NCBI GenBank assembly: GCA_000934665.2
Contig: KZ538814.1
Coordinates: 1-64,000, forward strand
Direction: 5' to 3'
Source of the DNA: Catajapyx aquilonaris
Taxonomy: Eukaryota
DNA: 64,000 nucleotides
Shown here: piece after piece, positions 1 to 64,000 of the stretch
Numbering within the stretch: the stretch's first letter is position 1
How the letters are laid out: each line of letters opens with the position of its first letter
Program-made: the position numbers and the translations under genes
The notes under the pieces: generated by a model
The model's input: only the letters and a program-made list of their open reading frames with translations
What the model was told of the DNA's origin: nothing
Database searches by the model: none

Positions 1-147
1 GGGGGGGGGGGTTGAAGGTCACACGGGCTTAGGTGAAAGTGGGAGATTTGAATGGGTGTGTATTTGATAAAATTGGCAGCACCTTTTCCAAAAAATCATG
101 AATTAGTAATTTCTAATGCTTTTTCAAACTGTCCTGTAGCCTATATC

Positions 148-215
148 GTCGCGGTCCGGACAAAATTACGTCGCGGTCCGGATCCGGACCGCTGTCCGCC
201 AGTTGAATAGCCCTG
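148..215. mobile_element. Right terminus of a hAT (Charlie-like) element; the rest lies upstream
   Basis: Repeated CGCGGTCCGG subterminal motifs ending CCGCCAGTTGAATAGCCCTG (reverse complement CAGGGCTATTCAACTGGCGG), followed by an 8-mer with central TA (TCCTATAG). Confidence 0.6.
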
Positions 216-660
216 TCCTATAGTTTTGAAGCCGTCATGGAGAAAGACATTATATAAGGCAAGTGGCACATAATGACATTATGCGATACCTGTGATACTG
301 GACATATTGTGTCCAGTATCACAGGTATCACAGGTAGAAAAGGATCGGCTACCTAAGAACCTTGAGACACTTCTGGACCAAGCGTCCGATATTCCTAACA
401 GTATTCCTATAGTATAGTCATTAGAGCCTATACCCTCATGGCAACTTATTGGACCCCTTTAATATCTATGATTGGACCCGAAAAGGTGGGGGGGGGGNNN
501 NNNNNNNNNNNNNNNNNNNNNNNNNNNNNNNNNNNNNNNNNNNNNNNNNNNNNNNNNNNNNNNNNNNNNNNNNNNNNNNNNNNNNNNNNNNNNNNNNNNN
601 NNNNNNNNNNNNNNNNNNNNNNNNNNNNNNNNNNNNNNNNNNNNNCCCCCCCCCCACCTT

Positions 661-737
661 TTCGGTAATTAACCTTTAACGTCGAAAATAAACAAAACGG
701 GTTTTAAAATTGGGACATTCTTTTTGATAACCCTGTA
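661..737. mobile_element. Right end of a Tc1/mariner-type MITE
   Basis: Ends GGGACATTCTTTTTGATAACCCTG+TA, the same CCCTG-TA terminus as other MITEs here. No left end is visible (an N gap is adjacent). Confidence 0.45.
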
Positions 738-745
738 TTTCAGAC

Positions 746-832
<87 letters not shown>

Positions 833-892
833 GTTTTATTAACCTGCAAGGCTTTGTGGGCCCTTCTGCAGGTATTTCTGACATATAATAAT
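735..892 (-). mobile_element. Very short 5'-truncated non-LTR retrotransposon 3' end with (ATT)n tail and TSD
   Basis: Direct repeats GTATTTCWGACATATAATAAT at 735-755 and 872-892. The minus strand reads a CCTGCAG..CTTGCAGG stem-loop, then AATAAA, then (ATT)n. Confidence 0.65.
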
Positions 893-3890
893 TAATTGTT
901 TATATTATTTATTTGTTGTTAATTATTTAGCTCTTTCTCTCACTCTGTGAAATTATTCTCAAACTTATCATCAGTGCTAATGGGTATAAGATCTTCTCAC
1001 CCGTTTTTGTGAATTACGAGTACAGTACACAAATGTTGGACTGAAATCCCGGTGACGTCATATAGCATTCTTCAGGCATTTCGGACCATTGCCACACCAT
1101 GTAAGTTATTTCAGATTTCTGCCCACATCGCTGGCGCTGAATTATTCCACTCACCCCTGTCATCTTACCTGTAAGTGTATAGAGCACACAGTTCCATAAA
1201 CAGTTGCTTTCCAATGATGTGCTACATATACCGCATACTAGGAAACCGCTATAACTATAGTACGCTGATAGTACGATATGGCTCTTTCAAGCAGGTGAGG
1301 CAACTGTGGACAGAGTCAGGTAAATTTTCACCAATGTATACAGTATGCGGATGTGATGTATGTTCTGAAACGCATGGTATAGTTTTTCGTACATACGTAC
1401 ACGGCTCGCAGCAGTGCCGACGAGTAATAATAATGTGTTTCAAATGCAAGATTACTGATTTTTAAAAACAAGTCTGGTATAGTGTAGAACTGTAGATAAT
1501 GAAATTTAATGGCATTTTTAGATATCGTGTAATTTGGATTTGCAACATTTGTTGGAGGTTTTCATTCGACCAGAACCCCTAATTAGAATTCAAATTAATT
1601 TTAGAATGTGTTGAAACAGGATCATACACTGTATATTGTTCTTTTATAAATAACACCAGTAATTGTGATTTCCAAGAACCTCAGTAATTATATATTAGTT
1701 GTTATTTCTGAGTGCTTCAGTTTTCCTTTATTGCTTATTATAATTATAGTGACATCCTAGAATTGATATTTAATCGTCTAAAATTCGCGGAACCTAGTCT
1801 ATGCGGTATATGTGACAGGTAAATACCCAAAAGTATTAAAAAATTAATATCCGATAATTTATAGGAATTCGCAATACGTAACCAGAGGTTTTCTCTAAAA
1901 TCGCGTTGATACAATAAATAAATTGCTCCCTGGTGATAATTTATGATCATGCTCTCATTTGTCTCTCAAAGTTAAGCTGAATGTTTACCTATAGTAATCA
2001 GGTAGACTTCCAGAGTGAACTCCTGAGCACCAAAGGATCCTTTCATGTGGAAGTCTCCACGTCCTCGTTACTGATGAGATACACAGCATTACTCAAAGAC
2101 TTTGTTTACCATAATAATTATAATGGGTCTCGGACACAGTCTGCTATGCTTCCATCTCTTAAGCGACTGCCTGCTACACCTTAAAAAATTGCAGTTTAAA
2201 TTCAAGAATTTTAATGAAAAAAGCAAGGTTGCGCGAAGGGACACACACCTACCGGAATATTTTACACCTTATATCTGAAGCCCACTATTTTAGTAAAAAT
2301 GCTAACCTTTAGAGACCCCGTGACACTTGTACATAAAGTGATTCGCTGGTGCCCAAGAGTTCATCCCCTCATTGAAGTGTGTCTGAATCCGGCTCTGCTC
2401 AACGATATCTTTCAGTATTTTAACGTGTTATCCAATGACGTAATATGACACAGGCCTACTTCATGTTACATTACAGAGTAGCCTATATTTTAGAAGTCTA
2501 TTGTTTAGGCGAATGTGTCCTAAACTTTTTGATCACAATAAAGGTGTGCATAATTCTGGAAATCCACGTAAGACAGATGCATAAAAATCAGGCTAGAATG
2601 CAATCCATGTTTTACCAAATAACTTATTTCCCACTTCCCCCTCCATCCAAGATTTTTTCGCCACCCTGAGCGCCTGAGGACTATATACAGTACAATCGAC
2701 CATCCTCGTACCAATCAAAATCGAAAGGTCAGAAGTATAGCGGAATTTCTTAAAAGCTCTTTTTGGGTAAATTGGAACTTATAGGAAGTAGGACCGGTGC
2801 ATTTGCCATTGTGATACACCAGACAGACCCATAAAATACAAAGTGCCGGTGAAAATACCGTATATTCATTATAATATTACCGTATACTACTCGTACATGT
2901 GTGAGAGAGGTAGTCTACAATGCATTAGCTGTAATGTTCATATACCAGTGCAGCCTGAAGGTTGCAACCTACTTTTTTTCCTCGTAAAATTACATAGCCC
3001 GTGCGAAGACCCTGGGGGCAGAACAGCAATTAATAATCTCGTTGGGAATATTTCTATAATCACGGCTGTTTTCCTATATACACAGTGCTGGCTGTGACAT
3101 TGGTCTGGAAATTACATGATAAACATCATCACTTTCAGGCAGTTTTCTGGTGGTTTTTCTGCCCATGTTGTTTTTGCAATGCGGAGGAGTTGTGATCGTT
3201 ATTTTTTGTTACGCCGTATAAGCCTACATCTGTTTTTGAATATTAACATTAGTTTACAAATGGCATATCTCTGTATTACGCAGCGATATAGGCCTTCTGC
3301 CAGTTTTTTTAAAGTTATACAACAACAACCACCCAAACGAAACACGCCACAGTTAGGCCTAAAGAGCATTATTTAAGATTATTATTGCTATTATATCATC
3401 CATATGAGGAAGTTCATTAACGGTCTGCTATCAGAGTGACCACCAAGAAGCAGAAAGGTGAAATAAAAGTGGAGCAGCAATAACCGTAATGAAAACAACT
3501 GCACCAGCACACATATACGATCAGTTTCACTATAACTCTTGATAGAGGCACAGTGTAACTTTGAGTTAGGTACCTGTACCAAATGTGGTAACCATAAAGA
3601 TCACACATTTGCATACGATTGCCTATTACGTAAATTTAGAGAATTATTTCACTGCTTGGAAATTCAAAGCCTTTCATTCAACTATAAGTCAGAAAATATA
3701 TTTTAATATTAGTATGGAAGTGTTTTTGCCAACTCTTTAAAATACCCATTGCAAGTAGCTTAATTATTACATTTGCTTGTGTGGTAAATGAATCTTGCGT
3801 GCGGTTAAGATTTTTTTTTGCCAGGCTCTCTCATTATTATCTTCAAGTCTGCTGTATGAGATGTATTGATCTGAGACTACTAGCACAATT

Positions 3891-4138
3891 GAGGCGATCA
3901 GAGGAAACACGGCATATCCCAACCGGAGTTCATTTTGAGATAAACGGCTTTTTGTGTTGCAAGAGAATAGGATTTTTCATTGCAGACCAATTTTACAAGT
4001 GGAATATGTGAGCTTTGGCATATCCCAATTCATTTGGAACTTCAGCACATGAAAGGTAGATGGCAGGAGAGTAAAAAAGCACTACAATCTCATAATCGGA
4101 GGACGGTTGGGATATGCCGTTTTTCCTCTGAGCGCCTC
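3891..4138. mobile_element. MITE with ~34-bp TIRs and GAG termini (Sola-like)
   Basis: GAGGCGATCAGAGGAAACACGGCATATCCCAACC pairs with GGTTGGGATATGCCGTTTTTCCTCTGAGCGCCTC; the left flank is AATT. Confidence 0.7.
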
Positions 4139-4491
4139 TTTACTCGCCTAAATTAGAGTAATTTATAGGTTAAATTTTTATTAAGTTGTTACAATATTCG
4201 CATCTTAAATCAATTGTGATTTTTACATTCGGAGGCCTATAGCATTCTGCAGCACTGCGGATGGTCAATTTATTTTAACTAACTTATTATTACGTTTATT
4301 GTTGACAATATTCAATATAATAACCATTTGTTCATAATCCACAGGAATCCTACCGGCATGCGGCAGTGTAGTGCGAATTCGTAGACTTCTGGTTATTTGT
4401 TTTAGTAGCTACGAATTAATAGCTGAATGAATTTCTCTGATTCACTAGTGGACCACCAGTCCACCATGCCACAATAATTCACTCATCCATT

Positions 4492-4747
4492 GAGGGGTGT
4501 GGTGGAAAAAGGTGATAACCCTAATTTTTGTCATTTTTGACCTAACACCTATAGCAACTATGTAAAAGACACGACAAACAGTTTGGTATACTCCAAGTTC
4601 ACGTATCATGCACGAGATGGCCACACGGACTAGATCAAAACCCGCATTATCTATGATTTGTTAAGAGAATGCAAACTTCAATTCGCTCTCCTGAAAAATT
4701 ACACTTTTGTGGGTTATCACCTTTTTCCACCACAGACCACACCCCTC
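4492..4747. mobile_element. MITE with GAG termini (Sola-like)
   Basis: GAGGGGTGTGGTGGAAAAAGGTGATAACCC pairs with GGGTTATCACCTTTTTCCACCAC(AGACCAC)ACCCCTC; flanks are CATT and AATT. Confidence 0.7.
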
Positions 4748-5579
4748 AATTCAACCCATGATAAAATAGCACTCAGAAATTGATCTAATTATATAGAGGC
4801 TTTGTCAAAATCGCACTCTACTAAATTTCAATTTACATACTGTACTTCAATTTATTTACAGCTTTTTCAGTGCCACCCACCTAAAACTAAAGTAGGTTCT
4901 TAATAGCCCATGCACATAATCACGTAGATGATTCTCATAGATCAGGGGCCGTGACTGGAGTTCAGTCAATTGTAGAAAAAAAATCGAGCCGCAATAGGTA
5001 GGCTAACTTAGCAGGACATATTTATACACCACAATGAGGGTCAATTTCGGAAGATATCCGTATTGAAATGTATTGTCGAAGTTGATATAGTAGGCGATAA
5101 AAAAGTGCCCTCGTTAGAGACCCTGACCTCATTTGGCTTGTAGTGGTACAGTACCTTATAATTTATTAATAAGTTATAAGTTACAGGTTCCAGTTTGTAT
5201 TAGTAATCCCTGTACACTGATCATAATCATTTTATATTTAAGTATTCGTTGATAATGTGGGGTCCCTTTATCGAGATAAGGTGCTTTAATCAGGCAGTAG
5301 AGTAGGTCTATAAGTAACGTACGCACTTGTCTATTCACATGGCCTGCCTTTGACATTTAAAAAAATTGCGACTGGAGTTCCACATTCATGTGATAGACTT
5401 GCAGTTTTAAATTAACGTTTATTGAGGGGGGCCAAAACCACTTAGGCTCTCTATAGCATAGAGTACGTTTACATGGGACTAAAAATTGGCCTGACCCAGG
5501 CTTCCTTAGCAAGGCCATCGCCTTAGGTAGACCACCCGACCCAAAAGGCTTGGGCTGCGCCCGACAACGGATCAGATAA

Positions 5580-6637
5580 GGGGACGTCCACATATTACGT
5601 AACGGTATTTTTGGCCATTTTTGACCCCCTCCCCCCCCTCTGTAACGGGACCGTAACGATCTCCTGAACCCCCCCCTCCCCCCCTCCGTTACGTAACGCC
5701 TGCTATTTTTAAAATTTCGTGCTTCAGAACGAGCGCCACGTGTTTCATGTATATAAAACCAAGGCAATAATTTTAAGAATATGTTCACTTTAAAACTACT
5801 GTACTTGTGAAAGAAAAGAAAACTTTTGTACCGGTACTAAAATTTAATATAGGCCGAAATGATCTGTATTTCAGAAGATTTGTTTAAAAAGGGGAAGCCG
5901 AGGCGACTCAGGCTATGAGGCTCTTGGGAGGGTGGGGGGAGGGCGAAAGAAAGGGGGAGGGGAAGATAGTTTTTGGAGTGTGGGAGGAAATTTATAACAG
6001 GAGAACCCCGATATAAAACCCACGCAAGCGCGGAGAGAACTCCATCGAAACTCAACCCATATGGGAAATCCTTGGCCCAATCCGGGGATCGAACCTGGGA
6101 CCCCAGAGGTGGGAGGAGGCGGACTTTATAATATTAAACCACTACACCACCGCGTCGCCCGTATTTCATAAGAAAAGCGAAAAAAAATTAACGAACTACG
6201 TTACGTACAGGTGCGTATTTTTAAAGCTACAATATGGGCATGTTTTATATAAAAGAGAAAATAGTCAGAACAAAAATGTCATTTTTCTATGACTTTGAGA
6301 CCCTGGAGCGCAATAGGTATGGAATCAACAAGTAGTACAATACATGTGACTCACATAAATACCTTGCATAAAAATAGTGAGGTTGTCAAGTTCCTACGAA
6401 AAGTCTCAAAATAGCTTTTTTCGCACGTGTTTTACCGATTTGGACCACTGTGAGGCGTCACTCAGTGGGTAGCGGACGACGCAGCCACGCTGGCCACGCT
6501 GGCCACGCTGCGTTGCACTCGGAATATTTATACAGTGCGTTCAAATGCGTTACGTAACGGCTACCCAACCCCCCCCCCCCTCCCCCATGTAACGGACCGT
6601 CACNCTAAATCCCGTTACGTAATATGTGGACGTCCCC
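5580..6637. mobile_element. PIF/Harbinger (Tourist-like) MITE
   Basis: Perfect TIR GGGGACGTCCACATATTACGTAACGG; TAA TSD at 5577-5579 and 6638-6640; subterminal CGTTACGTAACG repeats. Confidence 0.85.
5879..6160 (-). mobile_element. tRNA-derived SINE with a V-domain-like body
   Basis: Minus strand: A box TGGTGTAGTGG, B box GGTTCGATCCC, then GTTCTCTCCGCGCTTGCGTGGGTTT..TTCCTCCCAC resembling the V-SINE domain. TSD GTATTTCAKAAGA at 5866-5878 and 6161-6173. Confidence 0.8.
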
Positions 6638-6736
6638 TAAGGCCGGTCTATCGTAGGCCCAGTGGCTACATGGGAGTAAACCGGTTCGCCTAGCATAGGC
6701 TAGGCCGATTTTTAGTCCCTTGTAAACGTACTCATA

Positions 6737-6931
6737 GACAAGAATGAGAGGGGAATATAGGTTTTTGAACTGTGGAAGGAAACTTGAGGATCCCGAGAAA
6801 ACCCACACGAACACTATGAGTAATTTATCGAAACTTGTTCTACGTTATAAGAAAAACTCTGTCCGGAGATAGAACGCGGGACATCAGAGGTGAAAGACTG
6901 TGGCACTAACCACTACATCACGGTGGCGCCC
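6737..6931 (-). mobile_element. Older copy of the V-domain-like tRNA SINE (its 3' end may lie at ~5405-5460)
   Basis: Minus strand GGGCGCCACCGTGATGTAGTGGTTAG...GTGTGGGTTTTCTCGGGATCCTCAAGTTTCCTTCCACAG aligns by eye with the 5879-6160 copy. Confidence 0.65.
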
Positions 6932-6971
6932 TTAAATTAGGTGCAAGTACTATGGACGCAAATAAATTAAT

Positions 6972-9231
6972 CCCTTCGCCCCCAGCCACCTAAAATCTAG
7001 GCGATGAGAATTCGACCGCAGAATACACCAGCAATATCGCCAAGATTTTCGTTTACACGCACTCTGAAGATAAAGACAATTAGACAATACAGGGTGTATC
7101 AGAGTCACGGGTCAAGCGCGCGCGAGGGGGTGGGAAAAATCGGCGATAACCTCGGTCAGTTTTATAAAACAATTAAAAACAAGGGAGTAATCGATTTTTG
7201 ATTACGGGGTGACGTCACGTCATTTCCGTTCGAATTGAGAGGCGCGGAAAGGCGAGTACGGTGCGTACAGCGGCTCTCTAGCCGTGCCGGTTGCACTGAA
7301 CAAGGCATGGGACCGGGCTTGGACCTCGGCAACCTGCCTATGCAACGGTGCACCGAGAAATGGCGGAGGATGTCGAGCACCGATGTCTCTGTACAGGCAG
7401 GAATGACAGCACGCATACCGCGTAGACGTCATCCTCATCGAAAAATCGCGAAAAACGCTTCTTTCGGTGGACAGACTGCTGCGTGAGGCCTGTCCCGGCC
7501 GGTACATTGCGAGGCAGACGAGATACGTCAGGTACGTACAGTAGTACAGTGTGTTGTACACCTGTACTGTAGTACAGCACTGCACTGGCTGGATAATGCC
7601 TGTGTACAGTAGTGTACGGTACTGTAACAGTACTGTATCGAACATCATGACAGGTGCACCTCTGACCGCACGTACCATGGCAATGGAGGGAGACGTTCTG
7701 GACATGGTAGCCCGATCAGCACCCGTGAAGTCGGTCGTAGAGTGCACAGCATTCATTCCAATGTGTGAAGGATCATCCACGACAGCATCCGAGCGAATGG
7801 GCGCGAGTTCCAGCATTTGCTGTAGTCACGGTATGCGTACTGACAGTACGCATACCAACTTCACGGGTGCTGATCAATGGGTCCATGGCTACCATGTCCA
7901 GAACGCCTTCCTAGATTTCCATGGTACGTACGGTACGAGGACGATGCACCTGTCATGATGTGCGATACAGTACTGTTACAGTACCGTACACTACTGTACA
8001 CAGGCATTATAGAGCCAGTGCAGTGCCGTACTACAGTACAGGTGTACAACACACTGTACTACTGTACGTACCTGACGTATCTCGCCTGCCTCGCAATGTA
8101 CGGCCGGGACAGGCCTCATGCAGCAGTCTCTCCACCGAAAGAAACGTTTTTCACGATTTTTCGATGAGGATGACGTCTACGCGGTATGCGTGCTGTCATT
8201 CCTGCCTGTATACAGAGACATCGGTGCTCGACATCCTCCGCCATTTCTCGGTGCACCGTTGCAGGTCGCGAAGAGGGGTTGCAGAGGCCATGCTTTGCGT
8301 GGGAAGGCGGGAGAGCATGAGAGCCGCTGTACGCACCGTACTCGCGTTTCCGCGCCTCTCAATTCGAACGGAAAGGACGTGACGTCACGCCGTAATCAAA
8401 AATCGATTACTCCCTTATTTCTAATTGTTTTATAAAACTGACCAAGGTTATCGCCACCTACGATTTTTCCCCGCCTCCTCGCGCGCGCTTGACCCGTGAC
8501 TCTGATACACCCTGTATATTGTTACAAATAATAACAACTCATAATAACAGTTTATGCTCTACCCGATGTAAGCCTATGTGTTGAAAACAGTTTTACTCGT
8601 CTGAAAGTCCCTGAATTAATTTCCCCAAAAAATCGCAGTAAAAACTTGAAATTCAAGTCCTACCGGCCAGCTTTAGGTTGATTTAATTTGAAATGCGTTA
8701 AAATATACGGGACATTTACCTTGACAACCGTACGAGACGAATCTGCTGAAATAGTCATATTTTGCAAGAATTTCATTAATACTCACCTGCGGCTTGCCTG
8801 TCACTTCAGAAGACTATCTAAATTTAGTTAATTCTCGCGAAGTACGGCGATTTCAGCAAATTTGTCTCATAAGTGTCTCAAGGTAGATACTGTATTACGT
8901 ATATATGAACCTATTTCATAATTAAATCAGCCTAACAATTGGCCGGTAGTACTTTAATGTCGAGTTTTTACGGCGATCTTCTAGGAAATTAATTTAGAGA
9001 CTTATAGACGAGTAGAATTGTTTCCAAAACATACAAGTACTGTCAATCGGGTAGTGCATGAACTTGTAAGTAACTTTATAGCTGTTATTATTTGTAAAAT
9101 ATCTTGCCCTTATCTTCAGAGTACGTACGTGTAAGCGAAAATCTATAGGCGATGGCGATATACAGTATAGCTGGTAGTACTTTGCGGTCGAGTTCTCATC
9201 ACCTAGATTTTAGGTGGCTGGGGGCTAAGGG
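6972..9231. mobile_element. Old foldback MITE with piggyBac-like CCCTT...AAGGG termini, interrupted by 7090-8514
   Basis: CCCTTCGCCCCCAGCCACCTAAAATCTAGG pairs with CCTAGATTTTAGGTGGCTGGGGGCTAAGGG. Complementarity resumes after the insert (8517-8695 vs 8913-9100). Flanks are degenerate TTAA. Confidence 0.75.
7090..8514. mobile_element. Young Tc1/mariner-type foldback element with ~640-bp arms
   Basis: TA-CAGGGTGTATCAGAGTCACGGG ... CCCGTGACTCTGATACACCCTG-TA; arms ~7090-7735 and ~7855-8514 are near-perfectly complementary. Confidence 0.9.
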
Positions 9232-10423
9232 CTAAGAATAACTTTAGAATTAGCAACTGTTTATTTGAAGACTAACTCCTAAGTAATCACCGGTCCTGAC
9301 ATCGGCATTGGAACATTAACATTTTAAATCAAATAGGCAAGCTTGAGCGAAGGGTTTCCTACCTCCAACATATACAATAGCCTGCTATAAGACTACTTCG
9401 TGCTTGAAGTACAGTAATTCAGTCACAGCTATGCAGTTCTCAAAATCTTACTCCTGATGTGCTATCAAGTGGCTTTTTACATGGCTTCAGCCCGATTTCC
9501 GTGTACGGGGTGGTGTGCTGCACAGGCCAAGGCGGGCAAGGCAGAGACCTTCTGGGTTATTAAACCCAGAACAAGTTTAAATTGCTGATTTGTTATTTTG
9601 CAACAATAGGGTCACATGCCCTTGTCGCAATTGTCTCTGATCTACTAGCTGCTGGAGTAAAGATGCCATAACTTCTACTGTGAGACTGCGGATGTGGGCA
9701 GTGCACCATCCTGTATAATTTACAGGGTGTTTTCAATGACTCAAGGCAACTCATGATTCAGTTAATGCCTCACCATGAGACTGTATTGGGGTGGTACACC
9801 ATCTTTTTGAAAGGCTGATTTTAAAAATGATGAAGAGTGATCGGAAAAAGCGCAACTCTCCATTATGTTGGGGAGGGTGGGGCAAGATGATGGGGACATG
9901 GGGTAAGACGGAACACCCCCTCTAAAAAGTCCGAGGCAAGTGCTGCTAACTTTTTTACAATACTGTCTTTGCACTTCCTGCATCTATATCAACCTTGCAT
10001 AGTTGCATAAAGTAATGGCTGCTAGCCCAATGTGGCTGTGGTCAGTAGGGGGCGTTTTCTCTGGTTTTAGGACCAGTTTGCTATTATTTTGCACCATCTT
10101 TCTTACCAAAATATTTGTATATTAATTACAGAAATGGATAGCCATGATATATTTCCCAAAAAGCGCAGTTCATGACGAGTCCATTTTGTCAAAAAATACA
10201 GTTTGTGCACATTTGCATGTTTGCTGTCGCATGGGTCAATTAAATGTCAAATGGCTGCTAGGGACATGATGAGGTACATCCTCATCATGCAGAAAAGTTA
10301 ATCTGGAGGGGAAAATTCGGGAAAATTAATGAAGATTTTGTTCCAAAATACGGTATATTCCAAGAAAATCGAAAAAATCAAGCTGCACTGATAAGAAAAT
10401 CCCTGATGCAGATGCTGGCGACT

Positions 10424-10558
10424 CAGAATGATGACACTCATATTTCTGTTCAGTGTGAATATCTATATTCCCAAAAATAATACCATGAGGTATGGGTGTC
10501 CTATGGAGTGTGTGGCTGGCAGACGAGTCCGACAACGAGACAGTTCATGTGTGTCTGA
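10424..10558 (+). pseudogene. Remnant of a C-terminal PHD-like finger of a pogo-family transposase
   Basis: Hand translation QNDDTHISVQCEYLYSQK*YHEVWVSYGVCGWQTSPTTRQFMCV* resembles the CxxC..W(I/V)xCxxC..FxC pattern; it lies inside the pogo-like TIRs. Confidence 0.4.
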
Positions 10559-10640
10559 CTTAATGAGCAAGTAAAACATGGTGTCCCATCTTGCCCCGCA
10601 TATGGGGAAAGATGGGACACTTGCACCCTTTTGGTTTTTA

Positions 10641-10939
10641 TTTATTATTTATTATTTATATTTATATTACCCCATTGGAAGAATCGGTGTTCTATTAGGG
10701 GGTGGAATACCACCATTTACCACTCAATTTTTTCTGAAATTGCTTCACACATGGATGGGGCCAGGATGGGGAAGGAAGGAAGCGGCGTGGCCTATTGTAT
10801 ACGGAAGCGACCCCGGAATTATCCTGGGGGGACCATGGAAAACCACAGAAAGCCACGGTCAGGATCGCCGGCCCCGGGAATCGAGCCCAAGACGGTTAGC
10901 AGTCGGACTCCTTAACCACTACACAAACATGCTTCGGTT
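10641..10939 (-). mobile_element. tRNA-derived SINE (Lm1/Talua-like central domain)
   Basis: A box TGTGTAGTGG, B box GGCTCGATTCC, body GGTTTTCC..AGGCCACGCCGCTTCCTTCC, A-rich tail. TSD ACCCTTTTGGT at 10625-10635 and 10940-10950. Confidence 0.8.
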
Positions 10940-13342
10940 ACCCTTTTGGTATTTAGGACCCCGCTTAAACACAGTCATTCATACAGTGCCAGATTTTTTA
11001 TCATATTAAACAGAAAAGCTTTGGTAGCATTTGATGTCGAAATTTCAGATCTCTGCTGTATAAACAGGCTCCCCCGCCCTCCCCCTATACAGTGTAGGTC
11101 TACAGCAGAGGTGACATAATTGCATAACCTTCGGAATCGCTAGACCTAACCCGACAACCTTTCCCTATGGGGTCATGTGAACAACATTGTCTACCAGGTT
11201 CAGGTCAGCAATGGCCTTCAGTTGTTGACACTCTGCTTAAGGGAAGCTGTGGCAAAGGTTACCCCAACATGCTACAAAACAAGTGAATTGAGATCATATA
11301 ATGCCTGTTTATTTTGTCTCTTGCTGCCTAGGGTTCCCACATAAAAAGGTTTTATGATGATATGTCGAGAAAAACACTTTTAATGACTTCTTTTGCAATG
11401 ACGTAACCTGGATATTTGAATGACAAACCAAATTCAAGATATGAATTTGTTACTTTTTTGTGGTAATCATCCGGACACGCTTCATTACTGCCATTATTAT
11501 AGATGGAATGGAAGGTATACCTTACAGTATATTCTTTCAAGTCCTAAATTGAAATAAACATCATAACCCAAGTCATAACCAATTTGGAACGGAACTATGG
11601 TCAACTATTCAACCTCATTTTAGGTTAATTAATATTTTTGCCACTCTTAAACATTAATAAAAAATTTCACTGTTTATTAATGAAATCATTAGCATCTTTG
11701 TGCTAAATACGATTACTACTACTAATACTGTAGTATACTCCTGTAATATGCCTGTTACTTCTTATGCTGTCGTTCATTGCCAAAGGCCTACTTTATAATC
11801 AGCTCCGTCCTGCATATTTGGGAATAGGAAGAAATGCTAGAGCCCCGAGAAAACGACAACGTAAGTACTGTAGTGTAGGTAAAGCGATCACAACGCCCCT
11901 CTATGCATAAGGACTCTCTGGCAGTTGTCATAAATGATGAATTGTACGGTAACTACAGGTGCATAAAATGTCAGTCTCTTCACCACAATACAGTATATCA
12001 CCTTATAACTTGTCCAAGTATATTTGAGTCTGTGACAAGGAAAGGGAGAGAGTTAAATTTTAGACTAAATTGAGTTATAGGCAGCAAAACTTTCTCCACA
12101 TGGAGGGGTGAGTGTGCACATTTCTGCAACATTCCAATAAATCCCATCCCCATCGGATACAGTAGAAACGTGCTATGAAGAAGAGCCCAAAATGCATAGG
12201 CAGTATGAAAAAGGCCCAAATCAATACTGGCCATCTCTCGGGCCATCTACTGCAGCCTGATTGTCAGGCTCTGAAATGGGTTAAATGAATGCGCATTAAC
12301 TAAAGAAGTTGTTTTTCCCCATGATGACACATTACCTACCGGGGAAAGCGGAAAGGCCACAATTGATCATATACCGTTACCTGGAGACCAGAGAGGACAC
12401 AATTATTCGAGCATAAGGAGTTGTCCTTATGTCATGACAATCCACGTCTTCATAGGAGCCTTGTTGCTCTGTCTTCGAGGTTCGAGCTTAGGTTGGGTGG
12501 GCGTTTTGAAATAATATGGTGGGCCAGGACTTCCAGAATAAATTGGTTTAACTGACTAGGCCTATCGTCATTTTTCCTCACACAACTTATTCGTCGCAAT
12601 TTTCACTATAACCTATGTTACACTCTCCTAGTACTGTAAAAAGCTGAACATTTTGTCTGTCGGAACCCCTCATTTTTCCCAAAAGGACGACATTATTCTT
12701 TGTAGCATTACATTTTTCATGCATACAGACAAACTTTTCTGGGAATATTTTGGCTTTTATGTCCATTATCAAATCATTACAGAATTGCCTGTTTAAAAAC
12801 TCAAAACGTTATTATCACCTTCAAAAATTCCAGGAAAATGAGAATTCCGCGGTCAGTCATGACAACTGCTTTAGGTTATAGAATGGTGCCTATTTTCAAA
12901 AACTCCTGTCATTGCAACATCAGATTTCTGAAGGGATTGGGCCAGAGACCAGCAATAGGAGCCAAGCAAATATTTCAGTAATTTTGTAGAACTTAAATAA
13001 AATTACTAAACTTAATAGTTAAAAGGATTATCATTAGACATAGTGTTGCGGAGTACAAAAAATTAATTTCATCTGTAACACAGCACATTGTGCAGTTTTC
13101 AGTGAAATGTTGGAAAGGAAAACGGAGACGAGTGATTTTTTGCCATTTTGACCAAACTCCTGCTGTTAAATAAATGAAAAGTTTCCTATACTGTATGTAT
13201 AGTCGTCTATTGTAAAAATGCAGGTTTAAAAAAACACAATTGTACGTGACCCCGCAAAAAGAAAAAAATGGAGGCCTTTATAAAACAATCTGGTTTTTTC
13301 CCCTGGATTCTATACCACTAGTCCCCCTCCTCATCCCATGTT

Positions 13343-14299
13343 CTATGGGGCTCAAATTGTTTTGGCCACTTTATCCTGGTTTTGAAGCAACCCTTTGCAC
13401 AGGCCCCACGTTGAGCAGGTGTGTGTGTGTGTGGTCTTGTCTTCAATAAGGTCTGGGGACGGAAACAGGTGTGTTACTGTAACTCTGGGGACGTTGACCC
13501 AATTGTGGGGACATTTTCGTTCCCCACAGCTTGACCCACGAGAATATCACCGTTACAGTGGGGACATGTCCCCACTATTTCGTTTTGCAGGGTTTCACAA
13601 GAGTCCATTTCTCTCAGTCTAGGTTAGTTAGGGTAGGGTAGGTAGGGTAGGGTAGGGTAGGGTAGGTTAGGTTAGGTTAGGTTAGTTTACACTCGCTATG
13701 AAAAGTTCAGTTTCCAGGTCTGTGTCGGTGATGTGTGATCAGACATTGCTATCCTTGTGAGGATATTTTTCGCAAGTTCCCTATCCTTGTGAGGACCGAA
13801 AACCTTACGAGGACTTTTTTCAGGCCCTCATAATGTACACAGTCCTCACAAGGATGGCGGAAAATCAAACCAAGACCTCCTTTTTACTGTGAAAAAATAG
13901 GTTTTTATTTTTGCCAGACCCTCACAAGGATAGCACTTTATAACATGTGTGTGTGTGTGTGTGTGTTCATGTCTTCAATAAGGTGTGGGGACGGAGGTCT
14001 GTGTTTCTACTGAAGCTGTGGGGACTAGTCCGCATTGTGGGGACATTTCTCGGTCCCCACAGTGTTTCACACACACTGTACTATTAGAGTGGGGACATGT
14101 ATAAATTAGTGGGGACATGTCCCCACTATTTTCAGTTGTAGGGTTTCACAAAAGTCAATTTTTCTCAGTCTAGGTTAGTTAGTTAGTGTAGGTTAGGTTA
14201 GGGTAGGTTAGGTTAGGTTAGGTTAGGTTAGTTTAGGTTAGTTTACACTCGCTTCGAAAAGTTGAATTTTCACGTCCCCACGCCTTAGTGAAGAGAAGG

Positions 14300-14340
<41 letters not shown>

Positions 14341-14391
14341 GGGTTGCTTCGAGACCAGGATAAAGTGGCCAAAACAATTTGAGCCCCTTAG
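13343..14391. mobile_element. MITE (CTATGGGGCTCAAATTGTTTTGGCC TIR) carrying a ~900-bp nested insertion
   Basis: ~50-bp TIR pair; an uninterrupted copy lies at 20189-20328. Confidence 0.85.
13434..14300. mobile_element. Two tandem (TG)n-flanked elements with internal (TTAGG)/(TAGGG) arrays (CryptonV-like by inference)
   Basis: Units 13434-13945 and 13966-14300 share their first ~270 bp and GTGGGGAC/GTCCCCAC palindromic motifs. They are bounded by (TG)n at 13419, 13946 and 14301. Confidence 0.6.
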
Positions 14392-14827
14392 TTCCTATTC
14401 ACCACATCCGAACACAACAACAAAAAAGGTGTAGCCTACGAGTGGTTCCCAAACTTTTGGAAGTGATTCTTCCTCTCACTGTAACACTCATCAACCTTTT
14501 TGCGACGTAGTTTTTATAATTGACATATTGGTGCTTACCACTTCCTAAGAGAAAAAGCAAACGGCCTGAAAGTCGTGATTTTTTAAAAAAGTCGTCACAT
14601 GCTGGGCTCACCTTCTCACCCATCTAGCTCCTATGCGAAGGACTAACACGCTACTAATAATATTTTAACCACTATTTTATATTACAGACCACACTACGTG
14701 TGTACTATCACAGTTAAATCAAAAAAATTTAATGTCAAAATTAAAAATTAAAAACCTTATGGCGCGTACATCCGGAGGCTACAGTCATTAGTCAGTCAGG
14801 AATCGCCTGTGTACGTATATATACTGA

Positions 14828-14994
14828 TACATTGAAAACTGTGGGTTTATGAAATTTTGGAAAGGCAAATAAAGTTAAATTATGTAAAAGTTAAAGAAAG
14901 TAAATAATTCCAGTAAATTAATGTGCATTTTATTCACTCTTCACCAGCTTTATTTGCCTATCAGAAATTTCATGCACGCCGAGTTTGCAGTGTA
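14828..14994. mobile_element. Old degenerate MITE
   Basis: TACATTGAAAACT..ATGAAATTT..AGGCAAATAAAG pairs with CTTTATTTGCCT..AAATTTCAT..AGTTTGCAGTGTA. Confidence 0.5.
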
Positions 14995-15666
14995 GAGTGA
15001 GTATACTTACAGAGAAGGCGTGAGAAAGTATATTTAATATGCATGCAACAGTGAAGGGGCATGCTGGGACTTGGGAGGAGTCAAGTAAATATTATTGTAT
15101 CAAGATGATAAGGGTTCCGTTACAGGGTGGGTTTGTCCGATTGATTTCGTGTTAATGTTGGTGTTGTGGGCTTACACATGGATGCATGTATTATTGATAT
15201 GCGAGAAAAATATAGGAGTGATGGATGGAGGCATGGAGCTACTGTTGTTATATACTGACAAGTGAGATTGTTGCTCGCTTCCTTAGACAAGACACCACTT
15301 CAATGGCACCAGCAAGAGCGAGAATCGTGAAATTTTCTACTGTCTCTATAGTTAATAATATGCCAGGGTGTCCTTAAGGTTTATCACTTTGGTGTTTCAA
15401 ACATTGGGTGGTTAGTAACGCCAGAAATTGATTTAGGTAGGCCTACTCTGAAACCAAAATGCTCCAGTTTTGGGAATTCAGGTTTAATTAAGGCGTGAGT
15501 TTCGACTCTGTTACAATGTATGGAATATTCTACAGGCCCTCAAACATGAATGCATGAGTGGTGTGATGCCTTCGGTATATTATCCCCTACACATGCAATA
15601 ATATTGCATTACGTTGTACATTACGGCATTGCTTTGCATTACGTTGTACATCTACAACGTAATTAA

Positions 15667-16055
15667 GGGTGGGATAAAGATCCCGGCGCTTATGGAGGTT
15701 GACATGTTAAATGTCGGGGCAAATAACTCCGTAATTACTGAACAGAATGACATGAAATTTTTTACACAACTCGACACAACAACCCTTGTCACTGCTATGT
15801 TGAGCGATTTTGCTCATTTGGTCCTTATTCTTCGCAGGACATTATTTCCTCACATGCCTTCAAATTCCTCTCAGTTTCGTGGTTTTCATAATTAACTGAA
15901 TCCCTAAAACAGGTTTCGCTCAACATAGCCGTGACAAGGGTTGTTGTGTCGTGTTGTGTAAAAAATTTCATGTCATTCTGTTCAGTAATTACGGAGTTAT
16001 TAGCCCCGACATTTAACATGTCAACCTCCATAACGCCGGGATCTTTATCCCACCC
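15667..16055. mobile_element. TTAA-flanked MITE with ~140-bp TIRs (Kolobok-like)
   Basis: TTAA-GGGTGGGATAAAGATCCCGGCG...CGCCGGGATCTTTATCCCACCC-TTAA. The two similar ORFs on opposite strands are the two arms. Confidence 0.85.
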
Positions 16056-17081
16056 TTAAAGCCCCAATTCCTATATTGATAATACATTATTTTGTTATTA
16101 CCACGAAGAATAGGCGATTGGATCTCCCTATACCTGAAGCGAATGGTGAAGTTATTGAGCCCTATATAACTTCAGAAATATTTGTGATAAGAGAGTGACT
16201 CTTATTAACGTGCGTCTGTGTAAATTATAATATCTTTACACATAAATATATGAAATGTTTATTTTTCTTGTGCATGGAACCTTTTTTATAAGCATCTTAG
16301 AGAAAATTACTGAGGACTTTATGGGAAGAGGCCGCAAGGTTTTTCCAAGTGATTTTTCAAGTGTCAAATCGAATATTTGTGAGATATTATCATTATTATT
16401 TCTTGTTTCAATATCAATAATATTAGTTACTGTTACTGCATGTCACGAAAAATATAAACAAGGTGTGTGTGCATTTTTCTCCTTAATGAACCCTTAAAAT
16501 CTCATGGGAAAACTTTCCGCCCTCGTCATGATTACATCTGTTTGGAAAATCTAGTCATGTATAAGTTATATTTAGAATACATGTTTATTGAGCTCAATAT
16601 TTAGATTATATAGGTATGCCATAAATGTTTCTGGCAAAAACTGCTATACCTGGTGTTTGTTCAGAATTTTGTAGTAAAGTAGGCCATGGTCTCTTCCTTC
16701 CTATATGCATGTGCATCAGCTTCTTGATTGGCTTGGCCAACTTTAAAAAAATACATGCCATAGATATTAAAGGCAGCCTTTAATATCTATGATGCATGCA
16801 ATGGTGTAATTTTTATTTGAAAATCACTACTTCTGGTTTCCTTCGCGTGAATCAGCACACTGTCAGCACATCTACGTGTTGGCATACATTGCCCATTTAG
16901 CGTGACAAATATTCATTTCATCCTGGAATATGGCTTTAATATTGTACCTTTTGCATGGGGTTATTGGATATTATTTATGTTATGAGTATCACCTTCATGC
17001 TGATGATAATGAATTGGAGTGTACTAACATAGTTGCATGATATTTAGCAGAAGTATTGTTATGAGAGTCCCTATATGTATA

Positions 17082-17506
17082 CAGGGTGTATCTGAACTCA
17101 GTGCCCCGACGTATATGACTGACTTCCGAGCCACCAGAGGATCAACTTATGTAGAGGAGTCATTATGTCTGGGCAGCCTCATTACTGAGATACACTCTTT
17201 AGAGATTTTGGCCTAATCGCTCCTTCTGACTTTTAAATGTAATTTTCTCGTGTAACTAGCCAAAGAGGCCTTACCACCTGTGGGCAACAAACCAACAAAG
17301 TCCGGCCCCCAGACCTTCCAGAGCCTTCTGACTGGGGGAGGGTTCGAAGGGTGGCCTAACCGACAGGATATTTTGTACTACATGTTTGCGGGCATTTATC
17401 TCAGTAATGCGGCGGCCAGACATAATGACTCCTATACTTAAACAGATCCTCTGGTGGCTAGGAAGGCAGTCATATACGCCGGGGCACTGAGTTCAGATAC
17501 ACCCTG
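17082..17506. mobile_element. Tc1/mariner MITE with ~110-bp TIRs
   Basis: TA-CAGGGTGTATCTGAACTCAGTGCCCCG ... CGGGGCACTGAGTTCAGATACACCCTG-TA. Confidence 0.9.
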
Positions 17507-18005
17507 TATAGTTGTGCGGTTGTTTCACGGCGAGATGAAACATTCTGACGATTTTTTTTGGCTTATGGAAAAAAAATCAAATACGTTAGTAAATGAAATA
17601 TTAGAATTCCTTCTCACACTGTTGTATGCTATCAGATGCTTACCTAACTATAAATATAGCTTAAATCATTTAATCTTTAATCTGAATATTAGTTCAGGTC
17701 TGTCCCTTGCAAGCAGGACTGGAAGATTTGGATTGCTTAGGCCTTAGGCAATGTGGCTATAGCTGCACAATTCACTCCCACATGCAAACACTCATTCCAT
17801 AACCGACACATTCACGGAAGTCAAACCATGGGAAAGGTACTCTATGGAATCCGGGCATCTATATAAAAGGGTTTTTTTAAAGAACATGGAGGCTATATAG
17901 GTTACCCCCTTCACACGTTTAAAACTTATACTGTATACCAAAACACCCATTGTATAGCTGAGAAGAGTTGGACAGTATTTGTTGCGTACCAGTTTGTGAA
18001 CTTGC

Positions 18006-18455
18006 TTGCCAGCTTCACATAATTTTTTGGCGGATCGTGTAATGAACATCTTGTATACGGAAAAGCTAATGGCGCTGGCGTCACAGTTCATATCACACAC
18101 TGCTCAAACCATGATTGAAGTTATCCACACAAAGAGCCGAGATACTGGTGCATCCACCGTATATAAGGGCAACTTATTTGCGCCTAATTTTCAAATACGT
18201 ACTATAGGTCGCATGTGAAGGACATTGAAAGGCAATTTTAAAATAAAAGGTAAGTTGTGCATCATGTCCGTTCAGCGATCTTCCATGACAGTGCTGCGAC
18301 ATCCACAGGACATTCGTTTTACCAAGCACATCAACCAACTGCCGCATCTTATTTTTAGCAAAATGGAAAAGTTTCCGGGAAGATGTATCATTGCATTGTG
18401 AAGAGAAAAAGTCACCTCAAAAAAGGACCCAGATACCAGTTGTCTGGCATCAGTA
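18006..18455 (+). pseudogene. Possible highly decayed piggyBac transposase fragment
   Basis: Frameshifted GRC.HCIVKRKSHLKK-TRYQ (18377-18445) resembles the piggyBac C-terminal cysteine-rich domain. Upstream NFLADRVMNILYTEK..KSRDTGASTVYKGN weakly resembles the catalytic region. Confidence 0.3.
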
Positions 18456-18602
18456 TATGACATGTTTTAATAAAAATAAAATTTGCAAATCACTTGAGAA
18501 GACAGTATAATACGACAAATTTTCTGACAGATTAGGTTATATTTTGTAATATTTTTCAGGAAGAAAATCTCAATGCAGGAATACCATACAAAATTATCAT
18601 AA

Positions 18603-18835
18603 TACGAGGGTTGGAATAACGTAGGCTAATTCTTGGCACATGTTTTTTTATTCGAAAAGCTGCATGTTTAGAGTGACGAACCTTATAGCTTTTCGTAGCT
18701 CTGCTAGACTTCTATCTGACTAATAAAAAGCTGGTGCAAATGTAGCAACAAAAATGTCAGGAAAGAAAAGTGGAACACCAACCCACTTGCACTAAACAAT
18801 GTGGAACACGAGAATAACCATAAAATATTTTTCAA
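18603..18835 (+). mobile_element. Decayed mariner 5' end
   Basis: TACGAGGG terminus, then a frameshifted EH-RITIKYF motif like mariner N-termini. Confidence 0.35.
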
Positions 18836-19049
18836 TTCTCATTATAGAGTCCCCCAATTTGGTCACCAAGGTCCTGCAGGACCTAAGTTCACCAATGGGA
18901 TGCCTTTGAATGACACTCGCTTGTGACAGTGGTTGATTTATCAGCCATTGCTATACCTGCAATCGACGATTTACTACAATTAATCCAGAGCTTGGATAAG
19001 GGATTCAATTTGGCCAAATATTAGCAGTTACTGTAATACTTGTCTTATA

Positions 19050-19995
19050 CAGGGTTGGGCAAAATGTATGGCATGATTTGAATCACGTGGTACGGTGTTG
19101 CTGTTTGCCCATGCGCGGGATATGGGCATATGCTGGATCGTGGAAGGTGTGCCATTTGCAAAAATAGCATCGGGCTCAGAAGACCATCGCATTCGTCGTG
19201 ATGGAGATTTATTTTAAAAATAATGAGTCCCCCACAGCTGTACAAAGGATTTTTCGTTGTCATTTTGGGCTGGGACGTCAGGACAAAGCCCCTGACCACT
19301 GGACAATCTATGATAAGGTGGATGAAGCAGTTCCAGAACATTTAGACGCAGCATCGTGTCTGGACCACAAAATCACTGGACGTCCAAGGACACAGCGGAC
19401 CCTACAATGAAATGTGCTACTCCGAAGTCCCCGGCGATCGACCTTTCCAAGAAAGTTCTTCGGACCACTTTGTCCTGTACGTTCAATTGTTGCATGACCT
19501 GCAACATGTAAGAATGAAAGTGTAGGTCATCATGGATGCTGCGGCACAGGGAGAGAGCCGACATTCCTAATGCCAAGGATTACCTAATGGACAATCGCCG
19601 TGGATTTCGGAGTAGCACATTCCGTACCCCTTGAGAGGTCTGATGTGTCCTTAGATGTCCAGTGATTTTCTGGTCCAGACACGATGCTGTGTCCAAGTGT
19701 CCCGGAACTGCTTCACCCACCTTATGATTATCCAGTGGTCAGGAACTTTGTCCTGACATCCCAGCCCAAAATGGCGACGAAAATTCCTTTGTATACAGCA
19801 CTATACAGCCGTGGGGGGCTCATTATTTTGAAAATATATCTCCACGACGAAGGCACCATGGTCTGCTGACCCGGATGCAATTTTTGCAAATGGCACACCT
19901 TCCACGATCCAGCATATGCCCATATCCCATGCATGGGCAAACAGCAACACCGTACCACGTGATTCAAATCATGCCATACATTTTGCTCAACCCTG
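19050..19995. mobile_element. Tc1/mariner foldback element built from two inverted transposon left ends
   Basis: TA-CAGGGTTGGGCAAAATGTATGGCATG ... CATGCCATACATTTTGCTCAACCCTG-TA; arms ~390 bp. Confidence 0.9.
19180..19410 (+). pseudogene. N-terminal HTH (DUF4817-like) fragment of a mariner-like transposase; mirror copy on the minus strand at ~19640-19865
   Basis: AFVVMEIYFKNNESPTAVQRIFRCHFGLGRQDKAPDHWTI, frameshift, RWMKQF..., then HKITGRPRTQRT. This matches the YFxxxxS...QRxFRxxF...P...I..W...GRPR pattern. Confidence 0.75.
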
Positions 19996-20188
19996 TATAA
20001 TAACCACTAAAAGTAGGTACTCCAAAGTAATTGCTTAAAGCCATGTAGCTTACAGCGAATATACTACGGACATGGACCGCCCTATTTTATAAGCGTATTA
20101 TAGAGGGTGATTCTTATAGAACCGAACCATAAATTGATATCTCGTAAACGTATGGACGAAAATCAACGAAATTTTCATGACACGTACT

Positions 20189-20328
20189 ATATGGGGCTCA
20201 AATTGTTTTGGCCCCTTTATCCTGGTCTTGAAGCAACCCTTCGCACAGGCCTCACGTTGAGCACGAGTGTGTGTGAAGGGTTGCTTCAAGACCAGGATAA
20301 AGTGGCCTAAACTATTTGAGCCCCACAG
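20189..20328. mobile_element. Uninterrupted ~140-bp copy of the 13343-14391 MITE
   Basis: Same TIRs and the same core GGCCTCACGTTGAGCA-(GT)n. Confidence 0.85.
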
Positions 20329-20454
20329 TACCTACAATGATGTTGAGCAAATGACATTACAGCAAGTGCTGGAAGTGGCCGCCATGTTATGGAAAGCACA
20401 TGTCAACGCGGCTGTGCAAGTTGTCTAGAGTGAGTCTCAATGTTGCAGCATCAA

Positions 20455-20627
20455 GCGACGTTTACATGTGAGAGATTTGACAAGCGAAGCGAAGTCATCG
20501 CCGAGTGACGTAACCAATACTGTTTGAAGTGAAAGTAACAATCGATTTTCGCCTCAAACAATTGGTTACTCGGGTTACTCCGCGTTGTTATCGCTCGGCA
20601 AAGACATCGGTCACATGTAAACGCACA
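20455..20627. mobile_element. Small MITE nested in the mariner remnant
   Basis: CGTTTACATGTGA (20459) pairs with TCACATGTAAACG (ends 20623), with further internal complementarity. Confidence 0.55.
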
Positions 20628-20719
20628 TTAAATGTTGGCATTTAATTAGTAATGTTTTTCTGTAAGGCTTGAATCATAACGTAGCTTGTTCCTGTACACG
20701 CTGTTGGGCTCGTGATATC

Positions 20720-20982
20720 AGAGATTTTTTGGAAATGATATAATTATGGTCTTCAAACAAACCTTGTTGTCGACATTGACTCATGTTACCTGTGACATGT
20801 CGTGCCATATTGCTGGAACTAACCCTGTGCCAATTCCACATCATCAAGCCGTCTCGGAAGGAAATGGGGACTATGATCCTCACTCCAGATGATGTGGAGC
20901 ACCAAACTCCAAATTTCTTCTGGACAGGTGGTGATACGTGTGACCCTCAAGGATTGTTGGTGTCCCAAATCGTGAGGTTTTG
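20720..20982 (-). pseudogene. Catalytic-domain remnant of a mariner-like transposase
   Basis: Frameshifted motifs QNLTIWDTNNP, KFGVWC, RIIVPISF, LDDVELAQG*FQQYGTTCH and IISK, compared with the family motifs QNxRxW..NP, VWC, IIGP and FQQDGATxH. Confidence 0.7.
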
Positions 20983-22285
20983 AGTTTCCAGCACTTGCTG
21001 TGATGTCATTTTCTCAGCGACGTTGAAGGTACATGTCATAAAAATTTGATAGATTTTCGTCCGCTTATTTACGAGATATAAGGAAATTTTAGGGTTCGGT
21101 TCTAATAAGAATCACCCATCGTAAAAAATTGGCATTCAAGAACTTCTCCATCGGTGGATCAAATAATGTCATGCACAACCTTGGTGACCTCTAATTTTGG
21201 CAGGAGAGAATATTGGAAATGACCAAGAAGCGATGAAATATACGATGAAATATCGTAGGCTTGACAGCGAGAGTGCTCGGCATTGGCTCACAAAATCTGG
21301 TATACCATGACTCACAAAATGATTCAATGGACATGATGAGTTTGTGTAAAATGATAGCCAGAAATAAGCTCCGTCACGTGGCTGATTTGATGTTTGTGAA
21401 AATCTTTTATTTAACGGTTTAAAACAGTACTTAGCCTTGGAATGATGTAATATAGCTTGTTTTTGTCATAATAATTGAACTTTCATTTCTCCATTTCTAT
21501 TGCCAAGAACAATCTTATAAAGGAGATAAGAACTTGCTTTTAACCACGAGCTAGATGATCACTTTAGTACAAGTTCCGTGACCTACCTATTACTTGGCCG
21601 TTAGTCTGACCCTCTAATGTGTAAGCCGTTTCCACACTTTTTTTTAGACTCGCCTATTGAAAGCCACCAAACTGATGGATGCGCAAAAATGGCGGAAAGT
21701 CCTTTTTTTTGGGACAGGACGTGATGCTTTCTATATATACAAGCATTCCCCCCCCCCCAATGTCTATAACAGCAATAACATTTTAAATAAACGAAATATA
21801 AATTCCATAGTTATCGATTAAAATTTGAGCTTAATTTTGGGCAGCACCTTGAATTCCTTCTATATGTTTCACTCTTATTGATTGAAGGGCTGAAGTGAAA
21901 ACGTGTCCAATATTCGGAATTTTGAACTACTGCATGTATAGTGGCATTGCATGTATAGTGACACCCGTTTATATACCTAGCAATGGGTATATGGTGAAAG
22001 AAGCTAATACTGTAGATCAGAAGCCTTCCGTTGCTGCGTTGTACATTATTACCGAGGTTGACTATTGCGCTTTCAGGAGATTAACCCTTCTGAATTACCT
22101 GTGGCCAAGATTATTTAATGGCAAGAAAATTTGGCAGCCTATTCCACCTTCCCGGAATCTCCCCTCCCGGCAGACTTGTCATCTCTACTACAGGTGTTAT
22201 GCAAACATTTTCCTTCATTTTCACCCACCAAATACTATTTGGTGGGTGAAAATGACAATGGCAAATGTCCACCACATACAGTACC

Positions 22286-22678
22286 CTGCATTAATGGCTA
22301 TGCACAGACATCGCCACCTGGCGGGATTGAGCGGAACTAGGCGGCGGTGGGCTGTGTCCAAAAATACTTTGATATCAAGACTGCTCACGAGACCGCTGTA
22401 TAGACGGCAAGATATCGCGGTGGATTAACAGGCATTCGCGTGGTCCGTGTAATAACTGGTTCACAACCTCAATTCATTGATAGGAATCGCAATGGCCTTA
22501 TAATAATTCATCTCACAGATATATCTGTGATCCGCAGGCTGTGGTCCATCTTTGTAGCAATCGTTTGAATTCACCGCGATATCTTGAGCTGTCCAAGTAT
22601 TTTGGACGCAGCCCACAGACGCCTAATTCCGCTCGTTCTTGGACAGGTGGCGATGTCTGTGCATAGCCATTAATGCAG
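22286..22678. mobile_element. Palindromic MITE, superfamily unclear
   Basis: Perfect 35-bp terminal IR CTGCATTAATGGCTATGCACAGACATCGCCACCTG, with imperfect complementarity over ~100 bp more. Confidence 0.8.
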
Positions 22679-23864
22679 TGCATTCAGGCTATATATCATC
22701 TAATCTACAATTTATTTTTGATGCAACAAGCTTGATGCATTATTGCTGCACAAATTATATACATTAACGAGAGTGTGTGCTCAAAATAGTATGCAAGTCA
22801 TGGCAGGAATTTTTTTGCTCCTCCTGAAAAATTCGAATGTTGCAATTTTCTCACAATCTCGAGATTCATTAAAATAGGCCTACGAAAGTGTCTCAAATGT
22901 AATCCTTTGGTGACTATAGTATATGCAGCACTATAAACATGTCATTCGAGGCAAGAATTAGTATCTGCATACTGTATATTAGCGGAGGTGCTAACCTGCC
23001 TCATAATCATTATTTTATATAATCTAAAAACCCAAAGTTTGTATGGTTAGATAATTCTAACCCAATTCCAAACTAGAGAGCTGAAAATTGGCTGTGCTAC
23101 ACCATATTGTATTTGGGTATTAGGTAGAGGACAACATGAAGAATCATGGCTGATTTTGCTTGGGAGCTCCTCTTATAAGTTATGAAAATTATGAGCTGGG
23201 GACACTGTGGAGTGAAGGTACAGTACACGATATTCCTTCCAGATTAAGGACATTCGGCAAAAGACATGTTAATACCATAAGGAACATAGTGGTTTTGTTT
23301 CTAAATTTCCAACAAACAATCCCAGGCGTCCATCACAGGGGGAACCAGAGCTTAAAAAGTTACGGAAAGTGTTTCAGGAGGGTCTAAAATGAAACATTCG
23401 TAAGTATTGGGTTGCTGTGCTAATAAAAATAAGGTTCGTGGATTGAAGGCTAAGAAGGAGACACCCAGGAAAAAATACAAAATTGCAAGAGCTAAAAGAA
23501 TCAGCGACCAAATGTCTTGTCATAAAAATAATACTGTATATTATAAAGCAGCTGTGGTGTTGATGTTGGTGTAAAAAACATGGCATACAGTCAACCCCAA
23601 TGGCTGATGAAGAAAGCGAAGGATGAAACATTCCTAAGTTTTCCACTTTTATTCATATACAGCGTGAATATGTTACGAATCCCCTTGATCACCTCAGATG
23701 CAAAATAATTGCGCATAATTTCCAGGAAGGACACTTGGCGATGCTCGGGTACACCCATACTGTGCACACACTCTTCAAGAACTGACAGAGTAATCACAAT
23801 TGTCCCAAAATACGGGACAAGTGAATGAATATCCAATTGTGAGTCAATAATCGTTTCTATACTA

Positions 23865-24876
23865 CAGGGTGGACAGAAAGTTTCGGACCTCCCTAGGTTT
23901 TTTAACCCTACTTTTCACAGCGTCTTTTCACATCTTTTAAAAGTTCACAAGCAGTTCTAATGTACACTATCTTTTGAAGCATAATCTTGAGAACATCTGA
24001 GCACCTTCGCTCTCGCAATTCCATTAATAACTTCGCCTCTGTGCCTCATCTAAACATCCTATTTGTTTTGCGTTTATTTTGCTTGTTGCCTTGGAGGACC
24101 CCTGGTCATATTCTTCGTCAGGTAAGGTTTTTATGACCCTTTTCCATGAGTTCCCCTTCATGCAAATGTTGTGAACTCACTCCTGACCTTATTTTTCGCA
24201 TTGGTCCATAATTAACCTGGTCCAATAAAAATTTGAAAAGGAATGCATGAAATGCCGGACCCGGATGCATTACTTTCGAATTGGTACCATCACATTTGCC
24301 TCCATTTTTACTTTCAAATAATTTTTTGGTGGGAAAGGACAGTAAACAGTCCTACCTTGGTAAATTAATCAACATGACACATCCTTTCGTTCACGTCCTT
24401 TCGCACCAAGAAATTATTTTAAAGTAAAAATGGAGACAAATGCGATGGTACCAATGTGAGAATTAGAAAGTAATGCATCCGGGTCCGCCATTTCATGCAT
24501 TCATTTTCAAATTTTTATTGGACCAGGTTATGGACCAATGCGAAAAATAAGGTCAGGAGTGAGTTCACAACATTTGCATGAAGGGGAACTCATGGAAAAG
24601 GGTCATAAAAACCTTACCTGACGAAGAATATGACCAGGGGTCCTCCAAGGCAACAAGCGAAATAAACGCAAAACAGAGAGGATGTTTAGGTGAGTCACAG
24701 AGGCGAAGTTATTAATGGAATTGCGAGAGCGAAGGTGCTCAGACGTTCTCAAGATTATTCTTCAAAAGATAGTGTACATTAGAACTGCTTGTGAACTTTT
24801 AAAAGATGTGAAAAGATGCTGCCTGAAAAGCAGGGTTAAAAAACCTGGGGGGGTCCGAAACTTTCCGTCCACCCTG
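23865..24876. mobile_element. Young Tc1/mariner foldback element with ~465-bp arms
   Basis: TA-CAGGGTGGACAGAAAGTTTCGGACC ... GGTCCGAAACTTTCCGTCCACCCTG-TA; arms are nearly identical, spacer ~60 bp. Confidence 0.9.
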
Positions 24877-25239
24877 TATTATAAGTTTAATATTTAAAAG
24901 GCAAAGTTGCTATAATTGCACATTTTAGACCAAAACCACTATATTGTACTCGTATTTCACACAATTATAGCCTCCAGTACATTTACTCGAGAGGTAGTGT
25001 ACGCCCTTTCAGCATCATATACCTGCAGCATGAACCCAATCATCCGGCCCAATGAATGGGTTATTGTGACTTAATAAAGCAACAATAGCTATACACGGCA
25101 TGTCGCAGCACGTCGGTGACATCATATTGTCTCTTGCAATATTAGTATTGTTATAATGTTATTAGGCTACGTAAAAAAATTGAGGTTAACCTACACCAGG
25201 AATCATGGAAAGGCTTTCATATTTGTACGACACCGTAAA

Positions 25240-25310
25240 AGGAAGTACAAGGTTTTGACAGTGGGAAGAAACCGAAGAACCCGAAAATCCACGCGAATAA
25301 GGTGAGACCC
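25240..25310 (-). repeat. Decayed V-domain-like SINE fragment
   Basis: Minus strand CGCGTGGATTTTCGGGTTCTTCGGTTTCTTCCCACTGTCAAAACC. Confidence 0.5.
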
Positions 25311-26579
25311 ATTGACCTCTTGATGATATCAGATCATATTCAATTACAACCCGTGTAAGCCTATATGTGCATGCCATGGGAATTTCCAAGCTCAAAAGGA
25401 GAGAACGAACGTTGCTCTTATCATACGCGTATTGGAGAAGGAGAGCTCCCCTTCCTTTAACATTCGATTAGACAGAGGTATGAAAGCTCAAAAATGTTAA
25501 GACGAGTCAGTCAGAAAGGAGGCAAGAGAGGAAGTATAGACTGGCCACACCACCAGAACCACATACGTACTAGAGCAATTTTTGTCTCATGTAAGCCATG
25601 AGTTTCATACCAAATTTTCCAATTGCAATATTTTTGTTGTAACGGGGAAGTTAAATGTGACTAATGGAAATTATAAGTGTTTAAACCGCTCTGGTAAATA
25701 GCACTTTCTATATATTTTTAAAACCATCCTTACTGATTCCGACTGACTTAAGTTCGAGCCACAACCTATTACGGTGTATTGACAGAAAGTTGGACCTTAT
25801 TTTCATTAGCTGCCTAAACTCTCTTGCATTAGTTTAAAAGAATTGACTAATCTACTTAATAGTCGCAGATAATACGAGTATTCCGGTATTAATAACCTCC
25901 TAAGTACAGTAGTATGAGTCGTAAATCCTTCCCTCCCTCCCCAAACTCCTAAAAGAAGTGGTGGTCATCACGGGATAATAATGATACGTATATTCAATTG
26001 TAAATAAAAGGCAAGTCCCAGGCACAAAGTGCGAAAAACATACCGCACCTGAGAAAATTAAAAATCATTTGCACTGCCTTTGGGAGAAGGGTTTTAAAAT
26101 GGATTCTGGTTTACAGTAGGTAATGCAAGAAAATAATGAACCAAAGTACCAGCAGAAAGAGGATAAGAGTGGTATGTTTCATACCCGGAAAGTCCCCAAG
26201 GTAGGCCAGATCTTATTACCGTCTAAACAGTAGCATGTACGTAGTAGTCATGAACCACCATGAAAATGGTGGCGGTGGCTTCAAATTCTGGCCCTGCCGT
26301 CAGAAGGAGAAACACCGTATCTCAAAAACTAGTAAGGGTGAAAGTCGCATGCATGCCCTGCACTAATCCCCTCTGAGTCCTCATATTAAGACAAATGTAC
26401 ACTAATGCTCCATTTAACATGCTCCATTTTCTCCAATGCAATAAATCGCACTTTCCTTTTCTTTAGCTCATAAAAAGCGGGTTTGTCGGCGTTTTAAAAA
26501 CTCGCGCATCTGCTGATCGGAGTAGGAAAAGGAACGCCCATTATTTTGTTACGTACTGTATTAAGCTGTTATGTTACAC

Positions 26580-26829
26580 ATATAAGTAGTTAGAAAAATC
26601 GGAGTCCCATGCCACTTCGGATATACTGTATAGTAAACCAGAGTCCCACGCCAGATAATCCCCTACAATACACAACTTTTCCCTCAACGAAATAATGGTT
26701 ATTATTTACGTAAAATTAACATTAAAAATCGTGAAAATCATGTTAAAATTCGTTAAATCATCTGGCGTGGGACTCTGGTCTACTATATCCGTAGTGGCAT
26801 GGGACTCCGATTTTTCTAACTACTCATAT
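26580..26829. mobile_element. MITE with ~75-bp TIRs
   Basis: AGTAGTTAGAAAAATCGGAGTCCCATGCCAC..CCAGAGTCCCACGCCAGAT and its reverse complement. Confidence 0.85.
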
Positions 26830-28170
26830 AGGAGAACAAGACACCGTTACAATATTCCTCCATTTTTTGGTGTATAACTCGTACATTACTGAGAACGTAA
26901 ACTACAGCTTTATGTTACAATAATTTACATGAACTAGTCCTGCGAAACCCCGTTAAGAGTTTAAAAATTGCATTTGCTCAATTATAAAGCCGTATTTTTC
27001 GAGGCGTCTTCGCCTCAGAGTGGCAGTAAAAAAATAGGGGTTGGTCGTCTCTATGGGTCCTATTCAGAAACACAGAATGATTAGCAATGAGTAACAGTGT
27101 CAAATTTATTCACAGTATAGTTATTTTTTAAATTTCAAGCCGTAACATCGCATTTTAATGACATGTTCTAACATTCCCACAGACATTACGATGTTGCCAG
27201 CACATTGCGTTGTTCCCAGGAACGGCGGAGAATATAACTTCGAACGTGTTTTATAATGAGTCTTTTGACCAACACCCTTATTCCCTCTATTCCACACCCA
27301 TTTGGTAATCACATATTCCGCCCTTATTTGGGAAATAGCGCGATATGTTTCTGGAATTCCCACATTTTTGTTAGGTCTATCCTAGAGCCTATAGCCCTAT
27401 ACCCTATACTCCTATAGCCTACTGCTCAAAAAGCTAAGCTGGAAGGATCACATACAAGTACTGTATACAAGCCAAGAGTATAGCGACTATAGCCTATACG
27501 TACATGGTGTATCATAATGTTTCAGACAAACTGAGTGTTTTGCATCAATCCAATGGTAGATGACCTCCTTTACTTAGAAGAAGAAGAAATCGAAGAAGTG
27601 AAAAGTAGCCTACATCAGTCTGCTGGGATCACCGAAAAAGTCACTACGACGTTTGTCACAAGAAACTGTGGGTATTCTGTTTCCACCTGCCAAAGAGCCG
27701 CAAATGGGGATATTTGAAGAGTTGCCCTTACAACAATAAGCCTTGAAGTTAGAATACTGGGAAAGAAACATCAGTGCAGCAATCCGGACTGTTGAAGTGT
27801 TGATGTCGATATATGTGGGGAGGACCTTCGCTATAAAATAAGGAGATTCGCGTAGTTTCGCGTTCGAGTGCGCATGGAGGTCGCTGAAGGTCAATATTAT
27901 AGCATTTATTGCGTAAGGTGCTACATTCCCATGACCTAAGGTACATTTTAAACCAAACCTCATGTTTTAGGTTGAGTGGGAGGAAAAATACAGTTGGTTC
28001 TTTGGGGGCCGGGGGGGGGGGGGGGNGGGGGGGCTATAGTGAAACACCATGGTTATAAGAGGTTGGAGTAATTCCACGTGAGATCGCCCAAGGCATAACA
28101 CCCTCCAATTTTTAATCTAATTGAAAATTGTAGCCTATACTTGTCCCACGAAGAGAGCAGGATATATATA

Positions 28171-28503
28171 CAGGGTCTCATCTTTTTTGTCCGCACAGTT
28201 ATCGGAAAATTGCGCATAGCTGCTACTTTTTAAGCAGTGACTTGCAACCGGTGATTTGTCGGAGGAATGGGGAATGGGGAAAAAAGAGGGTCACGCATCC
28301 CATGGCATGACTGTGTGACCCTCTTTTTTCCAGGTTTGACCCTCAATTTTCAGCGGGCAGCACGTATGCCACTTCAACCTAGGATTCGCAGGGAATATTC
28401 CCCGTTCCTCCGAAAAAGCACCGTTTGCAAGTCATCGCTTAAAAAGTAGCAGCTACGCGCAAGTTTCCGATAACTGTTCGGACAAAAAAGATGAGACACC
28501 CTG
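28171..28503. mobile_element. Tc1/mariner MITE
   Basis: TA-CAGGGTCTCATCTTTTTTGTCCG ... CGGACAAAAAAGATGAGACACCCTG-TA; arms ~80-110 bp. Confidence 0.85.
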
Positions 28504-28665
28504 TATATTAAGTTATTGACACTTGGCGTTAAAAGGTCAGGCATTATTTGCAAAATAATGGAAAGCTTCAAAAACCTCCAGAATGTGTTTATTTATTTAT
28601 CTGGTATTATTCATCTCATTGTCGCAAAGGTAGCATTTTATGTCGAATACAAAGAAGGGTCTATG

Positions 28666-29412
28666 AAGGGTGTTCCAAGTATCCGGGTCACTTTTGGATA
28701 ACTGCTATCGCCCGATAGCATTTGTTTTTTGTGGCTTGTTGTGCCCCGATTTAGTTTCCCTATTCCACGGCCATATACATAAGTTCTCGCAACTCCCTCC
28801 CCCTATGCGTGAGCTTAGTTGCGCTCTCCCCCACGGTAGAATGTTCTATTTGGCGCTGGCGTCGTCCACGGAGCACTACGGCGGACAGCTGTTCGAACCA
28901 CGGGTCCACACACGGGTCTATCCGTGGTTCGTTCGATCTGGTTCGATAGGGTACCGAATGGCCCTTGAAAAAATTCGGGACGTCTGCGTCTGACAGTCTG
29001 GTTACCTTATTTGAAGGTTTGGATCTGTTTGAAGCACGTCCTTGGAGAATAGATTTGAATGGCAAGTTTGGGTTGGTTCAGAACGGTTCAGAAACGCGTC
29101 CGCCATAACGTAACGAGTCGGGCTCTGTGGACCGATGCCAGCGCCAAATAGAACATTATACCGTGGGTGGGGGGAGGGGGGGGGAGCGCAACTAAGCTCA
29201 CGCCTTTCCCCGTAGGCNNNNNNNNNNNNNNNNNNNNNGGGGGGGGGGCTGCCCCATTCTATAGCGCCTGCTATATTCGGACCCCAGTGGGTCGAATATA
29301 GCAGAAGTTATAAAATGGGGCAACTAAATCGGGGCACAACAAGCTATATAAAATAACTGCTATCGGGCGATAGCAGTTATTCAAAAGTGACCCAGATACT
29401 TGGAACACCCTG
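28666..29412. mobile_element. Tc1/mariner MITE with long interrupted TIRs
   Basis: AGGGTGTTCCAAGTATCCGGGTCACTTTTGGATAACTGCTATCG and its reverse complement; inner IR blocks at 28807-28860 and 29137-29204. Confidence 0.85.
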
Positions 29413-30335
29413 TATAAAAGATATATTGTCAGACTTACTTTTATCAAAAACGAATTTTAAAAAATTACCAAAACAAGTACAAACGTATAGGTCATACTTG
29501 GATCTAACGTGTGACTAAATTTAACATATAGGGCCTAACCTTTATTTTTCGTTTTCGTGGGGAAAAAAATAATCCCAAATCCCAGCGCATGACCTGCGAG
29601 GAGCCTTACCTCTCCGTCCAGAAAAAAGCCTAGGCCACTCAAAGTGAGACCGGCTGAAGTATTACTGAAAATCCCTGCTGTTAAAATAAGATCATGAGCA
29701 AGATTTACCACCAGTGTTCACCGGGTGTTCTATACTGACTGATGAATCGGCAAAAATGACGGGAACCATCAGGTAGGACGTGTGTTGCTCACGTGTTCAT
29801 TGTAGCCATGAAAATGTTTCTAAATCTAATTTTTCCAGTTGTAGAATAGATTGAGCGATATAGTGATGCTGTCAGTTCTGTGAAAGGACGAGTATCCTGT
29901 GTGGTTTACTATGACGACGTGCATTGTTACTGAGCGTGGGATTTAATTTCTGATACCAGCAGACCATTAAGTTCTGGGCAAGTATCCTGCACTGTTTGTT
30001 AAAGAAAATTATGAAATGTAGTTTCAGTGAAAACCCAGACAAGTGCAACCAGTTGGTTCACTACAAAATAACCGATCTTCGATCCTGAAACTCCCAGGAG
30101 AAGATAATATTATCTCTTTGAGGATTCCATAAAAGTAATCTGTCAACATCACTATATGAAACCCGGAATCGTTCGTGGCATGCATTGCAGCTGATAAGGT
30201 TTTGTTACGCCAAATGATGCATTAGTGAGTTTGGGGACTGCTACCGTATGTCAACACGGTGTGATGCAGAATGTGATGCACCAAGAGTGTGTTCATACGA
30301 GTAACTATTTCTGGCCTCCAGAGAAAGACCAATAC

Positions 30336-30668
30336 TTGGTGTCAGTTGACGGAGTGGTGCTGCAGTAACGTATGCGCCCACGGATGTTACGGTCCGGGTT
30401 CGATCCCAGGCCGGGGACACCCCCTTCTCTCGTGCAGAGTTCATTGGGTCACCTCTGGCTTCGTTTCGGGTGGTATTTCCTACAGAATAAACCACCCGGG
30501 GGAGTTCACTAAAAATGGCCACATACGGACATTGCACTGCACCTTGCACATCCCCTCCTTTCATCCTGCCCGTGGGCCCGGGCGTTACGTATGAAGGTTC
30601 CAATGTATGTATGAGTATGAAATAGAGGTCCGTGCTATATACCTCCGATGAGGTCAAGCACTACCCGG

Positions 30669-30744
<76 letters not shown>
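30336..30744 (+). mobile_element. tRNA-derived SINE (third family) with an (ATT)n tail
   Basis: A box TGACGGAGTGG, B box GGTTCGATCCC, GC-rich body, 3' stem-loops, and an (ATT)n tail at 30669-30744. Confidence 0.8.
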
Positions 30745-30745
<1 letters not shown>

Positions 30746-30840
30746 AGACGTATATTTGTAGTATCTTTGTACATTTTTTTGTAATTTTCAAAAATTATAT
30801 TTTTGAAATATGAAAGGTGAGGCTCCGCGCAGGTCATGCT

Positions 30841-31059
30841 CTACAGATGGGTCAACATAAGAACGCAACCGAGTGTGCATCCCCGTGGGGCACAGGATGC
30901 AATACTGGAATCAGAAGTGATCTGTATGGCCATGCCCGTGTCAGAAATAAGTCTAACCTACAACAGATTATATCGTGCTTACGCACAGATCACTTCTCAT
31001 TCCAGGATAGCATCCTGTGCGCCACACTCGGTTGCGTTCTTATGTTGACCGATCTATAG
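30841..31059. mobile_element. Palindromic MITE
   Basis: CTACAGATGGGTCAACATAAGAACGCAACCGAGTGTG pairs with CACACTCGGTTGCGTTCTTATGTTGACCGATCTATAG; complementarity extends to ~85 bp. Confidence 0.85.
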
Positions 31060-32246
31060 CATCTCGGCTAGCACGGAGTTACAATGAGATAGTTGCGATT
31101 TTTTCTATAAAACGGAAAATAAAGGTCATGTGAAATTTGTCACAAGTTAGATCGAAGTAGGCCTATGATCTGTATTTGTACTTGTTTTGGTAATTTTTAA
31201 AATTAGTTTTTTCAGAAACAAAAGTTCATGAACTTTGACCTCCATGAAAATGAGTCTTCCTCCCTGGTCTAACTTTCGTTATCATCTTCTATCCCGGAAT
31301 AGGAGGACTTAAGGCTATTCCGTTTTTCTTATAGTATGAGTCTACATGCAAAAGGCAAGGTCCCGCAGAGGGACGCATACCTTCCAAGATATTTTATACA
31401 TTGTTTTAAAAGGCTATTATCTCAGTAACGAGCCATTGTTGACGAGGAAAAGAAATAAGCTTAAGAGAAAGCGCCAATATTACCCACGCATGACTACTTC
31501 CTCCAAACGTCCCTACACAAAAAAGAAGGATTTCACAGGGGTACCATGTGTGAATACCCCTTCATGCGGTTATTGTATGATATAACAAATTATTAGGAAA
31601 TAAACTTATAAGAAAATTTTGGTTGTAAATACTTCTTCGTTACTGTCTCATGCGAGTAATCTAGTCCAGATATTTCGAAATGTAATACTGTACTATGTAA
31701 TAAACATGGAAACAATTTTAGCTTGCAAAAATCCATTTACGACACATCTCAATAAATTCAGCATGCAATTGCTTGATTTGAATCTCATCCCTTAGGGTGT
31801 TTTGCTGAAAGTTTTTTGGTTGCACTGCTTCATCGTAAATATTTACAGTATATTACTTGCTTACCTCGTTGAAGGAGAAGGTTCGAAATTTCAAAGCGTA
31901 AAATTATCTCGCATATGCGCGTAACAGATAAATTTAAGTGGAGAATTACGTAGAATATAAAATTATAACTCTGATAAAAGTAAAAACATGCCATAATTAT
32001 AACATTTGCAAGAACCCCCGTCCAGGAGCGAATGATTGGAGTTAGTGGTGACGTAATGAAACGTGGACGGGTGGGATTGGGGAGAATTTTTGCTAAATGA
32101 TGAAGTATGACGAGGGGGAGTGTGTTAAACAGTGTAAAAATTCAACTTGTGCTTTTAAGCCATCCCAGAAAATATATATTGAAGCACTGCACTGCTTCAA
32201 TATAATTATTTGAATTTTGTGCAGCAATGTTGATTCTGATGCCGCT

Positions 32247-32537
32247 TACTCTCTAAAAAAATAGAGTTAAAAAACTCAATTAGAGTTAAATTAACTCTTT
32301 TAAACCTTGAAAGTGGTCATTACCAAAAATGAGTTATAATAACTCTTTCGCTGGAGTTAAAACAACTCTTTTAGTTCATTTCATCCTCCGAAAGAGTTAT
32401 TCATTCACTCTTTCGGAGGATGAAATGAACTAAAAGAGTTGTTTTAACTCCAGCAAAGAGTTATTATAACTCATTTTTGGTAATGACCACTTTCAAGGTT
32501 TAAAAGAGTTAATTTAACTCTTATTTTTTAGAGAGTA
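32247..32537. mobile_element. Near-perfect palindromic MITE with GAGTT/AACTC subrepeats (animal EnSpm-like termini)
   Basis: TACTCTCTAAAAAA ... TTTTTTAGAGAGTA; ~130-bp arms around a ~9-nt loop. Confidence 0.85.
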
Positions 32538-32807
32538 GGGCATACGGACTTTTCATGACGACATAGCTATATTTTCAGGTTTAGCCTTATCGTCTACAAG
32601 AAAAGAGGTATGTTGTACGTATACAATATATTATGCGTAGATTTTTTTCACTGAATCTCTTCATACGGTTCTGCCAAATTCTAACTCGTATATTACAGTG
32701 AAACCTGCACANAAAAGAGGTATGTTGTACGTATACAATATATTATGCGTAGTTTTTTTTCACTGAATCTCTTCATACGGTTCTGCCAAATTCTAACTCG
32801 TATATTA

Positions 32808-32989
32808 CAGTGAAACCTGCACAGTATAGTGGAAGTTCTCCTTTCCTCCAAACTTTGCCGTAATCAACAGGTTTTCATTACATGATACACAGAAATATAC
32901 ATTTAATATCCTCCCATAGACCAAATAAAAATTTTGTAATGGAAAACTTGCAATAAATATCCAGGGCTCATTACAGGCAAGTTTCACTC
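32808..32989. mobile_element. Tigger/pogo-like MITE
   Basis: TA-CAGTGAAACCTGC ... GCAAGTTTCACT. Confidence 0.5.
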
Positions 32990-34682
32990 TGTCGGTTTAG
33001 AAATTCTAAAGGAGAGAACTTTGAAACGTTACAGTAGGCTTTAAGGGTGGAAAAAATAGTGGAACCAGTCCTCCGTAAATGTGACGAAGCATAGTCCTCA
33101 AACCCCTCATCATGATTACGCTACAATAACTGGCAAGAGCTCTTTGAGACGTATAAATCATTATCACCTTTTTTCCGACTTGGTATCAGACACGTGCAAG
33201 AAAAGTTGCAGTAGGCGTAGTCATACGTACTGTAGCCTACTGTACCAGTCTAAAAAGACATTTACACGGTCACAATAACTCTCGCGTGTAAATATCACGG
33301 CACTACGAAAGAGTAAGTGGTGGCGAGTATACTGGAAGAAGCAGTGTGACCAGATAATCAATGTTAAATGGTAACATCACGAGCATCCAATAACAAGGCA
33401 ATCATGTTCGTCTTGCTAGAAGGTGATGGTGCATTTTGTGACAGTAGTTATTACCTTGACACTCACTTCTTCCATACATAGACAACGCTTCGTTGTATAC
33501 CTTCACGCTACACTGATTTTTATTCAGGGGTGTTGCCCTAACTGTGTAAGCCTAAACATGCCTATGCATTGGTAATACGGTATTTTAATAGTAGCCTACT
33601 AACAGTTGTAGCTACTACAGTATTTATTACAGTATTTGGATGGTATGGTTGAGTATCTCTGCATAATAATAGGCAAGTTATGGCAAGATAGTTATGCTTC
33701 ATTTTTTCACCTTCGAGAACCGGAATAAATAATATGTAAGTTATACTATATTGTCATTCCATGTCTACCGTGAAATGTATCACAGCGGAAATGCTTTTAC
33801 ACCGAAAGTCGGAAATTCGATAAAAATGGGAAAAGAAGGAATACGGCCCACTGAGTAATTAATGCACTGGAGAAATAAGAGTGTATGGCCCTTCCCACAC
33901 ATAATGTATGGATATACTGTGAGAAATATACAGTACAGAACCCTTAGTGTAATAATTTTTATGCCATAATTTTTCACCAACATGCCCTAAACTGCCCAAT
34001 CAGGAAATCTCTGATAATGTCATATATTACCGAACATCTGGCCAGTTCATTTCTGCATTGAAGGGAGGCAGGCACGTGAACGACAGCTTTTATCACCAAC
34101 CCCCTACTGGCTCTAGCCATCCTCGCAGAGCCATCAGCTTCGAAGCACCTATTTCCCTTCAAGGCATACATGAAACGATGCTATTTGATGCAGCATGACA
34201 TTATTAGAACATGTCTTAACCTGTTCAGCCAGTATATTGCATTACAATGGCTAATCTGTTATTATTTTGGCTCCCTTAAACTCCATATTTTGCATTCAAT
34301 ATCAGCAGACTTTATTATTATGGCAATCACAGGTACCGGTATTGATAACACCAGTATTATGCTATATCCTTTGCAAGAGAACAGGTTTATTCAAAACTGA
34401 GGTTCAACATAACTTAGAGGTATCTGATTATTCGAACTGTATCGCTTTAGGTAAGAAGATGTATTTTATACTTTTAGTTGCTATAAATAAGTACGATGTA
34501 CGATGTAGGTGTTTCCAAGTTTTCTGAACAGTTAATACTGATAGCTCCAAAAGGACTATGCACTGATCATTTATAGGACTACTTAAGTTAATTATTGTTC
34601 CCCAAATCATATGAAACATGTAACCAAATAATGGATTGTAAAAATTCACGGAACCTAGCATCCGAAGAAAAAAAGTTTTGGA

Positions 34683-34793
34683 CAAACGTATCCTGGCGCT
34701 ATGCAACCATCAGCACTCGCCCATGGTGAAGCCCATGAAAAGTTTAAAAAAATACAGTAGTGTGCTGGTAGATGTATAGCCAGGATACGTTTG
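34683..34793. repeat. Small inverted repeat or MITE
   Basis: CAAACGTATCCTGGC pairs with GCCAGGATACGTTTG, with weaker inner pairing. Confidence 0.6.
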
Positions 34794-35064
34794 ACGAAAC
34801 ATTCTTTACTGCTAATATTAATATATTTTTTACATTTAGACATGAGCATTAGAGGTAGACATATAGGGATATAGTTATCTGGTACAGTACACAGATGGCG
34901 CGCAACTTTTTCGCGAAGGTTGAAAATAAAATGAACAGACATTACCATCATAAAGATTGAGTCAGCACCTTTCCACCTTTATTATTAATCATTAATCAGA
35001 GATTTCGATGTGCAGCGAAGAAGACTGTTGCAGGATGCAGGATCTCCGAAAGCCATACATTTAT

Positions 35065-35523
35065 TTGTTTTTATTTGTTTTTATTTGTTTTACCCCGTGA
35101 TATGCCTACATGGGCCCTGTTGGGGGGTAGTACACCACCATCAATTTTCTTGTGTTATTTTTCTTTCCTCCAGTGCAAGGGGACAGGGTAGGGATAATGA
35201 GGGGGGGGGGGGCACTGGTGCAGGTGCAATGTCTCAAGTTGGGGGTCGTGTGCAGTCCCTCAGGGGGCCCGTTCGCCAAGATGATCCCCTAGATGCGGGT
35301 CAGAAATCACCCACAGACACCGCACATCCTCATGAACGGGACAAGGATAGGAAAGGAAGGAAGCGGCTGTGGCCTATTATTTAGGAAGCAATCCCGGAAT
35401 TCTCCTGGGGGACCGTGGGAAACCATAGAAAACCACGGTTAGGATTGCCGGCCCCGGGACTCGAACCCAGGACCTCCCGATTAGCACTCTGACACCTTAT
35501 CCATTCCACCAAACTGCTTCGGT
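35065..35523 (-). mobile_element. Full-length tRNA SINE, same family as 10641-10939
   Basis: A box TGGTGGAATGG, B box GGTTCGAGTCC, A-rich tail. Perfect 16-bp TSD AAAGCCATACATTTAT at 35049-35064 and 35524-35539. Confidence 0.9.
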
Positions 35524-36202
35524 AAAGCCATACATTTATGCAAAAGTTCAAAATTATCGATGCCTGGTTTTTGAGTAAAAATGACCGTCTCATGAATGAG
35601 ATCTTCTCATAATATCGAGTGTCATTATGTGCATGCACGGATCTAGCGCACGGCCTGCTATATAGGCCTGCTTGTAGAGTATGATAAGTAAGGGCGGCAA
35701 AGTGTTGCTTCCTTCTATACTTTTGAGGTCCTGAATATTAGATCCCCGGGTCGGAATATGGATTTCCTCCATTTGGATACTGATTTGATTGGTTTTCTCC
35801 TTCCTGGAGACTGTTTTCCTGCTGCTGGGTTCTTCCTATACTTCCTTCCACTCTCAAAGTCCATCACAATTCGGTAATTAAATAAAGCCAGAACTATAGA
35901 AAATGATGTCCACACTAAGAGGCTACAGGCCTTCATTGCGGGGTTATATTGTAGGGTATATTGAGTTTATTGCTTAGAAATAGTATATTTTAAGATGGGC
36001 TTTCTATATACAGTTGCTCCAAGAAACAAGTGCTGCGGTCCTTATAGGGTTTGGTTGCCATCTACCTCCGGAGATTCTGATATCCTTTTTCTATCAGCAG
36101 TACGGTTGCTATAGGCAACAATGCATATGCTCTGCTTGCGAGCCTTTTTGCCCTATAGTATTTACGAAATTCCTGTCATAAGTAGGCCTATGGCGTAATG
36201 TA

Positions 36203-36384
36203 CAGGGTGACTTTAAGTCAGGGTACGTAGGTAATTGGATTGAATTGTTGGTTTCCAGTTGTGCCAACTAGCAGATTGTTGGCAGACAGTATAGTTTGAG
36301 TAGGCCCTTGAAGTTGGCACAACTGGCAACCAACAATGCAATCCAAGGATATTACCTATGTATCCAGACTTTAGAGTCACCCTG
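36203..36384. mobile_element. Fully palindromic Tc1/mariner MITE
   Basis: TA-CAGGGTGACTTTAAGTC ... GACTTTAGAGTCACCCTG-TA; inner CCAGTTGTGCCAACT pairs with AGTTGGCACAACTGG. Confidence 0.85.
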
Positions 36385-38997
36385 TATAGATGTGACAATA
36401 TGGCAATAGGCTATAGTGTATCAATGAATGAGAAAATACTACATGCCAAAAGCAATTCGCATAGTTGTTTTTTTGTTGAGGGTGGAGGGTTGGACAATAA
36501 TCCCTGTCAATACCAGTATATCCTGAGGCCTAGAAATTTGAAATTTCTACTTACTTTCAGAATGACCAAGGAAGCACTTAATGTATCAAGTATGACAGCC
36601 TCCCATACCACGGAGGTTATAAAATTTCCGGCGTTAGGAACCGGCTTTGCAAGCTATAGTCTAAAATATTTTCCAGGACTGCTGTAGTGCTATTCTCGTT
36701 TCAACACCTTTTCCAGCACACTCTTGTACCGCGAATTACAATAGGAATATAAGTACTGTATTAAGTTCGTAACAACTGTTTTAATATTGAATCTTATTTA
36801 GGCGTAGCACATGCCTGCTGTAGACAGGAGAAATAACTCCTGTATTTCAGGTACAGGCCTAACAAATTGAGCAGTCATTGACTGGTGCGTCACAACTATC
36901 CCTGGAAAATCTTTCGAATTTCCGGGGTTTGATGGGTGGCTTAACCTAATTTGAATGCTCTGATTTCAGATCTGCTTTCAATTTTTTTGTATCACGTGCT
37001 GTTTCTTTCAATGATGTGATAATTTGCTTATATTCTACAATAATTACAGTACATAAAATGAAAATGGTCGAATAACAAATAAAACAATTAAAGTAATCAT
37101 GCAAATTATACCAAAAGTGTTGAGAAAACACAGAAAATTCCACGTACTTAAAGACGATATTTATTATACGTATGTTAGCTTTTCTTTCAATATTACATAA
37201 GTTATAACACATTTCCCTTCATTCTGCACATTCATTTTAATTGCTAGCTTGTTCATATTTTACCCGTACAGGACGCAAAATTGAAGATTTTCATATGTGG
37301 CTATTTGGTGTTATACGTACTGATATTTTTTTCCAGTTGAAGGAATAAAATGACAGGAGAATGTCCAGAGGCCATCGTTCGGAATATACTTGGACACTGT
37401 CTTGTTAGAAAATATTCAAAATATGATAATTATTACGAAATAATACTATAGTATTATCAATACAGTGGCCAACCCTTACCAAAAATTTGACTTTGAGCAA
37501 GTTTGAATTTTACGAGACTTATAGGCGTCCACAAGCGCCGGCGTGAAGGAAAACATGCCTGTGAGGTTTTTATAATGTAGCTATCGCAGTATTTGAAGTT
37601 GCACTTCACAACTGCCAAGGGTCGTTATAAAAGTAACAGCATGTGAGTCTTAACTTTCGAGGATCGAGAAAGCATAATGACTAAACATATACTCTACACA
37701 TTATCTCTTTATAGCACTGCATGAAGCGTGTGCACATGCGTCGATCCAATGCAAATGGACGCTAAATTTTAAGCTGGATACGCACAGCGTCCCCAACAGC
37801 ATAAAACAAGCCCAAAGCGTATAAGAAATGTACATGAGAATCTATGGAGGTAATAGCCCTCGTAAAAAAAGAAAGAGAGTCCGGTGGGAAGGTGCAAAAG
37901 CCAAGTGATTTGGGCGTTCGGTGACGGTTTGAGTGCGGTAGAACCGGATTGGGGTGGGGCCCAGGGCGAAATCCACCTGTCCTGCAGACGGTTTAGAGTG
38001 GACCAGGTGCTGCACACAGGCGATGCGGGCCTAACCTGCCCAATGGCACTTGCTTATCGCGGCCCCGTTCCTTCGCCCATCTCTTATCTACGGGACGATT
38101 CGAAATGCTTCTCTTCCTAATGAATCCTTTTCGTGCATGCATGCTTTCTGGATTTTTATTCCGACCGCTAGGCCTACCTTTTTTTGCGTATGGACACCAT
38201 CGCTGGCTGGCTATCACTGATAGACGCAGCCTAAAATGGAGAGATCCCAGCCCCCCACCCCTTGCAGGACGGGATTGTGCATTAAAATACTAGCGCCAGG
38301 GGCAGTCTATAGTTGAGCCCAGGTCGTGTCTATGGGTATAACGAGGTGCAGGCTATTCATGCAGCTTCCCCATCTGGCGAATAAGGCATGGCCGGCCAGT
38401 GATGACCCCCCCCCTTTCCCCCATCNCATCACTACTATACCACCACCCCTGGTGAGCAGCTGACGATGACTAATGGCGGATATGTTATGCTTACATGAAG
38501 GAGCCCGCGGGGCGGATTGCCAAGATATATTATGCTATCGTCGCCTTTTGCTCGGGGCTTCCATATGCGAGTTGGTCTCCGGCGGCCATTTTCAGCTCAT
38601 GTGGGAGGTTGGGGTTTGGTCTAGGCATCATCATAGGACCAGGTGTAGTTTGGGTAAGAATGATAGGCTTTTGTGTAGAGAATGTTCGTTTCACTGGCGT
38701 GTAAAGGAGGAATGGCCAAAGCTTCAAACTTTCGATGGGCAAACGGGGAACAGAGTATATGCCATGTAAAGAAGTTTACACTGAGTAGGTGGTACCAGAG
38801 GTGTTATATGTGATGCTTTAATTTCTATAAATCCTGAAAATATGCCAGGAATTTTGCCCTATAGATGTGATATGATTACTGTATTCGAGGTAGGTCGATA
38901 TTCTATTGCAGTTTATTATAAGTTAATTTAAACTTTTATAGTATAGTTGTCGAAGTGTGAGTGGGCTGCGATTAAACATTGTCATTTAAGTGACAAT

Positions 38998-39101
38998 TGG
39001 TGGAATTTTCGTCCCATTGCTAGTTACAACTTAGCAGTACCAGTATTGGCACTGGCACTACTAAGTTAGCAGTAAGTAGAAGTGGGACGAAAATTCGACC
39101 C
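38998..39101. mobile_element. Small hairpin MITE (same family as 49375-49447)
   Basis: GGTGGAATTTTCGTCCCA pairs with TGGGACGAAAATTCGACCC. Confidence 0.75.
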
Positions 39102-40813
39102 AATGTCTATAGTGATTAGATGCAAACAAATATTTTTTTTCAAATATAATTATGCACTTGCAACCGCGACGATGACTGTATGCGGTAGGCCTATGTGAGA
39201 TAAGATTAAGTGAATAAATCAAATAATGTGTTCAATATGGCTACCCTTGTATCCAGGCGAAATATTATTTTGCTTTTAAAACATTAAAAATTATTAACAA
39301 ATCTAATCCATAATGTGGCTCTGAATTTTTCAGAGTGAGACAGATGTCCAGTTTATTTTTCTCGATGGTGAACGCATATAGTAGATTAGAATTTAATGGG
39401 TCGGTAAACTGCTTTAGAAAATGTTTTTATCTTTTGACCTCCATCTAGAAGGGCATATAGCTATATACTGCAGCTAGGAAGAATAGGTCCTAGAAGGCCA
39501 CCAACTGGTCTGGGAGATATCTAACTTGATGGGCATCTACTACGACACTATTGGAAATGACTATACATCACTTATCATATATCTCATAGAAAAATATTGA
39601 AGTCCTATTACTCGTCCTTTATAGCTGTACTATAGCACACAGCTTATTTCTCACAGTCCCAGTTGGGCAGCTGCATTACCATGGTGATTGTCAGGTTTCC
39701 TTCCCAGGCCGCTCATCTATAGATGAATCTTCTATCACAATTTGCGTGACTATTATGAAGGCTTAAGTTTCCCCCCCTTCGATAGCGTCTCACACCACTT
39801 GGTGCACTCTTTCAGAAACCAGTCCTAGGCCCGCCTATGAGTAGGTTTAGAACCAGATCCAGCCTGAGTTAAAAATGCATTAGACGCGAATAAGGAGGTG
39901 GTTGATGCGCCGGCCGTTTTACCGATCAGGTTTTTGCAAGGCGTCGAGCTATTTTCTTCAGAAAATACCAGAAAAATGCAAATGAGGCGTGTAGTCAACG
40001 ACGAAGGAATGAATCCGGTTCTATTCCTCCCGGCTCTCATTCAACGGCTATCTTAAGTCTATATATGGGAGATAGACCAGCTCGAACCGGGTCTTGTGCT
40101 AGGCCTCGTTTGAAAATGTACAATAGCAGAGGGGTCTATAACCCATAGTCGAGGACATATGCACTTCTATACCATTGGACGGCAGAAATTTACAACCGCG
40201 TACGAGGTTGTAAGCACCCCAATGGGAGTTAGCAATCCGTCTAACGTATATCCTTAAATGATGCTGGATGGGCCGATGGGGGAGGAGAAGGAGGAGTAGT
40301 AGTAGGAGGAGAAAACCAGTCCGTTGGTAATAGCCTCGGTTGCTATGTAGTAAGGCGACCGTTGGAATAGCCGTTTGCTTATTTGAATGCTCAAGATTCG
40401 CTTCGGAGTGCTGGAGTCTATAGGGATTTGTAGCCTACTCCTTGATAGTCTAGCAGCTGAACAATCACTCACTAGACGTGTGTCATGGGGTTGCTATGGG
40501 TTTTCTATTTCCTTCCCTCGTACAGCAGCCTGTAGTGAACAGCTCAAAGAACACGAAAACCGGTACGAGAAGATTGTCGGTTATTACCGAGGTCACACGG
40601 AAATAATAAGAATCTGATGAAGATATTAATTTGCCTGTCAGAGTTGAAGAGAAGGTTAGCATAGTTAATTGTGGATGGAAAAAAGGGTGGTGCAATGTGT
40701 GCCATCAAAAATGTATTAGTCAAACTCTGAATAGGACGACGATACTGACCAACAATGTGGGGTCGGGCGGTGCAGAGCGATACAGGGAGCGGAACTCATC
40801 ATCGTACAGCCAC

Positions 40814-40817
<4 letters not shown>

Positions 40818-40861
<44 letters not shown>

Positions 40862-40896
40862 NCTCTCTCTCTCTCTCTCCCTCTCTCTCTCTCTCT
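40818..40896. repeat. (CT)n microsatellite
   Basis: Direct reading; contains one N. Confidence 0.95.
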
Positions 40897-43329
40897 ACAT
40901 TTTGTAGCCCTAATCAAGATAATGACATTCGACGCATGTAGACCAGGAATGCCAACAGAAATTATGAGATTATTATTACTGAATGGGAAAATCCGGAGAG
41001 TAGCAGTGGAGCAAACTGGAACACTCAAAATGCGGCAGAGATTATTTAGATGCAGGCGTTATTGCTGGGACTTATAACTTACGTTGATGTTGTTTCTCTC
41101 GTGCCAAATTATGCTTTTGATAAACCTCATTATAATTTGCATGGAGCAGAAAGCATGAGGTCACAGCTCAATATTTTGTTTCAGAGGGGGAAATAAGGCT
41201 CGTATAGTATATACACTCCGATGCAAGTACTTCAGACAGTTTTTGTCATATAAATATAAATTTATATGCCAGATCTTGTGATTTATTTTGCTTAACTTAC
41301 TGAAGAGTATAATTTAGGTTAGGTTCTAATAATTAACATAACAGCAGCAATGGCATTGAATAAATACTTACATCATCATCCATTGATGCATATTTCATTG
41401 AACTGCAAAGTCAAATATTTGTTGGAATTCCACTGGCTGACTCGGTGATATTAATGTTTCTACTGTTCATAATGCAATGTGTTCCAAATGAGTTGCCCGT
41501 TTCAGTTAGTGATTTTTTTCACTACATGCTTCTTATTTTTAAGCAGTTACTTTATAAAAGTTTCATTCAGGCTTAATCGCATAATTTGATTACGTAGACT
41601 AAAATACATCTTTTTAAAGCACTGTGGGAGAATTTAATCTGCAGTGAATGGACAATGGAGTCAACCATTGACATGAAGTGCCTATGAACAAAATGAGTCA
41701 ATCAGTGTCCTAGGTTGGGAAATTCATTGCATTTCAGGGCTTCTTCTCAGACTAATATTAGAAGCTAATCAGTGTTTTTGATTTTCTTTTGATAGTATAC
41801 TGGTTGATAATAAGACGCTAAATGCGAAAAAGGTAACTGTAACGGATGATCCAATTATTAGAATACGCTGTAAATGTTTAAAATTGGAACATTTCTATCT
41901 TTTTTAGCAAAATACGTGGTGCTTTTTATTTGCTGGGCCTTTATACCATAAACAACAATGCAGACTTTGTGCTATCATGGTGTAGTCCTAATGTGTTCTT
42001 TGTTTGAATAGAAACGTCAGGTATTTTAACTTCTCGGGTGTGCTTTATTCTATACAAACCTAACTCTAATACGTATTTTCTAACAGAAGGGATAAAATCA
42101 CAATTAAAATATTCGTAACTTTATTTGAAGAATGATCAGAATCAGGTGGTAACGATTTTGAGTTAATAACGTTTTCAGTACTTGGGGATTGTATTATCCC
42201 TTATGGAATAATATTTTTATTCCAAAAAGCTTTTATTTTGGAGTGCAGTGATCATCAGAAGGTGCGCCCTGAGGGCTGTATCAAGCAATGTTGACTAAAA
42301 TTTGATTGGTATACGTATTTAGGTTTTCACTTTGATTTTCGAAAAGACATGCATCAGGTGAGGTCACAGTGTAATGGATGTGATACATACTGGATAATAC
42401 GAGTAGGCTAATCGTAACAAGAATCTTTGAGCCCGTGACCTGAGTAAGTGTACTGTACGAATGTAAGCTTATAGAAGGTGGTGCAAAAAGGTTTGCACTT
42501 CATATTATACTTAAATGTCTTGCAATATTCCAATAGTATTTATTATTTTCCTAGTTGATTTTGGTAAGTTAGACTTCATTAATGAGGTAGATATCTGTAG
42601 CAACAACGCAATATTTTTACAGCATTGAATAGTACCGGTGTGACCTGCCTGTGACCTGAGCTGAAGGGAGGGAAGGGATTGAAAGAGTGAATGGGGCAGG
42701 AGGAAGGCCAACCCAAATACACCTCCCTCTCCCCTAGGGCTCAGGTGGTCCTGGGCCAACAATAGGACTGAAGTGCTATATTGTCAAGGTACAGATTTGT
42801 TGTACCACCAGTGGCTACACGAAAAGCTATGTTTTATTTAGGCTACAATGAGAGCCAATTAATCCTCCTAATTGATATGTATAGACCTGACACGAGCATC
42901 CTATAGATGAAGATCCTCTCATTTGAAAATTGAAGCTGGCACCTGTGCTGGTTGAATAATTTACCCATACATCATCAAATTATGATGTTTTATGTTATAC
43001 ATTTTTCTTCTTATTGGCCGACTTGCATCAGGGTATAGTATTACTGGAAAAAAGAAAAACTCGGGTCCCCGCAAGCATCGCCAAACGGGCTAATGCTTCC
43101 ACCCGCACCCGCACTGGCACTGCTTGCGGGAGTACAAGCTATTTTTTCCCGCAGTAGTGTAGGCTACTAGCTGGGGTTCCCAATGTTAAGTTAGCTATAA
43201 AGGCCTTCGAACTGTAAAAGTTACGAACTGTATCAGATTTCAGAATTATATTTCATTTTCGTACTACACATCCCTGGTTAGCAACCAAGTGGAATGATGA
43301 AAAATTACGTTGTACACCGTTATTCGCTA

Positions 43330-43639
43330 CTAGATGCGGCACCCGGCGTTGCCCGGGAAGAAATGAATGAAGGGAAAACACCTGCCAGTAACCCAGTCAA
43401 CTGTCTGTCTTTCTGTCTGTCCGCCCACCAATGCCATCTGTGGTCCTCCTACTCCAACACCTTCAACCTCTCCCGCCTGTATAACATAACGCCAACCGTG
43501 ATTTGCCTGCCATCTGTCGTGAACCCCCAACACCTCCATCCTCTCCGTCCCTGGGGGTGGAGCACAGATGGCAGGCAAATGACGGTTGGCAGGCGGACAG
43601 ACAGACAGACAGACTCACAAACGGCTTTATTTATATAGA
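43330..43639 (-). mobile_element. Complete non-autonomous Helitron (310 bp)
   Basis: Minus strand: A|TCTATATAAATAAAG 5' end, (CTGT)n, a 3' hairpin CCCGGGCAACGCCGGG, then CTAG|T. It is inserted between A and T with no TSD. Confidence 0.85.
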
Positions 43640-43728
43640 TGTGCCCTCTAGGTGATTATGCAGTATTTAGTAATATTTTGAATTATTGGTCAGGTTAATA
43701 TAGATACGTACGACCTGCTTCATCAATT

Positions 43729-44122
43729 CAAGTAGGCCTCGTTTTGCGTAAGGGTTAGGTTCCAGCAAAACAGGATCGTAATTAATATGAAAAGTCGAAA
43801 TACGAGGCCTATACTACTTGTACCTGTTTAAATATACCCTGCCACAATGCATTACAAAAAACAAATGAAGCACCCATTATGGAAACACACCAACTCCAAC
43901 TGTCTGGGCATGGAGTTGGGGTGTTTCCATAATGGGTGCTTCAAATGAAGCGCCTATAAAGTGTGCTGGACTCTGAGGTGGTGCAGCGTGCAGGGATGTG
44001 TAAATGTTTCGATTTTCTGTCATTTTCAAAGAATGTTCCAAATTTGTCATTTTGCAAGGTAATTTTTAAAAGGTTCATGTGAAACGTCGTAAAATGGAGC
44101 GTCGTAAAACGGGGCATTTTTG
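43729..44122. mobile_element. Decayed Tigger/pogo-like MITE
   Basis: CAAGTAGGCCTCGTTTTGCG ... CGTAAAACGGGGCATTTTTG-TA, with repeated GTCGTAAAA. Confidence 0.45.
43867..43942. mobile_element. 76-bp hairpin mini-MITE with an AAAT TSD (Sola-like)
   Basis: GAAGCACCCATTATGGAAACAC..CAACTCCA pairs with TGGAGTTG..GTGTTTCCATAATGGGTGCTTC; AAAT at 43863-43866 and 43943-43946. Confidence 0.75.
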
Positions 44123-47100
44123 TATAAACAAGAGTTCAGTATACCATATACGCAATACTATATAGTATATATACTATCTTGTAGATGCAATCCATGCATC
44201 CAGAGTCTGGCCAGAGCGTCTCCGTGGACGTCTAAAGCGATGACATGACAGCATTCCGGCAGAAGATATGACGTCATTACTGATTCCTTGGTGTGAAATA
44301 TCACTGCGCATATTGATGCGAACACGGTAGGATGTAGGAGAAGGAATGTAATAAAATTCTATTGCGTCAGCTTCTGTCAAGATTAGGTTGCGCCACCACA
44401 TCGTGACTTACACTGCAGTTTAACACAGTTAGTTGAAACGAACGAGTTTTTAACCAGTGACATTGAATTTAAAAACTGCGATTAAATACTGTACCATAGC
44501 ATTAATACTTTGCTATCGCTGGAAATTAATGAGTTATGTAGGCCTAATAAAGTTTTATTCAACATTGCTGATAAATACAACCAAAAATTAATTACTGGAC
44601 CTGTGTCAGCATTACAAACATCATAAATATTTATTACAATCTGATAAAGTGATATATGCTACTGATTTCAAATGGTTTAGAGTTCAGGGTTGCAATATGA
44701 CATTTTAATCCCTTTAGGCAATTGTTGCCATATTTGTTGTAAGCATTATTTTGTTCCTTCTATTCAATTCTATTCGTAATTACTTGCAGAATTCTATATG
44801 CAGCAGGTGTGTATTCAAAATAAATTATTATTCGTGAGAGGATTGCAACTTTTTTCACTCGGTAGCACTTGACTCAATCCCAATATAAAAACATAATGAT
44901 GATGATCATTAGACTTTTGGCTACAAGACGTTATAATAATGATCGTGATTGCTGACCTATGCCACAAAGTTGTAGACGTAATTATGAATAAGTTAATGTG
45001 GACATGGAGTGTCTGTCAGAGCAGCCAAATACCATTGAATTCTTTGTACCAAGGAGAACTGTCCGGTTGATGAAAGTCACTGCCGATTCTGAGATTTGTG
45101 TCAACAACAGCAAAAAAAAATTGTTAGTCGACATCACAGGTGAACAGCACAATTATTTAGGTGTCAAACATTCATACAAGTCAGGATATTACTGACCTTT
45201 CTGTTGCCGTCACTGCTCACTGGTCCCAACACTCCGAGAGGCAGCAGACGATGAACAATCCGTTTCTTGTATAATAGTGATACAGGTGATTATTTTGGAA
45301 TTTCACATGAAAATGTTTAGCGTCCTCTCTCTGCTGCACACAACTTGAGCACACTGAGTCAAGTTTGCTCACAAAAAATATTTCACTGTCAGCTTCTTTA
45401 TACTCTTACATTATATTTCTATTTGACAGTCTAACTCGATCAGGATTAATGTTATTTTCCGTCAAGTAGAAACATTAGACAACCCCCGATTATGAGTGTA
45501 TTTGATATCTCTTTGACTTAAAATAAGCGTTGCGCCTGGTTGCGTCTGATCATGAAAGATTTTGGAAAGCAAGAATTTGACTGAGATTTGTAGTGTAATG
45601 TATTCGACCTGGTGCAGCCCGCCGTAAAGTAGGCATATCTGCTTGGTAAGAACTTTGAAAGTGACGACAACCCAATAACTAAAGGGCGCTAATTGCTTTC
45701 GGAGAGAGGCACGTCTTCCACACTATAGGGACATTAGCACGTTTCTAAACCCTTGGATGTTAAGCACCGATTATGGCGAATATAATAGTGATGAATAAAA
45801 CTGTTCATGCTTTCAAGCTAAGTTGCGCTTTTTTTGGTTCAGTACTCTATCAAGTGTAGTCCCAGAGAGACAAAAAAAAACAAATCCGTTACAAACATAA
45901 TCCAACTTTGTATTTAAAGGTCATGACTATAGCTTTGTATTTTTAAACTCTTCTTCAGTATGAGTCCATGCTGTAGTGTATTGTAAAATGTTGCGAATAG
46001 TGAACAAAGGTGCTCCGGTTATATTTTGCTAACCATCCAGAGATAAGAATAACATATATTTTTAAATCTCAGCAATGAATGAGCATCGTAAAATGTGTTT
46101 CTGTATATGTTTCTGAAGAGCACGCCAACTAGTCCGGGACGTTATTTTCCAGAAGGTGTAACTGTAACATGTAGTCACTGTGAGGGTGCTCCCAATACTC
46201 GATACAACTTTATTTTAAAAATATCACCATCCGCTAACACATAATGAGATGTAGTAGATCACTAACTTGTAAATATTTCATGTTGTCTTATGGCCAGTCG
46301 CATTATCGATAGTAGGCCTAATTGAGAACAAAAAAAAATGCAGAAATGTGAATAACATGGATCAACCACTTGTTCTGAGGTTATGCATTGAAGTGTTGAT
46401 TTTAGCAATACACATGGTAGTACCGTATATTGATTACAATAAGTTGCCAACTTCTACATATGGGGCGAGTTAAAGTAGATTTATCTCTTGCTGCCGCGCA
46501 TGCGCGTTGCAACTGGCAGATCTTGATGTGCTTAAGGGGAGAAACGTGCAATGTATAACTGTACCTTGAATAATCTTGCTATAATAATACAACAAACAGA
46601 CAGCAAATATTTTTCCGGAATTCTGAAGATGCAGTGTTTGTAACGATTCTGACCGTACTATCGATACGTGCATTTAGGCTGTTTAGTATAGGCTACTAAC
46701 TAGAAGGATCTCTTATGTTTGCGAGACAAGGATAGTTAGATAACATCACTTCATATTTGAGATGAACAGAAGAGAGTATTATACGTATGCAGTGATAGGT
46801 TATACTGCTTATTGCTCCCAGAGGCCATTACATGAACTAATCCTGCGGCAAAGACGTGTTCACTTCGATAATGACCTGGGGAATATATTCGTCTTTCCTT
46901 TCTCTCTGAGGCATTTAAGTGATTATTATTTGCTCTATACAGAACTAATGTAGGCAAGAGCAGACATATAGGCTTGAGTTTGTGACGCCTGGAGGTGGGA
47001 CCATTGTTACATGGATTCCGTGCTGCATAGAATCGTGTGCGTGGAACTTCCGAATTTCTGGAAGGCCTCTTCCATGCCAGGCTGTGTAGTAGGCCTATAC

Positions 47101-48487
47101 CGTGTGTTTCGGAAGTCAGCATACAGACAAAGAAGATGCAACTTGAGTAAGGAAAGTCTGCTTCACTAACATACAAAACATTTTGTTTTTTAAATGTTTA
47201 AACTGAAAGCTTATATGACTATTCTAGTGATTTCTTTTCAAATGTGGAGTCCATAATTCAATTTTTAATAAGTGAAGAAGCTATTTTATGCCATCGTGGC
47301 TGATGTTGCCACTATCAAATTAATATTTACAATATCAGAGTGACAGCTCCCACCCTAAATGACTGAAAAAATTATAGGGTGATTTCCTATTAATTGCTTT
47401 ATTCGATTTCCTTTAAAATGTGAATTATTACCAATTGCTTGATGAAGCCGTGAAGTGATTGTGTTTATAATAGCCATTTGTTTTTTTGTAACGTTCCACA
47501 TTACGTTGGTTATGCATAATGGTCAACTGAGGCAGTACATGGCTGCTTTCCCCCCACTAGCCTTCTATTAGCGTGTTTGCTATTAGTGGAATCCTCCAGT
47601 CACATTCTTGATTGTAGAAGCCCTATAGTAGCTGTAACATGATGATAAGACGCTAATCATGGACGAGAACGTGTTTCATAATTATTGTATTGTATATTCT
47701 ACACTATAGGTTCTATTATGCTTTCATATGAAAAATGATTATGCGTAACCACGAGTAAATGTAATCCCAGAGGTGTACTCTTCAACGGGAAGTGGCCAAC
47801 ACCTCCGTTTGTTCTAAAGGGAATTTGCCTATGAATACCATATGAATGCAAAACGATCAGTATCATACGGCAGTGATGTCGAGATGAATTGAGGTTTGAA
47901 TCCTGCATTATTCCTTATGGAATTTTAAAGTTCTTCTCGGGGATGCTTACATCTAGTCTTGACCATCAGATTAGATCACACAATACCTAAATCCATTTTG
48001 ACCAAAATGTGAGAGTGACCACTAATTTGCTTGCATTTGAAGTCTTCATTTGAATATGATCACCACCATAGATAAGTTTCAATATAATGTCGTGGATGCA
48101 TTCTGAAAACTTGGAGGTGCAAGAGGGCTGGTCCAATAATTATTAAGGTACTACATACTCTTCAGATTTCCAGTAAGTGGAAAGTAGGCCCTATATTATA
48201 GTTACTTTCAGCAGTTGAAAATAACGTGATTGGAAAATAAATAGAGCGGTTAAATGAATGAAGACATCCTTCCTTTTGTATGAAAATAGGTATAATCAGT
48301 CTACACTGCTAACAGTGATATTCATCAGGGTCACATATTAATTTATGATTCGAGTTTTAACTATGACGTAAGCTATAACTATGCTATGTAAATGGCGTAT
48401 CGTTCGCACGTCATTCCCAACTTTTGCCATTTTAATTACTGACACATAAATGAATTGGTGATGCCTAACGTTGTAGGGTCTGCCAAA

Positions 48488-48628
48488 AATGTTTCGACCC
48501 AACGTATCCTGCGGTTATACAACCATCAGTACTTTACCAAAGGGAACGTTTTATTTTTTCTGACTTTCACCTTTTCGTAAGTGCTGACGGCGACGTGGAG
48601 TCAGGATACCATTTTCCGAAACGTAGTC
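48488..48628. repeat. Decayed inverted repeat with hammerhead-like CTGAYG...CGAAAC motifs (Penelope-like)
   Basis: Left arm reverse complement CCTTTGGTAAAGTACTGATGG..CAGGATAC..CGAAACATT aligns with right arm CCTTTTCGTAAGTGCTGACGG..CAGGATAC..CGAAACGTA. Confidence 0.45.
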
Positions 48629-49374
48629 TATATTATTCGTACAGGGATTGGCCCATAGACGATACTGAGTAGAAAAAAGCAGGTAATATTTTAAAATAGA
48701 TGCAGTTCACAAAATAATTATTCTTGCGTCGAATATTTTTAAAATGATGGCCGCTTGACAATAAAGTATTATGCAGTGTTCCTATTGAAATGTTGGTTTT
48801 AGTTTTAGTGAGTAATATTTTGGTACTAAGCTGCTCATTATTAATGTCACTTTTGAATAGATCATTTTCATGATTATTAAAGCATTAACTATACTTATAC
48901 TTATTCTTATTAGGTTGCATAGTCCCATCCTTTTTAACGGCTGAAATGGGGTCTGACCTGAAAAATGGGTTCTGTCATGGACCTGAGATGCCAATTCGGA
49001 AATTCATTGCAATTCACAACTTGTGCAGGTGATTCTATTGGCAGCTAATACTTTTGATGGCTACTAAAAGTAACTACTCCAAAGTAACTGCTTCGAAATA
49101 AGTCAGCAAATAATACACCTTGTAAGTTACCGTATATTTAAAACTGACGTAGTGCACGAAGAAAAATAATATGCAATTTTCCTTGGAATTTTCTCTCTGC
49201 GCAACAATGTACATGGATATGCCGTGGTATTATTATCCATGAAACACGCGCGTGTTTATTATAAAAATAGATAAAATGACGAAATATAACTCATTTTTCG
49301 CAACAAAGAAGTGAAATCCTCATTCTATGATAATAATATATTATTGAAATTGATACATATTAACAAAAAACAAA

Positions 49375-49447
49375 GGGTGGAATTTTCGTCCCACTGATAG
49401 TTACTGCTAACTTAGCAGTAACTATCAGTGAGATGAAAATTCCACCC
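49375..49447. mobile_element. 73-bp hairpin mini-MITE
   Basis: GGGTGGAATTTTCGTCCCACTGATAGTTACTGCTAA-C-TTAGCAGTAACTATCAGTGAGATGAAAATTCCACCC. Confidence 0.85.
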
Positions 49448-50826
49448 AAAATATTTTGATGTATTTTATGTTAGATATACGCCGCGCCGCCCTGCCACCC
49501 TTCTGTGACATCAGTACCCACAATAGGTCACTACCTCTGTACTATTGAGTTTCTTATGGCATGATTCACAAAATGTTGACGATTAAATTACACTTCCAGC
49601 AGTTTTATTAGGCACAAAGGGTGTCCCAATTATTGAGATGTCTGTTTCAGTTACAGATTTATTTGTACTAAGTACTTATAGGCCTACTGGTATTTCCAAC
49701 ATTTTCTTAGAGAAACTATAAAAATACTCGTAGGCTATAAGCTGATTTTTATTCAGTTGAAGAATTCATTTGGGCTCTGAAATGCAATGGATTTCAGGGC
49801 TTTAGAAATCTCAAGTAGGCCTAATGCAGATTGACCCACTGATCCGCGGTCAAAGGTTGAACATTTTTTTCTGCCCGACGGACATTTCCACATTTAAAAA
49901 ACTATGTTCCACATGATTTACAGCTGCTACTTTTTCGATAGGCATGAAAGCAACTGTTCGAAACTAACTACTTAATAATAAGTGCATAAGTGCAAAAAAT
50001 TTCAAACCTGCCGCTTTATGCATAATACAAATTTAATATACAATACTGATATTAGTATAGTTTATATATAGGCTACTGATTTTAATCAAATCTGTTAGTC
50101 AAATTGAGAGACTGTAAGTAGGCCTACGCAATAGCTTTGTATTCTGTATTGATTCATTAGGTTGCATATACTTCCAACCAACGCCAACTTTTTATAAATG
50201 ACATCAAGCGTGTATGTCAATAGTGCCGCGTAACCATAAACCTGAAGATTTATTTAATTTTAACAAATGTGTCACTTTCAGTTTATACGCTACAAATCCT
50301 AGAATTTGTAAGAGAGATTCCGTGCCTGTAAGATCCAGCAGGTTATAGTAATATTTTTACCACTTCTATTTGCCTTTCACCATTTGCAGGCTGCGATCAA
50401 TAGAGGTCTATATAGCAACTTTTTGAAAATGAAATATTTTTTCTTGCCAAAAAAAAGAAGTGATATATACGAATGGTGCCTGGACGACTTCCAGCAGTAA
50501 TCAGACTTGTCACGATTTCGCTAAACGTATAAAAAGAAACTGGAAGCTTATCACCACGGTTTATATTTTTTTTCCATCTCCATCCTCTTCTTGTAATAGT
50601 GCTCAGGGGACTAATTAATTAGGGAGTTGAGCATTCGGTGAGAAGCAAGACAATGAAGGAAGGGACGGCTCGTTTCAAAACTTTCACTGCTGGCAGCCTT
50701 GTAATCTCCTTAGCATACGGGCCATGAAAAGAAGAGGGCTAAGGGGTGGGTTGGTAGGGAGACGGGGAGGGGAAGTTGAACATTTGTCTGGTGCCAAGGA
50801 GAGTGTGGTGGTCCAACAGGACCAAC

Positions 50827-50870
50827 CAGGGTCGTAGCCAGGGGGTGGTTTAGGTGTTCAACCCCCCTCT
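50827..50870. mobile_element. hAT-like MITE left end
   Basis: CAGGGTCGTAGCCAGGGGGTGGTTTAGGTGTTCAACCCCCC; the partner end is uncertain because of the gap at ~51135. Confidence 0.4.
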
Positions 50871-52193
50871 CATACATGAAAAAAAAGTTTTCATAAATGT
50901 GCCAAAATGCATATTTTTTTTTATCCTTCTGATTCAGGGTGGGCGTCTCTGTATATAAAGTTCTATCTTGAAACCAATCGACTTTCATCACTGTTTCCTT
51001 CAGGTGCGTTATCGCAAATCTTGTTTCGCCACCATAGGGACAGCAAACGGCCTCAATTTAGTTAGCATCAGGATTCTCACACCTCTCCTGTCATTTTATG
51101 GGTGGTGGATAGGAAGAGAAATATCTTCTCCCCCNNNNNNNNNNNNNNNNNNNNNNNNNNNNNCCCCCCCCCCTCTATTCCTTTGCACCCTCTATGTTCT
51201 GTATAGTATCATGTCAAGGGTCGGACACGGTTCGGCCGGGACTTATGTGCTGGAAACGCAATCCCTTAGCCCCAGTTCAGTGCGCTTCGGTCAGCCGTTG
51301 GTTTCTGACCTTTCATATGCAAATCTGGCTCAGATGAAATTCTAAAGGAATGGAACTGCGGGATTAGCAGATGAAAATCCTTGTCGTTAGTCCTTCGGGG
51401 TCGTGCATCACTCCAAGGACTTGCTCTTGATCTGATGAATGCTAAGGACAGTTTACCAAGTTTGTCAGGTGAGGGTGTGAAAATGTCGACTGGTAAGAAT
51501 CGCAAATAATAAAAGAATAGCGGCACAAAAATGCGTCCGTGAGAAAGAAATTGGATAGAAAAGGGGCAAAAAAAACGATTAAGAAAACCTGATTCCACCG
51601 GCGCCAAATTAAAGATATCAAATAAAAGGGTTTTGCAAAACGTTGTGTTGGAATTATTTGTGACGTGATCGCTGCAATAATGTTCTTTTAATATATTCAG
51701 ATTACCATGAATTAACGTTCAGTAACCAATAAACTGTAAAAAAAAACATTTCTTGTAACATTCTTCTGTTGGTGCTTTCGTCTCTTGATACGAACGAAAA
51801 TAACCTGGAAAAGATTCAGATAAAATGCAATTTTGTGTCAGAGCACAATATGTAGAGGACAGATATGAAATTAACTTGTTAGTAGAATAATGATATACCG
51901 GTAAGCTTAAAAGTGCTATACTGCGTATAGGCCTCTCTGATTGCCATGTCGGGCGTACTTGACAGTTCTGACTGTGAGGCTGAAGAATAAAGAGGTGGCA
52001 CACAGCATGATTGTTATATGACTGTATACTGACAACCGACTGCCCAGATAGATATTACTATGCATTTAAGATACCCAGTCATATATCGTACAGGATGGTA
52101 CAAAATTAGCACATTTCCCATAGAGGACGGAATTGTAAGAATAAACAGACAGCCGCCGGAAAGTATAAAATTTTCGGGCTTGGTATTTTAATA

Positions 52194-52285
52194 CAGGGTG
52201 TTCCAAATATCCGGGTCACTTTTGGATAACTGTTATCACCCGATAGCAGTTATCCAAAAGTGATCAGGATATTTGGATCACCCTG
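52194..52285. mobile_element. 92-bp hairpin derivative of the 28666-29412 MITE
   Basis: TA-CAGGGTGTTCCAAATATCCGGGTCACTTTTGGATAACTG..CAGTTATCCAAAAGTGATCAGGATATTTGGATCACCCTG-TA. Confidence 0.9.
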
Positions 52286-52784
52286 TATATAGCTGATAAC
52301 CTTGATCTGCTTTTAAATAATTCCCCAATGCACACTTATACTGTGTTGAAGATTTCCTGTAACTATAATGAAGAGAATGATTGGAGGTGGTCACAGAAAG
52401 GCCTTTGAGTAGGGTCGCAAGTTATCAGGGGATTGACTCCTCGTCTCATTAGACCTAACAAGGTGCAGACGGCGTAGTGCAAGCAGAGAAACCCCTCAGG
52501 TGTGATTCGTTGGCTGCAGCATGCTGGCAATCCCTCAATCTTTAGGACGGGAAAGATGATGAGCTCTCATGGACAGTATCGTAGCCTCTTCTACATTGGC
52601 AAACTTTTATACAAGTTTGCCCGGGAAGTAATTACTGAAAGCTCGTGGAGAATTTTGATTACTTTTCGAGGCATTCTTCATATCCCCCTTCTCATTCTGA
52701 TATAAAGAAGCGCTTAGGTTTGCATCTCCAGTGTTCCAGAACCGTATATTGAAAGGAGCTTTAGGTTCAGTGTCTTGTGTTTAG

Positions 52785-52788
<4 letters not shown>

Positions 52789-52836
<48 letters not shown>

Positions 52837-52868
52837 GTTATTATTATTATTATTGTTATTATTATTAT
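52789..52868. repeat. (ATT)n microsatellite
   Basis: Direct reading. Confidence 0.95.
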
Positions 52869-55021
52869 AAATACCCATTAATATTTATCAATATTGGTTC
52901 TCTTGGGGGTTTATTCGATAGGAAAATATTATATTGTTGTGGAACTTATTTATCAGGTGTAGTAGTGTGTGAATAATTTGTTGCATGTGTTGGAATCAGC
53001 AGTGTGTTACGAGAAAATTTACGCGACATATCAATTATTTTTCCACTTGGCATCCTTCACCCTATCTGGATGTCGAGTTCGGAACTGCGATAGTGGAAAA
53101 TTCCAATTAGGCCTCGAAGTCAGCTATATTTGACTTACCTTCACATGCCCATATTATAATAGGCCTACAGGATCTACAAAGGGCCACAGCAGCCCCGGAA
53201 CTTGTTAGTAAACTATATTATGATATAACCATGGTTGGCTCAGCAGAGCTGTAAATGTCAGATGTCATACTAGTAGAATTGTGGGTTGTTTTGTACCATA
53301 CAGTTTCCTCGCAATAATACGGTGTGAGACAAGCGGAAAAGATGATTTTTTTGGTTTCTTCCCTAGAGAATTTCCACCTTCGCACTTCGAGCTTTGATGG
53401 GCTTCAGATCCGTTCAGGTTGTTGAGGAAACGACTTATTCTGCTGCGTAGTTCTAATGTCAGCTTTTCCTAATTGCCTCTTTTTGAAAGAACACACAAAA
53501 AAAACCATAAGGCAAGCTCCTGACAGTTGGAAGACTCACGTTAACCTTAAATAATGTGGATAACTTTTTCTTGCGTCTATAACATGCAATAGATTGTACC
53601 GCATAAGGGTAATTTTTATTAAGCATTACTTTTAACTGCTGGATTTTACGAGCAGAATGGTGTTACAGAGGCTTGACTTTAACTTCTGCAGGCCTGAGTT
53701 CGATCCCTGGGTCGGGAGGAAAGTTCTTTTGTGAGGAAAGTGCTTATGTGGGTACATTACCAAATGCTTCAATACATACGGTATATTTTCTTTCATTCTA
53801 AATATTTACGTATACAGTATAAGGAAACGTACAGTACAATAAATTGTATACATCATTTTAATATTTATATCGTGTCGTTTTTTGTTAACCAACTCTGCAT
53901 ATGACTCCCAAGTGAGATTCAACAGGTAAAGTAAAGGTTTCGAAAAATACTTTCGAGCAAGTACACCATGGCAGCATGCCGAATTAATCGCCAATAACTC
54001 CTTCCAAATTGGGCGATTCCCTTCTGTTAATGTGTAATAAAATATGTTAGTGCTAGAAAGATTAGCCAGATGCGAAAAAGAAGAACACAAGCAAAAAAAA
54101 AAATGGTATAAGGCACACAGAAGGGTTCATCTTCATTCCACTTGATTAAAATATAAGCATATTCTGCATTGTTTTGCCATTTGCATAGGAAATATTAATG
54201 TCTTGGTGCGCCAAAGAAGAGATGGGAAGGACAAATAGGAGAAGTAATCAGTTGAAATGCTAAGCAGACATCCTGCAAGCAGAGTCTTGGGACTTGCTGA
54301 GACTAGACCGTGAAGGAAATTCCACTTGGGAGTCTGCAAGTCGGCAATTTGAATTCGAAATTCTGCACATTCACTAGGCACAAGCCTCGTTCGTCCGGAA
54401 GCCATAGCCCTAATGTGCACTCTCTACGCTTTCGTCACTTTTCCGCCGCATAAAGAGGCTAACTAATTTGGAATATAAAATACTTATATCCGAGTTACAC
54501 AACTATAGTACTATAAGTTGCTCAAGAGTCAACTAGAAAGTTTATTGATGAGTTGATAATTTTATCATCCGGTAGCAGTGGGCATTAAAACGTAGAGAGT
54601 CTATTACACTTCGGACTGCTTCTGTCGAGGAGCACTTTGCTACTAATAGGCCTTATTTAAGTGATAAAATAAGATGCGTAGTGTCGTACTTACATTATTG
54701 AGACTATTGATGCCACATACAACTTGCAGAATACTTTCATTTTAGTGGAATAAACCTAAAGCGGTAAGTTCCGATTTAATATTTTGTGCTCTTATATTAT
54801 ACAGTGTTTTGCGCTGACTCGCCTTACAAGCCTACAGCAAAGATACAGTACCAGTTGTTTGCAGTATTAAACTTTTGCATGAGTAATAATGGCCAGGAAT
54901 AGTGGGTGTGGTATAAAATTTGCCAGTAAATTCCGGAGTGCACTGGGGATAAAATGCAGAATAACTGAAAAACAGGCATATTTTTTGCTATTGAATATGT
55001 CGATGAAGTTGTATTAATATA

Positions 55022-55401
55022 CAGGGCAGTTGTATGAAAGAAGTCACTTCATCTTATATTTAGGCTTATTGCGAATTTTTAAGGTAGAATTACCCTTGTT
55101 GATTTTGGAGTTTCGGCTTTATTACTGTAAGAATAGCTCCTTAATTTTTGAATAATTGCTTTAACGCACTGGTGATATGGTTCATCCTGCACGCCAGCGG
55201 ACCCGTGCAGCAGGGTTGTTTGGCGGGTCGCCTGACAGGCTGGATGAACCCTATCATCAACGTGTTAAGAAGACTCAATTTAAGAATCTATTATCTATGT
55301 AATGAAGCCGAACCCTCCAAAATCAACTAGGGTAACTTTTCCTTAGAAATTAGCAAGAAGTCTAAATCCGGGAGCTACTGCGCACATTTCCCACCACCCT
55401 G
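55022..55401. mobile_element. Old Tc1/mariner MITE
   Basis: TA-CAGGG ... CCACCCTG; inner arms TTACCCTTGTTGATTTTGGAGTTTCGGCTT and AAGCCGAACCCTCCAAAATCAACTAGGGTAA. Confidence 0.7.
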
Positions 55402-58400
55402 TTTATAGCATGGTTTTACCTTGCCTACAAAATACGTATCGTATAGTTCAATTTAGATGATAATGAGGGTCAAGGTAGGAACCAAGTAAGGTGGAGGTAA
55501 ATTATGTGAAAATAAATTTGTGGCGATCATCTGCACAGTACATACTGTGAGTTTATAGGCTATATGTTTCCTCTTATGTAAAATATTCATCAGATCCTGG
55601 TACAGTATTTGTTTTACTTGCACACCAGCTGCCGCAGTATGAATGGCATGTCATTGTCGCCTCAGCACATGTAACCATTTGTATTTTTACACTGTGATTC
55701 GCATGATGCTATTATACACCTGTCTCAAGGACCCATATAGTCATCTACTCTCATATACCTGTGCAACGTATTCTGGACAGCTCTGTAAAACGCTGTAACC
55801 ACAAACACTTGACTGTGACGAAATTCACACGATTTCTCTCCCTGAAACATAGTTGCAAAATAGAGGCATAAATGAAGCTTTCCTGGCATGTTTATTACCG
55901 TCTGCTACACTCTGACCATAATAATAAGACAAAATTATAGAGTAAAGTGCCTTAGCGACCTTCGTCCATTTCCCTCAGTATAAGTGCACTAATTAGGTGC
56001 GTTGACTGGCTGCATTTTGAATCAGCCAAACTGTAATAATGATCGTTGTCGGAAAACTCGCATGAGAAGTTAATTGCCGGAAATGACACTAGAGCATTAA
56101 ATGGCTCCACCAGTTATCGGAAGGTGTCTGTGTAGAGAATCAGTATTCTATACTTAATGAGTTAATAGGTTCCACTTATTCAAACTTGAACGTATCTGGA
56201 AAGTGCGAGAGCCATTATAGCTGCTACTTGATCCAATTTACGTCAATATTGAGGTACACTGAATTCCTAACGATTCTGATCCCTCAAAGGAAAAGATTTT
56301 CCTCGACAACAAGAAGCCTGAAAAGTTGGAATAGTATGCTGGTTTCTCCCAAGGTTTGTGAAATCATCAATCACAGAAATTATCAGCAAATCACATTATT
56401 TCTGAACCCATAGTATAGAAGCTCGTCTCGATTTTTTTTGGCACATACACCGCACACCCTCAACTTTATTTTAACTTCTATTATTGAGTAAGACACTGGC
56501 TAGCCCCAACCATTCACGTATTCCGTACGCAATGCGCAGACAGAGCTGCCTTGGTCAGGCTCATTTTACAAGAGACAAAGCTGGCTGCTGAGGCTGTAAT
56601 TGGATCAAGTGTTCTCAGCATGACCCCCATGAATTAAGTGCCCATAATAGTGTGATGCCCTTCCATGAACAGAAGTTCCAGAGATGTTGGTGCACTACTT
56701 TTTTTTGGACTATTTTATATTTGAAGGTAGAGAAGGTTGAGAGAGTTAGATCCTCCTCCTCCTCCTCCCCCCTTTTCCTCCCCCTTTCCAAGCGTTTTCC
56801 TCCCCAAAACCCAATCTCCTCGAGCCAGGCAGACTTTCTACGAAGGATATTGAGCGTAGACGAAGAGAGTTGGGGGAAGGTGGCGGGGGAGGGAAGGGAG
56901 GGACCCAAATGCGGTTGCGTAACGCCCGCAGCTTCTTGTTTTCGAGTCTGCCTTTGCCCACTAGGCCCAGCACAAGTCTGAAACCCGGTGTGAGCCAGTG
57001 TATCGTGAATTTTGAAAATCCCGCGCTTTTTTTTTCATCCTATTGCATGGTGCCATTCCCTATTTTTTGGCGCTATATCGAAATGTAGAGTAGGTCAGCA
57101 CCGTACATTCTTATACACCCATGGTGACCATAGTACCTTCAGTGGGGGGTGCTCCGGATGGTTCAAAATGGGGCCAATCTTGCATGTAAAATTCGTGTCT
57201 ACATTTCTTTTCTCTCTTTTTTTGATTTCGAGGCCTACCCAAAGTCTCGGGCCTACGTCCCTAGAAAATATAGGGCACGCCGGTATTGGTTTCTGCGCTG
57301 CAGATCAATACGGAGCGGCGGCGAGCTGAGCTCCACAGTCGGCCGCCCCCAGTGCGATTGTCTGGAGTTGGTTGGCCCCGTCTGAAGGTCGGCTCTGGGG
57401 GGGTGTATATACACATTTTTTTCTCTCTCTCCTACTATTCTGACTGGCGGAGAGAGGTCACTTTGCATATTTTTGCCCGCAAATTTCAATTCATATTTGG
57501 GGCCGCACACGGTTTTTTGGGTTGCGCACCATCCCCTGGAATGTGAGCAGTGGCATAGCAGGTAGGGTCGTGTTGGGACTGGTGGACAAGGCATCGTTTT
57601 GTATGATATCAGGTGATGGAATGTGGTAGAAGAGTGTGGTGGTTCGACCGAGTGACTTTTCTGGTAGATGTGGATTGGTAATATTGGAAAGGCGGGAAAA
57701 AAAAGTGCGATACGGTTCATTTGCATAATATATATCGTGTTGGTATAATAAGGAGTGCGGCGTGGTCCAGTTGCGTTGCTTCATATTTTTTCATATGATG
57801 ATCCGTGCGTGGGATGACGGTAGTGGTAACATTGTAGGGAATCGACTCGGAGTGGACAATTTTCTGTTGTTTCTAGGGAAGCTGATTACGTAACTTGGAG
57901 GTTTACTCCGATGTGCCTCTTGTAAACAATAGTACTTGTTACTAATGAGAAAGTTTTACGCTGCAATTACACCTCGTTGTAACTTAGTAAACTAATGATA
58001 TCCATGTGTCATTGCAGCCAGATTTCTCATTTTGTATTAAAATATGAATACGTATATTAATATTATAATGCCGCGCCTTATTTCGAACGATTTACGTTTA
58101 CATTCACGTTTTTGTGCCATTGGCCTCTTATTACAAATTGTCTGGGCATTCAATGTAAATCGATATCCATGTCTAAGAGTCTATCCTTGGGGCTAGTCAG
58201 CATGCGCATATTTCTTGCCATACATAAGCAATGTGCGTTATAGTCTAACTAACGTCACATTATCCCGCAATTTATTTAGTCAATAATATATATTATCAAC
58301 ATTTGTTCTTTTTTTACAGAACGAAGTTTCTGAGAGCTGGTACCATTCCTGCCTGTCTTCCTCGGTAAGTACCATTCTCGACCTTCCAGCCCGTCACACC

Positions 58401-58674
58401 CACACGAAATGTTATACCTTTCGAAATGGTAGTAAGCACCATTCTCACACTGACTTGTTTGCATTGGGCCGGTTATACTCATTTTATCTGGCTGCGCAAA
58501 CACGAGCGTCGTTTGAGTGCTGCACGAGGCACGCGTGAAAAGAAAAGTGTTCAATTCAGCTCGTTATTCGCGCCGTGTCTAGAAGCAATGTAGATGTCTC
58601 CAATTGCTCGCCCGCGTGCCCAGTGGCACGGAAATAATTTGTCTGCATTTGCTTCTAATGGACTCCTATGGTTC

Positions 58675-58913
58675 GGTCGAAGTGTGTTCGGTCGAACCGT
58701 ATCGTAATAATTGGGCAATGTCTACAGCTAGGGTCCAAGCCGCCCCTGGGCCTCTAGTACAGAGCTATCGAATTCTGGCTCCCCCTGGTTGCAGGGCCTT
58801 CAAGCCACATTCAGGGGCCGTTTGCCCCTCCTCTGAACGTGCATCACCTCCAGACGACAGTTTCGATCCGGTTTCTCGACCTGCACCGAATTTCGACCGA
58901 ACACACTTCGACC
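58675..58913. mobile_element. MITE-like inverted repeat with GGTCGAA subrepeats
   Basis: GGTCGAAGTGTGTTCGGTCGAA pairs with TTCGACCGAACACACTTCGACC (22 bp, perfect). Confidence 0.65.
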
Positions 58914-61900
58914 TGGAAATTCTCCACCCCCCTCCTTTTCCCACCCATCCTCAAATCTTCTAGCTAGGCTTATGTAGCGAATGTCGACTCGAGACGTAAG
59001 CCAGTTGTGTTTTCATCGCCAAATTTCTCCTCGATAGGTGTTTCATAGCCATCATTCCAGAGGGGAAAGCCCAGAGCTCATTAAACTAGCTCCTTTGGCA
59101 GCGCTCTTCTGTGGGAACAGTTGAAACTTGGGGGGGGGAAAGGGGGGAGGGGGATACATCACATTATACGAGTACTTGACTCCAATGAGGGAAAAACAGG
59201 GTATGGGGTGGGTTCTGTTTTGGAGGACTCTTATGGCCGGAGACTAATTTTCGGCTGGGTTCCTTGGAGCGAAACTTGAAGTGCCATCCGAATCGGCGGC
59301 GACAGGATGGCCATTAGGTATCCTGTCCATCCGACTGGACGGAGGCCAAATTTTCTTTTATGTTTGTTTCTTCCTCTTCCTTATGCCCATTTTCACTGGG
59401 GATGCGGATGGGGCTTTTTGTTGAGGAGGAAAGGGTTATGGAGGATACTCTGTCATTTTTGTTTCGACGACAAAAAAAAAGAGTGAAGAATGACCTGTGG
59501 ATTACAGAACGCTAGAATGGGCTGAACATTTTCATTTGCTGTTATTATATGCTGAGAAAATGTCGATTAAAATTTAATTATTCTACCATCTCCTGTGCAG
59601 TGTAGAAATGTGGTTTAATAATTACATAAATGTGAAATAATAGGTGGAGCGTCCTGCTTTTTTGTTGCATACAAGGCGGAGTATCGCTATTATAATAGCG
59701 ATATTATGTACAGTACATTCTGAAGAGCGTATAGGGCCATGCCTGGTCCGGTCTCCAGACAAGGTTAGCCGGACAGGTAATAAGACTGGTTTTCTACGGG
59801 TGAGTTTCAACTATATGGGCAGACCGACGCGACGTTCGGTTTTTTCCGTCAGCCAAGCGATGTTATTTCAGTCGAACAACCTCAAGTAAGACTATAGTAT
59901 GAAAAATGTTACAAGCTTCTGGCATCGGTAATAGAACCCAGGCCCTATGCTATAAGAGAGGTTTGTTACTACGCCATTCTTCAACTAACAATCGTATATT
60001 CACATCAGTATGATTGAAAAACGACATTATACAAACATACCATACTTAATCCAATAGCAACTTTAGCACTATTATTATATTAGAGAACCTTTAAAAATAG
60101 GTCCACTTATTGAATTATGTGAGCCAGCAGTGTCAGCCCTCTGACATTCAAATTGAGCAATATTTCTTAGCCTGAAAGGAAGGCCCATAAGCCCATGGGG
60201 GAAGTCATCTATAGTCCCCGTCAGTTTGGAGATCGAACCCTCGGCTGGTGAGTTAGTATGCGAGAACCCAAGACCCTGTGCCCCACCTGTCCAGAATAAA
60301 TTCGATTTCATTTGAAAATGGAGAGTTGTCGAGTCCAACTGAATTGTCTGTGCCTGATTGTATGATCGAGTAAAAGAAGAGAGGAGTACGTCTTGGTTTA
60401 GTGCTGCCAAGACTTTTGTTTTCATTAGACTGATTCCTGTGCGATGACTTTTACAACCGTGATTTACGGCCCAGCATTTGGGGGGGATGGGCCGCAACCC
60501 CCCCCCCCCCCTTCCACCTCCCCTCCGACATCTTTCGCTAGAATCGCACTCTCTGCTTGTGTTTTACGAGGTTGACACTTAGCTGAGAGTGTCCGCGACT
60601 CTCATCCAAAGTACTTTTTAGTACTGCCTTCACCTTAAGTTCAATTCAATCATGTAGAAATATCCAGCAATCTAATGTACAGAGTGTGATCATATGTGCA
60701 CTCTTTCTCACACGTATGACGTAAGCAATTCCGTACTGCACGTGCCACATTTCGATTGCGCATATCAGTCAAGCGTAGTTATTTATTATTGTAGCTCCCG
60801 TGTCCCTCATTCCCTACACTCTCCCTTTCAATGCTAAAATCCAGCATATGAGTCATGTTTTATTTATGTAGTTATCTCGCCCCGTGATTACGTCGTTTGC
60901 CCCCTTGAACCAATACACAATGCAACAAGATACGGTACACCTGCTAGTTGAATTTTTAGGCTACGCCATGTCTGTTGATAGGCTCGTAAAAAAAAAAACT
61001 CCGGAGAAAGCGAAATGAAAATGCCTAGGCCCAGAAAGCACACAAGGTCGGCGACATCGAGGTCCCCTCGATTTTTCCCCTTGTAGACAGCAGGGGCAGA
61101 CATGACGCCGTCTGGCTTGGGAGGTCAGATGTGCGTCGGTCCCGAGAATGCACTCCCAGCTTCTTCGTATTCTTTTCTTGGGTGGTGGGTGTTTCCTTCA
61201 TCCCCTAGTTGGTGGTGGTGTTCCCCCGCACCCATCCAACCACCCGCAAAGTGGCCTCCAGACGGGGGTACAGACACGGCTGGACCCAACTCTTTATGGT
61301 TCGGGTGTAGTATTGTGTCAGGTAACACACTGCGCTTTCTCGTATGGAAACCTAGCTATTAGGCCAATTACGGTGTGCGACGTGAGGGGGGGGGGGGAGG
61401 CCGTCTTTATTCCCAGCAATTATTGTAGAGCAGTAAAAGACCGCGGCTGTGAATTTTTATGGGCGTAATCAAACGAATTTTTGTGGTCTTGGAACGCCAG
61501 CTATCTGTATACGCGCGTGTACTGGTACAAATGGACATCCATCCTGGTGGAAGGTCTGTCGGCGTAGCAACACATCGATCCACGTTTTTTTTTTTTTTTG
61601 TATGTGTCAGGGGTGGGGAGAGTGGGAAGGTAGGAGGGAGGGGCACAGGACATTTGATTTAGGTCGAGTGTAGGATGCGAGATCGTTTTAAGGCTATATG
61701 TGCGTCGGGAAATACAGATCCAATTAGCTACCGTGCAGTCGTAAACGTGGTCTGTGTGCAAGGGATTTCCCCTTGTCGTTTGTGCTTGTCATGAAGTCAT
61801 CAAGTTGGCTTTTGTTCTTCCAGCTGGGTTCATTATTGTGCCTGCTCAAAAGTCAATGTCCACTTTTCTTTGGTGGACAATGAAACATGTAGGGGGTTGA

Positions 61901-64000
61901 TAAGGATGGAAAATATGACCATCTGCTGCGAGTTTGTCCGGACTTGATGTTTTTTTACTATAGGGTATGACAAGGCTGCAGTGTGTGTATGGGAACTCTG
62001 GTTGTTCAAACTCGTCCGTGCTGGCCAACGCCTTCAATTTGTACTTGGCGATATAATTGCCGTCCAAAAGCAAACTGTAGGCATAGCACGCAGTTTGCAT
62101 TAATGTTGGACGTTGCTCGACTCAATTGTGTTGGTCAATACAGGATTGCAGGGGGCGTCGATTCTCCCACCTTGTGCGACATTAGGTAATTCCGTGCCAC
62201 ATACTCCGACACGGAAGCCGTTAAGAGTCAGCCACCTCGTCACCTCAGACAGAAAAGCACGTGCACTCTTCATCTGAACCTTGATTAAGGTCGCAAAGTT
62301 TTACGCATGCATATTAGACACTGAACTTATCAGCAGACTTTTGGCAGACATGCTGCTTGATATCATATAGGTACAACAAGGTGGGTCCAAACAATCGAAA
62401 CGCATGGCATTTTTTTAAGGGGGAGGTGGGGGTGAAAGAAGAAGCGTCTTGTGGCTGTTGCCAACTTGGCAACAGCAGGCTGCTTATGTAAGTTCTGGTA
62501 CTGAATCGATAGTCCAGAGCCCCCTACCCTATAACGGAAGTTCTCAGAGTCCCTCTCTCCCTCTCTCTGGAAACAATTCAGATACCGGTACTTTTTATGA
62601 AATCATGGAATAATTTGGATCTATTCTCACATTATATTCACATATGGATGGATAAGCTGCGAATTCACATTATGTGTGAACCGGGGAATGTGGCTCCAGA
62701 TCCAGTATGGGCAGTGATCATTCACTTGGAGCCTGAAACCAATTAGATGGCTGACGTGCTGATTTTGCTATGCCCAAGGGCTTCTGTGTTCCTGACATAT
62801 TGTCAATTGCGGGGAAGGAAAAAATGGAAGTCATACTATATAGCGGGCGTCCGTTTGATGGGAACCGGTCAATAGAGCCCCCCCCCCCCTGCGTTCCACT
62901 CTTTGCTTTGCAAAATGTGATTAAACAAAGGTGTCATTACTAATTAATTTTAATACAATATTTAATTGGTTTGCATATTGGTTATAAGGGGTGCACAAAC
63001 ATGTGCACACCTTATGCACAGGTTTATATGTTTATGAAGGACCGGTGCAGTGGGGTAAAGCGACTCGAATACCAGGAGCAGGGAGGATTAAAATTTCATG
63101 CAAAAATGATTTATGCTTTGAGGAAAGATCATTAATGTGCATTGGTGATTATGGGAATACAAATTGGGATTGTATAATATGAATTACAGATATATATTTT
63201 TCAAATTTTTGCATAGGATTTGAGGGCAACGCATATTTATGCAATTTGTCTACTTATGCTAATTATGAGAAACCCATGACAATAGAAGGCCTAATATACA
63301 ATAAATACGAGTCATCAGGGACAATTTCTACCTACAACAATCGCTCAGTGTATACCTTTCTGAGCCATATAATTTAGGCCATAGTTTGGTGCGCGAGCTT
63401 TCTCATTGAAAATTGTAGGCCTCTATTAATTTCTGCATCGCATTAAAAATGTAGGCCAATACCTTGGCTACAATCATGTCGAGTGCCGTAAATATTGCAT
63501 TTCATTACCTAGCCAATGCAAAAGCAGCCAACCTACACTATGTACAATTATTACGCAACTTTTTCATTGTCGTGCCTGAACGACTTTTCCAGCACACAAA
63601 GTGGTAGGATATTTCCAATTACCAAGCACAGCACAAAATATTCTAGGCAAGATTGTTAGCAATGCGTTTCCATCAGAGGTAGAACATTGTGCTAAGTATG
63701 CTTCCCTGTAATAAGTAAAAAGTTGTTCTCATCAGTGTTGAGTTCCTAGTCCGTTGCCCGTGAGAGAGAAGGGATGCTGCTGAGGAAATAATCACTCGGT
63801 ATTTACCAGCAGGAGAGTCGAGGTTGTCTAGGCAACTCCTCCTCAAACATCTCCAACTACCCACGCTCCCTTATTGTGACTGAGCCCCCATATCTGCCAG
63901 GGCTCGACCATGTTCAGACAAGGAAACCGGAAGCAATAGCTCTTTCCACTTATCTTGGCCAAAAATCAGTGTTTTTCCCGCCAGACTGCTGAGACCAAGT

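Follow-up and report, generated by a model that had tools for sequence, protein, structure and literature searches.

A perfect palindrome of eight bases, TAGGCCTA, recurs throughout a 64,000-nucleotide stretch of the Catajapyx aquilonaris genome (GenBank assembly GCA_000934665.2, contig KZ538814.1, positions 1 to 64,000; hereafter the window), and the question it raises is whether these copies are scars of a departed transposon or have some other origin. From the word statistics of the window we put at about one half the probability that the octamer is a Minos-like +6 excision footprint of a TA-inserting element with GGCC tips.

Abundance of the octamer

The original prediction had listed 15 starts found by eye; all 15 are correct, and the whole 64-kb window holds no further copy. 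The exact matches are:

3354-3361, octamer with unique flanks
12557-12564, octamer
15438-15445, octamer
22875-22882, octamer
31158-31165, the sole octamer for which the window holds a paralog, in the left arm 29446-29555, alignment ambiguous
36183-36190, octamer 10 bases upstream of the TA of the MITE at 36201-36386
38169-38176, octamer crossed by read contigs
39186-39193, octamer crossed by read contigs
44539-44546, octamer crossed by read contigs
46313-46320, octamer crossed by read contigs
47090-47097, octamer in the context TA-G-TA-GGCC-TA-TA
49679-49686, octamer opening a five-site cluster
49816-49823, octamer within the five-site cluster
50119-50126, octamer within the five-site cluster
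53160-53167, octamer 52 bases downstream of the TAGGCCTCG word at 53108

The claim of over-representation also held: the 15 copies are about fifteen times chance, the mean in 100 dinucleotide-preserving shuffles being 0.91 (maximum 4, with none of the 100 reaching 15), and the GC content, estimated at ~38%, was measured at about 40.6%. Markov models of the window expect 1.2 sites at order 3 and 3.84 at order 4. Lack of enrichment over a fifth-order background had been named in advance as a refutation, and here the outcome is divided: with a naive order-5 model trained within the window the enrichment vanishes (10.35 expected, P=0.10; 13.15 at order 6), whereas it stays when the octamers are excluded from training (3.46 expected at order 5, P=4e-6; 2.68 at order 6). 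In 64 kb the naive result involves a circularity, since 15 of the 38 TAGGCC and 15 of the 42 AGGCCT words in the window come from the octamers themselves. Those 42 AGGCCT words carry the flank pair T...A in 15 cases and every other pair in at most 5, and TAGGCCTA is the highest-ranked 8-mer of the window that is not of low complexity. The abundance of the octamer is real and unusual.

Flanks and distribution of the sites

For twelve of the 15 octamer sites the window contains no second match. Among the 30 flanks the best pair is identical at 11 of 20 positions, against 10-14 of 20 in 200 random-flank controls; the flanks all differ, so the sites do not belong to a single repeat family. Position -1 is G in 15 of 30 octamer half-sites (P=3e-4) and in 25 of 46 half-sites of the heptamers described below, compared with 20.5% before any TA, and AAGTAGGCCTA occurs four times in the window. 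Taken together, the 38 octamer and heptamer sites have Poisson-like spacing (variance/mean 0.76-1.02, ~1 per 1.7 kb), with one cluster:

49679-50126, three octamers and two heptamers within 450 bases of unique sequence (P=0.0042, 5000 random placements)

Five sites in 450 bases count against the excision reading, and a cluster of binding sites would fit them too.

Other words framed by TA

Words of the form D-X-rc(D) were scored in the window across all 16 dinucleotide frames, and the TA frame holds the most enriched that are not microsatellites. With three-base X, TA-CAG-TA ranks first (50 vs 11.5) and TA-GCC-TA second (23 vs 5.2); with four-base X, TA-GGCC-TA (15 vs 0.69) comes first behind two microsatellite words, TA-CGTA-TA, TA-CGAG-TA and TA-CCGG-TA being likewise among the words listed. 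TACWGTA (TACAGTA/TACTGTA) is found 60 times against 9.14 expected, the Minos-type words TACGAGTA/TACTCGTA are enriched (8 vs 1.5), and TAGGCCTT/AAGGCCTA are mildly so (5 vs 1.8). The octamer also has a variant shorter by one base, TAGSCTA, with 23 copies against 6.72 by shuffles (0 of 100 shuffles reaching 23), and the units are chained through common TAs, 10 doubles being found against a mean of 0.45 in 100 order-3 simulations:

137-60963, 23 heptamers TAGGCTA/TAGCCTA, starting at 137, 2479, 4999, 6696, 14432, 18622, 25163, 27415, 27490, 27606, 28131, 33233, 33592, 36407, 40431, 42404, 42839, 43160, 46689, 49731, 50069, 55556 and 60957
33224-33244, the chain TA-CG-TA-CTG-TA-GCC-TA-CTG-TA, four scar-type units with common TAs

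TAGCTA, which a trimmed product would be, is depleted (10 vs 19.9) while its parallel TACGTA is enriched, and TA shows a generic self-correlation of 1.3-1.4-fold at distances 5 and 6; both the depletion and the self-correlation count against the excision reading.

These data bear on the possibility that selection keeps TAGGCCTA, in the extended form (A)G-TAGGCCTA-C, as a binding site of a dimeric sequence-specific protein such as an architectural, insulator, silencing or small-RNA-promoter factor. A perfect palindrome with extra information at -1, four copies of AAGTAGGCCTA, one cluster (P=0.004) and a donor element not found in the window are all in keeping with such a site. The heptamers, however, are co-enriched with the same flank bias although the half-site spacing is altered in them, the scatter is otherwise even, and the TA frame of the unrelated cores CWG, CGAG, CCGG and CG is left unexplained. 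Comparison of 126 ORFs of at least 75 aa with Pfam gave no definable gene or promoter context, the single ORF that passed the gathering cut-off carrying a transposase-type HTH domain. We consider a binding site unlikely.

A proposed model of excision and its precedents

The preferred reading, excision, as put forward in the original prediction, is partly supported, by the window-wide word statistics and not by the arm comparison then offered for it, which is ambiguous. It gains indirect support because the TA frame is special and TACWGTA is co-enriched with resident TA-flanked elements beginning CAG, and also because TAGSCTA is co-enriched with the same G-flank bias and the scatter is Poisson-like. 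The donor would be a cut-and-paste, TA-duplicating, Tc1/mariner-like element with ends GG(C)(C)...(G)(G)CC. Its transposase would cut the non-transferred strand 2-4 bases inside either end, so that the donor flanks would keep TA and a short 3' overhang of the element tips. GGCC overhangs, being self-complementary, would anneal and be ligated into a uniform TA-GGCC-TA, +6 as in Minos; three-base GGC overhangs pairing over two bases would give TAGGCCTA too, and their full overlap with a G:G mismatch would give TAGGCTA or TAGCCTA, the co-enriched heptamers. By the same process CAG-tipped resident elements would produce the more abundant TACAGTA/TACTGTA. The model presupposes that a lone TA stood at every site before the octamer, that a donor family with GGCC tips exists or once existed, and that the cleavage is staggered as described.

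The tips of Minos are CGAG; lacking self-complementarity, they yield two alternative products, whereas GGCC tips would yield one. In size the octamer falls in the same +6 class, four terminal nucleotides plus a TA duplication, as the 6-bp footprint of Minos (PMC3386967, citing Arca et al. 1997), although no Minos-like transposase was found in the window. Tc1/mariner footprints in general are made of 2-4 nucleotides from either terminus of the element, and TACAGTA/TACTGTA, made by end joining of 3' overhangs, is the canonical footprint of Sleeping Beauty and Tc1/mariner as described in PMC6943129. The octamer shares with Sleeping Beauty the form of TA, element tips and TA in a window where TACWGTA itself is enriched and elements beginning CAG next to TA are present; it differs in its core (GGCC and +6, in place of CWG and +5) and in having candidate tips at most for a donor, and its abundance is far above anything that our literature search found described. 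Excision of Stowaway MITEs and plant mariners likewise leaves a small duplication with short pieces of the element ends (PMC4561436), but the descriptions of these scars concern single loci and not a word that dominates the k-mer spectrum of a genome, and the TIR tips are others. Excision on this scale would imply a very high density of scars, with about 100 TA-X-TA words in excess over the 64 kb, and no description of its like was met in the literature search.

Search for a donor

That the window contains no intact donor, as originally stated, was confirmed: no TA-flanked GG...CC element of a repeated family was found in it, a lack that counts against the excision reading, nor was a polarised empty site for the octamer. 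Two TAGG...CCTA pairs (13/16 threshold) were rejected as donors, both being nested in longer inverted repeats. All five window copies of GGCCTCG directly follow TA, making five TAGGCCTCG words where 0.20 are expected, and by their sequence we regard these as candidate donor tips that have about 10-14 bases in common and no other copy in the window:

40100-40108, plus strand, TAGGCCTCG, candidate TA and donor tip, no partner found
43733-43811, candidate mini-element of 79 bases from a TAGGCCTCG pair, TA-GGCCTCGT...ACGAGGCC-TA, with a perfect terminal inverted repeat of 10 bases, single-copy in the window
53108-53116, plus strand, TAGGCCTCG, candidate tip, 12/14 pairing with 57229-57237, 4130 bases away
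57229-57237, minus strand, TAGGCCTCG, candidate tip, partner of 53108-53116

No transposase was found in 53.0-57.4 kb, where 0 of 67 ORFs had a credible Pfam match. For the TACWGTA class, at least six MITEs with CAGGGTG next to TA lie in the window and are, judged by their tips, the matching donor type:

7088-8516, TA-flanked element with CAGGGTG... tips, Tc1/mariner-type MITE
17080-17508, MITE, TA-CAGGGTG...
19048-19997, element, TA-CAGGGTTGGGC..., carrying the remnant of a DUF4817 helix-turn-helix ORF at 19168-19407
23863-24878, MITE, TA-CAGGGTGGAC...
36201-36386, MITE, TA-CAGGGTGAC..., between an octamer (36183) and a heptamer (36407)
52192-52287, MITE of 96 bases, TA-CAGGGTG...

At -1, TACWGTA has A in 40% and G in 33%, whereas the CAGGGT elements resident in the window have A in 78% there and T in 67% at -2; this difference counts against the excision reading.

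Comparisons between paired arms

Insertion can be compared with an in-window paralog at one of the 15 octamers, that at 31158 in the inverted repeat 29437-31226. There the original prediction had read AAG-TA-[GGCCTA]-TGA as an insertion, which proves to be one possible alignment without a clean +6: MAFFT pairs TAGGCC with TATGACC in the opposite arm, and its 4-base gap comes later in the alignment. This, too, counts against the excision reading. A second insert, proposed at ~29529, does sit where the other arm lacks sequence, yet it is +9 and not the +7 of a TA duplication. The longer variants of the octamer, and the TACWGTA words present in one arm and missing from the other at two or three paralogous sites, are:

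29529-29537, TAGGGCCTA, longer by one base, partner arm lacking 9-10 bases (arm alignment)
48185-48193, TAGGCCCTA, longer by one base
26624-26630, TACTGTA, well aligned and clean against a paired arm without it (TATA-CTG-TATA vs TATA, +7)
9161-9167, TACAGTA, missing in the paired arm 6978-7073 (+7, arm alignment)
8888-8894, TACTGTA, 5 bases missing in the paired arm, 73% identity context (arm alignment)

The clean events differ by +7 (TATA vs TATA-CWG-TATA) where +5 would be canonical, which counts against the excision reading, and the change may be an insertion or a deletion. Slippage deletion between the direct 4-base TATA repeats fits as well, and this favours scars of other origin, either element tips that survived internal deletion or abortive gap repair, or the products of other repair of TA-rich breaks (hairpin opening, templated insertion). 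Small inter-arm indels with TAGG-like strings (TAGGTG at 8460, ATAGGCGA at 9145) and the TAGGCCTCG word 52 bases from the octamer at 53160, possibly a truncated element, point the same way. Palindromic additions of the hairpin type, known from the V(D)J and hAT mechanisms, copy the local flank, however, so that the same GGCC would not be expected at 15 unrelated places, and the recurrent cores match known Tc1/mariner footprint forms; we judge such an origin improbable.

Other donors and artefacts

The TIRs of Tourist-type MITEs start with GGCC, which, with the mild enrichment of TAGGCCTT/AAGGCCTA, would suit a donor of PIF/Harbinger type that duplicates TWA and not TA. According to PMC4482050, the TIRs of PIF/Harbinger usually begin with A or G and those of Pangu with AG or GG; in the PHIS superfamily (PIF/Harbinger, ISL2EU, Pangu, Nuwa) a start with G or GG is frequent and the targets are AT-rich, but the duplications it gives are TWA, AT, ANT, CWG or TNA, never TA. 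The octamer flanks do not fit a TWA duplication, in which one flank would have to carry T at -1 and the opposite flank A at +1: symmetrised position -1 is T in 5 of 30 half-sites and G in 15. Excision of the mPing type is, moreover, usually precise (PMC4561436), and we hold such a donor to be very improbable.

Least credible of all is that the enrichment follows from higher-order composition or is an artefact of the assembly or the library, for although the naive order-5 and order-6 models expect most of the sites and the four read runs come from one sample, it is the octamers themselves that make up those higher-order counts (2.7-3.5 being expected once they are excluded from training) and recurrence at fixed loci at ~30-fold depth would be unlike an artefact. 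No polymorphism was seen at octamer sites in the reads of this one sample. Contigs from the four runs, which belong to one study, are probably the source of the assembly and so are not independent of it, span all 10 octamers in 34001-54000 with 0 differences and at an ordinary depth of 17-40.

Enrichment of the octamer

The palindromic octamer TAGGCCTA, in which two TA dinucleotides frame GGCC, occurs 15 times in the window, each time where the original prediction had placed it and nowhere else. The chance expectation of about one site agrees with the mean of 0.91 (maximum 4) over 100 dinucleotide-preserving shuffles of the window. GC content, guessed at about 38%, comes to about 40.6% overall, with 4-kb bins lying between 0.36 and 0.45. 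Under Markov models of the window the expected number of sites is 1.2 at order 3 and 3.84 at order 4. The 5th-order background proposed as a check gives a divided answer: trained naively on the window it expects 10.35 sites (P = 0.10), a circular test because the octamers themselves supply 15 of the 38 TAGGCC words and 15 of the 42 AGGCCT words (those flanked by T and A), whereas with the octamers left out of training it expects 3.46 (P = 4e-6). At order 6 the corresponding expectations are 13.15 and 2.68. Once low-complexity words are removed, no 8-mer in the window is more enriched than TAGGCCTA, which shares the top place with AGGCCTAC, an extension of itself; the enrichment of TAGGCCTA is real and striking.

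Context and flanks of the octamer sites

The 15 sites lie in 15 different contexts, and 12 of them have no second match in the window. The best pair among their 30 flanks agrees at 11 of 20 bases, as against 10–14 of 20 for the best pair in 200 sets of random positions; we therefore rejected the possibility that the octamers are termini of one dispersed repeat family. All ten sites in 34001-54000 are crossed, at a depth of 17–40, by contigs of four read sets that show no difference and report no insertion or deletion. These sets are four runs of one sample from one study, three of them flagged as a possible source of the assembly, which they probably are; the contigs show that the octamers are present in the reads and nothing more, and they are silent on polymorphism among individuals.

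The base just outside the TA (position -1, both half-sites pooled) is biased, with G in 15 of 30 octamer half-sites (P = 3e-4) against 20.5% before any TA. The same bias is found in the heptamers TAGGCTA and TAGCCTA (together TAGSCTA), which have one central base fewer and retain both TAs: here G stands at -1 in 25 of 46 half-sites (P = 4e-7), and C is almost lacking at the symmetrised -1 position of octamer and heptamers alike. Taken together, the 38 sites of octamer and heptamers follow a nearly Poisson distribution (variance/mean 0.76–1.02 for bins of 0.5–4 kb), the exception being a cluster of five within 450 bases at 49679-50126 (P = 0.0042).

Other TA-framed words

Words of the form D-X-rc(D), a core X of 2–4 bases between a dinucleotide and its reverse complement, were scored for all 16 dinucleotides against an order-2 background with two repeat-rich stretches masked. 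Among the 16 frames, the top enriched words are those framed by TA, as the octamer is framed by two TAs. For 3-base cores the top two are TA-CAG-TA (50 observed, 11.5 expected) and TA-GCC-TA (23, 5.2). For 4-base cores TA-GGCC-TA (15, 0.69) is first after two microsatellite words, and the list also holds TA-CGTA-TA (12, 2.9), TA-CGAG-TA (8, 1.5) and TA-CCGG-TA (4, 0.49); among 2-base cores TA-CG-TA is third (36, 13.5). Shuffles agree with this scoring, giving 6.72 expected for the 23 TAGSCTA words and 9.14 for the 60 of TACWGTA (TACAGTA or TACTGTA, the CWG class), which is more over-represented than the octamer. Between two TAs, CAG and CTG rank above all AT-rich triplets, and GGCC ranks above TTTT and AAAA. 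TA does correlate with itself at distances of 5 and 6, but this effect is generic (1.3–1.4-fold) and is far too small for single-word excesses of 4- to 20-fold.

The octamer and its relatives resemble a spectrum of repair products, TAGSCTA being enriched with the octamer's own G bias at -1 and the one-base-longer variants TAGGGCCTA and TAGGCCCTA occurring once each, and the GGCC words look like a second group of the same nature as the CWG class. The contexts of TACWGTA are mostly unique, apart from 10 copies within the 7400-8200 inverted repeat, and its bias at -1 (G in 43 and A in 42 of 120 half-sites) is weaker than the octamer's and unlike it, which fits a different transposase. Despite an overall depletion of CpG (observed/expected 0.75), TACGTA is enriched (39 sites against about 13.5–18 expected), as are ATACGTAT and TTACGTAA (7 each against 1.7 and 1.2). 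TAGCTA, which would parallel TACGTA, is depleted (10 against 19.9), and TACATGTA, the product of a Tc1-type 2-base stagger, has no occurrence in the window.

Scar-type units are also chained on shared TAs at 8 loci, two of which are the arms of one repeat. They form 10 overlapping doubles, where 100 order-3 simulations average 0.45 and never exceed 2, and where simple arithmetic gives about 4.2 if the 145 single units succeed one another independently. The longest chain is the following:

33224-33244, TA-CG-TA-CTG-TA-GCC-TA-CTG-TA

Comparison of repeat arms

Among the 15 octamers, a paralog within the window exists only for the one at 31158, on the opposite arm of the inverted repeat 29433-31225. 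The original prediction read this site as AAG-TA-TGA with GGCCTA inserted after the TA, which is a possible alignment, but at similar cost MAFFT aligns TAGGCC to TATGACC and opens a gap of 4 bases later in the alignment. The similar insert noted near 29529 does exist, as TAGGGCCTA at 29529-29537 where the other arm is without 9–10 bases; its size, however, is +9 relative to CAT(G/A)ACC and not the +7 expected of a TA duplication. The word structure TA-GGCC-TA would fit a net gain of six bases of the Minos type, but the arm alignments are ambiguous and do not establish such a gain at a TA.

Comparison of the window with itself yielded 38 segment pairs, 8,732 columns and 53 indel rows of 4–14 bases, in which most events are counted twice, both arm orientations being reported. 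A TACWGTA word is present in one arm and missing from the other at these places:

26624-26630, clean difference, 4 mismatches in ~73 aligned columns
9161-9167, a TACAGTA word
8888, in a context of 73% identity

The differences at 26624-26630 and 9161-9167 are +7 (TATA against TATA-CWG-TATA) and not the canonical +5, and may stem from duplication of 4 bases, from an additional TA or from deletion by slippage. Other small indels between arms contain TAGG-like strings, TAGGTG at 8460-8465 and ATAGGCGA at 9145-9152, the latter resembling a local duplication.

Resident CAGGGT elements

Six elements in the window are flanked by TA and have CAGGGT tips; these miniature inverted-repeat elements (MITEs) of Tc1/mariner type are the right kind of donor for the CWG class.

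TA-flanked CAGGGT elements in the window
7088-8516, TA-CAGGGTG tips, near-perfect arms of ~700 bases
17080-17508, CAGGGT element
19048-19997, 950-base element, TA followed by CAGGGTTGGGC, with helix-turn-helix (HTH) ORF remnant
19168-19407, inside the preceding element, + strand, DUF4817 helix-turn-helix ORF, 80 aa (E = 3.6e-5; 23.8 bits, cut-off 22.6)
23863-24878, CAGGGT element
36201-36386, 186-base MITE
52192-52287, CAGGGT element

The DUF4817 ORF is probably the N-terminal remnant of a transposase, of a kind found in mariner-type transposases, and its nearest Atlas clusters are mostly arthropod. Among the 126 ORFs with 75 aa or more it alone exceeds its Pfam cut-off, one zinc finger falling below; the eight ORFs of at least 150 aa have no Pfam hit. 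The flanks of the resident elements prefer TA-TA (A in 78% at -1, T in 67% at -2), a preference that TACWGTA flanks do not mirror. CWG duplications of the NuwaI kind were rejected as a source of TACWGTA, as the resident elements carry CAG and CTG in inverted and not direct orientation, so that both are part of the terminal inverted repeat (TIR).

The centre of the first element (7530-8070) is rich in GTAC, TACAGTA and TACTGTA strings. Around the 186-base MITE, an octamer (36183) lies 10 bases off one end and a heptamer (to 36413) 21 bases off the other; the joining stretches are loosely inverted-repeat-like and could be nested ends or a local re-insertion.

Candidate donor tips

That the window holds no intact donor was confirmed by TIR scans, which found no repeated TA-flanked GG...CC element. 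A scan of the window for TAGG...CCTA gave two pairs matching at 13 of 16 bases, both internal to longer inverted repeats, and three further pairs at 11 of 14 are leads only. TA precedes all five GGCCTCG heptamers in the window; the resulting word TAGGCCTCG is expected 0.20 times, and none of 100 shuffles reaches five. Upstream flanks of the five differ, and downstream they form two loose groups, GGCCTCGAA(A/G)TCA and GGCCTCGT(A/T)T. These TA-GGCCTCG words are candidate donor tips, leads and not proof, located as follows:

43733 and 43811, ends of a candidate 79-base TA-flanked unit, 10-base perfect inverted repeat, fold z = -2.9
53108 and 57237, candidate tip pair, 12/14 match, 4,130 bases apart
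40100, candidate tip with no partner found in the window

Neither the 79-base unit nor the other TAGGCCTCG ends have a further copy in the window. No transposase was found between 53108 and 57237: in 53.0-57.4 kb there are 67 ORFs that reach 35 aa, and they give two weak Pfam hits far below the cut-off.

Proposed excision scars and alternative explanations

TACAGTA and TACTGTA are the canonical footprint of Sleeping Beauty. Footprints of Tc1/mariner elements are described as the outermost 2–4 nucleotides of the element (PMC6943129), and Minos excision is described as leaving a characteristic 6-bp footprint (PMC3386967). An element with 5'-GGCC...GGCC-3' ends, cleaved 4 bases in from them as is inferred for Minos, would leave two self-complementary GGCC overhangs, which would anneal perfectly and be ligated to TA-GGCC-TA, always the same +6 product. 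If the stagger were 3 bases (overhang GGC), 2-base GC pairing and one-base fill-in would also give TAGGCCTA, and full overlap with a central G:G mismatch would give TAGGCTA or TAGCCTA, in exact parallel to the C(A/T)G expected from CAG tips; a 2-base stagger with blunt joining would again give TAGGCCTA. Almost every route would converge on the octamer, which would explain its uniformity. By standard neutral theory, scars can become more numerous than resident copies once the product of the excision rate and twice the effective population size is above 1.

We put the probability that the octamers are scars left by excision of a TA-duplicating cut-and-paste transposon at about one half, a plausible reading whose basis is improved yet indirect. 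The octamer would then be a footprint of Tc1/mariner type; its abundance is unusual and would have broader significance if the whole genome shows it. Somewhat more tentatively, the genome may carry a dense fossil record of cut-and-paste transposition, in which fixed TA-CWG-TA, TA-GGCC-TA, TA-GSC-TA and TA-CGAG-TA scars, at about one per 0.6 kb, outnumber the elements and top the k-mer spectrum, with TAGGCCTA the signature of a nearly or wholly vanished family with self-complementary GGCC tips, known only by its scars. If so, excision and re-fixation can outnumber resident copies, and TA-framed words record excisions invisible to ordinary repeat annotation, reveal transposon families with no surviving intact copy and could serve as a tally of past transposition and as a record of repair-pathway choice in the germ line, the ratios of full, mismatched and trimmed products being a direct readout of germ-line end joining. 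Scars would make up about 0.8% of the window (some 100 surplus words, each adding 5–6 bases), enough to distort k-mer composition models and motif discovery.

Several observations count against scars. Neither a donor nor a polarised empty site was found in the window, the clean +7 TACWGTA events could equally be slippage deletions, TAGCTA is depleted, TACWGTA flanks are unlike those of the resident elements, and scars would have to be very dense, at some 100 surplus words per 64 kb. Among the literature matches listed, none concerned genome-wide enrichment of excision scars, such a density or a TA-duplicating element with GGCC tips, and those listed for TAGGCCTA itself were primers or unrelated motifs.

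The main rival is that the octamer is a protein-binding palindrome, which would make it a very dense binding motif of an arthropod-like genome. The extra G/C at its edges and the single five-site cluster fit this rival, but a fixed half-site spacing is broken by a co-enriched shorter variant with the same flank bias (an argument, not proof), the scatter is otherwise even, and the TA-frame effect spans unrelated cores; we consider it unlikely. Other repair processes, or deletion remnants of elements, are slightly less likely still. A donor of the PIF/Harbinger type is improbable, as the octamers lack the TWA (TTA/TAA) duplication, with T at -1 in only 5 of 30 half-sites against 15 for G, and in the account of PHIS groups in PMC4482050 none duplicates TA. 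A head-to-head telomere junction (TTAGG/CCTAA), which needs T at -1 and A at +1, was rejected on that same count of T. Target sites of hAT elements, 8 bp long with the pattern nTnnnnAn, would not fit the octamer and were set aside. Least probable of all is that composition or artefact lies behind the enrichment.

Other features of the window

Rfam gives no match in the window at gathering thresholds and ARAGORN finds no tRNA genes; the window has the appearance of non-coding eukaryotic DNA, with weak signs of arthropod origin. A short repeat of very high copy number lies at ~35300-35520, where summed contig depth reaches ~6e5 at 35460 against ~30 in unique sequence; a related copy lies near 10789, the repeat is not called by ARAGORN or Rfam, and a 26-base piece of the window's highest-copy repeat had no match in a metagenome scan. 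Runs of 8 or more G, or of 8 or more C, give 63 overlapping GGGGGGGG/CCCCCCCC words when both strands are counted, where an order-3 model expects 5.7. Finally, the paralogous segments 13620-13700 and 14171-14250 carry short (TAGGG)n and (TTAGG)n arrays, interstitial telomere-like repeats that account for the enrichment of TAGGTTAG.
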